From: a virus | IMG/VR virus record: IMGVR_UViG_3300042878_001826 | Coordinates: 64,001-128,000 of that record | Strand: one strand, 5' to 3' | Length of the DNA: 64,000 nt | Shown: piece by piece, positions 1 through 64,000 of the stretch | Layout of the letters: each line of letters begins with the position of its first letter | Position numbering within the stretch: position 1 is the first letter of the stretch | The notes under the pieces: generated by a model | What the model saw: the letters and a program-made list of their open reading frames with translations, nothing else | Told to the model about the DNA's origin: nothing | Database searches by the model: none | Made by a program: the position numbers and the translations under genes

Positions 1-9
1 TGCCACAGA

Positions 10-189
10 TTATTCAACGTCTTTAATCTTTGGATAAAGCTTGTCGATAGAGTTCTTTCTTTTCCAAGATTTTGACAAGACGTAGTTTTTAAGGTTATTA
101 CCTATTTCTAAATCTATGCTTTTAGAAATCTCTTGTGAAAGTATCTTCATAAGCTCGTCTTCTGCGTTTATACTATTTTTATTTTTCAT
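10..189 (-). CDS. hypothetical protein (59 aa, likely start MKNKNS at 189)
   Basis: ATG at 189 overlaps the stop of the upstream gene (TAATG coupling). Confidence 0.6.
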   Translation of the reverse strand: MKNKNSINAEDELMKILSQEISKSIDLEIGNNLKNYVLSKSWKRKNSIDKLYPKIKDVE

Positions 190-755
190 TAGAGCCACCA
201 AATTGCAGTCTTCCAATATTCACGTTCTGGGTGTTCATATACTTCTCCTTTATATTTAGAATTGAAATAGTCTTTGTTTGGTAAATCTGGATATCCTGAT
301 GTATCTTGACAATAATTGTCAAAAATAATTATTCCACCTTTTTTTACAAACTCTTCGGATATCTGTAGAGCATCTGCTCTATATGATCCATCGACTATTA
401 TACAATCCCACTTTTTATTCAGAGTTCTAATATAATTCAAATAGTTTTCTTTATTAGGATGTGCTTGTGTGGCGGAAAGTGGACATTGTACAACCTGCAT
501 TGTATAGTTTTTCTTCTGATTTTCATTCAGATATTCTATTATTTCATCTGCCCAAACAGAGTCATTTTCTAATGTATCAACACTCTTACAATTATAAGAA
601 TACCAAACCGTTGAGCAACCGCCTCCCCATTCGAATACATCCCAGTTTTTATAGTTCATTTTTAATAATACATCAAGACAAGGCTTGGTATACCAAGGTA
701 AAATTAGACCACAACTCTGGTCTACAAACTGAATTTCATTAGGATTTTTAAACAT
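189..755 (-). CDS. class I SAM-dependent methyltransferase-like protein (glycan O-methyltransferase type)
   Basis: VFEWGGGCST glycine motif; IIVDG; GGIIIFDN. Confidence 0.7.
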   Translation of the reverse strand: MFKNPNEIQFVDQSCGLILPWYTKPCLDVLLKMNYKNWDVFEWGGGCSTVWYSYNCKSVDTLENDSVWADEIIEYLNENQKKNYTMQVVQCPLSATQAHPNKENYLNYIRTLNKKWDCIIVDGSYRADALQISEEFVKKGGIIIFDNYCQDTSGYPDLPNKDYFNSKYKGEVYEHPEREYWKTAIWWL

Positions 756-764
756 TTTTAAATA

Positions 765-1406
765 TTATTTTTTTTGAAATAACGAGAAGCCATTCCTTAA
801 ATTTAGATTATCATAAAGTGTATTGTAACAACCACTTTCAATTATCTCTTTTCTTATTTTGGAACATTTGAGAATAGAGCTATCATCCAACGCCACAATT
901 CTTGTTCTGTCTTTAAGTTTTATCCATTCCGGGTAAGTAGTATATTCACCACCATCTAAAATTAAAAAATCGATTTGTTCTGGCAATTCGGATAATACTT
1001 TTTTTGAAATCTTTAGTAGTGAAAGGTCTTTATCATACCATAATCGTGCATGCTCATCTATGTTAAAATCTATTTCACTATGATTGAACCAAAAAACATC
1101 CTCAAAGTCTATTATAGAACCATTTAGTAATGTTACATAGTCGGATAATTGTTTATTCTGTCCTGATTTGTTTAAAACATTTACCGAGTTCAAATTTGCC
1201 AATGCGGTATTATACATATCTTCATACATCTCTATAGAGATAAAGTTTTTATTCTCATTACTTTCTATGATTGCTCTTATAACACAATTTGTAGAACCTA
1301 ATCCATTCCATGTACCAATCTCTACAATGTTTTTAACATCATCTCTTTTTGAAACTTCGAAAATTAAGTCTCCTGCAATATCACCTAAATTTATTTGACC
1401 ACTCAT
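765..1406 (-). CDS. class I SAM-dependent methyltransferase-like protein
   Basis: IVEIGTWNGLGST motif I; LILDGGE; LDD. Confidence 0.7.
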   Translation of the reverse strand: MSGQINLGDIAGDLIFEVSKRDDVKNIVEIGTWNGLGSTNCVIRAIIESNENKNFISIEMYEDMYNTALANLNSVNVLNKSGQNKQLSDYVTLLNGSIIDFEDVFWFNHSEIDFNIDEHARLWYDKDLSLLKISKKVLSELPEQIDFLILDGGEYTTYPEWIKLKDRTRIVALDDSSILKCSKIRKEIIESGCYNTLYDNLNLRNGFSLFQKK

Positions 1407-1428
1407 TATTTATTTTTTATTTTTTTGT

Positions 1429-2004
1429 CTATTTGATTCTTTTTGCAGGAACTCCTACATAAGTACCGCTTTCTGTTATGTTTTTAACAACACCACTGTT
1501 TAGTCCTACGATTATATCGTCTGTTATTTTAGTTTTTTCTCTTACTGAACTATTTGATCCTAAATACACAGAGTCTCCTATTTTGCAATTTCCGGATATA
1601 ATCGAACCAGGCATGGCACTGAAGAAGTCGCCTATAACAGAATCATGTCCAATTTGTACTCCTCTGTTAAGAATACAATGACTTCCCAATTTTATGTTTG
1701 TTGTTAAAATAGAATATGGTCCAATATAGGTTCCTTCTCCTATTACTATATCGTCGGATATAATTGCGGTCGGATGCACAAACGAAAAGTATTTTGTATT
1801 CTTAGGAAGACTTTCTTTGACCTTTCTTCTTAAATTTGACTCTCCCAAACAAATCATCATTTCATATTTATCTGGATTAAAATCGCTTATAGGCTTTAAA
1901 AAATCGTTGCTGAAATCATCATCAACAAATATATCGACTTCCTCTTTCAAGAACAGAATCACTTCGCGCGCATGACCACCATATCCAAATATTGCTTTTT
2001 TCAT
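1429..2004 (-). CDS. sugar acetyltransferase, NeuD/PglD hexapeptide-repeat family
   Basis: GYGGHAREV N-terminus; left-handed beta-helix hexapeptide repeats; IGHD; C-terminal GVPAK. Confidence 0.9.
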   Translation of the reverse strand: MKKAIFGYGGHAREVILFLKEEVDIFVDDDFSNDFLKPISDFNPDKYEMMICLGESNLRRKVKESLPKNTKYFSFVHPTAIISDDIVIGEGTYIGPYSILTTNIKLGSHCILNRGVQIGHDSVIGDFFSAMPGSIISGNCKIGDSVYLGSNSSVREKTKITDDIIVGLNSGVVKNITESGTYVGVPAKRIK

Positions 2005-2639
2005 TATCTTTCTTTTGTGTATATTTCAAATTTTGATAAATCAGGGTATGGTAATTCCAAATCTTCATTCTTTTTAGGAGTTCCATCAGTATTGTAAAAT
2101 TGACCCATCAATAACATACCTCTCGCCGCAAGCTCTGGCATCATATAGAAGTTCCAACCTAGCATATCAAGATTGTCATCATGATAAGAACATTCTCTCC
2201 TACCACTATAGCGCGCTCTTTTGAACCAGTGATATGCCTCTAGGCTATCGGTTAGTATTGCACCACCCTTACTCAGTTTAAAGTGCTTGTAAGGACCTGT
2301 AAATGATATACACATATGTGTTCCTTTTTTGTACATATTCGATGTAAATGATAGAGCGGAGTCCCAAACATTTGTTGGTTCTAATTGATATGCACCTTTT
2401 ATTGTTTTACCCTTAACTTCTTTGAACTTTACCTTAGCACCTGCGTGTATTATCTCACAAGGAACTGAAGGATATGTTCTTGAAGGAATTGTTATATCAA
2501 TTCCTTTAACATTTTCATACATTAATGCTAAGAATAATGCATTACTTTGATTATCGACTGTTACCACATAGGGTGCACCCGTGTAGATACTTAGAGCCTT
2601 TTCGAAATCTTCTGTTATTTTATAAACACCGTTTGACAT
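2004..2639 (-). CDS. DegT/DnrJ/EryC1/StrS family PLP-dependent sugar aminotransferase (short form)
   Basis: FEKAL..Y.GAPY.V; ALFLAL; DSA; SFTGPYKH..GGAI; GWNFYM. Confidence 0.8.
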   Translation of the reverse strand: MSNGVYKITEDFEKALSIYTGAPYVVTVDNQSNALFLALMYENVKGIDITIPSRTYPSVPCEIIHAGAKVKFKEVKGKTIKGAYQLEPTNVWDSALSFTSNMYKKGTHMCISFTGPYKHFKLSKGGAILTDSLEAYHWFKRARYSGRRECSYHDDNLDMLGWNFYMMPELAARGMLLMGQFYNTDGTPKKNEDLELPYPDLSKFEIYTKER

Positions 2640-2660
2640 ATATTTTTATTTTTATTTTTA

Positions 2661-3509
2661 TTACCAATAACAACCACCATCCATTAGGTTATGACCAGTC
2701 GGTATTTCATCTATAGATCTAGTCCAATGTTCGTTATAGTATTTATTTACTCTTTCCCAGTTATCCCATCGCGATCCTTTTATACCAAAAAGTATCTGAA
2801 GTTCCCCACCTACATAGATTGCCGATTTATTTAGACTATCTTTTATAAAAGAAACTAAAGGAATACCATAGTGTGAACATCCAAGAAGTGCAATATCAAA
2901 ATCCAACTCTGCAATTTCAGACTTCATAAAATCTAAAGATTCTTTCCAAGAAGAGTGAGGTCTATTTCCACCCAAAGTCCAAACCGGCTTATATGTTATA
3001 AGTTCAAAGTCTGGTAATTTTCCATCAGCCCATATAAGATTTCTTTTTTCATATTGCATTTTAATTGTTTCTTCAAAAGGGTAAATAACAAGAACTTTTT
3101 TACCTGCTAAACTTTTTGACCAAAAATCATTATGTCTAAATGAATAAAGTGACTCACAATCTATCTTAATAGATTCTGGAGATAGTGTATCAAAAATATT
3201 TTTTTGTTCGTCATAGACTAAATTAGATTCATCATCATTGAACCAAAATACCTGTAAGTCTGCATTAGATATACCATTACAGAATTCTTTGAAGAACTCT
3301 TCACCACATTGACCATAAACTCCACCTTGTTCTATTATAGAAGCTAAAGTATTACCATTAATAGTATAGTTTAATCCATGTTTTAAATACCAATCAACCC
3401 ATCTAACTTCTGCAAGTCCTATTCTGGTAAGTGCAAATGGTTTGTCATTTTTGATATGTTCTTTTATCAAAACATTCCCCGCAATTCCTTTATTTTTTAA
3501 ATATTTCAT
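2661..3509 (-). CDS. putative glycosyltransferase (GT-D-like)
   Basis: TRIGLAE; KKVLVIYPF; FDIALLGCSHYG; AIYVGG.LQILFGIKG.RW; glycan-cluster context. Confidence 0.6.
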   Translation of the reverse strand: MKYLKNKGIAGNVLIKEHIKNDKPFALTRIGLAEVRWVDWYLKHGLNYTINGNTLASIIEQGGVYGQCGEEFFKEFCNGISNADLQVFWFNDDESNLVYDEQKNIFDTLSPESIKIDCESLYSFRHNDFWSKSLAGKKVLVIYPFEETIKMQYEKRNLIWADGKLPDFELITYKPVWTLGGNRPHSSWKESLDFMKSEIAELDFDIALLGCSHYGIPLVSFIKDSLNKSAIYVGGELQILFGIKGSRWDNWERVNKYYNEHWTRSIDEIPTGHNLMDGGCYW

Positions 3510-4339
3510 ATTGTTTTTTTATTTTTCATTAGAGCCACCAAATTTATTTGACCATTATTTATTTTTTTGTCTATTTCTTTTATAGTATCAAGAAGCAATT
3601 GTTTATATTCATATCCACATTTGTTGGATTCTAAATAGTATTCCTTTCTTTTGTCATATTCACTATACTTTCCAATACTTTCTATTACGTATTTATCATA
3701 GTCCATATTATAGTGTTTATATAGGTCTCTTATGTAGTCGTTGACAAACGTAAGTCTTCCTGAACCTATTATCTTATGAGAGTTTGTTTTTATAGATTCA
3801 TCTACTACGTATTTGGGATGAACTATATCTCTATAGAAATAAGTATCTCCGATTTCTATTACTTTTTTGTTTATTATAGAGTCGAATATCTTACCAAAAA
3901 GAAAATTATCATTTCTATAAACAGAATTAAAGTTGAAAGGATACATAACAAAAACATTATGATATTTTTCGTTTTTTGTTACATACTTTGACATTTTGTA
4001 TTTTGATTGAAGATACAAAGAGGTGTAGAAGTTGTAGTTCATAGAAATGTTGATCTTACCATCATATTGATTCCAAAGTTCGCAAGTGGAATATACAACT
4101 ACGGACTTTGATATATCTTTAACCATATCAATAACTTTTATAGTAAGATTGAAGTTTATCTCATCATGCATAGTGACATCTTCTATAAACTTTCTGGATT
4201 CACCAAAACATATAAAAACTCTATTCCAATTTTCTCCTGAGATTAAATCATAATCGATTTCACGAGATGATATTTTTACATAATCTTCAGGAAAGTAGTA
4301 AGATAGTTGAGATGTGTTTCCTATTACAAGATTTCTCAT
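3506..4339 (-). CDS. NAD-dependent epimerase/dehydratase (SDR) family protein
   Basis: LVIGNTSQL Rossmann-like start; YST; YLQSK (YxxxK); likely start MRNL at 4339. Confidence 0.7.
   Translation of the reverse strand: MRNLVIGNTSQLSYYFPEDYVKISSREIDYDLISGENWNRVFICFGESRKFIEDVTMHDEINFNLTIKVIDMVKDISKSVVVYSTCELWNQYDGKINISMNYNFYTSLYLQSKYKMSKYVTKNEKYHNVFVMYPFNFNSVYRNDNFLFGKIFDSIINKKVIEIGDTYFYRDIVHPKYVVDESIKTNSHKIIGSGRLTFVNDYIRDLYKHYNMDYDKYVIESIGKYSEYDKRKEYYLESNKCGYEYKQLLLDTIKEIDKKINNGQINLVALMKNKKTI
3516..3554. repeat. chimeric repeat: 29 bp identical to 176-204 joined to 15 bp identical to 1387-1401
   Basis: tttttatttttcattagagccaccaaatt and aaatttatttgacca, overlapping at aaatt. Confidence 0.85.
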
Positions 4340-5397
4340 TTTATTTCTTCTATAGTTTTTTTCCAAAGATTGTAGATATCTTTCTTTCTTGTTTTGTTAA
4401 AATCCATCATTTTTGAGTGTATGTCCATTAAATCTGTTTCTTCAAGTTTTTTACCCAAGTCATCAAATGAATCAAAATAAACTATATGTGGCATCCAGTC
4501 TTTGTTGTAGAAGTCTGAATATTTTATCCATTTTGACATAATAGGAATGTTATCATATCTATTTGGATCATTTGATCTATCACATTCTATAGAGGATACT
4601 GGTTCTTTAGTACCAAAAGTTTTATTCCATGTAAGTTCACTTAAAACTTGATTACTATATTTTGAGTATAAATCAATCATGAATTCCTCAGAAGGACAGA
4701 ATATAGGTATACCTGAGGTATAATATTCAAAAATAGACATGGTTGAACAGTTATAAGGTATTATAATTATTCCTTTGTATCCAGATATATCTTCCCATTT
4801 ATATCTATGTAGTGTATCTTTATCCGTTATAAAACTAGTATCAAAATTTATTTTTAATCTACTAGAATATAAGAAAGTATTTTTTATTGGTGACCATATA
4901 GTATTAGTATAATCGCATATATTTGGTATCAACTTACATTCTCTTTCTACAAAAAATTCAAAGTATCTTTTATCATATTCTGAATTTGCAACAGGTATTA
5001 TCATACCAGAATCTATTCCATTTCTAAGATACTCATTAAAGTATTCCCACTTATTTATATCTGATTGAAATGGAACTTCATATCTAATAGGTATTTGTAG
5101 TATAATCGGCTTTTTGAATTTTTCATAAATCATACTAAAAGCAGGTGGGTATGTACATATAAATCCATCATATTCAGATAATTCATCTTTATATCTTTGG
5201 TAAAACTCATCACACATGTCTTGATTCAAAGATTGCCAATTGTTTTGATTAACTACATCAACAGATGTAGGCATTCTATCAAAAACCCAATTATGACCAG
5301 ATACCGACCAACTTGTTACTTCATGGCCTAAATACTCAAATGTTTTTTTTAAATCTGCTATAACAGATATATGACAATCTAAATTAAAAAATTTCAT
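4336..5397 (-). CDS. putative glycosyltransferase
   Basis: 353 aa; PYNCSTMSIFEYYTSGIPIF resembles a GT-B C-terminal motif; cluster context. Confidence 0.5.
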   Translation of the reverse strand: MKFFNLDCHISVIADLKKTFEYLGHEVTSWSVSGHNWVFDRMPTSVDVVNQNNWQSLNQDMCDEFYQRYKDELSEYDGFICTYPPAFSMIYEKFKKPIILQIPIRYEVPFQSDINKWEYFNEYLRNGIDSGMIIPVANSEYDKRYFEFFVERECKLIPNICDYTNTIWSPIKNTFLYSSRLKINFDTSFITDKDTLHRYKWEDISGYKGIIIIPYNCSTMSIFEYYTSGIPIFCPSEEFMIDLYSKYSNQVLSELTWNKTFGTKEPVSSIECDRSNDPNRYDNIPIMSKWIKYSDFYNKDWMPHIVYFDSFDDLGKKLEETDLMDIHSKMMDFNKTRKKDIYNLWKKTIEEIK

Positions 5398-6108
5398 TTA
5401 TCCTAATATATTTTTTATTATTTTCCAATAGTCTGGATGTCTTTCATCATTTTCATCAAATGCATCACCAACAAACTCATAGTCTTTTCTTTGTGTTGGA
5501 AAAGGTCTTATTTCAGCACCGTATTTTAATCCAAACTCTGAATGTTCAAATGATTTACCAACAACCAACGGGTAAACTATCTGTCCCAAAAAATCCTGAT
5601 CCTCTGCTTGATACTTTCCTTTTCCTTGGTGTGCGTTCCACATCGCAAAAAGATTTGATATGTTTGATAGTATTCCGTTTCTGGAACCCCACATTCCTGT
5701 TAGTATAGGAACTTGATGATGTGGATGATCTCTCATTATATGAAAGTCTTTGTCAGATTTTAACCATTCGTTTATAGCCTCAACTTCTCTTAAAGATAAT
5801 CTAGAATCACAATCTCTTGATATCAATACATCAATTTCTGTATCTGCTAATGCGTTAAATCTCCAGAAAAGTCCACTATGGTTAAATCTTTCATACTCCG
5901 AAAATCTACCTTCTTTTCTTTTTAGAAGTATTATCTCTGTGTTGTCGGATTCCAATGACTTTATTAGATTCTCATCACATGAATCGTCTACATAGAATCT
6001 ACATATCCAACCAGGAAAATACTTTTTCGCTTGTTCAATGTTTTTACGTGCACCTATCCAATAGATTGGCTTGTCACCCCATAAGCTATATACTATTACT
6101 TTTTTCAT
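5398..6108 (-). CDS. putative glycosyltransferase (GT-A-like)
   Basis: YSLWG start; FWRF; SRDCDSR (DxD); MRDHP; GMWG; DQDFL. Confidence 0.65.
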   Translation of the reverse strand: MKKVIVYSLWGDKPIYWIGARKNIEQAKKYFPGWICRFYVDDSCDENLIKSLESDNTEIILLKRKEGRFSEYERFNHSGLFWRFNALADTEIDVLISRDCDSRLSLREVEAINEWLKSDKDFHIMRDHPHHQVPILTGMWGSRNGILSNISNLFAMWNAHQGKGKYQAEDQDFLGQIVYPLVVGKSFEHSEFGLKYGAEIRPFPTQRKDYEFVGDAFDENDERHPDYWKIIKNILG

Positions 6109-6142
6109 AATACCGATATTATATCACATCTAATAATTTTTA

Positions 6143-6856
6143 TTATTGTCTTATTCTTGTTGCCAAAATAGGCATGTTTTTCAAATCATTCCAGTTCTCT
6201 GAATATGTTTCGTCTTTGATTATTAAGCTTTTATATCTCTTTCTTAAAATACCTAAAATAGATTGATCATGTCTGTGATCTCTAAACTCTGATGTTCTCT
6301 TATAGTCATTCCATATATCAGAAAAAAGATCTGGATGTTCACAAGCCATTCTATAATACTCATTTATTATCTTTGTGGAGTTTTCACACTTTCTAAAAAT
6401 CAAAACACCACCGACAATCTGACTTGTTTTTCTCATTTCGTCATTATCATCTATTCCAAAATGTTCAAAAACTTTCTCATTTGTGTACATACTTTCAGTT
6501 AGTCCCGTAATTTCAAAAGACATAACACCACAATCATCTTCTTTTATCATTTCTAAATACTCTTCGAGTCTTTGTTTACCGTTTATGTTTATGTGACATC
6601 CGGCGTCCGCATAAATACAATAATCACCATCATTCATTCTATCAAAAGTACTCTTCAAAAAGTGAGATTTCCATAACCAATACCCGGCTCCTCTTGGTTG
6701 AAATAAATGTGGTACGGTTTTTTCTATAAACTCTTTTGGTAGATTTTCAGGTCCGTAAACACTAACCTCATCAAATCCCATACTTATAGCTTCTTGTCTT
6801 ATACGTTGCTTACTTTGTACGTATTTTGAATCACCGTAAGAAAAAAAATATATCAT
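6143..6856 (-). CDS. putative glycosyltransferase
   Basis: RGAGYWLWK; YADAG (DxD-like); HRHDQS; likely start MIYF at 6856. Confidence 0.65.
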   Translation of the reverse strand: MIYFFSYGDSKYVQSKQRIRQEAISMGFDEVSVYGPENLPKEFIEKTVPHLFQPRGAGYWLWKSHFLKSTFDRMNDGDYCIYADAGCHININGKQRLEEYLEMIKEDDCGVMSFEITGLTESMYTNEKVFEHFGIDDNDEMRKTSQIVGGVLIFRKCENSTKIINEYYRMACEHPDLFSDIWNDYKRTSEFRDHRHDQSILGILRKRYKSLIIKDETYSENWNDLKNMPILATRIRQ

Positions 6857-6857
6857 T

Positions 6858-7688
6858 TTATTTTTCAAATATTTTATACAAGAATGATTTAATATTCTCA
6901 ATCTTGTTGTTGTCTGGTATATTATACTCTTCGAACCATGGTTTGTTTAACATCTTTAAATATCTACTATCATCTTTATCAAGTGCGATAATATAGTCAA
7001 TCATATCATCTTCACTTGCAAAATCATAAAAGTTTATGAAAGATTCTGTATTAAACTCTTTCCCTATCAAAGGATTACCCCAATATAAAGGAATTGAATT
7101 CACAGTCATCGGCTCCATTATTTTTTCAGTTGTATAACCAGGATGTTGTGGTCTATATGCGTTGTTCTCAAATGCAATAGAAAACTTATATTCGGATTGA
7201 AACTTTCTTTTGTCAGGTACTGCATAACCAATGTTGTTAGCAAATCTACCACCAGAATCAATCTTTTTATATTTAGAAAGTTTGGCAAAGAAGTTGTTTC
7301 GCTGCTGGCAATCTCCGTTAGAAACCACGAAGTTGCAGAACTTTCTTTTGGTCAACGATTCTTCTATCTTCTTTTCCAAAGCCAGTTCGTAGTATCCGTC
7401 GTATAAAAGATAGTGTGGTAGTCTATAGTTTCTGGAATCTTCCAAATAGTCGAAAGAGAAAGAATAGTCACAATATTCTAAAGGCGGTGCTATGTTCTCT
7501 CCGGTATAAAATATCTTCTTACAACTGTATCTTTGATGGTTCTGTCCAAACAAAGAAAAGAACAGAAAGTCAGGATTGTTTGAAATCTCTACTTCGAATT
7601 CTTCTTTAAGAAGATTGTAGAAATAGTTATCTGTCTTGTCGAATCCTCCCCAGAAGTCAGAGAAGTCTATCTTTATTTTTCTTTTCAT
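6858..7688 (-). CDS. alpha-1,3/4-fucosyltransferase, GT10 family
   Basis: FYTGEN; KFCNFVVSN; YKFSIAFEN; YTTEKI; PLYWG; likely start at 7688. Confidence 0.9.
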   Translation of the reverse strand: MKRKIKIDFSDFWGGFDKTDNYFYNLLKEEFEVEISNNPDFLFFSLFGQNHQRYSCKKIFYTGENIAPPLEYCDYSFSFDYLEDSRNYRLPHYLLYDGYYELALEKKIEESLTKRKFCNFVVSNGDCQQRNNFFAKLSKYKKIDSGGRFANNIGYAVPDKRKFQSEYKFSIAFENNAYRPQHPGYTTEKIMEPMTVNSIPLYWGNPLIGKEFNTESFINFYDFASEDDMIDYIIALDKDDSRYLKMLNKPWFEEYNIPDNNKIENIKSFLYKIFEK

Positions 7689-8386
7689 ACTATTATTCTT
7701 TCTTCTATTGACATAGACTGTCTTTTTTTCCATGTCAAATCATCTTCTGCCCATTTTGCATTATAAGCCTGATCCGCTTGATCTACTTCTCTTTTACCAG
7801 CAGCGTAGTGTAGATGTTCAAACATTGTCTCATCGTTCAACCTATCGTCGTAAAGAAGGTTTAAATCTTTTAGATTGTTGTATAACTCACAATCCGAAAA
7901 CATATGATTATATGCTGGGTGGTATATAACTCCATTCATTTTTCTTAAACAACCATAAGTCATTATAGGAATAGTGATTGCGGCATGAAGCATATTTGAA
8001 GAGTCTGGTAGTTGATAACCATCTCTAACCATCAAACCTACATCTCCTTTCCCTTCTAACTTATTCTTCAAATAAGTGTCCCATCCTTGTGGTGCCATAA
8101 AGTCGTCGCTCGCAAATACGACTATATCACCATCTTCACATTTACCCATCTTAATTCCTAAGTTGGAAGAAAGTTGATATGAAGGATAACAAACACCAAT
8201 CTTATTAGTGTTCAATGTTATCAAAAAGTTTTTACTTAGATATTCTCTAAGTTCGTCTGCTTGTTCTTTCCAGTTGACAGCGACGTATGTCTGTATGTTT
8301 TCTGGATTGTCAGCTCTCTTAATCCATTCAGAATGTGCTGACTGAAATTGTGCAGGTCTAAGCGTGCACCATAGTATGTGTATCAT
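7685..8386 (-). CDS. glycosyltransferase family 2-like protein
   Basis: ASDDF (DxD-like); GWD; HMFSD; FEHLH. Confidence 0.65.
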   Translation of the reverse strand: MIHILWCTLRPAQFQSAHSEWIKRADNPENIQTYVAVNWKEQADELREYLSKNFLITLNTNKIGVCYPSYQLSSNLGIKMGKCEDGDIVVFASDDFMAPQGWDTYLKNKLEGKGDVGLMVRDGYQLPDSSNMLHAAITIPIMTYGCLRKMNGVIYHPAYNHMFSDCELYNNLKDLNLLYDDRLNDETMFEHLHYAAGKREVDQADQAYNAKWAEDDLTWKKRQSMSIEERIIV

Positions 8387-9422
8387 CTTTTAATATATTT
8401 TTATTGTCATGCCAAATCATCAGCTTGACTAAAGATTCGAATTTTACCTGTGGTTCCCAACCCAAAACTTCTTTGGCTTTAGAGTAGTCACCTAATAAAG
8501 TATCGACTTCTGCAGGTCTATAATACTTACTATCTATCTCAACGATTACTTTTCTACCAGATTTAGTTACTAGTTTTTCATCAATACCTTCACCAACCCA
8601 TTCTACATCTACACCACATTGTTCTATAGCCAAATCAACAAATTCTTTAATACTATGTGTTTCATTTGTTGCAAGAACATAATCATCTGGTGTATCATGT
8701 TGTAACATTCTCCACATTCCCTCTACATAATCTTTAGCATAACCCCAATCTCTTTTAGAATAAAGATTACCTAATTTTAAAGGTTCAAATTCTGTTTTAT
8801 CGAGTAATGATTTCTTTATCTTAGAAAGGCCGATTGTTATCTTTCTAGTTACAAAAGTCTCACCTCTGCGTTCTCCTTCGTGGTTGAAAAGTATTCCGTT
8901 ACATATAAACATTCCGTAAGACTCTCTGTAGTTCTTTGTTATCCAAAGACCATACATCTTTGCACAGCCATAAGGAGATCTTGGATGCATAACAGATGTT
9001 TCTGTATATCCAGTTTCGGGCATATTGTAACTCATCCCACCATAAAGTTCTGATGTAGATGCTTGATATACTCTTGCCTTAGGACAATGATTTTTAACCG
9101 CCTCTAATATCACAAGAGTTCCCATCGCGTCTACCTGTCCTGTGTAATAAGGTTCTTCAAAAGAAACCTTCACATGTGATTGTGCTGCAAGGTTATATAC
9201 CTCGTCTGGTTGTATTTTTGATATTAAGTTTGAAATCACCAACGGATCGGTAACGTCTCCATGATGTAGATTTAGTCTATCAAATATGTGGTCAATTCTT
9301 CCAGTATTGAAGGAAGATGATCTTCTGATAACTCCGTGTACTTCATATCCTTTTTCTAAAAGTAGTTCTGCTAAATGTGAACCATCTTGTCCCGTTATTC
9401 CTGTTATTAAAGCCTTTTTCAT
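8358..9422 (-). CDS. gmd: GDP-mannose 4,6-dehydratase
   Basis: ALITGITGQDGS; NLAAQSHV; YQASTSELYG; PRSPYGCAK; FNHE; FVTRKIT; RDWG. Confidence 0.97.
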   Translation of the reverse strand: MKKALITGITGQDGSHLAELLLEKGYEVHGVIRRSSSFNTGRIDHIFDRLNLHHGDVTDPLVISNLISKIQPDEVYNLAAQSHVKVSFEEPYYTGQVDAMGTLVILEAVKNHCPKARVYQASTSELYGGMSYNMPETGYTETSVMHPRSPYGCAKMYGLWITKNYRESYGMFICNGILFNHEGERRGETFVTRKITIGLSKIKKSLLDKTEFEPLKLGNLYSKRDWGYAKDYVEGMWRMLQHDTPDDYVLATNETHSIKEFVDLAIEQCGVDVEWVGEGIDEKLVTKSGRKVIVEIDSKYYRPAEVDTLLGDYSKAKEVLGWEPQVKFESLVKLMIWHDNKNILKDDTHTMVHA

Positions 9423-9626
9423 TTATATTTTGTTTTTTAAATAAGCATTTACAATCTTTCCATCTTCTAACTCATAGGTTACTACTCTTAAATCATAAGA
9501 TTCTTTTATAGATTCACTATTATATAATAAGTATCCATTGAATTGGCATATTTCATTAGCGATTGCAAAATCTTTTCCTATAATCTCATCTGTTATACTG
9601 AAGATAAATCTTTTACTTTTTTTCAT
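9423..9626 (-). CDS. hypothetical protein between fcl and gmd
   Basis: 67-aa ORF tightly packed between its neighbours. Confidence 0.55.
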   Translation of the reverse strand: MKKSKRFIFSITDEIIGKDFAIANEICQFNGYLLYNSESIKESYDLRVVTYELEDGKIVNAYLKNKI

Positions 9627-10536
9627 AGTCTCTGTATGTTTTTTCTATTCCATCTTTCAGTGAAGTAGTATACTTCCATCCAATCCCTTCTAATCTAGAT
9701 ACATCGAGTAACTTTCTTGGTGTTCCATCAGGCATACTGGTATTAAAGTGTATTCCTCCTTCATATCCAACAACTTTTGATATACCTACTGCAAGCTCTG
9801 CTATAGTAACATCTTGTCCAGTTCCGATATTCAAAATCTCATTTCCAGAATAGTTGTTCATTAAGAATACACAAGCATCTGCTAAATCTTCTACATAAAG
9901 AAACTCTCTCTTTGGTGTTCCTGTACCCCAGATCTCTACGGATTCCTTTCCTTCTAACTTTGCCTCATGAAACTTTCTAATCATCGCAGGAAGAACGTGA
10001 GAGTTATTTAGGTCGTAGTTGTCGTTGGGGCCATATAGGTTCGTTGGCATCACCGAAATAAAGTTTGTTCCATATTGTTCGTTGTAACTTTGACACATTT
10101 TGATACCAGCTATTTTGGCAATTGCATAAGCGTCATTTGTAGATTCAAGTTCACCAGTCATAAGATATTCTTCTTTTATAGGTTGTTCACAGAACTTTGG
10201 ATAGATACAAGAACTTCCTAAAAATATAAGTTTCTTTACATCATAAGAATATGAAGACTTGATAATGTTTGTCTGTATCATAATGTTTTCGTAGATGAAG
10301 TCGGCTTTCATATCACGATTTGCTTTAATACCACCAACTTTAGCAGCAGCTAAAAAGACATATTCAGGTCCTATCTTTCTAAAGAAGTTGTCTACTTCAG
10401 ATTGGTCGAGCAGGTTTAATTTACTTTTTGACATTGTTATTATGTTTGTATAACCGAGTTGTTCAAGTCTTCTTACTATGGCGGAGCCGACCATTCCGTT
10501 GTGTCCAGCCACAAATATTCTAGAATCTAAATTCAT
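9613..10536 (-). CDS. fcl: GDP-L-fucose synthase
   Basis: IFVAGHNGMVGSA; LAAAKVGGI; LGSSCIYP; YAIAK; PTNLYGP; SHVLPA; WGTGTPKREF. Confidence 0.97.
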   Translation of the reverse strand: MNLDSRIFVAGHNGMVGSAIVRRLEQLGYTNIITMSKSKLNLLDQSEVDNFFRKIGPEYVFLAAAKVGGIKANRDMKADFIYENIMIQTNIIKSSYSYDVKKLIFLGSSCIYPKFCEQPIKEEYLMTGELESTNDAYAIAKIAGIKMCQSYNEQYGTNFISVMPTNLYGPNDNYDLNNSHVLPAMIRKFHEAKLEGKESVEIWGTGTPKREFLYVEDLADACVFLMNNYSGNEILNIGTGQDVTIAELAVGISKVVGYEGGIHFNTSMPDGTPRKLLDVSRLEGIGWKYTTSLKDGIEKTYRDYEKK

Positions 10537-10566
10537 TTATAGTTTTTACGTTTTTTAGTTATATAG

Positions 10567-10603
10567 AAAAAAAAAGAGAGAGTTTAAAACTCTCTCTTTT
10601 TTA
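10567..10603 (-). terminator. intrinsic terminator downstream of the clpC-like gene
   Basis: AAAAGAGAGAG-TTTAAAA-CTCTCTCTTTT inverted repeat with A/T tails. Confidence 0.75.
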
Positions 10604-12730
10604 TTATTCGTCTTTTTTCTTTCTTACCTTTTTGACTGGCTTTTCAAGAATAACAAATGACTTATCGTCTTCTTTGTTGTAGTCCATTAAGAAACTTGTT
10701 CCTTCTTTAGGATTGTTCTCAATGATATAGTCAGTGATGATATCATCAACCCATCTTTGAATGGCTCTCTTTAAAGGTCGAGCACCATACTTAGGATCAT
10801 ATCCTACTTCTACCAAATGCTCTTTTAAAGCTTCTGTGATTTGTGTAGGGTATCCAATGTCTGAAGCTCTTTTGATAGTCTTAACAAGCTCAAGATCTAC
10901 GATTTTAAGAATCTCTTCTTTACCTAAATCTTTGAAGTAGATAATCTCGTCAAGTCTGTTAATGAACTCAGGAGCAAACTTGTTTTTAAGTTCTTTCTCT
11001 AAAATTCCTTTAATCTCTTCTTCTCTTACGTTTTCTTTGTTCTTCGTAGAGAATCCAACACCAGTTCCAAAGTCTTTTATCAATTTAGTTCCTACGTTAG
11101 AAGTCATCAAAATGATACAGTTTTTAAAACTTACCTTTCTTCCGTGTGAATCTGTTACGTGGCCGTCATCTAACATTTGAAGAAAGATGTTGAATACTTC
11201 AGGATGTGCTTTCTCAATCTCATCAAAAAGAACTACTGAATAAGGTTTTCTTCTGATTCTATCAAGAACATTTGCGTCATCGTATCCAACGTATCCAGGT
11301 GCAGAACCTTGTATTTTAGAGATAGATATTTTATCCATATACTCAGACATATCTAATCTAATCAAAGAATCTTCTGAATCGAATAAGTATTTAGCAATCT
11401 GTTTAGCTAACTCAGTCTTACCAACACCAGAGTTTCCAATAAGCATTCCACTAAAAACTGGTTTGTTTTCGTCTTTCATACCAACACGACCTCTTTGAAT
11501 AGCTCTAACGACTTTCTTAACAGCTTCGTCTTGACCAACAACTTTACCAGAGATTTCAGTTCCCATCTTAGCAAGTCTTGTGTTTTCTTTCTCACCAACT
11601 TTCTGTAATGGAATACCAGTCATCATAGAAACAACTTCAGCAACATTGTCTTCAGTAACAGTTTGTCTGTTTCTAGAAGATTCGTCTTCCCAATCTTTTC
11701 TAGCTTTCTCTAAACTCTCATTAAGTTGACGTTCAACGTCTCTTAATTTAGCAGCTTCTTCATACTTTTGAGAACGGATAACTTCGTTCTTTTTATCTTT
11801 GATGTCAGAAATCTTTTTCTCGATATCTGTAATCTCTTTAGGAACTACAATGTTAGAGATATGAACTCTTGATCCAGCTTCATCTAAAGCATCAATCGCT
11901 TTGTCTGGTAAGAATCTGTCGGTCATATATCTACTTGTTAAATCAACACAAGCTTTGATTGCTTCTGGTGTGTATTCAACATTGTGGTGTGATTCGTATT
12001 TGTCTTTGATGTTATTCAAAATTTCCATACTTTCTTCCGGAGAAGCAGCTTCGATGATTACTTTTTGAAATCTTCTTTCTAAAGCACCATCTTTCTCAAT
12101 GTGTTTTCTGTACTCATCAAGAGTAGTAGCACCAATGATTTGTATCTCACCTCTAGCCAATGCTGGCTTGAACATATTACTAGCATCCATAGAACCTGAA
12201 GCACCACCTGCACCAATCATAGTGTGAATCTCATCGATGAAAAGAATCACATCAGGATTTTTCTCCATCTCTCCCATAAGAGCTTTGATTCTTTCTTCAA
12301 ACTGACCTCTGTATTTAGTACCGGCAACCATAGAAGCTAAGTCTAACATAACAACTCTTTTGTTAAAAAGAATTCTACTAACTTTTCTTTGTATAATTCT
12401 AAGTGCCAATCCTTCTGCTACAGAAGATTTACCAACACCTGGCTCTCCTATTAAGATAGGGTTGTTCTTTTTTCTTCTCGCCAAGATTTGAGAAACTCTT
12501 TCGATTTCTTTCTCACGTCCTACGATAGGATCAAGTTTTCCTTCTTCTGCCATCTTCGTAAGATCACGGCTATAAGTATCCAATACTGGAGTCTTTGTCT
12601 TAGCATCGGTCTTTTTGTTTCCTGAACTGTAAGAAGATTTTTCATCGTCGTCGTCGTCATCTATCGCAGACTTGATGTTAGGCAGCCTTTTAAGGTATTC
12701 GCTGTCTTCTGATTTTTTATTTTTTCCCAT
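10604..12730 (-). CDS. clpC: ATP-dependent Clp protease ATPase subunit, ClpC-like, lacking the N-terminal Clp-repeat domain
   Basis: Two AAA+ modules ([14 protein letters not shown]; [14 protein letters not shown]); UVR motif [11 protein letters not shown]; VGF ClpP-docking loop; GARPLKR. Confidence 0.9.
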
Positions 12731-12762
12731 ATATTCTTTTTTGTTTTAATATGTATTGATAT

Positions 12763-13116
12763 TTATATTTTTATAATAATAAAAGTTGTTTTGTCGTCTA
12801 ATATATCATCTATGATTGTGTCTCTTCTATTTGATATGTTATGAGCGTCCAGATTCTCACATCTGATGCTCATAGATATTTTTTTACCAAAGTCTATGTC
12901 CATTGTTTTTATTCTACAATTCTGTGCCGCAAACTTTACGGTTGATATGTCAAAGCTTTTCCTTCCTTCGTATATATTTATAAATTCATCGTAGTATTTC
13001 GGATATGTACTTATGTCTAATGTAAGGTATAGAATAGCCCATTTCTCAAAAGAAAGTTGTACATCACATTCCTTTACATAGAATGTATCGTTTGCTATTT
13101 TTAACCAGTTGTTCAT
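12763..13116 (-). CDS. hypothetical protein with near-C-terminal RDxxIxxIL motif
   Basis: RRDTIIDDILDD near the end. Confidence 0.6.
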   Translation of the reverse strand: MNNWLKIANDTFYVKECDVQLSFEKWAILYLTLDISTYPKYYDEFINIYEGRKSFDISTVKFAAQNCRIKTMDIDFGKKISMSIRCENLDAHNISNRRDTIIDDILDDKTTFIIIKI

Positions 13117-13700
13117 TATGCCAGTTTTACTTTATTTGGATTTAAAAAGTCTCTAAGAAAAGCATTCTTCTCACCACCAACAAAATCTACCCAGTCAGAA
13201 TAAAGTTTTCTTTCTTTATCACTACCGTTAAGAAAGTATCCATCTTTTCTCATTTTTTCTATCTTGTTACTATTCATCATGTTATCTTGAAGATATGAGA
13301 AGTGATTTGTCATAACCCAATCTCCAAAGTCTGGATAGTCTTTTCTATTGAATACTCTTTCATCTATGATAAAAACTATTGCAGAAAGCATATCATTTAG
13401 ATCCGGTTCGTAGAACGTCGCTAGATTTACTTCATTAAGCATAAGAACTTCTAAAGTATCTTCCATCGTTCCCTGATATTCGTTTTCGTCGTGGTGATAT
13501 CTATTCATTGAGTGATTGGATGTTCCTCCATTTAGTATGATGAATGTCTTCCAATATTTGGCCCAATCAAGGTATTGTCCGACGTTGAAGTTTTCCAACG
13601 CATATTCAACTACTGCATGTCCGAATTGAATTCCTTTCTGTATCTCGCTGATATTGTAAGGAACGAATCCATACATTCTAAGTTCTAGTTCATTTTTCAT
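13116..13700 (-). CDS. peptidyl-tRNA hydrolase II (PTH2)-like phage protein
   Basis: IQKGIQFGHA; KTFIILNGG; FYEPDLN pattern. Confidence 0.55.
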   Translation of the reverse strand: MKNELELRMYGFVPYNISEIQKGIQFGHAVVEYALENFNVGQYLDWAKYWKTFIILNGGTSNHSMNRYHHDENEYQGTMEDTLEVLMLNEVNLATFYEPDLNDMLSAIVFIIDERVFNRKDYPDFGDWVMTNHFSYLQDNMMNSNKIEKMRKDGYFLNGSDKERKLYSDWVDFVGGEKNAFLRDFLNPNKVKLA

Positions 13701-13729
13701 AGATTTTATATAGTGAAAACTTCAAAAGT

Positions 13730-14215
13730 TTATTTAACCCTATTAGAAAGGCTTCTATTACTGAACTGTTTTAATCCTGTTACTTCAAGTAGATTTTTCT
13801 TTTGTATAAACTCTGGAATCTCTAACTCATAGTCTTCACTAGGTATTTCAATCTCTGCCACTATAATATGACATTTTTGAGAGAACACGTCGACTTCCCA
13901 CTTTAGTTCTCCGTCTGGATATATTCTTCTTTCTTTTGTGATGTATCTTGCATTTTGTTTTGCGGATTTACAACGCTTTACGAAATCATCAAATTCATCT
14001 TTGTCCATATCATATTCATCTTCAATATTCGAAATATCTGATATTCTAGTTTTTATCGTATGAACCCATTTAATTCCATAGATGTTAGAGTCCATTGAGC
14101 GAGCTCTTTCCCATATACCATCTACTTTAAGATACCATTGTTTTATTTTTATAACTTCCGTAGGCTTTAAATCCGGAACTGCCTTTAGTAAAAACTTTCT
14201 TTCAATCTCTATCAT
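13730..14215 (-). CDS. CYTH domain (triphosphate tunnel metalloenzyme) protein
   Basis: N-terminal EIERKFL; WEVDVF; AEIE; SN at the C-terminus. Confidence 0.85.
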   Translation of the reverse strand: MIEIERKFLLKAVPDLKPTEVIKIKQWYLKVDGIWERARSMDSNIYGIKWVHTIKTRISDISNIEDEYDMDKDEFDDFVKRCKSAKQNARYITKERRIYPDGELKWEVDVFSQKCHIIVAEIEIPSEDYELEIPEFIQKKNLLEVTGLKQFSNRSLSNRVK

Positions 14216-14657
14216 CCTCTGTGTCTTTTTTCATCCATCTTTCTACCTTCTCAAAAAAGTGAGATATAAATATAAGTCCAATAGTAAGTACTATCGGTGT
14301 TAGTGTAAGTCCCATTCCACATAGTATTCCTATGGCCGATATGGTCCAAATGAATGCTGCTGTAGTAAGTCCTATTATTTTGTCTTTATTTTGTATTATC
14401 GCTCCAGCACCTAAGAATCCAATCCCGGTTACTATAGTAGAAAGGATTCTGGTTGGATCAGATAAACTGAATTGTTGTGCTGCCAAAAAAGAAACAATTG
14501 TAAAGATACAAGATCCTACACATATAAGTATGTTGGTTCTTATACCAGCCACTTTGTTTCTTCGTTCTCTTTCCCAACCGACTAGCGCACCACATATAGT
14601 AGCAACTCCCACTTTTGGAAGTATAGTTGCAAGTGCTATTATTTCGTTTATGAACAT
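14202..14657 (-). CDS. MgtC/SapB family membrane protein
   Basis: GWERE; AGIRT; DPTRI; GIGFLGAG; GLTTAA. Confidence 0.9.
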   Translation of the reverse strand: MFINEIIALATILPKVGVATICGALVGWERERRNKVAGIRTNILICVGSCIFTIVSFLAAQQFSLSDPTRILSTIVTGIGFLGAGAIIQNKDKIIGLTTAAFIWTISAIGILCGMGLTLTPIVLTIGLIFISHFFEKVERWMKKDTEDDRD

Positions 14658-14740
14658 AAGAGTATTTATAAAAAACAGATGTTTATGTTTTGACAAAGAT
14701 ACAAAATTTAATATTAGATTTCAGATTTAATATATAATGT

Positions 14741-14971
14741 ATGGAAAACTTCATGGAAATAATGGCATACATTGGCTCACTTATCATATTGATTAGCTTT
14801 TGTACGAAAAACGTGAATCTACTTAGAGTTTTAAATAACGTAGGATGTGTTATATTTTTATTCTACGCTTTCTATCACGGAAGACTGCCGTTGATAATTT
14901 TAAATTCGATGGTGATTGTAGTAAATATGTATCACATATGGTCAGATAAAAAACAAGTAATAAAAAGATGA
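14741..14971 (+). CDS. small inner-membrane protein (YgjV-like)
   Basis: Three hydrophobic segments; LRVLN.VG. Confidence 0.6.
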   Translation: MENFMEIMAYIGSLIILISFCTKNVNLLRVLNNVGCVIFLFYAFYHGRLPLIILNSMVIVVNMYHIWSDKKQVIKR

Positions 14972-15168
14972 AATACTTGAAAAGATTCAACGAATCCAAA
15001 AAAGATAAAGTTGAAATATCTGAATTGATAAAACGTAAAAATGCTGGAGAGAAATTGACTGATGATGAAATGTATTTAGTACACCGTCATTTTTATGAAA
15101 CTAGTAAAGAATATAAAGATCATTATAATAAAATGATAAATAAATTATTAAATAAAGATAAAAAATAA
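14968..15168 (+). CDS. small protein with N-terminal MKYLKRFNE motif
   Basis: ORF track; motif shared with other late genes. Confidence 0.7.
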   Translation: MKYLKRFNESKKDKVEISELIKRKNAGEKLTDDEMYLVHRHFYETSKEYKDHYNKMINKLLNKDKK

Positions 15169-15176
15169 ATAATAAA

Positions 15177-15359
15177 ATGAAACACTTAAAAAGATTCAAC
15201 GAAGCTGTTAAGACAGAGAAAACATCTAAGAAAGATGAAATCGAAGACTTTATCGGTAAAAACAAAAAAAACAAATCTTCTTACGAAATGTATAAAGTAT
15301 TAAGAGAGAAAGGTTATACTGAAGCTAATCTTAAAGATTATTTTCACGATAACTATTAA
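15177..15359 (+). CDS. small protein with N-terminal MKHLKRFNE motif
   Basis: ORF track; shared motif. Confidence 0.7.
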   Translation: MKHLKRFNEAVKTEKTSKKDEIEDFIGKNKKNKSSYEMYKVLREKGYTEANLKDYFHDNY

Positions 15360-15374
15360 AAATAAATATACATT

Positions 15375-15977
15375 ATGTTAAAGAGTAAATCAAAAATGAT
15401 TAAACCGATTTCACTTCCTGAATACAGAGGTGATCAAGTTTATATGCACGAATTCGATATGGCCAATCCTTCTTTACCAAAAGGTTATGAAAGATGGAAT
15501 ACTACATTAAAAGAAATAGTTGCTGCTTCTCCTAAACAAACAGGGAAAGCTTATATCACTATCGATGAAAAGATTGTAAGAGCAGGTAAATCTCATAGAA
15601 GAGGTGGACCACATACTGATGGAAACTACCTATTTGGATGGGGCGGTGGCGGCGGTGGCTGGTTAACTGGTGAAGATGGAAGATTATTACCAAGAGAACA
15701 ACACGAAGAACAATATTGTTCTGAAAAGGGTGGAATGCTTATTGTTTCTTCCTATGAAGCTTGTAAAGGATGGAATGGAGAATTTGAAGGTCAGCCAAAC
15801 CAAGGTGGAGATTGCACTCATTTAGATCTTTCTAATATGAATAGCTTTAACTTAAAAAGCCATACTTTATATTGGGGAAATAGTACATTCATTCATGAAT
15901 CACTTCCATTAGAAGAAGATGTTGAAAGACAACTTGTAAGGATTACATTACCTGCAGATGCAGAAGATTTAGTATAA
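15375..15977 (+). CDS. 2OG-Fe(II) dioxygenase-like protein
   Basis: HxD in RRGGPHTDG; distal HES; RQLVR. Confidence 0.6.
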   Translation: MLKSKSKMIKPISLPEYRGDQVYMHEFDMANPSLPKGYERWNTTLKEIVAASPKQTGKAYITIDEKIVRAGKSHRRGGPHTDGNYLFGWGGGGGGWLTGEDGRLLPREQHEEQYCSEKGGMLIVSSYEACKGWNGEFEGQPNQGGDCTHLDLSNMNSFNLKSHTLYWGNSTFIHESLPLEEDVERQLVRITLPADAEDLV

Positions 15978-16007
15978 CAAAAAACCACTCATTGAGTGGT
16001 TTTTTTT
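15978..16007. terminator. bidirectional intrinsic terminator
   Basis: AAAAACCACTC-ATT-GAGTGGTTTTT between convergent genes. Confidence 0.8.
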
Positions 16008-16863
16008 ATTGATTGTTTTTATCTAAATAGTCCATTAGATTTTCCATTAAAAGAACTGCTCTTTCAAAGGGCTCTTTGTTTCTTCTTAACTCTTTATTGG
16101 CAGTGTTGTAGTCTACACCTTTATTCATATAGAATGCTTGTATAAGTTCATCAGGAACAAACACACCAGAGTATTTCATCTGAAGTACGAATGGCATAAC
16201 TACACTCTTTGGATCGATTGAAAAGTTATCAACCAAAACATCATTATAAGATTCAGGTAGATTCTTTCCTTCATAATCATCAGCACCATCATCACCGTGT
16301 GCGTAGAATCCACATACTTTTCCCTCTAAATGATTTCTCAACATATTATCATACTTTCCAGATCTGGCGAATTTTCCAGTGATATCGGCATTCTTTATGT
16401 TTCCGTCTCCCATTATCTTTTTTGCATCATCTACAGTAAGAGTTTGATTTACACAAACAAGTCTATCGAAAAGTGTTTTTATCTGAGAGCTTAGTGAGTG
16501 CCAATGTATTGGTGAGAATACTAAAAATGCGTCACACTCTTGAAGAAGTGTATAAACGTCTAGTTCTTTTAGTAAGTCTGGTTTCTTTTCATCACCTTTG
16601 AAATAGCAAGAGCATTGAAAATGACAATGATATCCACCAGATGTTGATATACACCCCTTACAAGGTTGTATGTTCGGCTTCTTAGAAAGGTTTATAGAAA
16701 GATCTATTACTTTGAAGTCTATGAATGGAGACCATTTCTCCACGATGAACTCAACTATTTTATGAGTCTTTGATTCCATTCCAGGACATGTGTCTTTGTC
16801 TCTTGGTGAACCTTGAAATAAAACCACCTTTGGTTTTCTGTCTCCTAGCTTTCTTATCTTCAT
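16006..16863 (-). CDS. flavodoxin-fold iron-sulfur flavoprotein / NADPH-dependent FMN reductase
   Basis: FQGSPR; PCKGC..C...C.C cluster; SPIHW; KTLFDRL. Confidence 0.8.
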   Translation of the reverse strand: MKIRKLGDRKPKVVLFQGSPRDKDTCPGMESKTHKIVEFIVEKWSPFIDFKVIDLSINLSKKPNIQPCKGCISTSGGYHCHFQCSCYFKGDEKKPDLLKELDVYTLLQECDAFLVFSPIHWHSLSSQIKTLFDRLVCVNQTLTVDDAKKIMGDGNIKNADITGKFARSGKYDNMLRNHLEGKVCGFYAHGDDGADDYEGKNLPESYNDVLVDNFSIDPKSVVMPFVLQMKYSGVFVPDELIQAFYMNKGVDYNTANKELRRNKEPFERAVLLMENLMDYLDKNNQ

Positions 16864-16889
16864 ATTATGTATATATTAAAAAAGTCGGA

Positions 16890-17177
16890 CTATAAATCCG
16901 GTCCTTTCAATATTTCTTCTAATCTAATATCTCGATATTCGGCGATTGCTTTTTCAACGTTGATTGCTATATTTTTTGTGTACCACTTTCTCCATTTTGG
17001 ATTTATTCTGGAAATATATTCGACTTCATATCCTATTTGATGTCGACCCGAACCGACTATTGTTCCAGGATCGAGCAGTATTTCTGGATTTATGTCGTAG
17101 TGGGGGTTCATAGTCACTTCGTGCTGGTAGATGACTCTCTTCACCGCGGTGATTCTATTCAATATATCTTTTCCCAT
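16890..17177 (-). CDS. hypothetical protein with C-terminal RDIRLEEIL motif
   Basis: ORF track; motif. Confidence 0.65.
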   Translation of the reverse strand: MGKDILNRITAVKRVIYQHEVTMNPHYDINPEILLDPGTIVGSGRHQIGYEVEYISRINPKWRKWYTKNIAINVEKAIAEYRDIRLEEILKGPDL

Positions 17178-17838
17178 CGTAGATTTTTCCTTCTATTATA
17201 GACATTCCTTCATGTTGATAGGTTACTGTCTCTTTAGATACCGCAAATCTTTTTGGTGGAATATTAGTAGCAGTACGAAATGCCCAGTTGAGCCATATAT
17301 CGAGACCGTCCCAAGTACCTGTTTTTAGTTGTCTCAAAAGATATTCTCTCGAATGTCTTGGAAACATTATACAATGTGTCATTATTATTTTATCTGTGAG
17401 ATAAAAACTTAAATAATTAGGATGTTCTTCTATAACAGGAGACCAAACTAAACCATCTACAGATCCTGGTGCACCAAAAGATACGTAGTTTATAAGATGA
17501 TCTTTACATACAGTTACCGCCTCTTTAGCCATTTCTGCAAAACGAGAATGTGGAACGGTTATTATACAATCACATTCACATATGATTATTCCATCCAAAT
17601 CTTCTGTGAATTCCTCTTCGATTGCTCTTTTAAATGATTGAAATAAGCCATAGTGACCAGGTCCGTGATTTCCGGTGTAAATAGGTATATTCTTTATGTG
17701 ACCATCACCTCGGTATATCTCATTTATATGAGGTGTGTACTCTATACCATACTCTTTGAGTGGTGAAAGAGATTGAATAGAAGCTTTCTCTCGTGTGGCT
17801 TCTATATCCGTTAGTAAATGAACTAATTTTATTTTCAT
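17155..17838 (-). CDS. putative glycosyltransferase (GT25-like)
   Basis: GHYGLFQSF; IICECDC; THCI; DIWL. Confidence 0.5.
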   Translation of the reverse strand: MKIKLVHLLTDIEATREKASIQSLSPLKEYGIEYTPHINEIYRGDGHIKNIPIYTGNHGPGHYGLFQSFKRAIEEEFTEDLDGIIICECDCIITVPHSRFAEMAKEAVTVCKDHLINYVSFGAPGSVDGLVWSPVIEEHPNYLSFYLTDKIIMTHCIMFPRHSREYLLRQLKTGTWDGLDIWLNWAFRTATNIPPKRFAVSKETVTYQHEGMSIIEGKIYDGKRYIE

Positions 17839-18158
17839 AATTTTCTTGTTTCTCCTACAAAAACCACATTGTGGTCTCTTACTAATCTTTCTAAGTGCAT
17901 GTTGTCCTTTGCATAAAGGTAGAACTTTCCTTCTTTATATGTCTCAACGAAATGATATTCTTCGTCAAATAACTCGACACCGTACAAACGATCTTCTTCA
18001 CCGATACCAACATCGGTATGGTCATTACGTTTAAGCCAAGTAAGTATTCCGGTTTGTTCTTCGTTGTTCATTATATCAATATACTTGAACGAATACATTT
18101 CGTCAAGATCATCTAATATCCAACTTTTTGAATCAACTTCAAAATATACTTTTTTCAT
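17835..18158 (-). CDS. hypothetical protein
   Basis: ORF with ATGA overlaps on both sides. Confidence 0.6.
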   Translation of the reverse strand: MKKVYFEVDSKSWILDDLDEMYSFKYIDIMNNEEQTGILTWLKRNDHTDVGIGEEDRLYGVELFDEEYHFVETYKEGKFYLYAKDNMHLERLVRDHNVVFVGETRKL

Positions 18159-18379
18159 ATTCCTATTTTGTTAAGTTTATAATCTCTTATTTCATCTAGA
18201 TTCAATTCTTTAAGATGTCTTTCATGAACAACTAAGTCGTATTCTTCATCATCGATAAAAAAGAATACTCTCATATAATATTTATTTTCAAAAGAAGCTT
18301 TATAGATACCACCGTATTTTAGAGGTTCGTAACAAAAATCCTTTATTTCTCTATCACTTGATATTACTTTAACATACAT
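18155..18379 (-). CDS. hypothetical protein with C-terminal RDYKLNKIGI motif
   Basis: Likely start MYVK at 18379; motif. Confidence 0.65.
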   Translation of the reverse strand: MYVKVISSDREIKDFCYEPLKYGGIYKASFENKYYMRVFFFIDDEEYDLVVHERHLKELNLDEIRDYKLNKIGI

Positions 18380-18380
18380 A

Positions 18381-18752
18381 TTACATTCCAATTTGTTTCT
18401 CAACCATACCTTCAAGAAATCTTTCCATTTCTTTAGACAATTCTACTTCAACATCATCAATAAGGAATCTGTTGATAGAAACCGTTGCTTCGTCTAAACA
18501 AAAATCAGATGCAGGTGGAGTCCAATAGTCGCCAGGACATTCGTCAAAGTATCCACTCAACTCAAGTGTGTATTCGATAACGATGCAAACGTCGTCGTTT
18601 CCAACAGGATTGAAAGAAATCCATTCTTCTTCTCTACAAACTGATCCATCATTTTCATAGATTAACTCACTGAAGTCTTCAGATTTTTTAAAGTCTCCAT
18701 CATAGAATGATAAGTTGTTGAAATCAATCGTGTATGTTTGGTCTAAGCTCAT
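18381..18752 (-). CDS. acidic hypothetical protein (GDYWTPP motif)
   Basis: ORF directly behind the TATATTTG box at 18769-18776. Confidence 0.7.
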   Translation of the reverse strand: MSLDQTYTIDFNNLSFYDGDFKKSEDFSELIYENDGSVCREEEWISFNPVGNDDVCIVIEYTLELSGYFDECPGDYWTPPASDFCLDEATVSINRFLIDDVEVELSKEMERFLEGMVEKQIGM

Positions 18753-18801
18753 ATCGTTTTTATTTCTACAAATATACGCAAGAAATGCCGGGTAGACAAA
18801 T

Positions 18802-19110
18802 CTATCCGGCTATTTTTTTGATCTCTGAGAATAATTTTTTCCTTGGCTCTCGATGCTTGACATCGCTAGGTATATTTTCTGAGTAGTTATGTGTACTCTT
18901 TGAACCAATGGCATCTTCTACATAGGAAGTGTATGGATCTCCGATTCCATGAATATTCCGAAGCTTTTCGTAGAGTCCTTCCCAAAGGTTCTTCGGAGTC
19001 TCGTTTCTTTTCAGAAACTCAAATATGGGTTCTTTTCCAATCTCACTTAAACTTTTTCCGGAGGCGGTGACCGCGTCGGAAAGTGTCTGCAATAGTTCTT
19101 TCGTGTTCAT
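18802..19110 (-). CDS. hypothetical protein
   Basis: ORF track. Confidence 0.6.
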   Translation of the reverse strand: MNTKELLQTLSDAVTASGKSLSEIGKEPIFEFLKRNETPKNLWEGLYEKLRNIHGIGDPYTSYVEDAIGSKSTHNYSENIPSDVKHREPRKKLFSEIKKIAG

Positions 19111-19115
19111 CTTTT

Positions 19116-19595
19116 CTATAGTATAATTGTTGTATCATATCCTTCTTCTAAAGTTGGCTCTTGATATGAGTCAATCATAGATTTGATTACGAATGGTGGT
19201 ATCCATTTGTTTTCCTTTGCATTACGGTCGATGTTTCTTCGAGTGTATTCTTCATCCGATAAGATTGGAAATACTACTGCAACTCTTGAAAAGTCCTTTC
19301 CAAAGTTTCTTAAAGTCGCCATTCTTCTTTTAACGGTCATGTTGGTCATGTCGATTATGACGCTGGTCTTTAAGTCGTTTGCTTCTTTTAATCTGGTGGC
19401 CAATACTCTGTCTACTTCTTTTTGGTCAACTTCTTTGAACGCGAGGTTGTAGTCTCTCGATCCAAATACTTCCATAACAATCTCGTCACGAGAAATGACC
19501 TGCGTGTTTGGATAGTTGTTTCTTATATAAGTAGACTTACCTGAAAGAGTAGGTCCAATTAACATCATTACAAAAGGCTCTTTAATATTTTTCAT
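19116..19595 (-). CDS. P-loop kinase, AAA_33 / polynucleotide kinase-like
   Basis: GPTLSGKST Walker A; ISRD; IIDMTN; R..R lid. Confidence 0.85.
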   Translation of the reverse strand: MKNIKEPFVMMLIGPTLSGKSTYIRNNYPNTQVISRDEIVMEVFGSRDYNLAFKEVDQKEVDRVLATRLKEANDLKTSVIIDMTNMTVKRRMATLRNFGKDFSRVAVVFPILSDEEYTRRNIDRNAKENKWIPPFVIKSMIDSYQEPTLEEGYDTTIIL

Positions 19596-19647
19596 ATATC
19601 AAAGATAAGGAATATTTTTCGAGTAACAAAATTTAATATATAAACTT

Positions 19648-20496
19648 ATGAGTGGAATAATAAGCAAACAAATAAATAACAAGAACATTTTGTTCTATTT
19701 TGATGCTGCAAACCTAAAATCATATAATGGAACCAGTAATGTTGGATATAGCCTTGTTCTTGGAACTACAGCATCTTTGTTAACAGGTGTTACTTGGAGT
19801 ACGGTAAATAGTGGTGTTATGAGGTTCAATGGAACGTATTCTGCCGTTCCAAATATAACTACTTATACTGGATATACAAAAGATTCTTGGATAACATGTG
19901 GAGACAGAATACCTAAACTTGGATTATCATTTCCATTTACTTTAGAAGCATGGATAAATCCAAAGAAGCTAAATGGTCTAACTACAACAATACCCTATGG
20001 AGTATTCGCACTAGATTCGACAGAGTCTTTTTCGCTCAATGGCTCTATTTCCTATTATTATGGTTTAGATTTAGGTCTTTCTACAAACGATGGGACAGAC
20101 ACGCATAATTTTACATGTGGGTACTACAACGGTACTGGGTATGGGTCTGGTGCTAGGAGGTCTACAATTACATTAGAAAGGCCTGTTATATGTGGAAATT
20201 GGAACCATGTAGTTGCTGTAGTTTCCGCACTTAACACGTTTACATTTTATATAAATGGAGAGTCTACACCAATCGAACTTGTGGGTTCCGAATTCGGATC
20301 GGGAGAGAACACTTCAGGAATAGTATGGAGTGGTGGAATTGGAAAGACGGTAATCGGAAAGGGTGCAGGATACTACAAATACATATTCAACGGAGATATA
20401 GCAATGGTAAGAGCTTACAACTCAGCACTAAGTGCGGATAATATAAAGCAAAACTACAACCTTCATGCAGTAAGGTTTGGACTTAATATAAAATAG
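19648..20496 (+). CDS. LamG/concanavalin-like domain protein, probable virion protein
   Basis: FYFDAAN.KSY; FTLEAWI; WNHVVAV; FYING; RAYNSALS..IKQNY. Confidence 0.8.
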   Translation: MSGIISKQINNKNILFYFDAANLKSYNGTSNVGYSLVLGTTASLLTGVTWSTVNSGVMRFNGTYSAVPNITTYTGYTKDSWITCGDRIPKLGLSFPFTLEAWINPKKLNGLTTTIPYGVFALDSTESFSLNGSISYYYGLDLGLSTNDGTDTHNFTCGYYNGTGYGSGARRSTITLERPVICGNWNHVVAVVSALNTFTFYINGESTPIELVGSEFGSGENTSGIVWSGGIGKTVIGKGAGYYKYIFNGDIAMVRAYNSALSADNIKQNYNLHAVRFGLNIK

Positions 20497-20504
20497 ATTT
20501 AAAA

Positions 20505-23210
20505 ATGGGAGTAAGAGGAATATACTACGGAGGAATAGTCTTGGATGGCTTGGTATTCCATATCGACGCAGCAAAACAAGAGTCTTACGCGAAGAGAGGA
20601 CTTAGATACATGCAGAACGGAAACAGCAACCTGTTCATAGATTTCGCGGATACTTCTAAAAGTCCATCTACGGAAAATGCCACAGGTACTATAATAAATG
20701 GTGTTACTTTTAGTAACTTTGCACCATATCATCTATCAACCACACCATATTGGCACAATCCTGCAACGACTGCATGGAAAGATAGTGCAGGAATAGGAAC
20801 TTTCTACGGAAACTTAGAGTTTGATGGTGTAAATGACTATGTGAGTTTTGGATCGACACCTGAGATGGATGGAATAAAGGATATAACGGTATCTGCGTGG
20901 TTCTATGTAAATAAATTTAAAAGTGGTGCTGTTCCTGCCGGTGGAACAACAAGTATCATAGCGTCTCGATACAACGGTGTTAATGGATGGGCTCTTGGTT
21001 ATAATAATCAAGGAGTGGTTTATTTTGATGGAAGAGAAAGTGGTGCAGAATATCTGTCAGTAACTGCAAGTATTCCAGTAAAGTCTTCAAATAGTACTAC
21101 GAATGGTGGTTGGTACAACGCGGTTGGAACAAAACAAGGAAGTGTTTGGAGTATATACGTTGCAGAAACCAATAGGTATATTGTCGATGGAGATAGAAGT
21201 ATATATGTAGCAGCGTACCAACAATCTCTTTTAGGTACTCGAACAATGGGAGTTGGAACTACTACATTCACAACAAACAATCTATATTTAGGTTGTGTTG
21301 TATTTGGCACACCTACTTTACACATGGATGGAAGGTTGATGTCTTTGTCGGTATACAACAGAGCACTATCTCTTAGTGAGATAAACCAAAACTACGATTC
21401 TGTAACAAAGAGAATAATAAAAAATTCTGTTCCTGCAAGTCCTGAGTTCATAACAAAATGGAATACAAGCATTCCAATAATGGAAACAGCAACCGGTATT
21501 ATAGAGATACCTATAAATCCCTCATATACCTACAACTACACAGTCGACTGGGGAGATGGAATAACTACTACCGGACACACAGGAAATGCGACACATACAT
21601 ATGCTACGAATGGTATATACACAGTAAAGATAACCGGAACTTTTCCTGCGATTTTTACATCTAACAATATTTATAAAGTTAGGATGATTGAGGTGAGTCA
21701 ATGGGGAACAAATGTTTGGCAAACAATGGAGAGTGCATTCTATGAATGTTCAAATATGAACGTGACTGCAACGGATGCACCTAATCTTTCTGTAGTTACA
21801 AATATGTTTGCAATGTTTAGAGGATGTATATCCATGAATGGTAATATATCGAGCTGGGACGTATCTAATGTTACGAGAATGATTGATATGTTCTCTCAAG
21901 CAACTTCGTTTAATCAGCCACTTAATTCTTGGAATGTTTCGGCGGTTACTGAAATGCAAGGTATGTTTGCAGGAGCAACGTCTTTTAATATGCCACTTTA
22001 TTCTTGGAATACGATGTCAGTAATAAGTATGGCGGGTATGTTCGGAAATGCGGTATTATTTAATCAGAATATATCTGCTTGGAATACCTCGGCTGTTACT
22101 GAAATGTCTAGTATGTTCGATGGGGCGACCGATTTCAATAATGGTGGACAACCGATGCTTACTAGCGGAAATAGCTGGAATACATCGGCGGTTACAGATA
22201 TGAGTACCATGTTCTATCAGGCCAGTTCTTTCAATGCGAACATAAGCAATTGGAATACTGCAAATGTGACTAATATGGGTGCTATGTTCTATGAGGCAAG
22301 TGTTTTTAATTCGAACATAAGTAGTTGGAATACTGTAAATGTGACTGCAATGTATAGTATGTTCTTTAACGCATATTCCTTCAACAGACCAATCGGTTCT
22401 TGGAACACTGCAAATGTGACTGGTATGGGTAGTATGTTCTGGGGTGCAACATTGTTCAATCAGAATATATCCGCTTGGAATACCGCTGCGGTTGTAGATA
22501 TGAGTGGTATGTTCTTTAGTTCTGCATTCAACAATGGTGGACAGCCAATGCCTACTAACGGAAATAGCTGGAATACATCGTCGGTTCAATATATGAGCAA
22601 TATGTTCAATCAAGCTACAAACTTCAATCAAAATATAGCAACATGGAACACTTTGAGTGTTATTTCTATGAGACAGATGTTCTATGGTGCTTCTGCTTTC
22701 AACAATGGTGGACAACCGATGCCGACTAATGGAAATAGTTGGAATACCACGAATGTTACAGATATGTGGGGTATGTTCTCTTACACTACAAACTTTAATC
22801 AAAACATAGCAACATGGAATACTGCAAATGTTACTACTATGGGTCCTATGTTCAACGGTAGTATATTCAACAATGGAGGACAACCAATACCAAGAAATGG
22901 AAGTAGCTGGAACACCGCATTGGTTACGGATATGAACTCAATGTTCTATATGAACGACGCGTTCAACCAAAACATAGGAACTTGGAATGTTTCTAACGTA
23001 ACAGACTTCACAAATTTCATGTCGACAAAAACTCCGACTACGTTATCAACTGCGAATCTTGATGCTATATATATAGGATGGGTTAGTAGACCAGTTAAAC
23101 CAAATATCATCATCTCGTTTGGAACGGCGAATAGAACTTCCGCGAGTACAAGTGCAAGAAACGCATTAATAGTTGCTAATTTATGGACTATAACAGATGG
23201 TGGAATATAA
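20505..23210 (+). CDS. LamG + PKD-like + DUF285/BspA-type repeat protein, probable virion adhesin
   Basis: N-terminal LamG (VYNRALS..EINQNY); VDWGDG..HTYA PKD; many WNTxxVTxMxxMF repeats. Confidence 0.85.
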   Translation: MGVRGIYYGGIVLDGLVFHIDAAKQESYAKRGLRYMQNGNSNLFIDFADTSKSPSTENATGTIINGVTFSNFAPYHLSTTPYWHNPATTAWKDSAGIGTFYGNLEFDGVNDYVSFGSTPEMDGIKDITVSAWFYVNKFKSGAVPAGGTTSIIASRYNGVNGWALGYNNQGVVYFDGRESGAEYLSVTASIPVKSSNSTTNGGWYNAVGTKQGSVWSIYVAETNRYIVDGDRSIYVAAYQQSLLGTRTMGVGTTTFTTNNLYLGCVVFGTPTLHMDGRLMSLSVYNRALSLSEINQNYDSVTKRIIKNSVPASPEFITKWNTSIPIMETATGIIEIPINPSYTYNYTVDWGDGITTTGHTGNATHTYATNGIYTVKITGTFPAIFTSNNIYKVRMIEVSQWGTNVWQTMESAFYECSNMNVTATDAPNLSVVTNMFAMFRGCISMNGNISSWDVSNVTRMIDMFSQATSFNQPLNSWNVSAVTEMQGMFAGATSFNMPLYSWNTMSVISMAGMFGNAVLFNQNISAWNTSAVTEMSSMFDGATDFNNGGQPMLTSGNSWNTSAVTDMSTMFYQASSFNANISNWNTANVTNMGAMFYEASVFNSNISSWNTVNVTAMYSMFFNAYSFNRPIGSWNTANVTGMGSMFWGATLFNQNISAWNTAAVVDMSGMFFSSAFNNGGQPMPTNGNSWNTSSVQYMSNMFNQATNFNQNIATWNTLSVISMRQMFYGASAFNNGGQPMPTNGNSWNTTNVTDMWGMFSYTTNFNQNIATWNTANVTTMGPMFNGSIFNNGGQPIPRNGSSWNTALVTDMNSMFYMNDAFNQNIGTWNVSNVTDFTNFMSTKTPTTLSTANLDAIYIGWVSRPVKPNIIISFGTANRTSASTSARNALIVANLWTITDGGI
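21780..23020 (+). repeat. tandem ~25-aa DUF285-type coding repeats, four with an FNNGGQP insert
   Basis: Recurrent tggaa(t/c)ac...atgttc and aatggtggaca at DNA level. Confidence 0.85.
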
Positions 23211-23220
23211 TATATAGTAT

Positions 23221-25005
23221 ATGATATCAAAATATAATAACTTTATTTTAGAAAAAGCTTTAAACGAGTCTACTTTATATGTTTCTCCTGAGATACTTAA
23301 AAGGCTACAAAAGATTGGTAGTGAAATATCAAGAGATTTAATAAATCAGTTAGGACAGGATATAAAGCCAGATGCAACATTCTTGGACGAAAGTGATAAA
23401 GAAGGTGAACTTACTTTCATCACGATAAGAAATGCAATCAAAAAACTAAGTGATATATATCATGGTGATCCAGATTTCGTTAAGAGTATTGGGGAGCCAG
23501 CAGTTGATACTTTTGCAATAAATATTTCAACCATGTTAAAGAACAACGAACCTGATTTCTGGACTCAATCAAGAAATCCTATAAAGATAGGTAGATTCAT
23601 AAGACAGGTATTTCCAGGTAAATATTCAGATGTTGATATTGAGAAGTTTGTTAACGCATTCAAAAGCTCCGATGAAAAGGATCTACAGAAGTTCATTCTA
23701 GTAGAAGGAGAAGATATTGCAAAATACTATTGGCACGAAAACTATAAAGAGATGGCAGGAGACTTAGGAAGATCTTGTATGGCAAGAAAGAAATTCTTCA
23801 ACATCTATACTCAAAATCCAGAAGTTTGTAGACTTTTAGTTCTTTTAGAAGATGACAAAGTGATAGGAAGGTCTCTTATATGGAAGTTAGATAGAAACAA
23901 CGGAGAAAGTGAGATTGAGTATTTCATGGATAGACAATATACCATAGAGCAATCAGATGTCATCAAGTTCACAAACTACGCAAAAGAAAACGGATGGGCA
24001 TATAAAACATACAACAACCACCATAGCTATTCAAACATAACCCATTTAGGAAGAGAGATGAACTGTGAGATAGTCGTAAAGATAGAAAAGAAGAATTATG
24101 ATGAGTATCCTTATATGGATACACTCAAAAGATTTAATCCAAAGACAGGAGAACTTTTCAACGATACGGATAAAGATGGAAATGAAGGTCAGTTTCTATT
24201 AGAAGATACTGATGGAGACTACACGGAAATAAAATCGGGAAAATGGTCTGAATATTATGATACAGAAATAGATGAAGATGATGCTGTATGGTCTAATGCA
24301 TATGGCGACTGGTTACCTGAGAACAGAGCAGTTCACATAGAAACAGGAAGAGGTAGAAGTAATACTGGATGGTTTCCAGAAGATGACGAAAACATCTACT
24401 ACTCGGAATGGGAAGATGAATATCTACACATAGACGACTGTAGATATTCTGAAGACAAAGACGAATACATACTGAGTAGAAATTCTATATCGGCTGCATA
24501 TAAAATATATGAAGATGGAAGTATAGAAACAAGCTGGTATCACCAAGACGACGACCATTGCATAGATATAGACAGAACGATGAGATGGTATGAAATACTA
24601 TCGGAAAAAAATTCTGATTGGGAAGATGTTTCTAGAATGAATCTAAAAATCACAGATAGATGGAGTACAGTATATAAAGAATTCTATCCTAAGATATTCA
24701 AAGTATTCTTATATAGAATGAAAAATTCAAAAGATAAAATCTATCTAAGCGTAAGAGATGCGAAGATACTTGGATTTGAATATGACAAAGATGATATGAT
24801 TGAGATAGATGACTTCGAATACCACAAGAGATTGAATGAAGCTTATGTAAATGATAAAAGTTTATTTGATACTTTAACAGAGAAATTGGAGAATGATCTT
24901 ATTCCGAATACAGAAAGAATCGCGGATGAAGGCGAAGAAGATATGAAACAAATGTATGTCAATAGGCTTCAAAGAGCTTGGGACAAAATGGGTTATGATA
25001 AATAA
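23221..25005 (+). CDS. hypothetical late protein, SCM-motif family (paralog of 54501-55658)
   Basis: LGRSCM; GRSLIWKL; FMDRQY; YPYMDT; TAATATATA box upstream. Confidence 0.75.
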   Translation: MISKYNNFILEKALNESTLYVSPEILKRLQKIGSEISRDLINQLGQDIKPDATFLDESDKEGELTFITIRNAIKKLSDIYHGDPDFVKSIGEPAVDTFAINISTMLKNNEPDFWTQSRNPIKIGRFIRQVFPGKYSDVDIEKFVNAFKSSDEKDLQKFILVEGEDIAKYYWHENYKEMAGDLGRSCMARKKFFNIYTQNPEVCRLLVLLEDDKVIGRSLIWKLDRNNGESEIEYFMDRQYTIEQSDVIKFTNYAKENGWAYKTYNNHHSYSNITHLGREMNCEIVVKIEKKNYDEYPYMDTLKRFNPKTGELFNDTDKDGNEGQFLLEDTDGDYTEIKSGKWSEYYDTEIDEDDAVWSNAYGDWLPENRAVHIETGRGRSNTGWFPEDDENIYYSEWEDEYLHIDDCRYSEDKDEYILSRNSISAAYKIYEDGSIETSWYHQDDDHCIDIDRTMRWYEILSEKNSDWEDVSRMNLKITDRWSTVYKEFYPKIFKVFLYRMKNSKDKIYLSVRDAKILGFEYDKDDMIEIDDFEYHKRLNEAYVNDKSLFDTLTEKLENDLIPNTERIADEGEEDMKQMYVNRLQRAWDKMGYDK

Positions 25006-25006
25006 G

Positions 25007-25035
25007 AAAAGTCGAAGAGAAATCTTCGACTTTTT
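25007..25035. terminator. bidirectional intrinsic terminator
   Basis: AAAAGTCGAAGA-GAAA-TCTTCGACTTTT. Confidence 0.8.
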
Positions 25036-25038
25036 GAT

Positions 25039-25755
25039 TTATTTGGTGGCTACTAATACTTTTACTCTTGGAAACTTCGTGCTGAATATTCTATGGTATC
25101 CATCAATCACTCGCCATTTGTCTCCAGACTTCTTTACAATCCCTCTGATACCATTGTAGTTTTTATCAGAATAAAAATCTAAGTCTTTTTTCATTACTTT
25201 ATCTAAATGCTTTTCGGTACCGAATATGATGTCGTCTTTATCGATTGTAATAGATTCGTAGTTTGAATCTGTAATCTCTGGAAGAATCTTACCGTATTCT
25301 ACTTTCAAAAGATACTCAATCTTTTCTTTTAAACTAGGTAATGAAAATACAGTCATAAGCTCTTCTTCAATCTTGTCTGCAATAGATTCTTTTATTCTGA
25401 CATCGTTTACTTCTTGTCCATAGTACCCACCTTCAACTTCAATATCCCAGTTATCAGATTCCCATATTTTATAGGATCTAATAATTCTATCAATCGTATA
25501 GATGTCTATGTCTTTTCCAATACCATAAAGAACTTCGTTGATTGTGTTGTTTCTATTAGCAGCCTTTCCTTCTTCGAAAAATTCGTCGTATATTTTTTTG
25601 ACTATTAAAGATACATCAACAGACTCAACAGACTCATTATGAATACTACCACATCTACATATACCTTCTTCATCACACCCATAATTTTCACAATCATAAG
25701 TATAGCTATAGTCTACGTAAACACCGTTGTATTGAAATTTTATGTCTTTGAGCAT
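25039..25755 (-). CDS. hypothetical protein with C-terminal ParB/Srx-like motif
   Basis: WRVIDGYHR; N-terminal Cys cluster. Confidence 0.55.
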   Translation of the reverse strand: MLKDIKFQYNGVYVDYSYTYDCENYGCDEEGICRCGSIHNESVESVDVSLIVKKIYDEFFEEGKAANRNNTINEVLYGIGKDIDIYTIDRIIRSYKIWESDNWDIEVEGGYYGQEVNDVRIKESIADKIEEELMTVFSLPSLKEKIEYLLKVEYGKILPEITDSNYESITIDKDDIIFGTEKHLDKVMKKDLDFYSDKNYNGIRGIVKKSGDKWRVIDGYHRIFSTKFPRVKVLVATK

Positions 25756-26045
25756 CTTCTTCTTAGTTTATATTTTCTACCCTCTATTGTTTTGTAGCCA
25801 TAAAACTTACCGTCTCTCATAGAGATATAGATTTCTTTGAGTATGTTTCCTGAAAGGTCGTGCCAGCCAGAATGAACCAGTTCTTCCTCACAGAATGGAT
25901 ACCATTGATTCAGTCTGTTGACTTTTCTCTTACCATCAACATTGATTGGATTATCTAAATAAAGAAACTTAGAATCACCAAGATTCTCGTTCTTCTTATA
26001 CATCATCTTTATTCTTGAAACAAGGTGTGCCTTTATGAAATTCAT
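25740..26045 (-). CDS. hypothetical protein
   Basis: ORF track. Confidence 0.55.
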   Translation of the reverse strand: MNFIKAHLVSRIKMMYKKNENLGDSKFLYLDNPINVDGKRKVNRLNQWYPFCEEELVHSGWHDLSGNILKEIYISMRDGKFYGYKTIEGRKYKLRRRCSKT

Positions 26046-26461
26046 ACTGCTTGCCCGTTTACGACTCCTTTGTGGTATCCTCTGAAGTCTGGATAGGTAA
26101 TACCTTCTACTTTGTCTAAGTAGTTGGTGATTGCCCCAATGATGTTTTGACGACCATTAGTATTGTCAGAGTGAACGTACCAGCTTTTAGGAAATGATTT
26201 GTCATTATCTAAGCAGTATCCGATTACATAGTCGACTGCATTTTTTCCCGTCATTTCGTTTCCGTCCGCGTCAAAGCAAGCCAAGTCGTGGTCGAAAGAG
26301 ATCAAGTCAATGTCGTCGAATTTCGCGTTTACAACGTCTACAAAGTCGTCGTAGGTTCTAACAATAGTCCAGTCAGAATCTTTGGAATAAGCTACTCCTA
26401 ACCCTTTAGAAGAGTTGTGTGCCATGTTCGCGGATCTGATGTCGTCTAAAAATAAGTTCAT
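26042..26461 (-). CDS. cyclic-phosphate-processing receiver-like domain protein
   Basis: LFLDDIR; ISFDHDL; TG; VHSDN..G. Confidence 0.75.
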   Translation of the reverse strand: MNLFLDDIRSANMAHNSSKGLGVAYSKDSDWTIVRTYDDFVDVVNAKFDDIDLISFDHDLACFDADGNEMTGKNAVDYVIGYCLDNDKSFPKSWYVHSDNTNGRQNIIGAITNYLDKVEGITYPDFRGYHKGVVNGQAV

Positions 26462-26462
26462 T

Positions 26463-26633
26463 TTAGTCTAAGTAAATGTCTAAGTATTCAGTGAAGCAAT
26501 AGTCTAATAGTACGCCTTGGTACATCAGCTGTTCGTATTCAAAAAGGTTATCACACTTTGACAATCTGTCGATGATGAAGTTCGCGTAGATTTGTCCAAA
26601 GTATTGAGCGATTTGTTTTAGTTTATTTTTCAT
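26463..26633 (-). CDS. small hypothetical protein
   Basis: Likely start MKNKLK at 26633, coupled to the upstream stop. Confidence 0.55.
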   Translation of the reverse strand: MKNKLKQIAQYFGQIYANFIIDRLSKCDNLFEYEQLMYQGVLLDYCFTEYLDIYLD

Positions 26634-26884
26634 TGTTCGTTTTTTAAAAGTTCTTCTAATTGATTGATAGTTATTACAGACTCTACGTTTGTTAGGTTCT
26701 GCTCGCCTAGTGGTCTTGAAAGCTGAGATTTTAACCAAGTCTCTCTAGTACTATTCTTAATCTGCGTTGCCTTTTCAAAGGAAGTTGGATCGGAAGATAC
26801 AATGTCCCATTCTTTTTTCCCAAAGTTTTCGCTAAACGGATCTGTTTCGGTCCAGCTGCAGATAACAACATATATATTTTCCAT
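26630..26884 (-). CDS. hypothetical protein
   Basis: First gene after the TATCTTTG box at 26901-26908. Confidence 0.65.
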   Translation of the reverse strand: MENIYVVICSWTETDPFSENFGKKEWDIVSSDPTSFEKATQIKNSTRETWLKSQLSRPLGEQNLTNVESVITINQLEELLKNEQ

Positions 26885-26919
26885 AGTGTTTTATTTTAAA
26901 CAAAGATAAGGAATGTTTG

Positions 26920-27372
26920 CTAGTTTTGAAAGTTTCTAAGAAATTTCTTTTCGACTGGTCTCAAACCATCCATTCCGCACTGTCCGATTCTGTCCAGAAC
27001 GAGGTCCATGTCGAGGTTGTCGTAGATCCATTGGTCGAGCTTGGCCTTGTACGTGTTCCATCTGAAACGGTTTAAGGCGTTCACGAATGGCTTAAGCGAG
27101 CTTTCGACACAGAGCTTGTTGTCCAGAACTCTTTCTGAAACATCTTCTGTTGTGTGCTCGATAAGGTTGTTGTCCAATATCTTAGAATACTTCTCTATGT
27201 CTAACGGAGAGAATATAAGATAAAGAGTATAACGTTCCTTGTCGTTGAAGTCAAAGAACGAATCCGGGTTCATAGAAGATATAGCAAGTTTCTCTTGCTC
27301 GGAAAACCTTTCGTAGTCTTTGTCAAGCTCGAAAGAGGATTTGTTGAATTCTATTTTGTATACTCTGTTCAT
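26920..27372 (-). CDS. hypothetical protein
   Basis: TAATATATA box upstream; C-terminal DLVLDRI...G...L..EKKFL. Confidence 0.7.
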   Translation of the reverse strand: MNRVYKIEFNKSSFELDKDYERFSEQEKLAISSMNPDSFFDFNDKERYTLYLIFSPLDIEKYSKILDNNLIEHTTEDVSERVLDNKLCVESSLKPFVNALNRFRWNTYKAKLDQWIYDNLDMDLVLDRIGQCGMDGLRPVEKKFLRNFQN

Positions 27373-27411
27373 ATGGTATATATATTAAAAACATGTAACA
27401 TCATGATATAC

Positions 27412-28065
27412 TTATAACTCTATAATATCATTATGTTCTTGTCCTAAGATTTCGAAAGATTTCCAATCATATCCTGATTGTCTAGAATCTTTTGTCAATG
27501 CCACATAGTAAATAGTGCCACCTAAATCTGCTTTTATTACTTTTGGTATAAGGTGATTCTTTACTTTCTTAAACTTCTCACAAAGTTTTTCGTTTACAGC
27601 TTCTTCGATTATACCAAATACATGACGATCAAAAACAGACTTCATCTTCTCTAATCTTCTAAGCTCTTCACCAAGCTCGAATTGTTTTTGTTTGCTTAAA
27701 ATAAAGTTTATCTTTTCTTCTCTTGCGAGAACTTTTTCTTTAGAGAAAGTAACTCTGTCAGTAGAGTAAGCCCATCCAAAATGTTCGTCTTTTCTTATAG
27801 AGTATTTATAAGTAATTCCATCTCTATCAAAATAGACTTGCATAGATCCTTTTTCACCTGGATTCATACTATCAATAGGTTCGACTTCATTGATTATCTT
27901 ATCGATGAAATCTGAAAAGTCTTTTCTTCTCCTATCCGCTCTTTCTTTTGCACGAAGATAAAGTTCATGTAGCTCTTTGAAGCTCCAAGTCTTTGGATCT
28001 CTATCGAATTTACATTCAAACTCCCATCTTCTCAAAAAGTTTACTCCCAGGTTTTTATTGTACAT
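27412..28065 (-). CDS. hypothetical protein with internal REEKINFIL motif
   Basis: ORF track. Confidence 0.65.
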   Translation of the reverse strand: MYNKNLGVNFLRRWEFECKFDRDPKTWSFKELHELYLRAKERADRRRKDFSDFIDKIINEVEPIDSMNPGEKGSMQVYFDRDGITYKYSIRKDEHFGWAYSTDRVTFSKEKVLAREEKINFILSKQKQFELGEELRRLEKMKSVFDRHVFGIIEEAVNEKLCEKFKKVKNHLIPKVIKADLGGTIYYVALTKDSRQSGYDWKSFEILGQEHNDIIEL

Positions 28066-28068
28066 TGC

Positions 28069-28311
28069 TTATTTTTTTAAAGTCTCGTCAATCTTGATGT
28101 CTCTCTCAATCGCTTCTTTATTTTGATGATACCAAATTCTAAAGTCACATCCGTAGTAGATGAACTCTTTGATAGTTTTACCATCTTCTTCATATTCAGC
28201 ACAACAAGTTTGACCAAACATGAATCTACTAAAACTTTCTTTCCAGATATCCGGAATTTCAGAATCTTTGATGTCTCTACCTTCTTCGTATATTTCTTTT
28301 AGATTTTTCAT
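28069..28311 (-). CDS. hypothetical protein with C-terminal RDIKIDETL motif
   Basis: Behind the TATATTTG box at 28331-28338. Confidence 0.7.
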   Translation of the reverse strand: MKNLKEIYEEGRDIKDSEIPDIWKESFSRFMFGQTCCAEYEEDGKTIKEFIYYGCDFRIWYHQNKEAIERDIKIDETLKK

Positions 28312-28358
28312 GTACTTTTCTTTTAGTCTACAAATATACGGATTTTATTTCAAAGATA

Positions 28359-28961
28359 TTATCTTTTTATGAAATTGTCTAATATTATGAACGTGTCTCT
28401 TTTATTTTCTGGATGAAAAAGAAGTCCGTATCTTTTTTTAGAATCACTTAGTATTGCAGCAATCTTTCCGTTTATTGTTGCATGAACTTCAAATTCTTTA
28501 GGACAATCGATAGGATTATCGTTGAACGCAAACGAAACAGGAGTTGAATCTAAATCTATTCCTTCAAAAAGCCAATGTTCTTTTATGTTGCCTAATATAG
28601 ATTCTCCTATAGTAAGTTCAGTTCCACTATTTACCTTTGCACCATAGTGTATTGCCATGGTCTGCATACCAAAACATATACCTAATAAAGGACAGTCTAG
28701 TTTATCCATTGCCAACGCGGCCAAAGAATAGTCGTCTTTGTTTGCTCTATAGTCAGATCCGGTTGATATAGCACATAATATTTTTTCTGCACCCAAAATT
28801 TCATTTAGCTTCGCCACATCGTCCACTACAATGTGTTCGATATTCCTATCTTTTAGATAAAGAACTATGTTTTCTAAATACTTTTTTTCAGGTGGTTTAC
28901 TGTTATCTATTACTAACACCTTTCCTATATCAAAACTTTCAAATCTTTTTATCCATCTCAT
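28359..28961 (-). CDS. class I glutamine amidotransferase (GMP-synthase GATase-like), stand-alone
   Basis: LVIDN; PLLGICFGMQ nucleophile elbow; FHPE. Confidence 0.85.
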   Translation of the reverse strand: MRWIKRFESFDIGKVLVIDNSKPPEKKYLENIVLYLKDRNIEHIVVDDVAKLNEILGAEKILCAISTGSDYRANKDDYSLAALAMDKLDCPLLGICFGMQTMAIHYGAKVNSGTELTIGESILGNIKEHWLFEGIDLDSTPVSFAFNDNPIDCPKEFEVHATINGKIAAILSDSKKRYGLLFHPENKRDTFIILDNFIKR

Positions 28962-29007
28962 ATACTATATATTATTTATATGAAATAAAAAAAGAGCCGA
29001 AGCTCTT

Positions 29008-29166
29008 TTATTTGTTTTCTTTTATTTGCTCTACACCGTAGAATATCATTAGTTCATCTATCCATCTTTTTATGATAGCCGCCTTTTCATATTCCTCAAT
29101 CTCTACTACATAATCTAATCTCATTTTTAAAAAGACTATATCGTATGGTAAATCTTCGTTTTTCAT
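29008..29166 (-). CDS. small protein with UVR (UvrB/C)-like motif
   Basis: EIEEYEKAAIIKRWI; likely start MKNED at 29166. Confidence 0.55.
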   Translation of the reverse strand: MKNEDLPYDIVFLKMRLDYVVEIEEYEKAAIIKRWIDELMIFYGVEQIKENK

Positions 29167-29167
29167 T

Positions 29168-30391
29168 TTAGTCCCAAATATCGTCGCAGTATCCGTAGTT
29201 GTCTGCGTAGTCATTTACATTTTTACCTTTGTACTCTCCTAAGTCTCCACCATTTGAGTAGTCTAACTCTGGTAAGAACTCTAACAAATCGTTTCGAGTA
29301 CATTCAGTTTTGTGCTCACCATTTTTGTAGTAAGCAGTAAGGTTCATTCCATCCCACTCTACACTTATATATTCAATGTCAAGAGATTTCAACAAGTCTT
29401 CGATAAGAGATTTCTCATACTCTTTTCGGTCTTTACAAAGGTCTACTTTCACTACTTTTTTAGTAGTGGCATTTATTTCAATGTTAGAAACATAACCGTA
29501 CTTATTGTCGTAGAACCAGATTGGCTCTATTTTATCTACTGGTTTTCCCCAGTTAGAAGTTTTTGATCTACTGTAGTCGTAGTCGTATTCATCATCATCG
29601 TATCCACCTCGACTCCAACCACCGTAAGACCCGTAAGAAGATCCGTAAGATTTGTACTCTGTTGTTTTTGGGTCACGTTCTACCGGTAATGCGTTCCAAT
29701 CTACTTTCAAACAAGCTTCTGCAAGTTTAGTTAAGTGTTCAATATCTTGTTTCTCAGAAAATGTGTGCTCGTTTTGGTAACCTACTGATATGTTTGTACA
29801 CTCAGCATAGATACTTACAAACTGAACAGAGTCAGTTAAGATACCTGTGTCGTCATTTTCGTATTTGAAAGTAGAGTCTACATCGTTTAAAGCTTTTGCT
29901 AAAGCAGAACCGAATGTATCAGAGCAACATCTAGCACCACTTTGGTAAGTAATGATTGAGTTATTACCTCTACGGTCGAAAGATATTACTTTGTTGATAC
30001 CTTCAATCTTATTTTCTTTTTGAACAGTTGCAACTTTTCTAGAACCGATACAACCAACTTCTTCACCTAAGAAGAAGTAATAAAGTCCTGCTATGTTATT
30101 CTCAATCATATTAAGCATGATTGCAACACCAGCTTTATCATCTGCACCTAAGATAGATTTACCATCAGTTTTGATTATATTTCCTTCGAATACGTGAGTA
30201 ACATCCGTAAGTGCAGAAGTGGCAGTATCTAAGTGAGCAGTAAACATAACGTCGCTCTCACCTATTTTGATAAACAAGTTTCCGAACTCGTCAGCTTGAA
30301 GACCTTCACCTAAAAGTGGAAAGATCTCAGACTCAGTCCCGTGTGGGTATGTTCTGCTTGTCAATTCTAAAAACTTATCTTTAATATTCAT
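29168..30391 (-). CDS. M20/M28 family zinc metallopeptidase-like protein
   Basis: AHLDT; LGADDKAG; GEEVG; FDRRG; TD; NISVGY..EH; likely start at 30391. Confidence 0.85.
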   Translation of the reverse strand: MNIKDKFLELTSRTYPHGTESEIFPLLGEGLQADEFGNLFIKIGESDVMFTAHLDTATSALTDVTHVFEGNIIKTDGKSILGADDKAGVAIMLNMIENNIAGLYYFFLGEEVGCIGSRKVATVQKENKIEGINKVISFDRRGNNSIITYQSGARCCSDTFGSALAKALNDVDSTFKYENDDTGILTDSVQFVSIYAECTNISVGYQNEHTFSEKQDIEHLTKLAEACLKVDWNALPVERDPKTTEYKSYGSSYGSYGGWSRGGYDDDEYDYDYSRSKTSNWGKPVDKIEPIWFYDNKYGYVSNIEINATTKKVVKVDLCKDRKEYEKSLIEDLLKSLDIEYISVEWDGMNLTAYYKNGEHKTECTRNDLLEFLPELDYSNGGDLGEYKGKNVNDYADNYGYCDDIWD

Positions 30392-30481
30392 CTTGCTTAT
30401 TTTATTTGTTTTACAAAGATATGGATAAATAAAGTTATTAACAAATATTTTAAATAGATTTTCTTTTTTAATATATACTCT

Positions 30482-32755
30482 ATGCAACAAAATTCTGACC
30501 TTCTAAACGGAACAATACAAATATTCGACAAGTTCGATATTGGTGCGACACAATCTGGTGATTACAATTTCACACCTACATTTCCTTCTATAGGAAGTGA
30601 ATACATATTGACATTCGATAATCTGACGAATGTAATAAAGTTTGAGAAGTTTCAATACGACACGCTTGGAATGACAAGTGAAAGGTTCTTAAATAACTTT
30701 TATAGAATATCAAGAGACAAAACAAACTGGAGTGCATGGCTTCCTTTAAATAGGAATATTGAAAACTTTCCTGTAATCGATCCTAACGATCCACTTTACT
30801 TAGATATTAAATGGGTAAGAGCAGGAAGTTCTACTATAGGAACTATCAGACTTTTAGAATATGCAATCGAAGGCAAACTTAATAGAGTTGTAGTAGATGA
30901 CGGAAGTGTAGTTCAGGTTCCTCCTGGAAAGACTTTGATAATGAAAGCACCTTTTATCTATAAAGTATTCTCTGTAAACGATATTGAAATATTGTCTGGA
31001 TCAGACCTTTCTAATACAATAATAAAATACAGATACTCACAAGATAATGAAAGAACATGGTCTGAGTGGGAATTGTTCACAAAAGAAAACGTAACCACTA
31101 CAAGAATAAATCCTATTAGATTCTTTCAAGTAGAATATTCTATACACAACAACTCTGGCTCTAACATATCGATACAAGATATCAATATAATAGGTGATGT
31201 TCAAAATGTTAGTAAAGACTATTTCAAATCTAACCTTATGGGAATAAGAGAATGTTGTACTTCTAATATGACAGGATATACTGATGCTAATGGAAACTTC
31301 GTGGCTAGTACTGGTGCAAATGTTGGGGCTGGAGGAAATACACTTGGTGGAAGTGGAGTAGGTGGTGGTAGTGCATGTGCAACCGATGGTAATGGAAGTT
31401 CTCTTCCTAAGATGACAAGTGAGGACAAAGCAGGACTTTATAATCCCTATCAACAAAACACTGCTATGGATCTTCTTACTAAACTTAGTACGGACGCACA
31501 GGAAGTATTTGGACACGCGACTATATACTTCTGTACCGATCCTGATAAGAAAGGACAAGATCACACAATGCATGAGTATCAACTATTCAATGTAGTATGT
31601 GAAGGAAACATAAAAGTATCTGTTGATAATAATGCATTCCCGGATAGTCAGATAGTAATGAATCAATTTGATTTGAATCTATTTGAACAAATGGAAGTAC
31701 ATATAACGAAACAAGCATTCAAAGAAATATTTGGACCTCAAAGAAGACCTTCGAAAGAAGACTTTTTATATTTCTGTAATCTTAATAGAATGTATCAGGT
31801 AGATCACGCACAACAATTTAGAAACTTTAACAATGCTGCGGTGTACTACAAACTACATCTGAAAAAATACAGTCAAAAAGCAAACGTCAGGGCAGGTACT
31901 GCAGATATTGCAGATACACTTAAAAATCTTACTAAGAACACAACTCTTGATGAACTTATGGGAATCGAGATGGCTCAAGATAAAGCGGCCATCGCTAACA
32001 AAGACCAATACAAACCATTGACTAAAGATCCAATCAGATTGGAATACTTAGCTGAGATTGATAAAGAACTTATAGAAAATTCTAGTACTATTATATCTAG
32101 AGCAAACTACGACATGTCAAGTGTTGCATATAGAACCCCTGCAGTAAGATACAAAAATCTTGATGCTCAGTTGAAAGTATCTGATAATATAGGATTCTAT
32201 GTTTGGTTTAAACTTCAGAATTATATAAAAGATGAGTTATATAACTTGTTCCATTATTATGATGATACAAACTCTTTCGGTTGGAAAGCAGACATTGTAA
32301 ACGATGATATTGTATTTACTGCAAATGCAACTGAATATAGATACCATCTTAAAGGTAATCCAACAAACGATGTTATTGCATTAGACGAAGATACTTGGTA
32401 TTGCTATGCACTTAATGTGGATCAAAGAAACAGAGAAATGACTCAATGGATCTATAAGAGAGATATTTATGATGAGGATGAAGGAGCACAAGCACCTTCA
32501 ACAATACTACACAATGTTTATAGAGGTTCTCAGACAATCGTTCCATTTGAGTATGTAATCGAAGGAGACTATTGTAGTATCTTAGGTTCTGATATGAGAT
32601 TGACGAATGTTAGATTGTTCATAGAAACTATACCAGAAGGATATCATAATAAGATTCTTAACCAGTATATAATAAGAGACGACTCTAAGCATATGGTTTT
32701 TGCAGATAATGCAACAACAAGAATCTATCTACCGAACTTCCCGTACAACGAATAA
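30482..32755 (+). CDS. virion structural protein with central T4 gp14-like neck domain and C-terminal LamG-like region
   Basis: QEVFGH..IYF; F.EIFG...RPSKEDFLYF..LNRMYQV resembles the gp14 RP..GD.IYFP motif; late box upstream. Confidence 0.6.
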   Translation: MQQNSDLLNGTIQIFDKFDIGATQSGDYNFTPTFPSIGSEYILTFDNLTNVIKFEKFQYDTLGMTSERFLNNFYRISRDKTNWSAWLPLNRNIENFPVIDPNDPLYLDIKWVRAGSSTIGTIRLLEYAIEGKLNRVVVDDGSVVQVPPGKTLIMKAPFIYKVFSVNDIEILSGSDLSNTIIKYRYSQDNERTWSEWELFTKENVTTTRINPIRFFQVEYSIHNNSGSNISIQDINIIGDVQNVSKDYFKSNLMGIRECCTSNMTGYTDANGNFVASTGANVGAGGNTLGGSGVGGGSACATDGNGSSLPKMTSEDKAGLYNPYQQNTAMDLLTKLSTDAQEVFGHATIYFCTDPDKKGQDHTMHEYQLFNVVCEGNIKVSVDNNAFPDSQIVMNQFDLNLFEQMEVHITKQAFKEIFGPQRRPSKEDFLYFCNLNRMYQVDHAQQFRNFNNAAVYYKLHLKKYSQKANVRAGTADIADTLKNLTKNTTLDELMGIEMAQDKAAIANKDQYKPLTKDPIRLEYLAEIDKELIENSSTIISRANYDMSSVAYRTPAVRYKNLDAQLKVSDNIGFYVWFKLQNYIKDELYNLFHYYDDTNSFGWKADIVNDDIVFTANATEYRYHLKGNPTNDVIALDEDTWYCYALNVDQRNREMTQWIYKRDIYDEDEGAQAPSTILHNVYRGSQTIVPFEYVIEGDYCSILGSDMRLTNVRLFIETIPEGYHNKILNQYIIRDDSKHMVFADNATTRIYLPNFPYNE

Positions 32756-33459
32756 TTTAGAGCTAGAAAATCATCAACTTCGTTTTTGTCGTGTGGTTCA
32801 AACTCTTCTAACTTTCTTTTTGCATACTGATCTGCTTGGCCCCTGTTTATCTTTTTTATAAACTCTGGTCTGGTTTTACAGAAGTAATGGTTTATCTGTG
32901 CAATATCTATATCACCTTTAAAGTTGACTGGTCCAAAAACCTCATTAAGATTAGTGTCGTTCAACATTACATTTGGATAATGTGGATTTACCATCTTTAC
33001 ACCAAATCGTTTCAACTTCAAAATCGTTTTTATATGTTTGTTTTTATCAATCTGTCTCTTTGTGAATCTTTCTAATAGACTGGTGTTTTCTGAAATCTCC
33101 TTATGTCCGTTGCTACCAAACATTACCCAGTTGATTGCGATTCCGTTTTCAACGTTATCATACTCATTTAAAAAATCTTTTATATTATCGTGTTTCTTTA
33201 AAACAATGAATTCATCCACGTCTATGAACGCGGCCCAATCGTAGTCGTATCTGAATCTTTCTATGAATGTGTTGTATGCAGGTATTTGTTTTCTATCACC
33301 ATCAAACTCTATGTTGGTGACTATATCGTCTTTGACTTTACAACGCCAATTATTTTCAAAGACAAATATGTTGTCAAATCCTAATTTCTTATGGTATTCA
33401 ATCCATTCTTTGATGTATTCGTCTTCGTCTTTTGCTATACAAACTAATGCGACTTTCAT
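32725..33459 (-). CDS. glycosyltransferase family 2/92-like protein
   Basis: CIAKDE..YI.EW..YH...GFD; FIDVDEF; NWVMFGS; INHY. Confidence 0.85.
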   Translation of the reverse strand: MKVALVCIAKDEDEYIKEWIEYHKKLGFDNIFVFENNWRCKVKDDIVTNIEFDGDRKQIPAYNTFIERFRYDYDWAAFIDVDEFIVLKKHDNIKDFLNEYDNVENGIAINWVMFGSNGHKEISENTSLLERFTKRQIDKNKHIKTILKLKRFGVKMVNPHYPNVMLNDTNLNEVFGPVNFKGDIDIAQINHYFCKTRPEFIKKINRGQADQYAKRKLEEFEPHDKNEVDDFLALNYSLYGKFGR

Positions 33460-33461
33460 TG

Positions 33462-33632
33462 TTAGCCGGCATTGTTTTTTTGATTTCTTATTCTCCAGTT
33501 TTCTAAATCTCTTTCCATAAACTTTCTGATTCTTTTAGAAATGTTTATTGAGTTTTCGTCACAGAACTTTCTGTATTCTTCCAGAAGTTTGTCTGGTAAT
33601 CTTAGTGAAAACATCTTGTCTTTCGCGGCCAT
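33462..33632 (-). CDS. small ribbon-helix-helix-like DNA-binding protein (56 aa, not in ORF track)
   Basis: MAAKDKMFSLRLPDKLLEEYRKFCDENSINISKRIRKFMERDL, translated by hand. Confidence 0.65.
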   Translation of the reverse strand: MAAKDKMFSLRLPDKLLEEYRKFCDENSINISKRIRKFMERDLENWRIRNQKNNAG

Positions 33633-33679
33633 AAAATGTATATGCTATTTTTACTTATATATACAAATATATGCTGGTC

Positions 33680-34021
33680 CTATATTGTTTTTTCTACGTA
33701 AGTTACTATTTCACCGGTACTGAATCCTTTTTCGATTAGAAGTGTTAGAGAAGCATCTTTGCACCAAGCGTAGACTGTATATCCTTTGTAGTTTTCGTTG
33801 ACGTATTCCCATCTGGTTTCCCAAAGTTTTCTGTAGATTCCTTTTCTCCTGTGATCTTCGTCAACCCAAGCATCCAGGAATTTTATTCGTTTGTTGTTTT
33901 CTAAGGTCATAAAGATATGTCCTATTGCCTCTCCTCCATCTCCTTCGTACGCCATCCACATTTCGAGGTTCTGTGCATTCGTCTTAAGCCTAATTATTTT
34001 AAGGCCTGTATTCTCTCCCAT
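33680..34021 (-). CDS. GNAT family acetyltransferase
   Basis: WVDEDHRRKGIY motif A; KGF. Confidence 0.8.
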   Translation of the reverse strand: MGENTGLKIIRLKTNAQNLEMWMAYEGDGGEAIGHIFMTLENNKRIKFLDAWVDEDHRRKGIYRKLWETRWEYVNENYKGYTVYAWCKDASLTLLIEKGFSTGEIVTYVEKTI

Positions 34022-34113
34022 CTATTCTACAGATTATTTTCCTATAATCTATATATTAATATAAAACAAAAAAAAGCAGCCAAACGACTGCTTTTGTTGA
34101 TTTATTTGGATTA

Positions 34114-34197
34114 TTATATTGCTAAGAATACCATTGTTGCTACTAAGACAACACCAATAACTGTGGAGTAGATGTCATTTTTATCAAAATACATCAT
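34114..34197 (-). CDS. putative 27-aa single-TM peptide (not in ORF track)
   Basis: MMYFDKNDIYSTVIGVVLVATMVFLAI; followed by a terminator hairpin at 34069-34095. Confidence 0.45.
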   Translation of the reverse strand: MMYFDKNDIYSTVIGVVLVATMVFLAI

Positions 34198-34198
34198 A

Positions 34199-34354
34199 TT
34201 ATTTTCCGTTTATAGTTTGACAAAATAGAACTGGTGTTACTTCTTTTGATTTCATCTCTAAGTATTCATCCATTGAGAATCCTTCTGGTAAGTTTTCTAA
34301 ATCGTATCCGTATTCGTTTTGTAAATCGATAACTAAGTCTTTGATGCGTCCCAT
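34199..34354 (-). CDS. small early hypothetical protein (51 aa, not in ORF track)
   Basis: MGRIKDLVIDLQNEYGYDLENLP...; TATATTTG box at 34380-34387. Confidence 0.6.
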   Translation of the reverse strand: MGRIKDLVIDLQNEYGYDLENLPEGFSMDEYLEMKSKEVTPVLFCQTINGK

Positions 34355-34398
34355 AATATATTGTTTTAAGTTTGTTTTACAAATATAAGGACAATATT

Positions 34399-35055
34399 CT
34401 ATTTGTACAACTTTAAACCAGCATCAATTGAAGAAGAAACGTCCATTTCGCAATATTCTTTTATTTCTTCTAGTCTACCAGTATGATAGTATTCGTGTAC
34501 TAATGATCCATCCATTTTAGTTTTAGGACTTGCAACTCCCAACTCATAACACATTTCGTCAAACGAGAAAGCATAAGCAAACTTTTGTTTCCAATCATCA
34601 GCCATATCTACGACTCTCATTTCCCACGGTTTCTTTTCGTAAGGACGAATCATATCAGCAGGTGTGATTTCGTATTTGTGTAGTTTGTGAAGTATCCAGG
34701 GAATGTCAAAGTAGTTTATTCTGAATCCTGATAGATTAAAACTTTTTTGTCCAATCTTTTTTAGTAAGTCGTTAAAACTTTCAACGATATATCTTTCATC
34801 AGTACCATGAAAGCTTCTAATCTGTTTCTGACCGTTACCATCTACGTATCCAAAAGATATACAACAGATTCTACCATAGGTAGACATTATTCCGGATTGG
34901 TCTAAGTAAGAATCTTCAAGTGTAAACTTTTGATCCCAACCCATTCTTTTCCATTTACCTTCAAAAAGGTTTGCACCACGTTCGTCGTGTGCTTTAAAAT
35001 CAGCGAAGCTTTTGTACTCGCCAGTTGTTTCGATATCAAACATAAATAATTCCAT
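34399..35055 (-). CDS. DEDD 3'-5' exonuclease (PolB-exo-like, stand-alone)
   Basis: FDIET; G..I.YFDIP; YCEMDV. Confidence 0.85.
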   Translation of the reverse strand: MELFMFDIETTGEYKSFADFKAHDERGANLFEGKWKRMGWDQKFTLEDSYLDQSGIMSTYGRICCISFGYVDGNGQKQIRSFHGTDERYIVESFNDLLKKIGQKSFNLSGFRINYFDIPWILHKLHKYEITPADMIRPYEKKPWEMRVVDMADDWKQKFAYAFSFDEMCYELGVASPKTKMDGSLVHEYYHTGRLEEIKEYCEMDVSSSIDAGLKLYK

Positions 35056-35095
35056 ATGTATTATATGAAAAAAGAGAGCAAATGCTCTCTTTTTA

Positions 35096-35938
35096 TTATG
35101 CTTTTATCATAAGTACTTCTGTTGCAGCTTTGGCTTCAAACCCATCATCTGTTTTCTTTCTTCGACCCGCCGTATATGTTATAGGGAATGTCGTGATAGT
35201 ATAGTTCTCAGATCTTTCATTAATCCATTGAGTACCATCGTCTCTGTTACAAATGAAAACCAACCCTTCCACATTTCTACTAAGGTCAAGTAGTTCTTCA
35301 AACTCTTTGTCTCCCCAACCAGTTCCGTACTTAGTGAAACTATCTCTGTATGGTGGATCGAAGAAAGTGAACTCACTATAAGGACAGTTTTTCCAATCAC
35401 CACAAAGAATCTCTGTGTTTTGTAATAACTTATTCCATTCAAGAATGTTATCGTAATCAAAACAAGTTTCTTTTTGAGTAAGAAGTCCAGAAGGAGTTCC
35501 GAATCTGTTATTAGTGTTTTGATTTATCTGCCAGATTCCGTTGAATCCTGTCTTCATTAAAAAGTAAAGTGCTGCAGACTCTTCTAGTTTAGACCACTTT
35601 TGGAAGTCATAAGCATGTTCTAATCTTATTTCATAGTAAAGTTTCTTTCTGTCTTCTTTAGTCAAAGGAATAAATCTTTTGTCATAACCTTTAAGAATCT
35701 CTATGAAACCCAATGGATCGCTTTTAACTGATTTGTAAATCTCGATGATACCTTCATTGGCATCGTTTATGTAGCATTTTTCGGGTGCGAAGTTTTGCTG
35801 AACATAAATATACATTGCTCCACCACCAAAGAACGGCTCTGAGTAAGTGCTTACTTTTTCTGGCATGTGTGCAAGATAATTCTTAATCATCTTGTTCTTA
35901 CCGCCGGCCCACATAAATAATGGTTTTACTACTTTCAT
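35096..35938 (-). CDS. DNA adenine methyltransferase, Dam/D12 family
   Basis: WAGGK; EPFFGGG; IND; GFNG; DPPY. Confidence 0.92.
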   Translation of the reverse strand: MKVVKPLFMWAGGKNKMIKNYLAHMPEKVSTYSEPFFGGGAMYIYVQQNFAPEKCYINDANEGIIEIYKSVKSDPLGFIEILKGYDKRFIPLTKEDRKKLYYEIRLEHAYDFQKWSKLEESAALYFLMKTGFNGIWQINQNTNNRFGTPSGLLTQKETCFDYDNILEWNKLLQNTEILCGDWKNCPYSEFTFFDPPYRDSFTKYGTGWGDKEFEELLDLSRNVEGLVFICNRDDGTQWINERSENYTITTFPITYTAGRRKKTDDGFEAKAATEVLMIKA

Positions 35939-36031
35939 ATATTGTTATATTTTTATATCTATTTTATATATAAAAAACAGAAAAGTCCTCTATTTGAGGA
36001 CTTTTATTATTAGTGGTTGGTTATTATTATT

Positions 36032-36628
36032 TTAAAATATAAGAGTTGATACATTTTTATAGTGTTTGAGTTGTATTTTTTCCTCGATAGTATTGTTATT
36101 TCTTAGTATATTATCTTTTTGATGTTCTTCTTTAGTTACACCAATAGTAATCCATAACCATAGATTTTCATATAACCAAACTTCTTTCATATATTCAATT
36201 AAGCTTATTGTGGATTCATTATCTAAATATCCTTTTTCGTTGACAATAGTTAATAAATCTTTACCTAATAAAGAAATAGAAGCTTTTTCAAACTCATTAT
36301 GTACATATCTACCAATTCCTACGGCACCTATAAGGTGGTCCCATGTAATATCTTTTGACAAAAGATTTTTTGCAGCACTTGTTCTTATACCAGATTTTAT
36401 ACCAGTAGTACCAGTTCCTATACCATCGTATCCAAAATTTCCTTTGAGCCAAGTATTTGAAACATTGTTATCTGTTTGTCTTATCTGTAATAAAAGATGT
36501 TCTAAAGCCCAACCAAATAGTGTTTTACATTTTTCTTTATTGGTGAATCCAATAAACTCTTTTGTTTGAGACTTTTTCTCCCAAAACAAATCTCTTTTAT
36601 TATTATTAAAACAAGTTATAATATCCAT
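36032..36628 (-). CDS. hypothetical protein within the R-M-like cassette
   Basis: ORF track; TWDH and VTKEEH could be a degenerate His-Me nuclease. Confidence 0.6.
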   Translation of the reverse strand: MDIITCFNNNKRDLFWEKKSQTKEFIGFTNKEKCKTLFGWALEHLLLQIRQTDNNVSNTWLKGNFGYDGIGTGTTGIKSGIRTSAAKNLLSKDITWDHLIGAVGIGRYVHNEFEKASISLLGKDLLTIVNEKGYLDNESTISLIEYMKEVWLYENLWLWITIGVTKEEHQKDNILRNNNTIEEKIQLKHYKNVSTLIF

Positions 36629-36629
36629 T

Positions 36630-37196
36630 TTATTTTACTTTTTCAATCGCCATTAAGATGATTTGTTTCAATGTAGATTTTACATAGTCAAAGTCAAAGT
36701 CAGTTTCAGATAAGAAGATAGAAAAGTTATCCATTCCGTAACCTTCGTTTGCTTTTTCTCTGATTGTGTTGTACTCACCTTCAACTGCGATGTGTAATGT
36801 GTTCCAGATTGGTCCGTTTACTGCAGTTCCTTTACCCGTACCAAAAGTTACATAAAGAATATCTTTGTTACAAGCTCTTGCGATGAATGGGTTTTTATAC
36901 CATCTTTCGATTGCGTTTCCACGCTCACCTTGTTTTTTAGCTTCTGATGCAAAGATTGGTAGGCCGTTGAAAAGCCAAATACCACCATCTGGTGCACAAG
37001 CACCAACACCACCACAGATTTGATCTTTTCTTAATTTTGCTTGGTATGTTAAACCTGGAATAGTTGCTTTCAATTCTTCGAACAACTCTTTGTTTGCAGT
37101 CTTAACTTGTTTGTCGATAAGTTTAGACTCTACAGAGCTTGCTACTGTACCTGGTTGTATTCCGCCTTTTTTCTTTGCTGTTGCTATTTCTGTCAT
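36630..37196 (-). CDS. EcoRI-like type II restriction endonuclease (PD-(D/E)xK)
   Basis: PDGG, EAKKQG and GNAIERWYKN match EcoRI PDGG, EAKHQG and GNAIERSHKN. Confidence 0.75.
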   Translation of the reverse strand: MTEIATAKKKGGIQPGTVASSVESKLIDKQVKTANKELFEELKATIPGLTYQAKLRKDQICGGVGACAPDGGIWLFNGLPIFASEAKKQGERGNAIERWYKNPFIARACNKDILYVTFGTGKGTAVNGPIWNTLHIAVEGEYNTIREKANEGYGMDNFSIFLSETDFDFDYVKSTLKQIILMAIEKVK

Positions 37197-37265
37197 AGTT
37201 GTCGTCGTTTGTTTTACAAATATAAGAATTATTTATTGATAAAACTATTTTTTTATAAATTATTA

Positions 37266-37970
37266 TTATTTATTTTTTATCAATTTACATTTACCATATC
37301 GTGGATTCTTACTTAGCATTTCTGCAAATAGTTCAAACTCTAATTCGATTGTAGGTATATTTATGAATAGTTCTGTATCTACCTTTATCTCATTTTTCTT
37401 ACATAGTCTAAAATCTTCAAAAAACTTATGTAATACTCTTTCGATTATAGAATAGTCTTCACATTCTATTCTCATAATCTCTTCTAAATTAAAAACACCA
37501 TATCTATGATCTTTTGATAGTTCTGATAGTCGCTGAGTGATGTTTTTAGTTTTTCCGACTTTATAAGTATCGTTGAAAGATTTACTTTTTAAAAGATATA
37601 CAATACCAAAAGTATCGACATTTTCTTCTATATCAATATTTTCTATAACAACGTCAATATTTTCTTCTTCTTCTTTGTTACTCTCTAAGTAGAATTTCTT
37701 ACCAAGTTCCGTTATATTATGTTTATTTAACGAACCTTTTTCTTTTGAGGTTTCAACAAGTGTTGGTATTGATATAATTCCTCTACCCATCTCTGCGTAG
37801 ATTTGTTGTCTTAATTCTTTTTCTGTTTTTTCACTACCTTTTGATATATAATAAACTCTCTTTTCATCAACCTTTTCAGTACATTCATCGTAGAATTTAT
37901 CTACTATTTCACTTGTTGATAATGTTCCGTTTAAAAATAACGATTTTATTATAAAGTCTTTTTTAGTCAT
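37266..37970 (-). CDS. T5orf172/MUG113 GIY-YIG nuclease domain protein
   Basis: GIVYLL; YKVGKT..I.QRL; IERVLH; ELF. Confidence 0.8.
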   Translation of the reverse strand: MTKKDFIIKSLFLNGTLSTSEIVDKFYDECTEKVDEKRVYYISKGSEKTEKELRQQIYAEMGRGIISIPTLVETSKEKGSLNKHNITELGKKFYLESNKEEEENIDVVIENIDIEENVDTFGIVYLLKSKSFNDTYKVGKTKNITQRLSELSKDHRYGVFNLEEIMRIECEDYSIIERVLHKFFEDFRLCKKNEIKVDTELFINIPTIELEFELFAEMLSKNPRYGKCKLIKNK

Positions 37971-37997
37971 AATATATTTTTTTTATAAATATACTGA

Positions 37998-38504
37998 TTA
38001 TTTCAATATACTATTTATTTTGTCCTCTCTAATATCAATAAAATGTTTATTGAACTCAGTCACAGTTGAGTAAACTCTTCCTCCTTTATCATCAAATATG
38101 ATGGCATCATCTTTACCAAAGAAAGAATCATATATGATTACATAGTTGTATTGTATCGTCTCGTAGAAGTCATATCCACCCTTTGCTCTAGGTTCTTCAT
38201 TCTTAAATCTCTTTATACAAACACATATTCTGGCATCATATGTTTTTCCACCAGTTGTGTATTTCTCAATCTTTAACTTTCTTTTCTTTAATATTTGTAT
38301 CTTATTAAAGTCAATCAGTCGATGATGTATTATCTTTCTTTCTTTTTGAAACTGCTTTACAAAAGACTCGGTATCTAATCCTTTTGATTTTGAAAAATTC
38401 TCTGGTGAGAACTTGAAGACTTCTTGTAATAGATTATGGTTACCCTTACGTATCTCTACGGTCTTGAGCATCTCAATCCATTTGTTATAGTCTTCTAATG
38501 TCAT
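37998..38504 (-). CDS. hypothetical protein with C-terminal REDKINSIL motif
   Basis: ORF track; motif. Confidence 0.65.
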   Translation of the reverse strand: MTLEDYNKWIEMLKTVEIRKGNHNLLQEVFKFSPENFSKSKGLDTESFVKQFQKERKIIHHRLIDFNKIQILKKRKLKIEKYTTGGKTYDARICVCIKRFKNEEPRAKGGYDFYETIQYNYVIIYDSFFGKDDAIIFDDKGGRVYSTVTEFNKHFIDIREDKINSILK

Positions 38505-38536
38505 ATCTTTTATATATGAAAAAAGTTCTTATGTTA

Positions 38537-39058
38537 TCATAAGAACTTTAAAATCTGCTCTTTTATGCCAGATTGTTTGATTCCTTCTTTCATTCTCTTA
38601 GTGTGAACGAAACATTGTAAAGCACTAAGATCCAAATCGTCAATGGCTACCCATTTCTCTACGTCTGGATGACTCGAAAGCCATTCCGATATTTCGGCTA
38701 CTCTCGTGCTTTCAAGTTCGTCCATAGACTTTAAAACGTGATTAGGTGTACTCCCAATCGGTGCTTTTAAAACTCCGTACTTGATAAACATATCCTGTAA
38801 CTGCTCTAGTGTACAATGCAACTTCCAATCAGAAGATACTACAATCTCAGCATCAGTTATTGTCAATATGTCGTTTAAGACTTTAACTGCCTTTGAGTTA
38901 AAGTTGTCCATTTTTATATGTGCCGGTATCTTTGGATCGTTTACGTATCCAGGATCTCCAGGATTAGAAAGCTTCCATTTCTTAATCTTTTTGTCGCGAC
39001 CGCCCCACTCTGTAGATAAGCACATTACTCCATCGTTATCCAAAAATATTACTTTCAT
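38537..39058 (-). CDS. HAD-family phosphatase (Swiss-army-knife RNA-repair-like HAD)
   Basis: IFLDNDGV; IVVSSDW; R..EI..WL; WVAIDD. Confidence 0.8.
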   Translation of the reverse strand: MKVIFLDNDGVMCLSTEWGGRDKKIKKWKLSNPGDPGYVNDPKIPAHIKMDNFNSKAVKVLNDILTITDAEIVVSSDWKLHCTLEQLQDMFIKYGVLKAPIGSTPNHVLKSMDELESTRVAEISEWLSSHPDVEKWVAIDDLDLSALQCFVHTKRMKEGIKQSGIKEQILKFL

Positions 39059-39075
39059 AGTGTAAATATAATAAA

Positions 39076-39228
39076 TTATTTCTTCTTTAACAATTTTTTA
39101 AGCGATTTAAAAATATTTTTCTTTGCTTTTTTCTTTATCTTCTTTTTCTTTATCCTAAGGATTTCGTAACTTGATTCCAAGTTTCCGCTCATCACTTCCT
39201 TTGATATTATCTTTTCTTTTAATTCCAT
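39076..39228 (-). CDS. small Lys-rich protein (50 aa, not in ORF track)
   Basis: MELKEKII...RIKKKKIKKKAKKNIFKSLKKLLKKK. Confidence 0.5.
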   Translation of the reverse strand: MELKEKIISKEVMSGNLESSYEILRIKKKKIKKKAKKNIFKSLKKLLKKK

Positions 39229-39245
39229 ATCTTTTTATTTTATTT

Positions 39246-39413
39246 TTAATCCATTGAGTGCAGCACAAAATCCTTTATGTCACAGTTCACTATTGGCTTT
39301 CCGTCATGTCTAACTGGTATCGCCAATATTTCTTTTTTCCCGTTCTCTTTTTCGACGGTATGAAACATGTACAACTTGCCATCTTTCATATACTTGTAAA
39401 TAGTCATTTCCAT
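39246..39413 (-). CDS. small hypothetical protein downstream of the attenuator
   Basis: Likely start MEMTIY at 39413. Confidence 0.55.
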   Translation of the reverse strand: MEMTIYKYMKDGKLYMFHTVEKENGKKEILAIPVRHDGKPIVNCDIKDFVLHSMD

Positions 39414-39432
39414 ATCTTTATTTTTTAAAATC

Positions 39433-39464
39433 AAAAAACCCAGCCTTAATAAAGACTGGGTTTA
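39433..39464 (-). terminator. intrinsic terminator of the putative attenuator
   Basis: AAACCCAGTC-TTTATTAA-GGCTGGGTTTTTT on the minus strand. Confidence 0.8.
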
Positions 39465-39483
39465 AATATCGTTGAATACAATA

Positions 39484-39546
39484 TCATAAACTCAGTCGTT
39501 GACTGTTTTGTTCATGCAAAATCATTTTGTTATTAAATTCTCTCAT
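39484..39546 (-). CDS. putative 20-aa leader peptide MREFNNKMILHEQNSQRLSL
   Basis: Lies between the promoter boxes (39563-39577) and the terminator; its last codons are complementary to the terminator 5' arm. Confidence 0.55.
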   Translation of the reverse strand: MREFNNKMILHEQNSQRLSL

Positions 39547-39590
39547 TACTTTATTTCTTTTACAAAGATATATATTATTTTTCAATAAAC

Positions 39591-39694
39591 AAAAAACCCT
39601 CTCTTTAAAAGGAGAGGGTTTGGGCCAAATCTTTATTAAGATCTTTGTTTTCGGCTCCACCACCTTGTTTTATGACTACAAGGAAAACATACTC
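39591..39694 (-). ncRNA. candidate structured non-coding RNA
   Basis: No ORF beyond 4 codons; helices TGTTTTC/GAAAACA, CCTTGT/ACAAGG, GATCTT/AAGATT; ends in terminator AAACCCTCTC/GAGAGGGTTTTTT. Confidence 0.45.
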
Positions 39695-39722
39695 TTATAT
39701 AGTTAGCTATATAATAAGTTTA

Positions 39723-39893
39723 TTACTTAGCAACTTTTTCAGACTCAACTGAAGCAGCTCTGTAAGTAGTAACCAACTTTTTAATCTCTCCTAATGCTTT
39801 TCTTGCGTCAGCGTTAGATTTTTTAGTCGTTTTATTATGATTAGCATCAAATTGCTCCCATAATGTTTTCAAGTTCTCATAGATTTCTTGCAT
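39723..39893 (-). CDS. histone H1-like (Hc1-type) small nucleoid protein (56 aa, not in ORF track)
   Basis: MQEIYENLKTLWEQFDANHNKTTKKSNADARKALGEIKKLVTTYRAASVESEKVAK; ARK...E..KL...R..S pattern. Confidence 0.65.
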   Translation of the reverse strand: MQEIYENLKTLWEQFDANHNKTTKKSNADARKALGEIKKLVTTYRAASVESEKVAK

Positions 39894-39948
39894 AATTATT
39901 CATTTTTATTTTTTAGGGTTAAAGTACCCTTCGACTTTCTCTTACTAT

Positions 39949-41181
39949 CTATCCAAAAAGGTCTCCTGCGTCCGTAGCATCTGTGAAGCCATTTGTGTCA
40001 TCTTCTTCATCATCTTCTCCAACTATCTTGTTGAATTCGTTTTCTACCTCTTCGATCTCGTCTAATGACTTGAATCTAAAGTAGTCGTTTACAATCGGTG
40101 CCATTCTATCTAAGACGCCTGTTGTGAAAACCTCTTGTGAGAATAGTTGTTTTGTAGTAACTGATTTGTTTAGGTGTGATACATACCATCTGTTTCCTCC
40201 AGGTACAAAAGTCATTTCACCAGTAGCTTTGTTTACATCCATTTTACCCTTAGCAATACCAATCTGATCCATATACTCTGGTCTACAAAAAGCATCTAAT
40301 CCTGTATAAGGGTTCATACCATTTGCAAAAGAGATATCAAATCTAATTTTCTTTGGTTTGGCCATTCTGTTTTTTGCAGTTTTAAACAATACAGAGATTC
40401 CTGATTGACCTAAGTCCATATCATCTTCTTCACCTGTTTTCAATTTTGATTTAGACATAAAGCCGATTACTGATGCAGAGTATAACAAACCATTACCACC
40501 TTTTAATTTCTCTTGTGGAAAAAGGTCCATTGTTAGATAAGTGTGGTTACATACAATCATTGGAATATCTAAGTATCCTAAGTCTGTGTTGATTGAACGG
40601 AACATAGAACCTAATGCTTTTGCTTTAGTCATATCCTGTTTGATATCACCTTTCAATAAATCTGCCTTTTCTTTGTTACTTGCCATTTGACCTAAAGAGT
40701 CTAATACAATCATTAGTTTAGGCAGTTCAAATCCTGCAAGCTTTTGTTCTTTCAAATCATCTATCAACTGAGTCAATAACATGTTTACATCTTCTACTTT
40801 GTTAGATCTGATTAATCTGAACTTTTCCAAAGAGTTGTCGATTCCAAACTTTGGTAAGTCTTCTAAGTCAATCGCTTGTTCTGTATCGATATAGATTACC
40901 GAATATCCGGCTCTCTGTGCGTGCTTTGATACTGAATAAGCGATGAACGATTTACCTGCACCGGATTCTCCAGCGAATGCCGTGATTCTGTTTGATGCAA
41001 CTCCACCACCTAGCAATCTTCCTGATAGTGCGGCGTCTAATAAATAAACTCCTGTTGTGATGAATGTTTTTTCTTTAATTTCCTTTTCTATTAAGATTGG
41101 AATAGATTTAGCTATGTTGTCTAATATAGAACCAACTTTGCTGAATTCGAATTTCTTTCCTTCTTTTACTGCTTTTGCCAT
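39949..41181 (-). CDS. uvsX: RecA/UvsX family recombinase
   Basis: GESGAGKS Walker A; YIDTE; IVLDS; NHTY; GG.GL.Y.AS; KNR. Confidence 0.9.
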   Translation of the reverse strand: MAKAVKEGKKFEFSKVGSILDNIAKSIPILIEKEIKEKTFITTGVYLLDAALSGRLLGGGVASNRITAFAGESGAGKSFIAYSVSKHAQRAGYSVIYIDTEQAIDLEDLPKFGIDNSLEKFRLIRSNKVEDVNMLLTQLIDDLKEQKLAGFELPKLMIVLDSLGQMASNKEKADLLKGDIKQDMTKAKALGSMFRSINTDLGYLDIPMIVCNHTYLTMDLFPQEKLKGGNGLLYSASVIGFMSKSKLKTGEEDDMDLGQSGISVLFKTAKNRMAKPKKIRFDISFANGMNPYTGLDAFCRPEYMDQIGIAKGKMDVNKATGEMTFVPGGNRWYVSHLNKSVTTKQLFSQEVFTTGVLDRMAPIVNDYFRFKSLDEIEEVENEFNKIVGEDDEEDDTNGFTDATDAGDLFG

Positions 41182-41285
41182 CTTCTTAAATTATTTTTAT
41201 ACTTTATATATAAAGAAACTATACCTCCCTTTCAAGTTTTTTTAAAATAGTTCCGAAAGAGGGTGTGATTTTTTATATATACTAT

Positions 41286-41999
41286 ATGAAGAAGATGGAA
41301 TTTTTAGAGAAAGCAAGAGAAAGGCACGGATATAAATACACATATCCTACTTTAAACGAGAAAGTTATATTGTCCGATAAGATTGATATAGAATATAATG
41401 GTGTTGAATATCAACAAAGTGTTGTCAAGCATTTAATGGGTCGATGTCCAGAGAAGTCGTCTACACGTCAGTCTACAGAAGATTTTGTTGAAAGAGCAAT
41501 AAATGTTTGGGGCGACAAATATGACTACTCTTTGGTACAGTATAAAAACATGCTTACTCCGATAACGATATTATATAGAGGTATAAAGTATGAGCAACGC
41601 CCTTCTTCACATTTAGAGGGTATGGCACCTGAGTTTAGAAAGAACGAAGAATCCATAATAAGAGACTTGCTGGATCAAAGCGACTTCAAAGGCGAGAGGG
41701 AGATAAAGGACTTTCTTAGAAAGTTCAAGATAGACTTCAAGCAGAACCATATGTTGGATAAGATTGAGTTTGACTTTTATCTTCCTTCTATAAGAGTTTG
41801 TGTAGAGTTTGATGGTATCTATCATTTTCAGTCGATAGAAGAGCTGGGTGGCTTGAATACCTATGAGAAATCAAAGATTGATGAAAAGATAAAGTCTGAC
41901 TATTGTGAAGACAACTATATTGATTTGGTTAAGATAAGGTATGACCAGATAGACAATATCTATATGATTCTTTGGGAGTGCTTGAAGAATAAGATTTAA
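41286..41999 (+). CDS. putative homing endonuclease (DUF723-like repeats + PD-(D/E)xK/Vsr-like domain)
   Basis: F.E.A...G.KY.Y repeats; FDFYLP..CVEFDG.YHF; K..YC..N.I.L.KI.Y. Confidence 0.75.
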   Translation: MKKMEFLEKARERHGYKYTYPTLNEKVILSDKIDIEYNGVEYQQSVVKHLMGRCPEKSSTRQSTEDFVERAINVWGDKYDYSLVQYKNMLTPITILYRGIKYEQRPSSHLEGMAPEFRKNEESIIRDLLDQSDFKGEREIKDFLRKFKIDFKQNHMLDKIEFDFYLPSIRVCVEFDGIYHFQSIEELGGLNTYEKSKIDEKIKSDYCEDNYIDLVKIRYDQIDNIYMILWECLKNKI

Positions 42000-42442
42000 G
42001 ACTTTTTCACTTCGATTACAAAGTAGTCGAGACCTTTTATTCCATCTATTAAAGGCTGGTTAAAAGTGGTTTCTACTACATAGTCTGGATGTTCTTCTTT
42101 GAGCTTTTCCATATTTGCTTCAAGTTCATCTAAAAAAGCTGCAAATGCTTTGTTGTATTCTGTAAATTCTGATATGCTTCCTTTGAATCCGTCTGGTGTA
42201 TGCTCGATATTCAGCTGAGGACAGATAACAAATATGATTACGTTGGTAACATTTTTGGAAGTGGCGTCTCTGTCTTCTATCTGTTTCTTTGCACCAATAT
42301 CTGATACTTTATTCCAATATGATATCTCACCAAGTTCTTCGCCATCTTTCTTCTCTTCGACCATGTCGATAAAACAGAATTTGATATACTCGATATCTAA
42401 ACCTTCTTCTATGCTTTCGTTAAACCTCTTCAGATGCCTCAT
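41996..42442 (-). CDS. hypothetical protein with N-terminal MRHLKRFNE motif
   Basis: ORF track; motif. Confidence 0.7.
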   Translation of the reverse strand: MRHLKRFNESIEEGLDIEYIKFCFIDMVEEKKDGEELGEISYWNKVSDIGAKKQIEDRDATSKNVTNVIIFVICPQLNIEHTPDGFKGSISEFTEYNKAFAAFLDELEANMEKLKEEHPDYVVETTFNQPLIDGIKGLDYFVIEVKKS

Positions 42443-42456
42443 TCTCTTTATATTTT

Positions 42457-42912
42457 TTACAATCTATCCAATACGAATGCCTCTGGTCCGAATACCCAGT
42501 CAACACCTTCTTTGGTGCGAACTATTAAATTTGGTCGGATTAAGTTAGAAGATTCAACCCTTATAAAAGTTACCGGTTCGTCTAGGTTTATTTCATCTGT
42601 AAAAGATGGTGAATATTTCTTAATAAGATGGTTCTTATAGTGTTCCATGAATCTTAATTGATCTCCTTCTTTGACTTCATGAATTTTGTTATCACCTAAC
42701 ATAATTTCGGCAGATTCATTCATTTTCTTTTCGGATACTTCTTCTTCGCCTTCCTCACCTTCCTCGTTTGCTTCTTCCCATTCTTTTTGCATTCTTTCCT
42801 TCTCCTTTTCTTCATCAAGGTAGTTAGGTAGGATTATCTCTACAGGTGTTTCACTGTTCCATTTGTGTGCGAACTTCTTTGGGAAGTTTTTGTATGACTC
42901 TAAGTATTTCAT
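42457..42912 (-). CDS. acidic hypothetical protein (MKYLESYKNF start)
   Basis: ORF track; Glu-rich. Confidence 0.7.
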   Translation of the reverse strand: MKYLESYKNFPKKFAHKWNSETPVEIILPNYLDEEKEKERMQKEWEEANEEGEEGEEEVSEKKMNESAEIMLGDNKIHEVKEGDQLRFMEHYKNHLIKKYSPSFTDEINLDEPVTFIRVESSNLIRPNLIVRTKEGVDWVFGPEAFVLDRL

Positions 42913-42921
42913 TCTCTTTTA

Positions 42922-43272
42922 TTATTTGTTAAATCCGAAAAAACTTTTTATTTTAGATCCAAGTGTTGGCTTTTCTTCTTCAACTTCTTTTTCTTCTTCT
43001 TTTTTAGAATCTGTGCTTTGGTTTCTGTATTGGCCATAATCACCAGTTGCCCATCCTGTGCTACGGTAATAGTTTTCCTCTTCCTCTTCTGTCATTTTTT
43101 TAGCAGGAACTGCTTTAGGTGTAATAGTAGGTTGAGTTGATTGAGGATTTTTTGCTTTTCTTTCTGCTTCTATCTTTTGGATTTCTGCTTCGATTTCCTC
43201 TTCTGTTGCACCCGGGAAAGCGTTGGCTCTCCAGTCGTGGCTGTTTTCGTTAAATCTTTTTAAGTGTTTCAT
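42922..43272 (-). CDS. hypothetical protein with N-terminal MKHLKRFNE motif
   Basis: Likely start at 43272. Confidence 0.7.
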   Translation of the reverse strand: MKHLKRFNENSHDWRANAFPGATEEEIEAEIQKIEAERKAKNPQSTQPTITPKAVPAKKMTEEEEENYYRSTGWATGDYGQYRNQSTDSKKEEEKEVEEEKPTLGSKIKSFFGFNK

Positions 43273-43273
43273 A

Positions 43274-43594
43274 CTATCTAAATTTGTTTGGGTATATTGA
43301 TCTCCACTCATGTCCCTGTGGTACGTCTGATGCTCTTACACCAAAAACTTTCTTTTCAGGACTTACGTCTTTTCCGTCCATCAAAAAATTGTTGTTGCTT
43401 GCCCAGACTTCCATAGTTCTGTTGATTGGTTGACCGACAGAAAACGGAAATCTTATTCCCGTCTTGTTATCTATATTCGAGATTCTTCTATCAGGGGAAA
43501 TAGAAACGGTTATCAAAAGTCTTGGATTTCTCTGACTAATGAAAACTATTTCGTTTTTACCAAACTCTTCGTTGAATCTCTTTAAGTATTTCAT
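43274..43594 (-). CDS. hypothetical protein with N-terminal MKYLKRFNE motif
   Basis: ORF track; motif. Confidence 0.7.
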   Translation of the reverse strand: MKYLKRFNEEFGKNEIVFISQRNPRLLITVSISPDRRISNIDNKTGIRFPFSVGQPINRTMEVWASNNNFLMDGKDVSPEKKVFGVRASDVPQGHEWRSIYPNKFR

Positions 43595-44343
43595 TATTTG
43601 AAGTTGTTGAATCTTTTTAAAGAACGTCTTTCGTATTGTTGAGCATCTTCTTGACCTTCTTTTCCTTTACGTACAATGTTGGGGTTGATGTTAATTTTAT
43701 CATAGTTACTATCTGAAAATCCGATATAATTACCAAATTCGTCAAATCCTTCTTCGTCCACTTGAACTTGTCTTTCTTCTTCGTCTTCTTGCATTCTTTT
43801 TTTCCTCTGATTCTTGTCTAAGCCATCATAATTACCAAATTCGTCAAATCCTTCTTCGTCTTCTTGAATATCATTAAATTCAAAGAACTTTTTCAATCCT
43901 TCGAAGTGTTGATCTTCTTGACCTTCTTCTTCATCATCATAACCTAAGTCATCAGAACCGTCAGCTCTCATTGCACCGAAATCTTCGTCGTGCTCTGGAT
44001 CGTAGTTATCATCATCATCAGAGTAGTTCTCATCATCACCTTCACCTATTTTATTATTACTTAAAAGTGTGTCAAATATTTCTATACCATCAACACCTTC
44101 TGATCTAAGTTTGTGATAGAATTCCATAACTTCTTGGTTAGATGGTTCATTATCACCAAATTCTTCTTCGAATCTAGCTAAAACGTCTACTGGTTCTTCG
44201 TCATTTTGAGAATATTGAGCATCATGTGTATCATGTTCGTCTTGGGCATCTCTATCTGCATAGATTTGGTCGTTGTTCATTTGATCCATTTCTTCATCAG
44301 CAGCAAGGCCATCAAAGTTTTCGAATTTTTTAAGATTTCTCAT
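43594..44343 (-). CDS. very acidic low-complexity protein (possible scaffold or internal head protein)
   Basis: D/E-rich; LKKFENF, LKKFFEF and LKRFNNF; duplicated DEEGFDEFGNY; TAATATATA box at 44373. Confidence 0.7.
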   Translation of the reverse strand: MRNLKKFENFDGLAADEEMDQMNNDQIYADRDAQDEHDTHDAQYSQNDEEPVDVLARFEEEFGDNEPSNQEVMEFYHKLRSEGVDGIEIFDTLLSNNKIGEGDDENYSDDDDNYDPEHDEDFGAMRADGSDDLGYDDEEEGQEDQHFEGLKKFFEFNDIQEDEEGFDEFGNYDGLDKNQRKKRMQEDEEERQVQVDEEGFDEFGNYIGFSDSNYDKININPNIVRKGKEGQEDAQQYERRSLKRFNNFK

Positions 44344-44383
44344 ATTTCTTTTTTGTTTTTTTTCTTATATACTATATATTAAT

Positions 44384-45253
44384 TTATAAAACCGATAAAT
44401 ATCTCTCGCCTCTATCACATAGTATTGTTATCACATCTCCTTCCATTTCAGGATATTTTTCTAAAAGTCTTTCAGCTGCCAATATATTTGCACCCGAGCT
44501 GATTCCCACAAATAAACCATTCTCACTAGCAAGTCTTTTTGCTCTATCTATTGCATCCTGTGTTGAAATAACCATTATGTCATCTACCAGATTCAAATCT
44601 ACTAAAAACTTACTACCATCACCAATCCCTTGTATTCCATGAAGACCTGGTTTACCACCACTCATTACCGGAGATTCTGCAGGTTCTACAGCAACCGTTT
44701 TCATAAAAGGATGATGCATCTTTAGTAGCATTGAAGTTCCCATTAAAGTGCCGCCGGTTCCTGTTCCTGAAACAAACGCGGCAATTCTGTTTGTATGTTG
44801 ATGTAGTATTTCTGGTGCTGTTGTTTCGTAGTGTGCTTTCGCGTTTAGTGGGTTTGAAAATTGTCTAGGATTGAAATAACCATTCTCTTCGGCCATTTTA
44901 TCTCTTAAAGCAATTGCATCATCAAATCTTCCATCTTCTACTTCAATAAGTTCTGCTCCGTATATCTTTAGTATCTTTTTTCTTTCTTCACTCATGTTCT
45001 TTGGCATGACTATGATTACTTTGTAACCTCTTTCTGCACCAAGCATAGCAAATGCTATTCCAGAGTTTCCCGAAGTGGCTTCTATCAATGTATCTCCTTT
45101 CTTTATAAGTCCTTGTTTTTCGGCATCATCTATTATATAGACTGCCATTCTGTCTTTTAAAGATCCGCTTGGGTTGTGTCCTTCGAATTTTGCAAATATT
45201 CTTTCTGATATTTTTACCAGCGGTGTCTGTCCGACGTTTTTAGAGAATTTCAT
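44384..45253 (-). CDS. cysK: cysteine synthase (O-acetylserine sulfhydrylase)
   Basis: GQTPLV; NPSGSLKDR; EATSGNSG; QFSNP; GTGTGGT; HGIQGIG; GISSGAN; DRGERYLS; likely start at 45253. Confidence 0.93.
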   Translation of the reverse strand: MKFSKNVGQTPLVKISERIFAKFEGHNPSGSLKDRMAVYIIDDAEKQGLIKKGDTLIEATSGNSGIAFAMLGAERGYKVIIVMPKNMSEERKKILKIYGAELIEVEDGRFDDAIALRDKMAEENGYFNPRQFSNPLNAKAHYETTAPEILHQHTNRIAAFVSGTGTGGTLMGTSMLLKMHHPFMKTVAVEPAESPVMSGGKPGLHGIQGIGDGSKFLVDLNLVDDIMVISTQDAIDRAKRLASENGLFVGISSGANILAAERLLEKYPEMEGDVITILCDRGERYLSVL

Positions 45254-45301
45254 TAAATACTTTTTTTTGTTTATATATTTGTCGGTGTCAGTTGTGTTTC
45301 G

Positions 45302-45309
45302 TATATTTG
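45302..45309 (+). promoter_or_regulatory. Bacteroidota-type -7 promoter box (TATATTTG) heading the long early operon
   Basis: One of at least 14 TA[TC/TA]TTTG boxes found just upstream of operon starts. Confidence 0.7.
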
Positions 45310-45323
45310 TAAAAAATAAAAGC

Positions 45324-45599
45324 ATGACTAGAATATTTAGATTCGACGAGTTCAACAAAATAGAGTCCACAATCTTTAGATTGAAGACTATCGAAAGAAC
45401 TGATGAAGAAGTTTGTTATACAGGAACATTGACAATAAACGGTGAAAAGATAGTAGGTCAAATATTCTGTGAAAAAAACGGAGATTTAGAGTGCTTTCAG
45501 TTCTATGATAAGAATGGTAAAGATATATGTGACACATACGGACAAAGTATAGTCGAGTCAATAATAAAAGAAAAAATAAAAAGATTAAAAAGAAAATGA
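45324..45599 (+). CDS. hypothetical protein
   Basis: Likely start MTRIF at 45324, behind the TATATTTG box at 45302. Confidence 0.6.
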   Translation: MTRIFRFDEFNKIESTIFRLKTIERTDEEVCYTGTLTINGEKIVGQIFCEKNGDLECFQFYDKNGKDICDTYGQSIVESIIKEKIKRLKRK

Positions 45600-46204
45600 A
45601 ATACGAAAAACAAAACATATTCTTCATAAGTGATTTACACCTCTTTCATAAGAACGTGATAAAATTCGACAACAGACCATTTGTGGATGTTGAAGAAATG
45701 CACGTTGAAATGATTAAAAGGTGGAACAACGTTGTTGGGGAAAACGACATCGTCTACAACTTAGGAGACCTTTCTTTTGGAAGAAGTGATGGGACCAAAT
45801 GGTTTGTACACTCTCTGAAAGGAAAGATTATACATATTATGGGAAACCATGATAAGATGAAAGACATCATTGCAGTTGATAGAATGGATGGAGTCCACGA
45901 ATACGGAACTGAAATCTGGGTAAAAGATGAAGACAACGAAGGATTGAGAGGTTGCAACGGATACCAGCAAATCATAATGAGTCATTATCCAATCTTTTCT
46001 TGGAACAGAAGCCACTATGGATCTTGGCATCTTCACGGACACACTCACGGATCTTTAATGGCTACTCAACAAGAGTACTACAAAAGAAAAGTAATGGATG
46101 TTGGATGTCCTTGTATAGACTACACACCAATCTCATACGAGCAGGTGAAAGCAGAAATGAAGAAAAAGAAAGTAGGAGTAGTTGATCATCACGGAGAAAA
46201 ATAA
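45596..46204 (+). CDS. calcineurin-like metallophosphoesterase
   Basis: SDLH; LGD; GNHD; SHYP; HGHTH; DVG. Confidence 0.9.
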   Translation: MKYEKQNIFFISDLHLFHKNVIKFDNRPFVDVEEMHVEMIKRWNNVVGENDIVYNLGDLSFGRSDGTKWFVHSLKGKIIHIMGNHDKMKDIIAVDRMDGVHEYGTEIWVKDEDNEGLRGCNGYQQIIMSHYPIFSWNRSHYGSWHLHGHTHGSLMATQQEYYKRKVMDVGCPCIDYTPISYEQVKAEMKKKKVGVVDHHGEK

Positions 46205-46208
46205 AGAT

Positions 46209-46541
46209 ATGACAGAAAGATGGGATTGTATGGCAGTTGTTTGTATCGAACCAATCGAAGGACTTCGTGTTGGCTCTACATATAAAGTAAAAGGACAAGG
46301 TAATCTAGAATACAACGCAGCGACTGATAAGAAAGGTTGGGGATTGTGTTTAGAAGATGATTGGGTTGGTTGCTTTGATGAAAACAACAATCCTATTAAA
46401 GATTCATGGAAACGAAAATATGAGGATAGAACCAGATGGGTCTATATGACATTGGATGAATTAGAAAGACACTTCATAACAGACGATGAAAACTATGAGA
46501 TATACAGAAGAGACGAAAGATTAAAATCATTAGGAATATGA
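46209..46541 (+). CDS. hypothetical protein ending RRDERLKSLGI
   Basis: Likely start at 46209; motif. Confidence 0.7.
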   Translation: MTERWDCMAVVCIEPIEGLRVGSTYKVKGQGNLEYNAATDKKGWGLCLEDDWVGCFDENNNPIKDSWKRKYEDRTRWVYMTLDELERHFITDDENYEIYRRDERLKSLGI

Positions 46542-46915
46542 AATATAAAGACAACAACTTTTCGAAGTTCCAGGATCGTCAGAGAGATGGTGAGGTTGGA
46601 TATTACTCTTCTTCAAAGTCTGATAGACAGGTAAGAAGAGAGCAAGAACATCGTCTTTCTCTTTTCTATTCAAAGTATCTTTCTAAAAAAGTAGAAAAGG
46701 ATTGGTGGTTGTGTCTAAGTTTCGACGACAAGCAGAGATTAGAGACATCATACTATAATCAAGAGCAGATGATGGAAGAGAAAGATCGAATGAGTATGTG
46801 GTCTAACTTTGAGTTCTTCGATACTTGGAAAGAATGGTTTGAACATATCGCTGATGAATACAAACCAGACAGGATAAAATATAGAGAAAGTAAGTTGAAA
46901 AAACTGGGTATATGA
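46538..46915 (+). CDS. hypothetical protein ending RESKLKKLGI
   Basis: ATGA-coupled ORF; motif. Confidence 0.7.
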   Translation: MKYKDNNFSKFQDRQRDGEVGYYSSSKSDRQVRREQEHRLSLFYSKYLSKKVEKDWWLCLSFDDKQRLETSYYNQEQMMEEKDRMSMWSNFEFFDTWKEWFEHIADEYKPDRIKYRESKLKKLGI

Positions 46916-47190
46916 ATTTTTTTTTGATTAAAGATGGTGGAAAGTATTATCTTTGCTTAAAAGACGAACTTATAAAATGTGTGATGAAAGGAAGACTGAC
47001 ACCTCCGACTTTCTTCCGTCTTGAAAAGAGAATGTTCTCAACTCGTTTGGAATTTGACAAAACACACTCTATTATAAAAAAGGAACTATCTGAACTTGTT
47101 TGGACTCTGAAAGAAGGCGAAGACTATTCTTATGACGAAGTAATACTACCATTACTTAGAGAAGCTAAGTTAAAAAATATAGGACTATGA
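46912..47190 (+). CDS. hypothetical protein ending REAKLKNIGL
   Basis: ATGA-coupled ORF; motif. Confidence 0.7.
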   Translation: MNFFLIKDGGKYYLCLKDELIKCVMKGRLTPPTFFRLEKRMFSTRLEFDKTHSIIKKELSELVWTLKEGEDYSYDEVILPLLREAKLKNIGL

Positions 47191-47627
47191 ACGCAGATGA
47201 AATAAAATCATTGCTTGAAGAAGTGTTCTTCGAAGAGGAATACAAGATTTGTGATTTAGACTATGTAAAGTATGAACATAAACTGAAAAGAATATTTGTA
47301 AAATGTTATTCAGAGAAGTTGAATAATCATATGTCTATGTTAGTGATAGACAACTACATCATAGGAACTACGATAGTAGAAGATGTGTGGCAGATTACAT
47401 GGACGCTTCCAAAGCAGAACTATTATATGAACATACCTGGAACAAGCACGAAGAGAAACCCAAGAGATGTTGGTGATCCAAAGTCATTTCTGATGCTGTC
47501 GAAGGAGAAGTTGAAAGACGTAATCTTGATAAACGAAATGAATCGAAGATTGATGGAGGATATGGGTAGAATGAAGGATGAACCAACGACCATTGTAAGA
47601 GACTTTAAACTAAAAAAAATATTATGA
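47187..47627 (+). CDS. hypothetical protein ending RDFKLKKIL
   Basis: ATGA-coupled ORF; motif. Confidence 0.7.
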   Translation: MNADEIKSLLEEVFFEEEYKICDLDYVKYEHKLKRIFVKCYSEKLNNHMSMLVIDNYIIGTTIVEDVWQITWTLPKQNYYMNIPGTSTKRNPRDVGDPKSFLMLSKEKLKDVILINEMNRRLMEDMGRMKDEPTTIVRDFKLKKIL

Positions 47628-48049
47628 GAGAAGAAATAGAAACGGAAAAATCACTGGCTCAGCTGAAAAGATTCATCGTAAGAGAAATGAAAAACCAAAG
47701 TGCGGATTGGGTAAAAACAAAGATTCAACCTAGCTATGGACCTGACCAAAAAGGATTCAAATCAGAGTATCTAAAAATTCTTAAAGAGATTAAAAGGAAT
47801 AATGATGCTGATGATAATAGACCATACTATATACATCTTTGTGATGGTAGAGACGAATGTAAATACGAACTAAAGGATATTGGTCTGTCTAAAATAAGAT
47901 TCTATTTTCTACTTCAATATGTAAAGAGATTCTGTAAGAGACGAGACGAGCTACAGAAAAAAGAAAGACTTGCTGTTCATTGGGAAAGTTTCTTAAAAAG
48001 AAACAAAGTGTTGGATAGAGATAGAAAGATTGATGAAATTTTAAAATAA
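47624..48049 (+). CDS. hypothetical protein ending RDRKIDEILK
   Basis: ATGA-coupled ORF; motif. Confidence 0.7.
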   Translation: MREEIETEKSLAQLKRFIVREMKNQSADWVKTKIQPSYGPDQKGFKSEYLKILKEIKRNNDADDNRPYYIHLCDGRDECKYELKDIGLSKIRFYFLLQYVKRFCKRRDELQKKERLAVHWESFLKRNKVLDRDRKIDEILK

Positions 48050-48054
48050 TAAAG

Positions 48055-48933
48055 ATGAAAGATATAAAGAGTTTTTGTAAGATGTTTGATTTGAACATAG
48101 CAAGTTTTGACGACTTCGAATACTACAAGAATCAATTCTCACGTATTGATAGATGGAAGAACCTTGACGAGCTTATTACACTATATGAAAAGGCAGAGTC
48201 AGAGATTGGAGACATGTTTGAATATCGTATGTCTAAGATTGACGAAATTGTTGCATTTGTTAAAGGAACTCGTGCATACAACGATATGGCAGACGAAAAT
48301 CTTATTCCAGATTATCCGACTAACAAGAGCTTCGAATATTCTGAGGGAGTGAACTATCTTTCTATTGACTTAAAGATGGCGAACTGGCAAGCAATGAAGA
48401 AATACGATCCATCTTTTATAAATGAATTAGGTGAAACCTATTCTGAGTTCTTGAATAAGTTTGGAGTACCAGAGGTATTCCATAAATCAAAACATTTCAG
48501 ACAGTATATCTTTGGAAATCTAAATCCAAAGAAACAGATAAAGGCACAAAGAGTGATGATTGAAGACATCAAAAACGCTATGTCAAAATATGGTCTTAAA
48601 ATAGAGTGTATTAAACACGACGAGATTATCTACTCTTTTGAAAAGATAGAAGATGTTAGAGAGATTATCGAAGGATTGGATGGTGAAGATTTTACTATAA
48701 CACCATTTACTATTAAAAAAGTTGAAAACTTCAGAATAAATCAGTATCTTTGTAAAGATAGTGGTGAAATACTACATAGCGAGCCAGTTGGATGTAATGG
48801 TCATAAGTTTTTTATGTATTTGAAAAAATATATCTTCAACGAGCCATATGACATCAGAGACTTGTATTTCCGAATGGATGGCGAGCTTGCAATCTGGAGC
48901 ACAGACAACTTAAAATTAGAATTGAATGACTGA
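48055..48933 (+). CDS. hypothetical protein with DNA polymerase palm-like motifs
   Basis: YLSIDLKMAN (motif A-like) and IKHDEIIY (PolA motif C-like). Confidence 0.45.
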   Translation: MKDIKSFCKMFDLNIASFDDFEYYKNQFSRIDRWKNLDELITLYEKAESEIGDMFEYRMSKIDEIVAFVKGTRAYNDMADENLIPDYPTNKSFEYSEGVNYLSIDLKMANWQAMKKYDPSFINELGETYSEFLNKFGVPEVFHKSKHFRQYIFGNLNPKKQIKAQRVMIEDIKNAMSKYGLKIECIKHDEIIYSFEKIEDVREIIEGLDGEDFTITPFTIKKVENFRINQYLCKDSGEILHSEPVGCNGHKFFMYLKKYIFNEPYDIRDLYFRMDGELAIWSTDNLKLELND

Positions 48934-49186
48934 CATTTACTTTTATGATACCAACAAAAAACTTATACTGAAAGATGTTATAGATGATAAGGTTGTTGGT
49001 TTTGATACTGTGTTTGCAAAAACGAGAGCAACAGAGTATCTCAGAAAGATTGGTATACCAGCGAGTGTGAAGTCGTTTGAAAAAGCGACTATACTAAATA
49101 AGTTCAATGGTACTTTCTGTATAAAAGTTTATTTGAATGATACCGCAACAATAAGAGAAATTATATTAAAAAACATATTAGACTAA
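48926..49186 (+). CDS. hypothetical protein ending REIILKNILD
   Basis: ORF track; motif variant. Confidence 0.65.
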   Translation: MTDIYFYDTNKKLILKDVIDDKVVGFDTVFAKTRATEYLRKIGIPASVKSFEKATILNKFNGTFCIKVYLNDTATIREIILKNILD

Positions 49187-49800
49187 TGGATATTTTCAAC
49201 ACAAAAATAGATCTTACTAAAATAACTTGTCATTCCGGTGGTGCCACCGGTGCTGATACAGTTTGGGATGAAATTGGTGAAGAGTTTGGTGTTAAGACTA
49301 AGGCTTATTCATATAGAACAAAGTCTCACGTATCTCCAAATAAAGTAGAGATTTCGGATGCAGATTATGAAGAAGGTGTTATTCAAATAACCAAAGCAAA
49401 CAAAACTTTGGGTAGATTTGGTATTCATAAGTATATGAGTTTGTTGGCCAGAAACTGGGCACAAGTTAAATATTCAAAGCAAGTTTTTGCTATCGGTACT
49501 ATAATCAAAGCAGGTGAGAAATCTGTTAAAGGATATAAGAACAACTCTAAGAATGATGTAGTTGATGGTGGTACTGGATATGCTGTAATGATGGCGATAA
49601 ACCAAGAAAACGATGTTTTTGTTTTTGATCAGATTAAAGATAAATGGTTTAGATGGTCTTACAATTCTCTTAGGTTTGTAGAATTAAAAGAAGTACCTTT
49701 GATAACAGAACAGGATTTTGCTGGTATAGGAACCAGAGAGATTCAACCAAATGGAATAAAAGCAATCAGAGATGTTTATGAAAAAACATTTCTTAAATAA
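49186..49800 (+). CDS. SLOG-superfamily (YpsA-like) protein
   Basis: HSGGATGAD; ARN..QV; GGTG.AV; FAGIGTR. Confidence 0.7.
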   Translation: MDIFNTKIDLTKITCHSGGATGADTVWDEIGEEFGVKTKAYSYRTKSHVSPNKVEISDADYEEGVIQITKANKTLGRFGIHKYMSLLARNWAQVKYSKQVFAIGTIIKAGEKSVKGYKNNSKNDVVDGGTGYAVMMAINQENDVFVFDQIKDKWFRWSYNSLRFVELKEVPLITEQDFAGIGTREIQPNGIKAIRDVYEKTFLK

Positions 49801-49808
49801 AAATAAAA

Positions 49809-51125
49809 ATGGTAAAGATAGTAGAAATTGTAACGATAACTAATTTGATTCCAGTCTTCAAAGAAGGAGCTGAGGCAAATGCTATTCAAGTAGCTAAGTT
49901 TAGTTTTGATAATGGTGGTGAATGTGGTTTTAATGTGATTGCACAGAAAGGCTTATATGAGATAGGTTCAAAGGCAATCTATATCCAACCAGACTATTGT
50001 CTTTCTGAAAACGACTTATTTATGAGTTTCATTGCACCTGGTGGAGATCCAAAGAGATCTAGATTAGGTAAGCAAAATCGTATTCGTGCGATTAAGTTTA
50101 ACTTTTCTTTCGAAGGTTCTAACGACCCTATTTATTCAAATGGTGTCTTACTACCTTTAGAAGAAGTAGAAGCTTTCTTGTTTGAAGGTGATGAAAACTA
50201 TTGCTTCTATAGTGATATGCCTTCTCCTGAAGCATATAGAGAATTAGACTTAGCAGAAGAGTTGGGTGTCACTAAGTATGAAGAACCAGAAACTGCAGGC
50301 TCTGGTTTAATCGCTGGTGAGTTCCCTTCTTTTATGTATAAGACTGATGAACAAAACATCAACAACATTGTAGACCACGTCAAAAAGATAATAACAGAAG
50401 GTCAGGAAATGGGAATCACTATCAAACGTGATGGTAGTTCTCACACGACTTACTTCAAATTAGAAGGTGAAGACTACAAATCTGGTGTTTGTTCCAGAGC
50501 TCAAGAAAAGAAAATGGATCAAACCTTTGTTACTGAATACTTAGATGAAGATAAAAATCTTTATCATAGATACTTTGATAAAGACACTATGACTAAAGGA
50601 TGGTTTTGTGATAATTTATCTCAGTTCAGAGAAGATGATGAAATGGATGGTTTTGAAGCAATCACTAAAGAAGTAAAAGACTCTTGGATTGAATTGGCTA
50701 CAAACTCTGGACTATTGGAAAATGGTTTAGCTTATTGTAAAGAGCATGGATTGCAGCTTGCTTTCCGTGGAGAGATTATCGGACAAGGATTGAAAGGTTC
50801 TGGAAACAAAGTGAATCCGGATTCAAATGAAAAACAGAAACTTGTTCTTTTCGGGATTGATGATTTGTCTGAAGGATTCTCTAAAAGAATCAACTATTCA
50901 TCTCCTCACAATTTGAGAGATGTTTCTAAGATTCTTGGGATTGAATACACTCCGGTGTTTATCGCTAAGTTTGCGACCTATGAAGCTCTTTGTGAATACT
51001 GTGATGGTATCTTTGCTAAAGAGAAATCAGAGGGTAGAATCATTGAGGGTGTTGTTGTAAGAACTCTGTACACAAATGACTTGAGTTGTAAGTACATGAA
51101 TCCTGAATATGATGCTAAGAAATGA
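49809..51125 (+). CDS. RNA ligase, DRB0094/Rnl5-like
   Basis: N-terminal OB-like domain; FPSF..KTDE; IKRDGSS (motif I); RGEI.G; EGVVVR; K.MNP.Y. Confidence 0.8.
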   Translation: MVKIVEIVTITNLIPVFKEGAEANAIQVAKFSFDNGGECGFNVIAQKGLYEIGSKAIYIQPDYCLSENDLFMSFIAPGGDPKRSRLGKQNRIRAIKFNFSFEGSNDPIYSNGVLLPLEEVEAFLFEGDENYCFYSDMPSPEAYRELDLAEELGVTKYEEPETAGSGLIAGEFPSFMYKTDEQNINNIVDHVKKIITEGQEMGITIKRDGSSHTTYFKLEGEDYKSGVCSRAQEKKMDQTFVTEYLDEDKNLYHRYFDKDTMTKGWFCDNLSQFREDDEMDGFEAITKEVKDSWIELATNSGLLENGLAYCKEHGLQLAFRGEIIGQGLKGSGNKVNPDSNEKQKLVLFGIDDLSEGFSKRINYSSPHNLRDVSKILGIEYTPVFIAKFATYEALCEYCDGIFAKEKSEGRIIEGVVVRTLYTNDLSCKYMNPEYDAKK

Positions 51126-51186
51126 TTGTTTCTAAAAACTTATATATAGAGAAGGGAGAAAATCCCTTCAAAATATATGAGTCGAT

Positions 51187-51756
51187 ATGCTATCAAGAGA
51201 ACGTCTGATAAGAATGGTGAGAAGGTCTCAGACCTATATTTCCATATTTATATTTTTGTCAGTATTCTTGGTTTGTTGGAAGTTTGCCAATTTGGACATA
51301 CGTGAGATACAGCTTTCAAACTGGGGCAAGTCTGGATGGATTGGAAGAATATGGAATTCCGCGGTGTGTCTTTTCGCGGTATCGATATTTGTGAACTCTT
51401 TTCTTTATTTAAAGAACAATACTAGAATAAAGTATAAGAAAAAGTTTTATTTTTTATTTGGATTCTTATCGACTTGTCTTTTTGCAGTAGGTTTTTTCAA
51501 CATAGATTATAGACTGATACACAATGTTTCCGCAGGGCTTTATTTCTTCTTCTATCCTCTGACTATATTTATGTTTGCTTATCTGAATCGAAAATATATG
51601 CAGTATTCTGATTGGTTACAAAAGGTTATAATATCAACATCGATGGCCGTGTTTCCTATAATACTTTTGAGTATGTTTCATGGGATGGCGATTGCAGAGA
51701 TTGCACATACTTTTTTAGTAATTTTGTACAACATTAAAATAGCACGACATGAGTGA
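51187..51756 (+). CDS. multi-pass membrane protein (DUF998-like)
   Basis: Several TM segments; LS.WG; IH..SA..YF. Confidence 0.6.
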   Translation: MLSRERLIRMVRRSQTYISIFIFLSVFLVCWKFANLDIREIQLSNWGKSGWIGRIWNSAVCLFAVSIFVNSFLYLKNNTRIKYKKKFYFLFGFLSTCLFAVGFFNIDYRLIHNVSAGLYFFFYPLTIFMFAYLNRKYMQYSDWLQKVIISTSMAVFPIILLSMFHGMAIAEIAHTFLVILYNIKIARHE

Positions 51757-52045
51757 CTACTTCATAAAATATAAAAGCCTTGCGATTCACGCACATCAAA
51801 CATCTAAACTAATAAATAAATATTCGTATAAAGTTATTCCAATCGCAAGCGATATGGAGTATGAGTACATACGTCTTAGGTTTCCTTATGCAAACTGTAT
51901 AAGGATGGATCTGAGAGAACAACTCTTTGGTAAGAATCTTCAAAAGACACTACCAAAAAAGATAATGAAGGAAGTCTGCAATCTTGTCGAGGTTAAATCA
52001 CTGATAAGAGACGAAAGGCTTGAAAGACTTTTGAACAATGAATAA
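51749..52045 (+). CDS. hypothetical protein ending RDERLERLLNNE
   Basis: ORF track; motif. Confidence 0.65.
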   Translation: MSDYFIKYKSLAIHAHQTSKLINKYSYKVIPIASDMEYEYIRLRFPYANCIRMDLREQLFGKNLQKTLPKKIMKEVCNLVEVKSLIRDERLERLLNNE

Positions 52046-52064
52046 TTTTTGATATATTTGTTAT

Positions 52065-52436
52065 ATGAGTGATATTGTTATAAAAATGACTCCGTTTATT
52101 TTTGAAGACGGAAATACATACTACTTTCAGATAGAAGATAGAGATAGTAGTAATGACTATCATGATCTTTATGTCTATAAAAAGGTAGTTATTAAAAGAA
52201 AGTTTCTTTGGTGGAAGTGGGAAAACATTCGTTATGATTTAATAAATGAAAGTCCTGAGTTAGTTGATACTAAATTGAATATTAGTGAAATCAAATCTGA
52301 TATAAAAAAGATAATCATAGCAAAATCTGCAAACCATCAGATAAGGGGCTGGGATGGCTTCGTCGGTAATGTACCAGAGGAACTAAAGAAGTCTATGCAA
52401 AGAGATTCTAAATTAAATGATTTATTCAACGAATGA
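52065..52436 (+). CDS. hypothetical protein ending RDSKLNDLFNE
   Basis: Behind the TATATTTG box at 52053; motif. Confidence 0.7.
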   Translation: MSDIVIKMTPFIFEDGNTYYFQIEDRDSSNDYHDLYVYKKVVIKRKFLWWKWENIRYDLINESPELVDTKLNISEIKSDIKKIIIAKSANHQIRGWDGFVGNVPEELKKSMQRDSKLNDLFNE

Positions 52437-52867
52437 AACTAGGACTAGACATACACGGTGTTATTGACTCAAACCCAAAATCTTTTGCGTTTATGAGTCA
52501 ATCTGTTATTTCCAACAATGGAGAAGTACATATCATCACCGGTGGTTCGTGGACAACAGAACTCGAAAATCAGCTTAAAGATTATGGTATTCAGTGGACT
52601 TCTCACTTTTCAGTGTACGACTATCTTGTCGACTCTGGAATAGACAGTATCGGAACTATTCAGTTTCCTGATGGAACTATTCAAGAGAAGTTTGACTACG
52701 ACCTTTGGGACACTATAAAGGCAGGATATTGTAAGTCAAATGAGATTGATTTACATATTGATGATACTGAAGTTTATTCAAAATATTTTACTACACCATT
52801 CTTATTATACAAGTCTTCAGAAGACTTTGAGAAGATTTCTCATATAGATATAAGAAAACATATGTAG
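52433..52867 (+). CDS. HAD-superfamily hydrolase-like protein
   Basis: LGLDIHGVI; IITG; K; HIDD. Confidence 0.7.
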   Translation: MKLGLDIHGVIDSNPKSFAFMSQSVISNNGEVHIITGGSWTTELENQLKDYGIQWTSHFSVYDYLVDSGIDSIGTIQFPDGTIQEKFDYDLWDTIKAGYCKSNEIDLHIDDTEVYSKYFTTPFLLYKSSEDFEKISHIDIRKHM

Positions 52868-52887
52868 CTTTTGTGTATATAACATAC

Positions 52888-53241
52888 ATGAATGTAAATT
52901 ATGGAATAAAAGAACCACAGGTGGAAATAGACCTGGACAATCCAATCTTTGTCTACTACATAAACGTGAACGGACTGTCACCACAAAGGGCGAATGAAGT
53001 AATCAGTCAGGTCAAAGATCAATGGAGTTATTCGAACGTCGTTACCTGGATTGTTCCTCGTCAACAAGGAGATACAAAGATAGAATGTGTCTATGATGGT
53101 AGAATAAAAGAAAGAAGTGAGGAACTTAAAGAACTTATCGAAGAGATAAACGAAAAGGTAGACTTGATGTCACAGTCTTCTAGCTTCGAAGACTTTAAAA
53201 TCATAGTAAGAGACTGGAGATTAAAAACTCTATTAAAGTAA
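52888..53241 (+). CDS. hypothetical protein ending RDWRLKTLLK
   Basis: Likely ATG at 52888; motif. Confidence 0.65.
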   Translation: MNVNYGIKEPQVEIDLDNPIFVYYINVNGLSPQRANEVISQVKDQWSYSNVVTWIVPRQQGDTKIECVYDGRIKERSEELKELIEEINEKVDLMSQSSSFEDFKIIVRDWRLKTLLK

Positions 53242-53615
53242 TGTCATTAGGAAAGTACAAAAGTAAATCTGAAATATACTCAGACACCTTCACGGTAGAT
53301 TGGGAAATGATCGCGGACAATTGGTATTGTTGGGATGATTACTACCACTATGGTTGGGAGTATGATTCCTATTCATATTACGATTATGAGTACGAGTCTT
53401 GGCAATACAAAGAAAAGGTTTACCGAACGTACGTGTCTAAACGAGTAAGAGTTACCATAGAGGAAAGACTTATTGGTGAGTTCATCGACATGGATAGTAT
53501 CTATGAAATGGGAACTATCTATTATAGGGAAAGAATGCTGAACAGGCTTTTGGGTTTAGAACAGTTTGACGAAGAAAGAAAAACAACAATCGGGGATTAC
53601 TTCCCTTTAAAATAA
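53241..53615 (+). CDS. Tyr/Asp-rich hypothetical protein with RERMLNRLL near the C-terminus
   Basis: ORF track. Confidence 0.65.
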   Translation: MSLGKYKSKSEIYSDTFTVDWEMIADNWYCWDDYYHYGWEYDSYSYYDYEYESWQYKEKVYRTYVSKRVRVTIEERLIGEFIDMDSIYEMGTIYYRERMLNRLLGLEQFDEERKTTIGDYFPLK

Positions 53616-53624
53616 ATAAATAAT

Positions 53625-54095
53625 ATGATTACAGAAAAATATGTGTTCTTTTGGAACGGAGTTTTCTCGCAATGGTATCCATCTAAATTCATTATAGAAG
53701 AAGTTGAGTACAACTGTTGTGAACAATATATGATGGCTCAGAAAGCTTTGCTTTTCAATGATGTAGAAAGTCATAAGATGATTATGTACTCAAAGAGTCC
53801 TGATGAGCAAAAAGGATTTGGTCGTAGAGTAAAAGGATTCGACAAAGACAAATGGGAAGCTATCTGTCGCCAGGTTGTATTCGATGCAAATATGGCGAAG
53901 TTCACACAGAATCCTAAAATGTTGGAAGAACTTATGTACACTGATGATCTTGAGATTGTGGAAGCTAGTCCTTATGACAAGATTTGGGGAATCGGATTGC
54001 ATGAGACAGACGCGAGATGTTTAGATAAGTCTCAATGGCAAGGAACGAATTGGCTTGGAGAAGCAATAATGAGTGTTAGAGAAAAACTAAGATAA
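53625..54095 (+). CDS. NADAR (YbiA/DUF1768) family protein
   Basis: FSQWY; EQYMMAQKA; GRRVKGF; KFTQN; EASPYDKIWGIG; G.N.LG. Confidence 0.92.
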   Translation: MITEKYVFFWNGVFSQWYPSKFIIEEVEYNCCEQYMMAQKALLFNDVESHKMIMYSKSPDEQKGFGRRVKGFDKDKWEAICRQVVFDANMAKFTQNPKMLEELMYTDDLEIVEASPYDKIWGIGLHETDARCLDKSQWQGTNWLGEAIMSVREKLR

Positions 54096-54096
54096 T

Positions 54097-54315
54097 ATGG
54101 GAAGTGGAGTTAGTAAGATGTATGATGACTATGATGATTATGAATACATCTGTAAAATGTTAAATGAGAAAACGGTTGGCTTAAGAGAGTTCTTGGATCA
54201 CGAAGAAGAGATTTTGGTCAAGCACGGATTCAAAGACAAATATGACTATTTTCAATATCTGAACCTTCAAGAAGAAAGAGATAAAAAGATAGTGAAAATA
54301 TTGGGCGAATCTTAA
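54097..54315 (+). CDS. hypothetical protein ending RDKKIVKILGES
   Basis: ORF track; motif. Confidence 0.65.
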   Translation: MGSGVSKMYDDYDDYEYICKMLNEKTVGLREFLDHEEEILVKHGFKDKYDYFQYLNLQEERDKKIVKILGES

Positions 54316-54348
54316 AGATTCCTTATCTTTGTTAAAACAAACAGAGAT

Positions 54349-54504
54349 ATGATAGACAACATTGCATACGATATGATAGAGAATCTTGAAGCTTCTAAAA
54401 TGGTAGACTTTTTAAGAATGATGAATGATTATAAAGCTACTCTTCTAATGCAAGAGATAAACAAATCTGAATCAGAAGACTTCTCTGACGATTTACCTTT
54501 TTAA
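54349..54504 (+). CDS. 51-aa peptide ending in the SSB-like acidic tail SEDFSDDLPF (not in ORF track)
   Basis: Translated by hand; has its own TATCTTTG box at 54324-54331. Confidence 0.7.
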   Translation: MIDNIAYDMIENLEASKMVDFLRMMNDYKATLLMQEINKSESEDFSDDLPF

Positions 54505-55658
54505 TTCGGTAAATCGTATTTTAGATTTATAGAGGTATCAACTCCATAATTCTTCAAAGCTATATGACCATCACCACAATTATTACAGATTACTTTAATA
54601 CCCAAATCTCTTTCGAAGCATTTACCTTTGCAGGTTCCACATTCATCATAGCTTCCATCGGTGTAGTGTAACCAATTACAATCCTTCGACGGAAGGTTTG
54701 AAAGAGTATTCTGTTGCTTGTTCAAAAAGCAAAGTGTGTCTACGAATGGTGCTTTGTCTACGTCTCCGTTTAGCTTTACGGTTATTTCTCCATATACATC
54801 TTTACCACCATATACAAACTCAACATTGCTTTTGGTATGACTATTCATATATTTCTTGTATAGGAATCTGTTTTCGTTTGCAAACTTTTTGAATTTTATC
54901 ACATCAGAGTCGTTGTTTGAATATACTCTATCCATGAAAAAATTAGACTCACACGGAGAATTCTTTAGTTTCCAAACCAATGCCCTTCCAGATATCTGGT
55001 CGGTTTCTTTGTCTACTAGTATCAAAAGTTGAACTTTTGTTTCGTTTTGAGTGTATAATTTAAAAGTTTTCTTTCCTTTTTCTGCCATACAAGAACTACC
55101 TAAACTTCCTTTATCACTTAAATATTTTTCGTTATTGTAGTATTTGGCTATTTCTTCTCCTTTTACAAGTCTGAACTCCATGTTGCTGCTTGATTCTGAT
55201 GCTTTGTATGCGTTTACGAAAGCTTCTAATTCACTATCACTTACACTAAACTTTCCTTTCTTACGAAATGTTGTTACGCCAGATGATGTATTTAAAACGT
55301 TTATGATATATTTAACAAGTTTTCCAATCTTCATTTCGGATCTACCCATAGAATATGGCAGTCCTGCATCATATTCAGAATCCCACTCTTCAGGTACTTT
55401 GTTGTTCATCGTAAAGCTGACCATATCTGCTTTGTCTGTAGTGTCGAAGAAGTTCTGAGCTATTTCATCATCTTCTATATACTGTTCGTCTTCTATATAC
55501 TTTCTTATGAATCTAGCAATCTCTGCAGTTTTTCCGTTGTCCAATGACAATTCGAAAAGCTTTCTCAAAAAATCGGATGATGCATGAAGTTGTCCTTCTA
55601 ACATAAGTTTTATTTCTTCGTTAAGCTTTTCTAATATAAACTGGTTATACTTTCTCAT
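54501..55658 (-). CDS. hypothetical late protein, SCM-motif family (paralog of 23221-25005)
   Basis: LGSSCM; GRALVWKL; FMDRVY; PFVDTL; likely start MRKYNQF at 55658. Confidence 0.75.
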   Translation of the reverse strand: MRKYNQFILEKLNEEIKLMLEGQLHASSDFLRKLFELSLDNGKTAEIARFIRKYIEDEQYIEDDEIAQNFFDTTDKADMVSFTMNNKVPEEWDSEYDAGLPYSMGRSEMKIGKLVKYIINVLNTSSGVTTFRKKGKFSVSDSELEAFVNAYKASESSSNMEFRLVKGEEIAKYYNNEKYLSDKGSLGSSCMAEKGKKTFKLYTQNETKVQLLILVDKETDQISGRALVWKLKNSPCESNFFMDRVYSNNDSDVIKFKKFANENRFLYKKYMNSHTKSNVEFVYGGKDVYGEITVKLNGDVDKAPFVDTLCFLNKQQNTLSNLPSKDCNWLHYTDGSYDECGTCKGKCFERDLGIKVICNNCGDGHIALKNYGVDTSINLKYDLPN

Positions 55659-55708
55659 AATGATAAAAATTTTAGTATTTTTGTATATATTAAATAATAA
55701 AAACACTT

Positions 55709-56257
55709 ATGAGAAATAGAGCTCAGCAAACGAATGGTGATAAAGATTGGACTCCATATTTAAGAGACTTCAAGCTAAGTATTATTACTGGCGAACGAGA
55801 AATAAAAATCAGCCAAGAATGTTTAACGATATTCGACGAGCAGTTAGCATTCATCAGAGACGAATTCCCTAATGATATCATAACAGGGTCGCTGGGTCTT
55901 AACATATTTGGCTTTCTGGAACGAGAGATATCAGATATCGACATCTTGATAAAGGATAGAGAAAGATATAGTCAATATAATAGTGGTGAATACTATCGAC
56001 GAACAAAAAACAACGAGCTGGACATGGAACGCAGACTTGGTTATTTGGAAATAAAGCATAGAAAGCGTGGAATCTGGGGCAAGCTTTTCCCTAAGAAATA
56101 TAAAGTAGACTTCTTCGAAGACAAAGGCACGAGATATTCCGAAGTAAAATACAAAGGACATGTCTACAAAGTGCAGCATCCTATAGATATAATAGAAACA
56201 AAAATAACACTCGAAGGTAGCAAGCATTATCGTGATCTTTATTGTATATTCGGATAA
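55709..56257 (+). CDS. Pol-beta-fold nucleotidyltransferase-like protein
   Basis: ITGSLGL; SDIDIL; KVDFF; KH.RD. Confidence 0.65.
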   Translation: MRNRAQQTNGDKDWTPYLRDFKLSIITGEREIKISQECLTIFDEQLAFIRDEFPNDIITGSLGLNIFGFLEREISDIDILIKDRERYSQYNSGEYYRRTKNNELDMERRLGYLEIKHRKRGIWGKLFPKKYKVDFFEDKGTRYSEVKYKGHVYKVQHPIDIIETKITLEGSKHYRDLYCIFG

Positions 56258-56275
56258 TTTACTTATCTTTGTCAT

Positions 56276-56911
56276 ATGAAATACGCAAGCTTTAGATATA
56301 TTTTTCCTCCACGTCCAAAAAATCCAATCCCAAATACAGAGTTGGGTTTTTGGGACAATGGATCTTTGATAGCACAGCCAAAATTAAATGGTTCTAACTG
56401 TCTTATCTTCACCAATGGTGAGAAGCATATTTCTATGAACAGACACAATGGTCGTCTTACAAACTTTCAGTTGAAAGATGATGAAATCAAATCACTTTAT
56501 AAAGGAACAGGTGGATGGACAATCTTGAATGGTGAATATCTTAATAAGAATAAACAGGATGAAAACAGAAAAGCTTTCAACCATAAGTTTGTCATATTCG
56601 ACATTCTTGTAAATGATGGTGATTATCTTGTGGGAAAAACTTTTGAAGAAAGAATCACGTTATTGGATAATATGTTCGGACAGAACGAATGTGAGAAAGA
56701 CTACCTTTATGGTATTTCTGAAAACGTTTACCGTGTTAAGTCATACCAAAATCAGTTCAATATGCTTTATGATACTCTGACACCAATCGATTTGATTGAA
56801 GGTCTTGTTTTAAAAAGAAAGACTGCAAGATTGGAAATGGGTACTTCTGAGTTGAACAACGTGAAGAGTCAAATCAAATGTAGAAAGGAAACAAAAAACT
56901 ATAAATACTAA
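56276..56911 (+). CDS. ATP-dependent ligase-type adenylation domain protein (no OB domain)
   Basis: QPKLNGS (motif I); LNGEY; IFDIL; EGLVLK; KCR. Confidence 0.75.
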   Translation: MKYASFRYIFPPRPKNPIPNTELGFWDNGSLIAQPKLNGSNCLIFTNGEKHISMNRHNGRLTNFQLKDDEIKSLYKGTGGWTILNGEYLNKNKQDENRKAFNHKFVIFDILVNDGDYLVGKTFEERITLLDNMFGQNECEKDYLYGISENVYRVKSYQNQFNMLYDTLTPIDLIEGLVLKRKTARLEMGTSELNNVKSQIKCRKETKNYKY

Positions 56912-57121
56912 ATGGAAAATATATTAGATACTCTAATAAAACACTTAGAGTCGATTAAAAATAGTGCACCTATCAATCACGGAGATTTGAGTGATTTAGG
57001 AAATGAGATTGGTATTATTATAGGACAGTATACCAATGATGAAATGGGTTATGAGAAAGACGACTTTGTAAGTGGTGTGCGTCATGGCATTTCTATTTCT
57101 GACGGAACTCACGGATTTTAG
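56912..57121 (+). CDS. hypothetical protein
   Basis: ORF track. Confidence 0.55.
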   Translation: MENILDTLIKHLESIKNSAPINHGDLSDLGNEIGIIIGQYTNDEMGYEKDDFVSGVRHGISISDGTHGF

Positions 57122-57162
57122 AATACGGCTTTTTAATATATAAGAAAATACAAATATTTTAA

Positions 57163-57735
57163 ATGGATAAGTTTTCTAAATTAAGACCAAAAACCGAGAC
57201 TGAAAAAAAAGATAAAGAACTATTCTCTAAAGGACCTTTAAAGGTAATAGAGTTTGAGGATTGGAGTATCATAAAGACTAAAGACTGTATACTTTGCATT
57301 CCTATTCTTATAGAAACAAACCAAGTCGTTCTTAGACAAGAATACATACCTACATTCAAATACGTTACTGGACAAGAGTATCATGCAACTATAGTTGCTG
57401 GTGGTATAGAACCAGGTGAAGATCCTAAGACTGCACTTTTAAGAGAGTTAGAAGAAGAAGCTGGAATAGTTTTAAGAGAAGACTATGATGATTTTGAAGA
57501 ACTTAAACCATTCTTTTTAACAAAGGGTTCTGCAAACAAAGCGTATCCTTTCATACTTCCATTGAATGAGAAAGACTATCAAGAAGTAATGGCAAAAGGA
57601 GATGGATCAAAGGCAGAGAGTATGAGTAAAGCAGTTAAGATAGATTTGAAATATCTTGACTCTGTAAACTTTTCAGACCTTGCAAGTGCTTACATGGTTT
57701 TGAAAGCAAAAGAATATCTAAACTTATCAAAATAG
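57163..57735 (+). CDS. NUDIX hydrolase (ADP-ribose pyrophosphatase-like)
   Basis: Nudix box GGIEPGEDPKTALLRELEEEAG. Confidence 0.88.
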   Translation: MDKFSKLRPKTETEKKDKELFSKGPLKVIEFEDWSIIKTKDCILCIPILIETNQVVLRQEYIPTFKYVTGQEYHATIVAGGIEPGEDPKTALLRELEEEAGIVLREDYDDFEELKPFFLTKGSANKAYPFILPLNEKDYQEVMAKGDGSKAESMSKAVKIDLKYLDSVNFSDLASAYMVLKAKEYLNLSK

Positions 57736-57761
57736 TTTAATATAAAAAGAAAAACTTTTTT

Positions 57762-57980
57762 ATGGAAAAAATACCATTGAGAAACTTCGGAGTATTTTCC
57801 GAATCAGAATACAAAGGAAAGACATTACAAGAAGCAACAAAATATGCCGAAGATGGTGGATTTGTTGTTAGGATTGTAGAAGAAGAAGGAGATGTTAAAA
57901 TGCTTGATATGTCTGTTCGTGCAGATAGATTAAATTTTAGAGTAAGAGGCGGATTCATCACTGCAGTCTTTGGAGGATAA
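57762..57980 (+). CDS. small protein resembling peptidase inhibitor I78/I13 family
   Basis: G........A......R.V.....M..R.DRLN..V..G.IT....G pattern. Confidence 0.55.
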   Translation: MEKIPLRNFGVFSESEYKGKTLQEATKYAEDGGFVVRIVEEEGDVKMLDMSVRADRLNFRVRGGFITAVFGG

Positions 57981-57987
57981 AAACTAT

Positions 57988-58015
57988 AAAGCCACTCAAA
58001 TGAGTGGCTTTTTTT
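57988..58015. terminator. bidirectional intrinsic terminator
   Basis: AAAGCCACTC-AAAT-GAGTGGCTTTTTT. Confidence 0.8.
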
Positions 58016-59420
58016 ATTTGTTTAAAAATCTTAGTAAATCTGATTTGATATCTTTGTTCCATTCTTTATCATCTACATCTCCGTAGTCCGAGAAGTGTGG
58101 TTTAAGTTCATATCCAGTTTTTTCAGTTTTGTAGCAGTATTCGCTGAAGATAGTCTCCAGACTTTCTTGTTCTAAGTCGTCTACCTCAAAATCCTCGATC
58201 CAGTCATCGCTGAAACGTATAAGATAGAAAGTCTCTTCTTCTTTGTATGTTCTCCAGTTTCCGTTTTCGTCTTTATTGAATTTGGACTTCTTCTCCACTT
58301 CTCTTGTTCCTTTTATATATGTGAAGTTGTCGTCGAGTATTTCGTCGAACTCGTCTTTTATCTGTTGTAGGTTTGCCTCTGCATGTGCGTTGGATGCCCA
58401 ATCTCCGTAGGATTGCTTGATATCCGAAAGTATTTCGGAATCGTTAGAAATCTGCTTCAGAGTATTGTAGAATCTTTCTTTAAGAAGATATTCTGTTATA
58501 TCTTTGGTTTTTCTTTCTTCTTTAGTTGACTCTGGTTCTCCTTCTTTGTCTTCTATCATTACTTTTATGGCATCATACACCATGTCGTCGCATTCGTCGC
58601 CTATATAACTAACAAATTCTTCCAATCCACCAGCGTCCTTTATCAAAGCCTTCACGAAGAGAGACTTGTTCTCTTTGTCTAGATAGTATTCAAATAGAGA
58701 GTTAAAATCTGGCTGGTAGTCATTACCACAATAGCTGTCATATATACCCGATCCGTCTATCAGCAGATCCTTATAGTTCGAATCTCTGGAAAGAAGTAGG
58801 TCTGATAAATCTTCGAGGTTGTATTCTACGTATATACTGTCATCTTTTTCTTCGTATCTACTCCAGTCGTAGTATTTTGCAAGCTGTGTCTGTGTTATCT
58901 TTACTGCTTGTTTCTTTTTGACTAAAAATTCTACGTAGCCATCAGCCTCTGTTATGGTAGGTTCTTTACCTTCGACATTGTTCCAAGTCTCTGTAAAGAA
59001 TAAGCCTTCTTTTGCTATTATTCCTTCTATATCACCTATCTCTCCATCATTATCTAATATAGAAATATCACCATCAGCTTCTTCTGCTATTATACTATAA
59101 GCAAACTTTAGATTGTCAGAAACGTCATTGCTTGATACTTTTTCACTTGTGATGAGTATGCTTATTGCCGGTGTATTGTTTCCAGACTCCATCTTCTTTG
59201 TGAATCTTTCCACATAATGTGTTCTACTTTCTTTGTAGTTCCACATTCTTTCCTCTCCAACAAATCCATATCTGACTTCAATCTGATATCCTTCATCTAT
59301 AGATTCTTGGAAGTAGTCTCTTATATCGTCTTCGTCCAACATCCAAGGATTGAATTCCTCTTCCGTCTCTTTTGATTCTTTTATGTAAGAAATAAAATCA
59401 TTCCATCTTTTTATCTTCAT
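58014..59420 (-). CDS. large acidic hypothetical late protein (MKIKRWNDF start)
   Basis: 468 aa; TAATATATA box 4 nt upstream. Confidence 0.75.
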   Translation of the reverse strand: MKIKRWNDFISYIKESKETEEEFNPWMLDEDDIRDYFQESIDEGYQIEVRYGFVGEERMWNYKESRTHYVERFTKKMESGNNTPAISILITSEKVSSNDVSDNLKFAYSIIAEEADGDISILDNDGEIGDIEGIIAKEGLFFTETWNNVEGKEPTITEADGYVEFLVKKKQAVKITQTQLAKYYDWSRYEEKDDSIYVEYNLEDLSDLLLSRDSNYKDLLIDGSGIYDSYCGNDYQPDFNSLFEYYLDKENKSLFVKALIKDAGGLEEFVSYIGDECDDMVYDAIKVMIEDKEGEPESTKEERKTKDITEYLLKERFYNTLKQISNDSEILSDIKQSYGDWASNAHAEANLQQIKDEFDEILDDNFTYIKGTREVEKKSKFNKDENGNWRTYKEEETFYLIRFSDDWIEDFEVDDLEQESLETIFSEYCYKTEKTGYELKPHFSDYGDVDDKEWNKDIKSDLLRFLNK

Positions 59421-59424
59421 TCAT

Positions 59425-59461
59425 TATATATTAAAAATCGACATCTATTTTTTAATATATA
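59425..59461. promoter_or_regulatory. divergent pair of putative late promoters (TAATATATA)
   Basis: One box on each strand (59425-59433 minus, 59453-59461 plus), each 4 nt before an ATG. Confidence 0.7.
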
Positions 59462-59465
59462 TGCT

Positions 59466-61175
59466 ATGAGATATCTAAAACTATACGAAGCGTTTTCATC
59501 TAATACGCTTTCAAAGCTTTATAAGCATCTAAAGAAAAAGAATGCTAGTAATAAAAGTCTTAATCAATTCAAAGAAGACATGGAAGTAATCGCAAAGTCT
59601 TTTGATATTCCTATGGACAAAATATCAGACGAAGATGTTTCTTATATTTCTAGAAGAAAGGCTCTTCCGCTTAGATCGGAAGCAAAGAATGATTCTGGAA
59701 TATGGGCCATAAAATTTTGGTTTGATAAAGACGGAGAATATATCGGTACTTCAGGAACAGGAAACGCAAAGTTTGCTACTTCAAATGTGCCAAGTACTAG
59801 TAGTTATCACAGTAAACCATATTCAAAAGCACAATGGGATAAGATTAAAAAATCAATGACTTTTGGCTTTCCAAAAACTGGGTATTTAATACCTGTACTC
59901 CATGATGAATATGATCAGTTAAAAGATGGTGATGAGGTTATAGTATGTCTTTGTGATGAGGAAGAATATGATGACTATCCAGATTCTAGAGTAGATAGGT
60001 TAGTATGTGGAAAGATATTTGTGGATGGAAACGTATATGTCATACATGACAACGATATCGCGGAAGGATCGGAACCAAGTAATACTCCATCAGAAGAATA
60101 TCCGGACATAGAATGGGGTGAGTATTCCTGGAGTATTGTGAGTATCAATGGAGGTGTAGGTTCCGATCATTTCAACCTTCATAAAGTCATAAAGTCCGAT
60201 ACTCCAATATCTTACTATAGTGAAAAAGTTGATAATGAAGAAGGTAATAATCCTTTTGAATTCAACCTTTCTTTAGAAGAGATAGAAGATAATAAGTTGA
60301 TTCTTTCTGACTGGTCAGGAAACATTGATGAAAAGAATAAAATAGAAAAAGAGGCAGACTTTGCAGTTATTTTATACGTCGATGGTATTCTAAGTAGAGG
60401 ATTGAAAAGTAAATCCGCTACTTCCGAAGAAAGAAAAGAAACTAGAAAAGGAGCAATCGCTTTGATGTCCGACGAAGACTTCAAGCAAGCAAACATAGAG
60501 AAATATCTCAACCAGTTAGTTGAGAAGATTGGAATCACTCCAGAATCAGTGGAGCTTAAGAATCTACAGAAGGTCGCAGCGACTATAATGTCTACTGGAA
60601 TATCAGACTCATATGCACTTTTTTCAATTATGAGTCGAGATTATAGGGCTATAGATAATTTGGCATATCAACTAAAGAGATTGATATCAAGTGTTTCTCT
60701 ACAAAATCCAGAAATGATTAAATTTGTCTACAACGAATTTGCAGGTGATTATAGAAGAACTAAAAAAAATGCGAGTAATGCATATAAATCAAAAAAAGCT
60801 TCAATGGATATGTTAAAAGAAAGAGAATATCTAAAACCTTTATATGATTCTATACTCAGAATAAGTAATAAAATATCCAAAGGAATAGTATCTAAAGAGA
60901 TTACTAGAGGAGAAGATTTAAAAAAGATATTATTCAAACTTGAAAGTATTGAATCAATGATGAGAGATGATGATTTTGAGCTTTCTCGACAGTTCAGAGA
61001 CTTCTCGGAAAATGTAAGATATGGAGTGAGTGATTCCGACATGGTTATAAGAAGACTAGAAAATATGGATGGAGACTATTCTACTTTAACAAACGACAAT
61101 AAGACGACTCTTTTAGAAATGGATCTGAAAAAACTTAAAGAAATAGAATCTTATGTAGATGATATAATGAAATAA
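59466..61175 (+). CDS. large hypothetical late protein with N-terminal MRYLKLYEAF motif
   Basis: 569 aa; late box; motif. Confidence 0.75.
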   Translation: MRYLKLYEAFSSNTLSKLYKHLKKKNASNKSLNQFKEDMEVIAKSFDIPMDKISDEDVSYISRRKALPLRSEAKNDSGIWAIKFWFDKDGEYIGTSGTGNAKFATSNVPSTSSYHSKPYSKAQWDKIKKSMTFGFPKTGYLIPVLHDEYDQLKDGDEVIVCLCDEEEYDDYPDSRVDRLVCGKIFVDGNVYVIHDNDIAEGSEPSNTPSEEYPDIEWGEYSWSIVSINGGVGSDHFNLHKVIKSDTPISYYSEKVDNEEGNNPFEFNLSLEEIEDNKLILSDWSGNIDEKNKIEKEADFAVILYVDGILSRGLKSKSATSEERKETRKGAIALMSDEDFKQANIEKYLNQLVEKIGITPESVELKNLQKVAATIMSTGISDSYALFSIMSRDYRAIDNLAYQLKRLISSVSLQNPEMIKFVYNEFAGDYRRTKKNASNAYKSKKASMDMLKEREYLKPLYDSILRISNKISKGIVSKEITRGEDLKKILFKLESIESMMRDDDFELSRQFRDFSENVRYGVSDSDMVIRRLENMDGDYSTLTNDNKTTLLEMDLKKLKEIESYVDDIMK

Positions 61176-61203
61176 AAAAAGCCACTCAAACGAGTGGCTT
61201 TTC
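61174..61203. terminator. bidirectional intrinsic terminator
   Basis: AAAAAAAGCCACTC-AAAC-GAGTGGCTTTT. Confidence 0.8.
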
Positions 61204-61206
61204 TTT

Positions 61207-62151
61207 TTATATTCTATTTAGAAGCTCTGCCTTCTTTTCTGAAAACTCTTCGTCTGTCAATATCCCTGCAGAGTTTAAATCTGCAAGTTTCTTTATCAAA
61301 CCGATTATGTCTTCTGTTGGATTCGAAGCTTTTTCTTTTTTCAAATCTTTTGTATCAACTGGTTTTACACTCTCTGGTAAAAGCTGAAGAACTATAGAAG
61401 ATATGTGAAACTTCTCAAAGTCCATATCAACCTCTTCGAACTTTTGGTTTGATTTTTTACCTTTTTCAACACGTCCTGTCTCTATCGAATTGGTCGAATA
61501 GCTTGTAGTCGTCGCCATATTTCCTAAATCTGAAATATTGATACCAGCAGTATATGTAGAGTTTATAGACTGTAGATTTGTGGTATTAGTTGTAGTAGTA
61601 CCAATAATGTTATTACTCAAGCCATTTGTATAATAACCACCGGTTGTTGTGCCACTAAGTCCACCGGTTGTTGTTCCACAATAAACGTTTGGAACTCCAT
61701 ACCAGTAAGGTTGATAATGTGGATAGTGAACAGGATAATATCTTTCTACTATCACTCTGTTGAATCTATTTCTCCAGTTATTTAAACTCACTACATTTTC
61801 TTTGTAGAAGAATACTTCAAGCATTCCGTTTTTAGAAATAGCGACCTTTGTACTTTGATTGTCTTCGACTTCGTATGTATTGAACACAAACTTTTTGTTA
61901 TCATCTACGAAACAATCAAGATAGAATCTTTCACCGGGTCTGATTACCAGTCCGCTTTGTGATATTGTATTTCCGTTTAGTTTGATGTCTGCGAGTACGC
62001 AGTCTGTTAGTGGATTGAAAAGTTCTATTTGAAACTCTTCTTTGTCTTTTAGATAGACTTTGCCATTTTTGATTGACTTTCTCCCTTTATCGTTGGAGAC
62101 TACCCATGCACTTGGCTTTTCAACATGGTTGTTTTTAGCTTTCTTTGCCAT
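61207..62151 (-). CDS. hypothetical protein with Thr/Gly-rich linker and C-terminal SHOCT domain
   Basis: IKKLADL...GILTDEEF..KK.ELL; likely start MAKK at 62151. Confidence 0.7.
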   Translation of the reverse strand: MAKKAKNNHVEKPSAWVVSNDKGRKSIKNGKVYLKDKEEFQIELFNPLTDCVLADIKLNGNTISQSGLVIRPGERFYLDCFVDDNKKFVFNTYEVEDNQSTKVAISKNGMLEVFFYKENVVSLNNWRNRFNRVIVERYYPVHYPHYQPYWYGVPNVYCGTTTGGLSGTTTGGYYTNGLSNNIIGTTTTNTTNLQSINSTYTAGINISDLGNMATTTSYSTNSIETGRVEKGKKSNQKFEEVDMDFEKFHISSIVLQLLPESVKPVDTKDLKKEKASNPTEDIIGLIKKLADLNSAGILTDEEFSEKKAELLNRI

Positions 62152-62272
62152 TTTATTCTTTTTTATTTTTAACTTATATCTTGATTCATTTCTAAATCTC
62201 AAAGGCTACCCGGAATAACCTGACATAAGTTTGTCGAACTTAAAAGTATATATAAGAGGATTATTTCCCTCT

Positions 62273-63151
62273 TTATATTTTAATAGTGTCTTGAAGACCT
62301 AACTCTTCTATTAATTTGACTATATTTCTATGAAATGGTGAGTCCTTTTCAATAGACAAATGGTTTCTATTATGCCAATGATAACAATACGCATCGTCAT
62401 AGAAATATTCATTGTTATTATTTTTAAACCAAAGGTCAAAATCACATGTGTCACAAATCCACATTGGATCAAACCACCCACAGGGTAGAGTATTTATTTC
62501 TAAAGTACTATCTAAGCTAAAATGTATTTGATTTTCCTTTCTATTACCAAATGTATCTTGCATTCCAAAATGACCTCCACCATATTCAAGAAATCTTTCT
62601 ATTATACTTTTTAAAATATTTTTATCTCTACACCAAAAAAGTGCATTATTTGGATAGTTACTTCTTTCCCATGTTGATAGAAATGAATCATATTTAGAGA
62701 ATAGATAGTCAAAATTTTTGAAAAAAAGTATATCTAAATCAAACCACATTCCATCATATTTGTAAAGCATTATAAGTCTAAGATAATCACTATAGAATGA
62801 TGGCATAGATAGATATCCATTTCTATCTATTTGATATGATTCTAATGGAGTTCCAACTCTTTCTGTTAAGTGATCAAAATATTTCACTTCACAAAATCTA
62901 CTTAATAACTTATAGATAGGCTTTTCTAAATAAGATTCTATGTCAGATTCACCCCATAGTATTATTTTATTGTTTGTATCCTTAACATTTGTTAAGTAAC
63001 ATGATAGTATTGAAAATAGCTGATTTATTCCAATTTCTTTATTCCAATAACAATGAAATGTTACGGGCTTTTCATAAACAATTTCATCATGTGTTTTTAT
63101 ATCTTTTAGTTGGTCAAAAAGACTTTCTTTAATTAAATTATGTAATATCAT
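62273..63151 (-). CDS. glycosyltransferase, GT32 / DXD sugar-binding family
   Basis: FHCYW; SDYLRL..LYKY.G.WFDLD; YHWHN; likely start at 63151. Confidence 0.8.
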   Translation of the reverse strand: MILHNLIKESLFDQLKDIKTHDEIVYEKPVTFHCYWNKEIGINQLFSILSCYLTNVKDTNNKIILWGESDIESYLEKPIYKLLSRFCEVKYFDHLTERVGTPLESYQIDRNGYLSMPSFYSDYLRLIMLYKYDGMWFDLDILFFKNFDYLFSKYDSFLSTWERSNYPNNALFWCRDKNILKSIIERFLEYGGGHFGMQDTFGNRKENQIHFSLDSTLEINTLPCGWFDPMWICDTCDFDLWFKNNNNEYFYDDAYCYHWHNRNHLSIEKDSPFHRNIVKLIEELGLQDTIKI

Positions 63152-63236
63152 AAATTTTATATTAATAATAATAATAATGTTTTGTATTTTGTTAAAAAAC
63201 TCCGTATCTTTGTCAAACAAACAAATAAATATAAAG

Positions 63237-64000
63237 ATGGGTAAAGCTACAAAGTTCATATTAAATACTTTTATCAAACTTACTTCGATGACATATCCTT
63301 ATGGATATGAAGACGTTTTGGTAAAAGAAATGATTAAATGCGGGTTGTTCCCTAAAGACATCGTGAAAGATGTTCACGGAAATTTCTTCTATCAGGTAGG
63401 AGAAAGCAGAACTATTTTCGCAAGCCACTTAGATACTGTTTCAAAAACACACACAAAAGTAAATCATGTTTTCGAAGGAACCATGATTAAAACTGATGGT
63501 ACTACTACATTAGGTGCAGATGATAAAGCAGGTGTTACAACTATGCTTTGGATGATTAAACACAACGTTCCTGGATTATACTACTTCTTTATTGGTGAAG
63601 AAGTTGGTTGTATCGGTTCTGGTAATGCAGCAAGATCTGTATCTGACTTTAAAGATAAATATGATAGAATAATCTCTTTCGATAGACGTGATGTTGGTTC
63701 TGTAATCACTCACCAATCTTGGTCAAGATGTTGCTCAGACTCTTTTGGTGATGCTTTGGCTTCAGAGTTAAACAAAAGCGGTTTGTCATATAAGAAAGAC
63801 GATGGTGGTGTCTATACTGACTCGGCAGAGTTCGTAGATATCATTCCAGAGTGTACTAACATATCTGTTGGTTATTACAAAGAACACACAACAAACGAGT
63901 CTCAAGATATCGTTCACTTAGAGAAACTTGCAGAAGCTTGTTTAAGAGTTGATTGGGAAAATCTTCCTACAGAAAGAGACCCAAAGTTCACAGAGTACAA
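63237..64000 (+). CDS. M20/M28 metallopeptidase-like protein, partial at the window end (paralog of 29168-30391)
   Basis: MGKATKF...TYPYG; SHLDT; LGADDKAG; GEEVGCIGS; FDRR; TNISVGY; TATCTTTG box ~30 nt upstream. Confidence 0.85.
   Translation, partial: MGKATKFILNTFIKLTSMTYPYGYEDVLVKEMIKCGLFPKDIVKDVHGNFFYQVGESRTIFASHLDTVSKTHTKVNHVFEGTMIKTDGTTTLGADDKAGVTTMLWMIKHNVPGLYYFFIGEEVGCIGSGNAARSVSDFKDKYDRIISFDRRDVGSVITHQSWSRCCSDSFGDALASELNKSGLSYKKDDGGVYTDSAEFVDIIPECTNISVGYYKEHTTNESQDIVHLEKLAEACLRVDWENLPTERDPKFTEY

What the first reader, a model, noticed from the sequence alone, without database searches (positions are those of the whole stretch)
12763..56257. A shared terminal tag R-[DE]-x-[KR]-[LI]-x-x-[LI]-[LG] on about 16 unrelated small proteins
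Seen at or near the C-terminus: RDTIIDDIL (12763), RDIRLEEIL (16890), RDYKLNKIGI (18155), RDIKIDETL (28069), REDKINSIL (37998), RDERLKSLGI (46209), RESKLKKLGI (46538), REAKLKNIGL (46912), RDFKLKKIL (47187), RDRKIDEIL (47624), REIILKNIL (48926), RDERLERLL (51749), RDSKLNDLF (52065), RDWRLKTLL (52888), RERMLNRLL (53241), RDKKIVKIL (54097). It is also internal in 27412 (REEKINFIL) and near the N-terminus of the nucleotidyltransferase at 55709 (RDFKLSII). The protein bodies share nothing I can see and the codons differ, so conservation is at protein level. Five carriers are consecutive and translationally coupled (46209-48049), and most lie in operons behind host-type promoters. Inference: a portable amphipathic docking helix that plugs a variable library of early effectors into one hub (phage ClpC, a host machine, or a phage compartment), or a common degron. 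This is my best candidate for an undescribed system in the window.
Basis: partly seen in the sequence, partly recalled or inferred. Interest (0 to 1): 0.88.

Follow-up and report, generated by a model that had tools for sequence, protein, structure and literature searches.

The report
Shared C-terminal tag in huge phages
About one gene in ten of this uncultured large phage of Bacteroidota, and up to one in four in its relatives (including a published 642-kb phage), encodes a small protein ending in the same ten-residue helix on mostly unrelated bodies; I found this label in no paper, and its reader is still unknown.

Summary
The motif R-[DE]-x-[KR]-[LI]-x-x-[LI]-[GL]-[ILx] occurs 25 times in the last 30 residues of the genome's 207 ORF products. 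Shuffling predicts 1.4. Internal copies are at chance level.

Codon use shows that selection acts on the peptide. The motif sits a fixed distance from the stop, most often with two residues after the second Leu/Ile.

The same tag marks a whole clade of 150-640 kb uncultured phages. It ends 7-25% of their genes, 291-299 tags in six genomes depending on the motif pattern. It is also in GenBank LR756502.1. It is essentially absent from 596 Gb of prokaryotic genomes.

About 20% of carriers belong to one SH3-like family (DUF6501/DUF7244). There the tag is a helix after the last barrel only. The rest fall into about 190 groups with no detectable kinship.

Tagged genes lie preferentially behind Bacteroidota-type promoter boxes and are depleted behind late-type boxes.

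Its hub is not identified:
- the phage REC protein is excluded as universal reader;
- the ClpC test gave no verdict.

This scan has met analogous, differently spelled tags in other huge-phage clades, so this is a new instance of a recurring phenomenon that I did not find described in print.

The parts
12763..13116 (-). 117-aa protein with the tag-like helix RRDTIIDDIL followed by a 16-residue tail. It lies directly upstream of the ClpC-like gene, and this synteny is conserved.
   Evidence: In alignment A5 the motif residues R98, I102 and D103 are among the 8 invariant columns.
16890..17177 (-). 95-aa carrier ending RDIRLEEILKGPDL
18155..18415 (-). 86-aa carrier ending RDYKLNKIGI
28069..28311 (-). 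80-aa protein ending RDIKIDETLKK. It is off-consensus (Thr at the second hydrophobic position) and a weak member.
37998..38504 (-). 168-aa carrier ending REDKINSILK
46182..46541 (+). 119-aa carrier ending RDERLKSLGI. It is the first of five genes that overlap by 4 nt each.
   Evidence: Metagenomic orthologs at 71-91% identity keep the tag.
46538..46915 (+). 125-aa carrier ending RESKLKKLGI
46912..47190 (+). 92-aa carrier ending REAKLKNIGL
47187..47627 (+). 146-aa carrier ending RDFKLKKIL
47624..48049 (+). 141-aa carrier ending RDRKIDEILK
48926..49186 (+). 86-aa carrier ending REIILKNILD
51749..52045 (+). 98-aa carrier ending RDERLERLLNNE
52065..52436 (+). 123-aa carrier ending RDSKLNDLFNE. Orthologs in IMG/VR contigs end ...RDNKLKDLGI.
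52873..53241 (+). 122-aa carrier ending RDWRLKTLLK
53241..53615 (+). 124-aa protein with RERMLNRLLG followed by a 19-residue tail
54097..54315 (+). 72-aa carrier ending RDKKIVKILGES
10604..12730 (-). ClpC-type AAA+ unfoldase, 708 aa. It has no N-domain, a UVR-type M-domain, and an invariant VGF loop at the place where ClpC docks on ClpP. It is a candidate reader by inference only.
   Evidence: It is found in all 6 near-complete tag-bearing genomes at 69-86% identity and in LR756502.1 at 71%.

Best explanation
The motif is a portable C-terminal peptide tag. It is a short amphipathic helix of about 10-12 residues, (hydrophobic)-R-[DE]-x-[KR]-[LI]-[KN]-[EDQK]-[LI]-[GL]-[ILx], usually ending one or two residues before the stop. 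It is attached to many different small accessory proteins of a clade of huge phages that most likely infect Bacteroidota.

Shown:
- it is selected as a peptide;
- it occurs once per protein, at the C-terminus;
- it sits on a known fold as a helix after the last domain;
- it sits on about 190 further body groups with no detectable kinship;
- tagged genes are preferentially in early-type transcription units.

Inferred: the tag gives this large, fast-evolving set of early proteins one common handle that a single reader recognises.

That is the N-domain-less ClpC-type unfoldase, which keeps its ClpP-docking VGF loop, working with phage or host ClpP. The handle would then either time the removal of early proteins (a degron) or dock them on the unfoldase as adaptors.

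For: Positional and statistical:
- 25 C-terminal hits against 1.4 expected in this genome.
- 21-84 tagged genes per genome in six related genomes against at most 2.6 in shuffles.
- A sharp offset distribution, with internal copies at chance level.

Protein-level selection:
- All synonymous codons are used, at the frequencies typical of gene 3' ends.
- In the IMG/VR scan the positions left free by the pattern are still biased (K/N, then E/D/Q), and Phe is excluded although the pattern allowed it.

Phage-specific:
- 104 of 113 IMG/VR matches are ends of ORFs of 38-212 aa.
- The 73 single matches in 596 Gb of prokaryotic genomes are almost never ORF ends.
- The reversed-pattern control gave 0 in 23 records.

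Portability:
- 291 tagged proteins fall into 236 BLAST families, and 299 fall into 192 jackhmmer groups.
- SH3-like family members with two barrels carry the tag once, after the last barrel. Multi-repeat relatives elsewhere carry none.
- The AF2 model (pLDDT 87.7) places the tag as helix 67-79 after the barrel.

Conservation of charged R, D/E and K on unrelated bodies argues for recognition from outside the protein.

Early-type context.

ClpC lead:
- The ClpC-like gene is present in all six near-complete tag-bearing genomes and in LR756502.1.
- Its VGF loop is invariant.
- ClpP is encoded in 5 of 10 records searched: G001, G002, G004, G013 and LR756502.1.
- The gene always found just upstream of ClpC-like has a tag-like helix, and three motif residues are among its 8 invariant columns.
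- Two tagged genes sit inside the conserved grpE-dnaJ operon.
Against: - No reader has been shown, and all of the ClpC evidence is circumstantial. It rests on co-occurrence within one clade, where hundreds of genes co-occur.
- Extensions of up to about 7 residues after the motif are tolerated. This does not fit degrons or pockets that need the free carboxylate at a fixed place.
- Two ending types coexist (…LGI and …IL-polar), which could mean two readers or loose recognition.
- Orthologs keep their ending type across genomes. There is therefore no sign of tags switching together with a co-evolving reader.
- A fifth of the carriers are true paralogs, so part of the spread is by descent.
- Later checks of analogous tag findings elsewhere in this scan priced the single-reader reading at only 6-33%.
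Confidence: 0.4

Rival explanations
1. Self-association handle. The helices of tagged proteins pair with each other as homo- or hetero-oligomers. This would drive small accessory proteins into dimers, bundles or a common assembly, with no separate reader.
For: The charge pattern is self-complementary (R1/K4 against D/E2 and E/D/Q7), and the hydrophobic stripe (positions 0, 5, 8, 9/10) suits an antiparallel helix pair; this is read from the sequence logo. The helix is predicted with confidence. No reader was found.
Against: A ten-residue helix is short for a stable coiled coil. Promiscuous pairing among 20-80 different proteins would need a purpose.
Confidence: 0.2
2. Inherited structural helix. 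All or most carriers descend from one or a few small-domain families in which the last helix packs on the body. The bodies diverged beyond recognition while the helix stayed.
For: 57-66 of about 300 tagged proteins are one SH3-like family in which nearly every single-domain member has the helix. PWWP-type barrels among the Foldseek matches carry a helical C-terminal extension after the barrel (for the matches; the extension is recalled knowledge). Orthologs keep their tags.
Against: Bodies range from 29 to about 320 residues. None of 120 other tagged bodies reaches hhalign probability 50% against the family profile, which is the same as untagged controls, while family members give a median of 96%. 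Barrel repeats fold without the helix, and two-barrel proteins have it only once. Exposed charged residues would not stay invariant on different folds for packing reasons alone.
Confidence: 0.15
3. Virion-packaging or ejection signal. This would be a C-terminal counterpart of the T4 capsid targeting sequence, loading many small proteins into the very large capsid.
For: The phage has T4-like traits: gp32, UvsX, topoisomerase II and TATAAATA-like boxes before large genes. Huge capsids are known to carry many proteins (established knowledge). The tag contains [LI]-x-E in about half of the cases, which resembles the T4 prohead protease site.
Against: Tagged genes are depleted in units behind late-type boxes (5.3% against 23.6% behind host-type boxes). 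Position 7 is E in only about 40-50% of tags. A separate N-terminal CTS-like motif exists in the same genomes.
Confidence: 0.07
4. Nucleic-acid-level signal. The tag-coding DNA or RNA would be the selected object, for example a translation re-initiation region for the next gene or a recombination handle for shuffling cassettes.
For: 15 of 24 tagged genes overlap the next gene on the same strand, against 25 of 77 untagged small genes. Many tags end in ATATGA, which creates the next ATG. Third codon positions are A-rich.
Against: The A-rich bias is the same in the last ten codons of untagged coupled genes. Leu, Ile, Gly and Arg use all synonyms. Conservative amino-acid swaps (L/I, D/E, K/R) change first or second codon bases. 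Many tags end in TAA with no overlapping start. The reversed pattern gives no matches, and the pattern is frame-specific at ORF ends.
Confidence: 0.04

Closest known systems
T4 capsid targeting sequence (CTS) of internal proteins IPI-III and Alt
   Same: A roughly 10-residue terminal peptide shared by otherwise unrelated proteins of a T4-type phage and read by one partner. The same genomes here also carry an N-terminal M-K-x-[LI]-K-x-[FY]-x-x-[FE] motif that resembles the CTS.
   Different: The CTS is N-terminal, is made late and is cut off by the prohead protease. This tag is C-terminal, is depleted in late-type units, has an unrelated sequence, and marks 7-25% of all genes.
C-terminal degrons of AAA+ proteases (ssrA tag/ClpXP, MuA C-terminus/ClpX)
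   Same: A short C-terminal peptide with a non-polar end is enough to hand unrelated proteins to one machine. The clade encodes a ClpC-type unfoldase with a ClpP-docking loop, and often ClpP as well.
   Different: The ssrA tag is added during translation and needs the free carboxylate. This tag is gene-encoded, helical, charged, and tolerates up to about 7 extra residues. No degradation has been shown.
F-box / SOCS (BC)-box adaptors and poxvirus ANK-PRANC proteins
   Same: The logic is the same: a small conserved helical module on many variable proteins plugs them into one hub. The number of carriers per genome is similar.
   Different: Those modules are 40 or more residues long (the BC-box core is about 10). 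They are eukaryotic and dock on Skp1 or Elongin C. No homology is claimed here and no hub is known.
C-terminal clamp-binding peptides of T4 gp43, gp33 and gp55 (PIP-box-like)
   Same: C-terminal, hydrophobic and acidic peptides shared by several phage proteins, all read by one ring. The spacing [DE]-x-x-[LI]-x-x-[LI]-[LGF] recalls Q-x-x-[LIM]-x-x-[FY]-[FY]; this comparison rests on my recollection of those motifs.
   Different: Here the carriers are small orphan proteins. No replication or transcription protein of known function carries the tag. Neither a clamp nor a B-family polymerase was found in this fragment.
Other clade-specific C-terminal helix tags of huge phages noted earlier in this scan (for example ...I-K-[ND]-I-I-E-COOH and V-x-x-V-[MQH]-[ED]-S-COOH)
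   Same: The same phenomenon: a sixth to a third of the genes, small orphan proteins, a short helix at a fixed distance from the stop, and an unknown reader.
   Different: The sequence and the phage clade differ. Those notes are unchecked AI reports, and none names a reader.

Membership tests
T4-type capsid targeting sequence | Located at the N-terminus of the precursor | tested here: not met
   The motif lies within 1-7 residues of the C-terminus in nearly all cases.
T4-type capsid targeting sequence | Carriers are expressed late, together with head assembly | tested here: not met
   5.3% of genes behind late-type boxes are tagged, against 23.6% behind TAnnTTTG boxes (heuristic scan).
T4-type capsid targeting sequence | Ends in the prohead-protease site [LI]-x-E | tested here: inconclusive
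   Position 7 is E in 42 of 88 IMG/VR tags and in 9-53% of tags per genome. Otherwise it is D, Q or K.
ssrA-like C-terminal degron read by a Clp unfoldase | Non-polar last residues with a free carboxylate at a fixed position | tested here: inconclusive
   The commonest ending is ...L-G-I-COOH, but ...I-L-K...L-L-D and tails of up to 7 residues are also common.
ssrA-like C-terminal degron read by a Clp unfoldase | The tag is sufficient for ATP-dependent degradation | not testable with these tools
   This needs a half-life or in-vitro degradation assay.
Clamp-binding (PIP-like) C-terminal peptides | Carried by the polymerase and other DNA-tracking proteins of the same phage | tested here: not met
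   No protein of known replication or transcription function carries the tag. The largest carriers are 310-331 aa, with SH3-like parts.
CheY-binding peptides (CheZ C-terminus, FliM N-terminus) | A REC-domain reader present wherever the peptide is present | tested here: not met
   The phage REC-only protein is found in 2 of 6 near-complete tag-bearing genomes. A host REC protein was not tested.
DUF6501/DUF7244 SH3-like small barrel (body of about 20% of carriers) | Sequence match to the family and a five-strand SH3-like barrel | tested here: met
   57-66 members by jackhmmer and HMM iteration. AF2 pLDDT is 87.7. The top Foldseek matches are SH3, KOW, PsaE and PWWP, all with E above 0.001. Pfam finds DUF6501/DUF7244 on tagless multi-repeat relatives. 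No carrier inside the window belongs to this family; the genome's one member lies outside it (G000 50971-51222).
PDZ- or Tsp-type recognition of C-termini | Strict dependence on the last 3-4 residues and the carboxylate | tested here: inconclusive
   L-G-I fits a hydrophobic-x-hydrophobic ending, but extensions are tolerated and the conserved R, D/E and K lie 7-10 residues upstream. PDZ genes were not searched for.

The most novel reading that the evidence does not exclude
The tagged proteins form an adaptor library. Each variable body binds a different host target, such as a defence system or a housekeeping hub. The shared helix plugs the pair into the phage's own N-domain-less ClpC/ClpP machine, which destroys or remodels the target. 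This would be a bacterial-virus counterpart of F-box or SOCS-box substrate receptors, and it would be used by a whole clade of huge phages.
Probability: 0.08. Interest if true: 0.93.

Novelty: new variant of a known kind. Interest (0 to 1): 0.72.

Why it matters
Huge phages carry hundreds of small orphan genes that resist annotation. A label shared by 7-25% of them turns an unreadable set into one experimentally addressable class.

The tag is also a practical marker. One DNA pattern recovers this phage clade from metagenomes with almost no false hits in cellular genomes.

The scan has met differently spelled tags in several other huge-phage clades. The principle may therefore be general for very large phage genomes.

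Tried and rejected
1. Complex prediction of ClpC-like (alignment A3) with the tagged protein 46182-46541 (A1) returned 'no answer', score 0.00. It carries no weight either way.

2. Phage REC-only (CheY-like) protein as reader. The idea came from the L-x-x-L-G-hydrophobic-COOH spacing that I recalled for CheZ. The protein is present in only 2 of 6 near-complete tag-bearing genomes, so I dropped it as a universal reader.

3. Host mimicry. The tag pattern in 185,579 prokaryotic genomes gave 73 single matches that are almost never ORF ends. No host protein family with this ending was found. The pattern fixed AGA for Arg, so GC-rich hosts are poorly covered.

4. DNA-level or recombination-handle reading. 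Codon use in tags equals that of control gene ends.

5. Tags switching type together between genomes. In 8 of 10 ortholog pairs the G or non-G ending type is kept. Differences between genomes reflect gene content.

6. Link between phage ClpP and LGI-type tags. Records with ClpP have 3-28 strict tags and records without have 2-6. That is eight records, not tested for significance, and G002 is an exception.

7. A late-type box upstream of ClpC-like in this genome is not conserved in G003, G004 or G006.

8. Pfam and PHROGs on carriers gave nothing above threshold. A PDB sequence search of the SH3-like family found nothing.

9. The AF2 model of 46182-46541 is of low confidence (pLDDT 57.8). Only its terminal helix, residues 102-116, is moderately confident.

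10. Contigs found through the RNA ligase (L010-L017) are not the same clade and have almost no tags.

11. Literature searches for the tag strings, for DUF6501, and for shared C-terminal motifs in huge phages found no description. DUF7244 is mentioned once, as an SH3-clan domain in T1-like phages (PMC13164509).

Full report
**What the DNA is.** The window is bases 64001-128000 of a single 150,251-bp IMG/VR virus record that CheckV rates 61% complete. G+C is 31-37%. It has no close relative among GenBank phages. It encodes:
- T4-type functions: UvsX, gp32, topoisomerase II and RNA ligases;
- an unusual proteostasis set: DnaK, GrpE, DnaJ and a ClpC-type ATPase;
- PrkA/YeaH/SpoVR, NusG and a two-component module.

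- Over the whole record, R-[DE]-x-x-[LIM]-x-x-[LI] occurs 25 times in the last 30 residues of 207 ORF products and 9 times elsewhere (Fisher p = 3e-18). Shuffled C-termini give 1.37 on average and never more than 5.
- A slightly relaxed pattern finds 31 carriers under 260 aa.
- With the tag removed, the bodies show no pairwise BLAST similarity below E = 0.03 and no Pfam or PHROGs family.

**It is a peptide, not a DNA signal.** Arg, Leu, Ile, Lys and Gly at the conserved positions use all synonymous codons. Tags show an excess of A-ending codons. The same excess is seen in the last ten codons of 392 untagged small genes that are followed closely by another gene. It therefore reflects gene ends in tightly coupled operons, not the tag. 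Tagged genes overlap the next gene more often than untagged ones do (15 of 24 against 25 of 77), which fits their place in dense arrays.

**It is a clade-wide trait.**
- Metagenomic orthologs of the carrier at 46182-46541 (71-91% identity) keep RDExLKSLGI, and a syntenic contig keeps tags on the neighbouring orthologs.
- A scan of IMG/VR for the back-translated ending R-[DE]-x-K-L-x-x-L-G-I-stop gave 113 matches. Of these, 104 are ends of ORFs of 38-212 aa.
- The positions left free by the pattern are also biased, so the consensus is R-[DE]-x-K-L-[KN]-[EDQ]-L-G-I.
- The 88 distinct proteins fall into 64 BLAST families with no shared Pfam family.
- The same scan of 596 Gb of prokaryotic genomes gave 73 isolated matches that are almost never ORF ends.
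- In 23 virus records a looser pattern gave up to 31 matches per record, and none for the reversed control.
- I fetched five related records in full. Tags end 84 of 329 genes in G013, 46 of 181 in G018, 72 of 508 in G004, 35 of 413 in G006 and 33 of 481 in G003. Shuffles give at most 2.6.
- Tags cluster in small-gene regions, mostly on one strand. In one 20-kb bin of G013, 30 of 56 genes are tagged.
- All six near-complete tag-bearing records (281-483 kb) encode a 69-86% identical homolog of the window's ClpC-like protein.
- So does GenBank LR756502.1, a 642-kb genome (71% identity) with 14 strict tags. Its length matches one of the four largest genomes of Al-Shayeb et al. 2020. That paper places all its genomes above 634 kb in the Mahaphage clade and predicts Bacteroidetes hosts (PMC7162821).
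- Two relatives encode ribosomal protein bS21, as do the freshwater Bacteroidetes phages of PMC9723584.

**Anatomy of the tag.** In six genomes the second conserved Leu/Ile is followed by exactly two residues in 167 cases and by one to seven in nearly all others. Beyond that the motif is at background level. Two ending types coexist...[LI]-G-[ILV] and ...[LI]-L-polar. Orthologs usually keep their type (8 of 10 pairs), so I see no concerted switching between genomes. Arg at position 1 is essentially invariant.

**Are the carriers one family?** Partly.
- Iterated searches join 57 of 299 tagged bodies (66 after HMM iteration) into one family. The rest stay in 191 groups, 156 of them singletons.
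- AlphaFold2 models the family with pLDDT 87.7 as a five-strand barrel followed by helix 67-79, which is the tag. Foldseek places the barrel with SH3, KOW, PsaE and PWWP domains.
- A profile search of 1.84 billion representative proteins finds 7158 relatives. Single-barrel proteins of 62-90 aa keep the tag. Two-barrel proteins carry it once, after the last barrel. Multi-repeat proteins from other organisms match Pfam DUF6501/DUF7244 and have no tag. The helix is therefore a separable C-terminal module, not part of the barrel.
- None of 120 other tagged bodies resembles the family profile (hhalign probability below 50%, as for 120 untagged controls; family members give 96%).

**Expression context.** A simple motif scan assigns each gene to the nearest upstream box on its strand. 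Of genes behind a Bacteroidota-type TAnnTTTG box, 23.6% are tagged. Of genes behind TATAAATA/TAATATAT boxes, which precede the large, probably structural genes, 5.3% are tagged (p = 9e-20). This is a heuristic, not transcript evidence.

**Search for a reader.**
- Only 61 BLAST families are shared by the three complete genomes I compared, and 42 of them lie in this record.
- Among these is the ClpC-like protein. It lacks the N-domain through which ClpC normally binds adaptors (that role is recalled knowledge). It keeps a UVR-type M-domain and an invariant G-V-G-F-S loop where ClpC docks on ClpP. ClpP is encoded in 5 of 10 records searched.
- The gene always found directly upstream (window 12763-13116) has a tag-like helix, R-R-D-x-I-I-D-D-I-L. 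Three of its motif residues (R98, I102, D103) are among the protein's 8 invariant columns.
- Two tagged genes sit between grpE and dnaJ in a conserved operon.
- These are leads only. The one complex prediction I could run gave no verdict.
- A second idea, the phage's CheY-like REC protein, fails because four of six complete genomes lack it.

**Verdict.** The tag is real, is selected as a peptide, is bound to the C-terminus and is portable. It is typical of a clade of huge phages that probably infect Bacteroidota. I rate 'one shared reader' at about 0.4, with the Clp machinery as first candidate at about 0.12. Self-association is about 0.2, inherited structural helix about 0.15, packaging about 0.07 and a nucleic-acid signal about 0.04. 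No paper I could search describes the tag. Earlier notes of this scan report the same tag in the other two windows of this genome, and analogous but differently spelled tags in other huge-phage clades. This is therefore a new instance of a recurring phenomenon that I did not find described in print.

Noticed in passing
window 10604-12730 (-) and 12763-13116 (-): ClpC-type unfoldase without an N-domain but with an invariant VGF (ClpP-docking) loop. In four genomes it is always preceded by a 117-133 aa protein whose invariant columns include three residues of a tag-like helix. This may be a phage-specific adaptor-unfoldase pair.
   Followed up: partly
window 54501-55706 (-) and 23221-25005 (+); G000 27267-28568 and 128760-129728: A multi-copy family: 23 members in six genomes, 309-632 aa, with no Pfam match. 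It starts with an M-x-K-Y-N-x-F-I-L-E-type N-terminal motif. Several members end in DnaJ-like CxxCxGxG zinc-finger repeats.
   Followed up: partly
G000 38969-42460 (outside the window; L006:969-4460): A conserved operon: 162-aa protein, GrpE, two tagged small proteins, a 79-aa ORF, then DnaJ. DnaK lies at G000 30227-32119. The phage carries a complete Hsp70 system.
   Followed up: partly
window 19648, 23221, 30482, 58014, 59466 (gene starts): TAATATAT/TATAAATA boxes lie 13-14 nt upstream of the starts of large genes, including a 901-aa BspA-type leucine-rich-repeat protein downstream in one unit. They look like T4-type late promoters.
   Followed up: partly
window 27412-28065 (-): This 217-aa protein has the motif REEKINFIL in the middle (residues 115-123). 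It could be a tagged gene fused to its downstream neighbour by loss of a stop codon, or it could be chance.
   Followed up: no
G000 20870-25647 (outside the window; L005): A phage-encoded PrkA, DUF444 (YeaH) and SpoVR trio, known from bacterial stress and sporulation loci.
   Followed up: no
G000 51809-52186 (-) (outside the window): A conserved 125-aa cREC_REC (cyclic-phosphate-processing receiver) domain protein. It has six copies across four genomes, in a genome that also has two RNA ligases.
   Followed up: no
window 6858-7733 (-): A GT10 alpha-1,3-fucosyltransferase homolog that is conserved across the clade.
   Followed up: no
G000 92359-92961 (window 28359-28961, -) and relatives; L012: An N-terminal motif M-K-[YH]-[LI]-K-x-F-[NE] occurs on diverse proteins. 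It resembles the T4 capsid targeting sequence. It is also present in a phage (L012) that has few C-terminal tags.
   Followed up: no

Follow-up and report, generated by a model that had tools for sequence, protein, structure and literature searches.

On the minus strand of the window (the whole 64,000-nt stretch of DNA analysed here, taken from bases 64001-128000 of an IMG/VR virus record of 150 kb and ~61% completeness), a compact unit lies between the terminators T1 and T3. It comprises two overlapping putative promoter boxes, a predicted leader ORF of 20 codons, a further terminator (T2), two small ORFs (orf55 and orf50) and a gene for a HAD phosphatase. The features of the unit, in the order in which they would be transcribed, are as follows.

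39594..39621, minus strand: terminator T1, at the end of the upstream uvsX-like / Hc1-like unit and of a conserved structured element.
39593-39590, minus strand: -33-like TTTG contributed by the T run of T1, 19 nt before the -7 box (spacing read from the sequence).
39569..39577, minus strand: putative phage-type promoter box (T)AATATATA, here TAATATATA, overlapping the host-type box; assigned from motif enrichment and kept in relatives.
39563..39570, minus strand: host-type (Bacteroidota sigma-A) -7 box TATCTTTG, assigned from its motif class in the genome and from the placement in Flavobacterium.
39484..39546, minus strand: predicted leader ORF of 20 codons plus TGA, with the ATG at 39546 and the TGA at 39486-39484, encoding the peptide MREFNNKMILHEQNSQRLSL; kept in 19/19 variants.
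39501..39505, minus strand: region 1 (CAGTC), the partner of the opening 5 nt of region 2 in a predicted hairpin that is a candidate for a pause or anti-antiterminator function.
39487..39497, minus strand: region 2, the antiterminator strand GACTGAGTTTA (RNA GACUGAGUUUA), made up of the last four leader codons, with the stop codon directly after.
39465..39485, minus strand: inner hairpin of 8 bp with a 5-nt loop, which stacks under the 2:3 pairing; the stem is conserved and the loop variable.
39452..39464, minus strand: region 3, the 5' arm of T2, with region 2 or region 4 as alternative partners.
39430..39447, minus strand: region 4, the 3' arm of T2 (39447-39436) with the T run, which pairs with region 3.
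39246..39413, minus strand: orf55, the first putatively gated gene, starting 22 nt after T2.
39076..39228, minus strand: orf50, a lysine-rich small ORF whose counterparts in relatives have 42-53 aa.
38537..39058, minus strand: HAD phosphatase, by Pfam match to PF18143 HAD_SAK_2 (E 6e-24).
38522..38549, minus strand: terminator T3, found by the terminator scan, which closes the unit.

An initial annotation of this DNA had already placed the two promoter boxes, the 20-codon ORF and the terminator on the minus strand, and its coordinates proved exact in every case. Both boxes also belong to motif classes that recur in the genome. TAT[CA]TTTG is found 34 times in the window against 12.3 expected, and TAnnTTTG precedes 30 gene starts, 4-36 nt upstream. 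TAT[CA]TTTG is the sigma-A -7 box of Bacteroidota, which in Flavobacterium has been placed at -12 to -5 of mapped starts (PMC9723704), and on this basis we infer that the host is most likely a member of this phylum. Upstream of genes, no 8-mer is more enriched than the second class, AATATATA (16-fold, 38 genes), which usually stands 4 nt or ~21 nt ahead of the ATG and in many cases follows a T run. Examples of (TTTTT)AATATATA at gene starts are seen at window positions 30482, 58014 and 59466; many of the 38 genes are large, and the 4-nt spacing amounts to a near-leaderless arrangement. We suggest that (TTTTT)AATATATA is probably the phage's own middle or late promoter, in which case the leader probably has two overlapping promoters, one of host type and one of phage type. 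At the leader, the AATATATA box sits 22 nt before the ATG. Transcription is predicted to start near 39558, which would give a 5' UTR of ~12 nt, and the leader 5' UTR is similar to those of other genes in the genome. No promoter motif was found between T2 and orf55.

The window has a G+C content of 34% and, by crude gene calling under the standard code, a coding density of ~95%. An alternative genetic code was considered and rejected, as the standard code gives a coding density of 95% with stops distributed as 130 TAA, 40 TGA and 32 TAG. The region of the uvsX-like recombinase shares 68-76% DNA identity with uncultured phages of 630-640 kb, and the best reading is that the window derives from a large phage with early promoters of Bacteroidota type.

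The two tiny ORFs and the HAD phosphatase that had been reported downstream of the terminator are indeed present. The first, orf55, encodes a conserved small beta-rich protein (structure model with a mean pLDDT of 76) that returned no Pfam or PHROG match and no PDB match with E below 0.4, and orf50 returned no family match. For the HAD protein, initially described as of RNA-repair type, the single match is PF18143, whose name refers to an association with predicted RNA-repair proteins. Directly before the HAD gene (window 39058-39090, minus strand) stands TATATTTA followed by 4 nt and the ATG. This is one mismatch from the host-type box, and the same leaderless arrangement is seen at seven other genes. 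A relative that will be considered below, L014, has the box as well, with TTTG 20 nt upstream of it. Since the box is close to consensus, the HAD gene may be driven by a weak promoter of its own, independently of T2.

On the other side of the unit, the stretch between the Hc1-like gene and T1 (window 39690-39592, minus strand) forms a conserved structured element, comprising in order a hairpin CCUURU...AYAAGG, an invariant UGGUGGA, a variable hairpin, GnCCC and then the terminator. It was recovered in at least 24 distinct variants, including those of 385-634 kb relatives, with no Rfam match; the CCUURU...AYAAGG hairpin shows G-C to A-U covariation in 5/15. The 5' arm of T1 likewise gains energy by upstream pairing.

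We next consider the pairing between the end of the leader ORF and the terminator. The segment GACTGAGTTTA (39497-39487) is complementary at 10 of 11 positions to TAAACCCAGTC (39464-39454; RNA UAAACCCAGUC), the remaining position being an A·C mismatch. The stem of T2 itself (39463-39436) has 12 bp and a predicted energy of -17.1 kcal/mol, and is followed by the T run. When the 3' arm of T2 was withheld, the antiterminator was the minimum-energy fold (RNAfold); its hairpin (39497-39454) has an energy of -15.1 kcal/mol with z = -6.0, a value reached by none of 300 dinucleotide shuffles. The 8-bp inner hairpin (39485-39465) lengthens the 2:3 pairing. The complete RNA favours the terminator, at -30.7 kcal/mol vs -25.1 kcal/mol with the antiterminator forced. 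The complementarity had been interpreted initially as an antiterminator that excludes the terminator, with folding of the alternative structures by RNAfold named as a check, and both the shuffling control and the two folds bear this out. Since the full-length RNA at equilibrium always favours the terminator, antitermination rests on an assumed kinetic trap.

Two parts were absent from the initial annotation, namely this inner stem and a hairpin between regions 1 and 2 (CAGUC-AAC-GACUG, 39505-39493), which has 5 bp and uses the first half of region 2. As this predicted 1:2 hairpin stands beside the 2:3 and 3:4 pairings, all four segments of a classical attenuator are present. Folding of the RNA at growing lengths gave the 1:2 hairpin first, then the 2:3 pairing, which replaces 1:2 once region 3 exists, and then the terminator once its 3' arm is made. 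A survey of the 150 kb genome yielded 51 terminator-like hairpins, and among terminators of -12 kcal/mol or stronger it was T2 and T1 that showed the largest energy gain from upstream pairing. Rfam returned no match at the gathering threshold for the whole window; below threshold, the best scores on the element were ~20-22 bits vs gathering scores of 43-54, which is at chance level.

The effect of a translating ribosome was simulated by placing a 28-nt footprint on the RNA before folding. With the P site at codons 1-12, nine arm nucleotides were sequestered in the antiterminator, and with the P site at codons 16-20 (including the stop) none were. The same pattern was obtained for four divergent variants (L047, L064, L067 and L042). 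The simulation thus reproduces the logic proposed at the outset, in which a ribosome at the stop would mask the antiterminator.

Relatives of the unit were gathered from the contigs of orf55 homologues in protein databases and by scanning metagenome contigs with an orf55 alignment. Among the 29 loci obtained there are 22 different upstream sequences and 19 different leader units of full length, every one of the 19 lying directly upstream of an orf55 homologue (55-100% identity). The overlapping promoter boxes are kept in most variants. Six distinct variants have one or two extra genes where the promoter would be, and their leader lies inside an operon; these variants keep the leader ATG, 7 nt after an 82-aa gene, and the conserved unit therefore begins at the ATG. 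The extra genes between T1 and the leader (107-110 aa and 82 aa) can be seen in L038:1282-1861, L042:1360-1937, L039, L041 and L050. For L049 and L050 (P0002, P0007), the public calls of the orf55 homologue are extended N-terminally through T2 and need TAG to be read as Q, which looks like a gene-calling artefact and not recoding.

The distant orf55 homologues L045, L068 and L069 have no leader. In L014 (IMGVR_UViG_3300024180_000005), the closest relative among viral contigs, T1 runs almost directly into the HAD gene (compare L014:2777-2853 with window 39573-39095), ~18 nt standing where the window has the leader, T2, orf55 and most of orf50. L014 retains the start of the 107-aa gene seen in L038 together with the last codons of orf50 and is therefore a deletion derivative; the absence of the whole module from it indicates that the module is dispensable. 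Exact and degenerate DNA patterns of the leader gave 0 matches in viral contigs, in which no orf55 relatives were found either, and L005-L013, the HAD relatives from viral contigs, are preceded by a different gene, lack the leader and are thus uninformative about it.

A genome-wide search for similar leaders, also named as a check at the outset, found none: the covariance model R1 detected no second copy of the unit in the 150 kb genome or in 55 loci, and in five large relatives it gave only weak matches (E 0.03-0.09). One of these, L071:1501-1605 (LR745206.1 345085-345189), has a AATATATA box, then a 14-codon ORF, with a small gene following, and another, L072:1501-1606 (IMGVR 3300032288_004964, 254691-254796), has a 22-codon ORF. 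In both of these huge relatives a stretch upstream pairs with the 5' arm of the terminator that follows each ORF; the layout is thus repeated in other genetic contexts, and the two may represent further leader attenuators in the same phage group.

With the 3' arm withheld, all 19 variants form the same extended hairpin (-10.9 to -16.3 kcal/mol), and their terminators range from -11 to -23 kcal/mol. The second antiterminator pair (columns 51/94 of an unbiased MAFFT alignment) is A-U in 13 variants, G-C in five and G-U in one, and is unpaired in none. The states of regions 1, 2 and 3 at the shared position are U-A-U in the window type, U-G-U in L042 and C-G-C in L047 and L064-L067; it can be seen that the bases of region 1 and region 3 change in step, which is the pattern predicted when two alternative partners share one base of region 2. 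In L064-L067, whose orf55 homologues are 55-60% identical, the lower stem and the inner hairpin differ in sequence and length with pairing kept, and L067 carries two additional double changes relative to L064. The internal mismatch is never converted to a pair: it is C·C in L042 and A·C in the other variants, and the loop sequences vary freely. In L042 the antiterminator is much weaker (-10.9), and the terminator is weaker too (-11.1).

The terminator helix of T2 covaries, as does the 1:2 hairpin, which has 4-5 bp, is predicted in 19/19 variants and covaries with region 2. For the antiterminator and the terminator-state structures alike, neither any of 500 shuffles nor any slid control matched the covariation score or the count of two-sided cell changes. 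Most of the variants are close relatives and the independent compensatory events are therefore few, corresponding to roughly 4-6 lineages. Furthermore, the lower stem of the L064 type is placed wrongly both by MAFFT and by the covariance-model alignment, and the covariation argument depends in part on folds of the individual sequences instead.

The leader ORF has 20, 19, 15, 14 or 13 codons, and its ATG is conserved in 19/19 variants. The stop codon is TGA in all of them, while TGA makes up 20% of the stops in the genome. In the window type it follows region 2 immediately on the 3' side, and in the L064 type it falls within region 2 (GGC-UGA-G); the reading frame relative to the structure differs between the two. 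The ATG and region 2 are separated by 49 or 46 nt in variants of the window type and by 42, 39 or 36 nt in those of the L064 type; all three changes of length within a type are multiples of 3, and indels in loops are of 1-2 nt. Covariation in relatives had been named as a further check on the proposal. The 19 distinct sequences, with their compensatory changes, frame-preserving indels and the TGA in or beside region 2, strongly support its structural part, namely a promoter, a translatable leader and two mutually exclusive folds of which the antiterminator would be masked by a ribosome at the stop.

The encoded peptide is poorly conserved except for an N-terminal M-[RK]-x-[FIY]-[EN] that is kept across types. 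The leader of the window had been described as free of an amino-acid run, and neither a run nor a shared enrichment was found in the peptides compared (MREFNNKMILHEQNSQRLSL, MRAYEQKAQSIEKDSWRLSL and MKAIEKLQLKWPNG). Codons 17-18 (CGA CTG) are the genome's rarest Arg and Leu codons (5% and 4%), and this end of the leader thus appears to be shaped by pairing, not by codon preference. The frame-preserving indels and the TGA at region 2 are indirect signs that the leader ORF may be translated.

Taken together, the terminator/antiterminator switch with its leader ORF is real and conserved: its parts are in place, its two folds are mutually exclusive, and the pairings are maintained with compensatory change. 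The most likely of the explanations, which we hold with moderate confidence, is that a large phage here carries a transcription attenuator of the ribosome-dependent (leader-peptide) type. Translation of the leader, the coupling of ribosome to polymerase and the direction of the response are inferred parts of this model, which would run as follows. Transcription would start at the overlapping host-type and phage-type promoters or, in some relatives, would read in from the upstream gene. The leader ORF of 13-20 codons would be transcribed first, and the small 1:2 hairpin would form as the polymerase proceeds. As it emerges, region 3 would zip onto region 2 by way of the inner hairpin to give a hairpin of about -15 kcal/mol. 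This antiterminator would hold 9 of the 12 arm nucleotides while the 3' arm is still to be made, such that the terminator would fail to nucleate and the polymerase would continue into orf55, orf50 and the HAD phosphatase gene. A ribosome at the last five codons or the TGA would mask region 2 and half of the inner hairpin; with region 2 masked, region 3 would pair with region 4 and transcription would end ~125 nt from its start. Brisk, coupled translation of the leader would accordingly lead to termination, and missing, slow or early-stalled translation to read-through. The 1:2 hairpin and the U-rich stretch after it may act as a pause site that lets the ribosome catch up. Given a poorly conserved peptide that lacks any amino-acid run, what the leader reports would be translation capacity in general and not the supply of one amino acid. 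Leader-peptide attenuation has been reported as likely in Flavobacterium, which belongs to the presumed host phylum (PMC9723704).

Other explanations of the locus have to be weighed against ribosome-dependent attenuation. The simplest, that the complementarity is a chance match in AT-rich DNA near an ordinary terminator, is very improbable: a single 10/11 match within 60 nt is not rare at 34% G+C, and upstream pairing also occurs at some other terminator-like hairpins of the genome, but the hairpin stands far outside its shuffles (z = -6, 0/300) and the comparative data, in which compensatory changes keep the pairing among 19 distinct sequences whose neighbouring protein is as little as 55% identical, refute chance for practical purposes. 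It is unlikely, though less so, that the unit is a stand-alone small gene for a ~125-nt small RNA and/or the 20-aa peptide, its hairpins serving RNA stability or a function in trans, with orf55 and its neighbours expressed by constant leakage through T2. A promoter-to-terminator unit of ~125 nt is typical small-RNA architecture, attenuator RNAs and leader peptides can act in trans, as reported for rnTrpL and peTrpL (PMC6614838, PMC7968998), and the M-[RK]-x-[FIY]-[EN] N-terminus is kept across types. However, a stable small RNA would not need two mutually exclusive, covarying structures, six distinct variants lack a promoter of their own and lie inside an operon, and orf55 has no other promoter motif. 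The unit always adjoins orf55 on its upstream side and is found nowhere else in the genome or in the 55 loci, and the peptide is otherwise poorly conserved, its last codons being set by pairing even to the use of the rarest codons.

We also regard it as decidedly unlikely that the switch is real but is worked by a factor other than the ribosome, be it an RNA-binding protein (like PyrR, TRAP or BglG), a small molecule, an RNA acting in trans or temperature, with the ORF incidental or secondary. The conserved stem of the inner hairpin could serve as a binding site, there is a resemblance to the Rfam PyrR site that is not significant (20 bits vs a gathering score of 54), and a conserved structured element is also found upstream of the neighbouring T1. 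Against this, no Rfam family reaches its threshold, the loops vary, and the window type and the L064 type share no unpaired motif beyond the pairing strands. Such a factor would, moreover, leave unexplained why the frame runs from the ATG to a TGA at region 2 and why the indels preserve it. A pyrBI-type coupling attenuator was rejected separately, as the leader ORF stops 20 nt before the terminator arm and does not run into it.

A wider reading, which builds on the attenuation model and which we hold to be unlikely, is that the unit serves as an alarm circuit of the phage. The leader would gauge the translating capacity of the host; if this were crippled by a defence system, for example by tRNA or rRNA cleavage or by ribosome inactivation, ribosomes would no longer finish the leader, T2 would be read through and a rescue module of orf55, orf50 and the HAD phosphatase would be switched on. 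The dual promoters would keep the gauge running throughout infection. The suggestion of the initial annotation that these are counter-defence genes, turned on when the host attacks translation, is speculation.

The element is conserved across a family of uncultured freshwater and marine phages and has no amino-acid-specific codons. If it works as predicted, phages would monitor the translation of their own messages and adjust transcription to it, and a compact part of ~120 nt would be at hand for translation-responsive control in Bacteroidota, for which few genetic tools exist. In addition, orf55 and orf50 would be marked as genes that the phage expresses conditionally, which offers a starting point for work on what they do.

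In bacteria, leader-peptide attenuation is textbook knowledge as a control of amino-acid operons. No published leader-peptide attenuator borne by a phage was found in the literature, which does not in itself prove that there is none. Phage control of read-through at intrinsic terminators is familiar from lambda N/nut and Q/qut and from the put RNA of HK022, where RNA polymerase is modified to ignore many terminators; here, in contrast, a single terminator would be masked by an alternative RNA fold, with a leader ORF. The toiL uORF of E. coli topAI-yjhQ reportedly acts through Rho-dependent termination, unlike the present element, which uses an intrinsic terminator with an explicit antiterminator. 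The two are alike in being regulatory uORFs, and toiL is reported to sense ribosome stalling by several classes of translation inhibitor (PMC12121999).

Among the systems checked, the nearest functional analogue would appear to be the mycobacterial whiB7 uORF, a reporter of general translation stress that is alanine-enriched and acts on a transcription factor belonging to the stress response of the cell itself (PMC10274678). In both cases a short upstream ORF precedes a conditional terminator, stalling from multiple causes is proposed to lead to read-through, and the peptide varies between species. The phage leader differs in having no compositional bias, in its host and in being phage-borne, and the one hint that its putatively gated genes would answer translation stress is the Pfam family name of the HAD protein.

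In its architecture the unit most resembles the leader-peptide attenuators of amino-acid operons (trpL, hisL, pheL, leuL, thrL and ilvL), to which the Yanofsky model applies. Like these, it has a short leader ORF, a predicted 1:2 pairing, a 2:3 antiterminator and a 3:4 intrinsic terminator, and the ORF ends by region 2, such that a ribosome at the stop would block the antiterminator. Unlike these, its leader has no run of regulatory codons and encodes a variable peptide, it is borne by a phage with dual host-type and phage-type promoters, and it would gate small proteins and a HAD phosphatase and not genes of biosynthesis or aminoacylation. Finally, the 1:2 hairpin of the phage leader is weak (4-5 bp), and an untranslated leader is therefore predicted to read through into orf55, and not to super-attenuate as in the trpL class.

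Follow-up and report, generated by a model that had tools for sequence, protein, structure and literature searches.

A 51-residue microprotein of T4-like phages ends in a host-type SSB tip

INTRODUCTION

The C-terminal tip of bacterial SSB is a hub that links ssDNA to at least 17 enzymes of replication, recombination and repair, and a 9-residue tip peptide binds SSB partners by itself (PMC7145534). The same hub is an antibacterial target, and synthetic SSB-Ct peptides and mimetics have been pursued as inhibitors (PMC10143822, PMC5872125). Host-type tips are also found on phage proteins. Bas52_0087, which carries two OB folds and ends in FDDDIPF, was described in a study of DRT10 (bioRxiv 10.64898/2026.04.29.721553), and prophage DUF669 proteins carry a host-type tip as well (PMC13687109). 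The literature that we found describes such tips only on phage ssDNA-binding proteins; a full-text search returned no natural case of a stand-alone SSB tip carried by a protein without DNA binding.

Here, we describe a phage gene whose short product ends in the residues DDLPF and has neither an OB fold nor any other recognisable DNA-binding module. The gene lies in a stretch of 64,000 nucleotides (the window), which comprises bases 64001-128000 of a 150,251-bp IMG/VR virus record (33.6% G+C; estimated 61% complete). All coordinates given below are those of the window unless another contig is named.

RESULTS

Anatomy of the gene

A first-pass annotation of the window had called a 51-residue peptide with a DDLPF end, and direct reading of the DNA bore this out exactly. 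The gene and its parts are as follows:

54322-54331, plus strand: promoter-like box CTTATCTTTG, with TAnnTTTG inside, ending 17 nt before the ATG
54349-54504, plus strand: microprotein gene, a 51-codon ATG-initiated ORF and its TAA stop, by direct reading
54349-54465, plus strand: predicted N-terminal helical module, residues 1-39, from AlphaFold2 and conservation
54466-54477, plus strand: short acidic linker, residues 40-43, from variability and low pLDDT
54478-54501, plus strand: extended tip D-F-S-D-D-L-P-F, residues 44-51, from codon selection

The TAA codon directly follows DDLPF, which makes Phe51 the true C-terminus, and the net charge of the microprotein is -8. No longer ORF overlaps the gene on either strand; the sole overlap is that of its stop codon with the stop of a convergent 401-aa ORF (54501-55706, minus strand). 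Among the 1,436 ORFs of at least 25 aa in the 150-kb record, DDLPF followed by a stop occurs once, against a chance expectation of about 8e-4 calculated from the amino-acid composition, and internal DLPF is absent from all long ORFs of the record. RNA contigs from three lake-water libraries span the gene at about 95% identity; strand, transcript start and level are not readable from them, stretches that lack contig cover were left out of account, and DNA carry-over is possible. Judged from its sequence, the gene is real.

The upstream box

The gene had also been credited with a host-type promoter of its own. The box CTTATCTTTG contains TAnnTTTG, the Bacteroidota -7 promoter consensus, and both its presence and its conservation were confirmed: it is kept as CCTTAT[CA]TTTG in 23 of 24 related loci, despite differences in the upstream gene and DNA. 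No conservation of a -33 TTTG element was seen upstream of the box in the 24 related loci compared. TAnnTTTG alone is mildly enriched in the record (134 and 113 copies per strand versus about 104 expected), so that the weight falls entirely on the extended box, CTTATnTTTG, and its conservation. This extended form has just 10 occurrences in the 150-kb record, several of which sit 4 to approximately 20 nt 5' of listed ORF starts. Besides the box of the microprotein gene, its copies include:

56262-56271: copy preceding the start of the ligase-like gene at 56276
19600-19609, minus strand: further copy
37217-37226, minus strand: further copy
26901-26910, minus strand: further copy
34380-34389, minus strand: further copy

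CTTATnTTTG is thus a candidate signature of one promoter class in this phage. For the microprotein gene itself, the box would act as a promoter, and early expression is suggested by the promoter type together with the gene neighbourhood.

Gene neighbourhood

In most long related loci, the microprotein gene holds a fixed position, with a 124-aa ORF on one side and a ligase-like gene (56276-56911) on the other, and in distant relatives it lies directly 5' of the ligase-like gene. Several flanking genes are present in some relatives and absent from others:

53625-54095: NADAR gene
54097-54315: 72-aa ORF
54501-55706, minus strand: 401-aa ORF, Cys-rich and convergent
55709-56257: 182-aa ORF

One RNA-library contig joins 54096 to 54310 and thus represents a strain without the 72-aa gene. 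A small hypervariable islet therefore surrounds a microprotein gene that stays in place. The neighbours encode an RNA ligase, a HAD-like protein, a NADAR protein, a ligase-like protein and a NUDIX protein, and the neighbourhood is of the repair and counter-defence type.

A family within one clade of T4-like phages

Initial scans of genome contigs and viral contigs with a family alignment gave no relative, and the GenBank phage collection held no DNA or protein match. Relatives came from three other searches: a word-indexed search returned 46 protein clusters at 61-100% identity, all of 28-58 aa; an exhaustive profile search returned 17 representatives at the 50% identity level; and a scan of metagenomes gave 26 loci of lake and marine origin, the most divergent at 53% identity. 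A divergent 60-aa homologue was recovered from three IMG/VR contigs (127-191 kb) via the neighbouring ligase-like gene. The family comprises approximately 50 protein clusters and 29 fetched loci, with no longer or fused member found among them, and all members belong to a single clade of T4-like phages larger than 150 kb. The microprotein is missing where the ligase-like protein of a phage is at most 50% identical, which indicates that the family is specific to this clade.

The helical module

AlphaFold2 predicts a single helix over residues 2-46 followed by a coil tail, with a mean pLDDT of 74; the middle of the helix reaches 78-87, and the C-terminal blocks, linker included, average 62 and 53. 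Searches of Pfam, PHROGs, PDB sequences and the ESM Atlas gave no match to the helical module (lowest E-value in the PDB, 0.11). The peptide had been judged too short for an OB fold, and the helix-plus-coil prediction and the lack of a Pfam or PHROG family agree with this. For the SSB family PF00436, a protein of 51 aa with a predicted helix and coil, a net charge of -8 and no Pfam or PHROG match does not qualify; lacking an OB fold and a family match, and with that charge, the microprotein cannot itself be an SSB.

Selection was measured as pN/pS over 20 distinct DNA sequences. The first 38 codons, which cover the helical module, gave a value of 0.20. Two conserved blocks, A-Y-D-M-I-E-N and D-F-L-R-M-M-D-D-Y-K, stand out, and Y7, D8, M9, I10, E11, N12, D20, F21, L22, M24, D27, L32, M34 and N38 are invariant or at least 90% conserved. 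The first-pass annotation had proposed a helical carrier that displays the tail. A predicted helix with a conserved tip matches that description; a passive role fits less well, since the module has many conserved polar residues. Conservation that includes Y7, D8, E11, N12, D20 and D27 fits a partner of the module's own better than a passive carrier, and argues that the module binds something specific or self-assembles. A complex prediction with four copies spoke neither for nor against oligomerisation (score 0.01; mark 0.42). Distant members have a 2-residue insertion at positions 14-15, which hints at a break between two helices.

Conservation of the tip

Whether homologs keep the terminal Pro-Phe had been named as a check on the mimicry proposal. 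Of 25 fetched sequences, 24 retain the tip, as do at least 90% of the clusters. Over the five DDLPF codons, pS is 0.88 and pN is 0.008; that is, the synonymous sites are saturated and the residues almost fixed. The last 8 codons gave a pN/pS of 0.07. Even the most distant tailed members retain D-L-P-F, ending in NDLPF or LDLPF, and most fetched loci have a hydrophobic residue (F, L, V or I) at position -7. The linker varies in sequence, and the stretch from helix to tip is up to approximately 9 residues longer in relatives.

There are exceptions. One lineage (P0034, P0038 and P0041) ends in DDLPL, and two clusters end in DDLSF. In two members, the stop is read through, which adds 2-5 residues to DDLPF; one of these strains (L016:491-661) carries DDLPF followed by KWKRR. 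Three distant members (P0056, P0060 and P0061) keep the helical module and stop in the linker, without the tip, and four members look frameshifted. These exceptions may be errors or decay.

The phage and its inferred host

This T4-like phage encodes a gp32-type SSB (G000 58885-59850, just outside the window), a UvsX-like recombinase at 39952-41181, topoisomerase II subunits and a ribonucleotide reductase (RNR). The window also encodes a 708-aa protein (10607-12730, minus strand) that matches phrog_4871, an ATP-dependent protease, with an E-value of 4e-231 and has AAA+ features. The gp32 homologue ends in DEDDFFADI, and PF00436 SSB has no match anywhere in the phage record; together, these two results indicate that the tip of the microprotein does not copy the phage's own SSB.

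Flavobacteriales is the probable host order, to judge from the origin in lake water, the type of promoter and NrdB, for which the phage protein shares 73-81% identity with its counterparts in that order (Crocinitomicaceae, Salibacteraceae, Fluviicola and Flavobacterium). Five Flavobacteriales genomes were used for comparison, and this choice depends on the putative host assignment. The main SSB ends in DDLPF in four of the five and in NDLPF in the fifth. A pattern search for DDLPF followed by a stop gave 11 matches in the five genomes, 2-3 per genome, compared with one for a control pattern; five matches fall on SSBs, another five on OB-fold proteins of the DUF3127 type, and the last lies out of frame. 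With 10 of 11 matches on SSB or DUF3127 proteins, the motif is diagnostic of SSB-type proteins in the host lineage.

The microprotein thus terminates in an acidic run and [IL]-P-F, the carboxylate of its last Phe being free; ahead of this end lies a flexible linker with little conservation; and the end matches the SSB tip of the likely host order. By these features, it is a bona fide SSB-Ct-type motif. The first reading of the peptide as an SSB tail mimic is therefore supported at the sequence level by a tip that is nearly invariant, under purifying selection, identical to that of the host SSB and unlike that of the phage's gp32-type SSB.

Tips and tip readers in Flavobacteriales

The DUF3127-like proteins (120-132 aa, not PF00436) end in DDLPF in all five genomes (L253, L255, L256, L257 and L259) and represent a second chromosomal carrier of the SSB tip. 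Two genomes have SSB-family paralogues (L128 1423-1926, plus strand; L129 1369-1821, minus strand) that end in LDDFT(L/M)xEDDF, not DDLPF. The replicative helicase DnaB has an acidic tail tipped with x-P-F in all five genomes (DDAPF, EEPPF, DETPF, SDMPF and EDPF; L270-L273 and L275). A wider docking code based on Pro-Phe tips may hence exist in Flavobacteriales, with a set of readers broader than that of SSB alone.

The chi subunit and exonuclease I (ExoI) are two textbook readers of the SSB tip in E. coli. Neither was found in any of the five Flavobacteriales genomes, whereas PriA and RecQ are present in all five. Of the partners that had been proposed for the microprotein, PriA and RecQ thus stand, and ExoI, along with chi among the unnamed others, drops out. 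RecJ, RecO, RecG, primase and others are plausible readers in the host lineage.

DDLPF ends on other viral proteins

We collected 50 distinct phage proteins ending in F-x-DDLPF: 12 are SSBs, six are gp32-type, two are DUF3127, one is DUF669, and roughly half fall into no Pfam family. The possibility that the helical module is the end of another such protein was rejected, as a profile run against the 50 proteins matched the tip only. The six gp32-type proteins (PF08804; 271-282 aa; L147, L152, L175, L140, L151 and L179; G+C 0.29-0.37) are not close to the gp32 of this phage by BLASTP, and they indicate that, in some T4-like phages, gp32 itself bears the host tip in cis.

Twelve viral contigs (L134, L146, L149, L150, L155, L157, L172, L195, L204, L206, L208 and L167) contain an ORF of 29 aa, once 45 aa, in which a hydrophobic, membrane-like helix ends in F-E-D-D-L-P-F (e.g., L150:7068-7157, minus strand). 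A 57-aa ORF on another contig (L196, 8226-8399, minus strand) combines a hydrophobic helix with a Gly-rich linker and an NDDLPF end. The hydrophobic-helix ORFs could encode SSB tips tethered to the membrane, but they may also be spurious, as the ORFs around them on the same strand resemble non-coding frames.

DISCUSSION

A proposed decoy of the host SSB tip

The microprotein probably diverts or borrows enzymes that host SSB recruits. Because the host SSB tip is copied exactly and under strong selection, the linker is flexible and a DNA-binding fold is absent, SSB-reading pockets are likely to recognise this tip too, and this is the part of our proposal in which we have good confidence. As to what such reading would achieve, we favour a decoy, specifically as a tentative choice that falls short of probable. 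The microprotein, translated and probably early, would consist of a helical module of approximately 40 residues, a flexible acidic linker and a copy of the host SSB-Ct. Its free D-D-L-P-F carboxy-terminus would insert into the SSB-reading pockets of host genome-maintenance proteins, which in the host lineage plausibly include PriA and RecQ. Occupied pockets would uncouple these readers from SSB-coated ssDNA. Restart of replication and repair in the host would be crippled as a result, and the replication and recombination intermediates that the phage forms with gp32 and UvsX would be shielded from host helicases and nucleases. Within this scheme, we infer the binding to SSB partners, the net inhibition and the early expression. 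Blocking the host SSB hub need not harm the phage, because it has its own UvsX-like recombinase, topoisomerase II and gp32.

A single, monovalent SSB tip binds its partners weakly, with micromolar affinity, and a decoy would accordingly need a high copy number or oligomerisation. The module is also far more conserved, in its pN/pS and in its polar residues, than a passive carrier needs, which suggests a second specific interaction; an adaptor would fit this observation equally well.

Alternative readings

As an adaptor, the microprotein would bind a phage protein or a second host protein through its module and recruit a host SSB-interacting enzyme in trans through its tip, giving a phage machine without the host code, for example gp32-coated ssDNA or the adjoining ligase-like enzyme, access to host helicases, nucleases or primase. 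The strong constraint on the module and its conserved polar residues are what such a role would predict, and the three distant members that keep the module without the tip suggest that it may have a function of its own. The same tip is fused to working proteins in other phages, as the 50 F-x-DDLPF proteins illustrate, and the authors who described phage SSB-like proteins bearing a host-type tip propose that these make contact with DNA-processing factors of the host (bioRxiv 10.64898/2026.04.29.721553; PMC13687109). The ligase-like gene directly 3' of the microprotein gene in distant relatives points the same way; however, the genes between the two come and go. A complementary pattern between gp32 tails and microprotein presence was sought and not found in the relatives compared: gp32 is without DLPF both in a microprotein-bearing relative and in a distant phage that lacks the microprotein. 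We regard the adaptor as possible, yet on the unlikely side.

The microprotein might instead act as a decoy or plug for a host anti-phage system that reads, or is restrained by, the SSB tip or an SSB partner. Several defence systems, among them Retron-Eco8, DRT4 and DARNA, have links to SSBs or to partners of SSB, DRT10 is under the control of ExoI together with a phage SSB-like protein with a host-type tip, and the variable islet holds candidate counter-defence or repair genes (NADAR, RNA ligase, ligase-like and NUDIX). The described systems, however, sense phage SSB bound to ssDNA rather than a free tip, DARNA is indifferent to loss of the terminal Phe of the T7 SSB, and an SSB-linked system is not known from Flavobacteriales hosts. 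Retention throughout the clade, in lake and marine samples alike, is more in keeping with a target in the core of the host than with a defence gene of sporadic occurrence, and we consider a role against defence improbable.

Acidic tails are established to bind back onto their own OB cores in E. coli SSB and T4 gp32. The same holds for T7 gp2.5 (PMC10359462), and the very acidic microprotein (net charge -8) might act likewise on the OB folds of host SSB or phage gp32 and tune their ssDNA binding, for example by stripping host SSB. Such back-binding is largely electrostatic, whereas pockets need residue identity, and selection here acts on the exact D-L-P-F, not on charge alone; an action on OB folds is thus, if anything, a shade less credible than one on a defence system.

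The microprotein also has the C-terminal L-P-F that is the ClpXP degron at the end of SsbA in Streptococcus mutans (PMC5143411). Read by ClpXP or by a phage AAA+ protease, for which the protease-like protein at 10607-12730 is a candidate, such a tag would give the microprotein a short life or saturate the protease. According to the same paper, ClpXP recognition of LPF depends on the strain and is absent in other bacteria (PMC5143411), and a degradation tag would leave the two conserved Asp residues and the identity with the host SSB tip unexplained, which makes it a very unlikely explanation. Mimicry of the tail of the RNR small subunit, in competition for the large subunit, was rejected as barely credible: R2 tail peptides are classic RNR inhibitors, and the record has a single further acidic protein with a terminal Phe, namely the phage NrdB (ending in NMDDDF), but host NrdB ends in (I/F)(S/T)FDADF in 14 of 14 readable loci, where Pro is absent from position -2 and Leu from position -3, neither the host nor the phage NrdB tail has L-P-F, and the microprotein matches SSB at five of five residues.

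Implications

To our knowledge, motif mimicry, which is well known in eukaryotic viruses, is hardly documented in phages. A natural, genetically encoded free tip would show phages attacking or exploiting the SSB hub by this means. Going beyond the single family and the decoy reading, we suggest, more speculatively still, that "tip-display" microproteins, i.e., stand-alone copies of the host SSB tip on small unrelated carriers (a helix in this family and, as our viral scan suggests, others elsewhere), may silence or redirect the entire SSB interactome of the host at an early stage of infection. If true, they would constitute an undescribed class of host-takeover factors and a natural precedent for SSB-Ct-mimetic antibacterials. 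The family supplies a 51-residue reagent with a built-in control, namely removal or change of Phe51, which could help to identify the SSB partners of importance in Bacteroidota, a group whose interactome is mostly unmapped and in which ExoI and chi are apparently missing. The x-P-F tail of DnaB in the host order further raises the question of whether the phage disturbs a broader Pro-Phe tip code.

Comparison with known systems

With the SSB-Ct of Flavobacteriales, the microprotein shares the last five residues, the free Phe, the acidic run and the flexible linker ahead of the tip, and with that of E. coli SSB (MDFDDDIPF) it shares a hydrophobic residue at position -7. Unlike SSB, it lacks an OB fold and an ssDNA-binding domain, and homology to SSB is not detectable beyond the tip, which here sits on a predicted acidic helix of approximately 40 residues. 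It resembles Bas52_0087 and the DUF669, gp32-type and DUF3127 proteins, in which a phage protein other than a canonical SSB shows the host docking tip; those proteins, however, bind ssDNA, whereas the microprotein has no DNA-binding module and its tip would be free or held on a partner. The acidic tails of T4 gp32 and T7 gp2.5, the latter ending in Phe, organise replisome contacts; they address phage partners, not the host, and the gp32 tail of this phage is unlike the end of the microprotein. Synthetic SSB-Ct mimetics work by the same principle of competition as the decoy that we propose, while the microprotein is natural and adds a conserved helical module to the tip.
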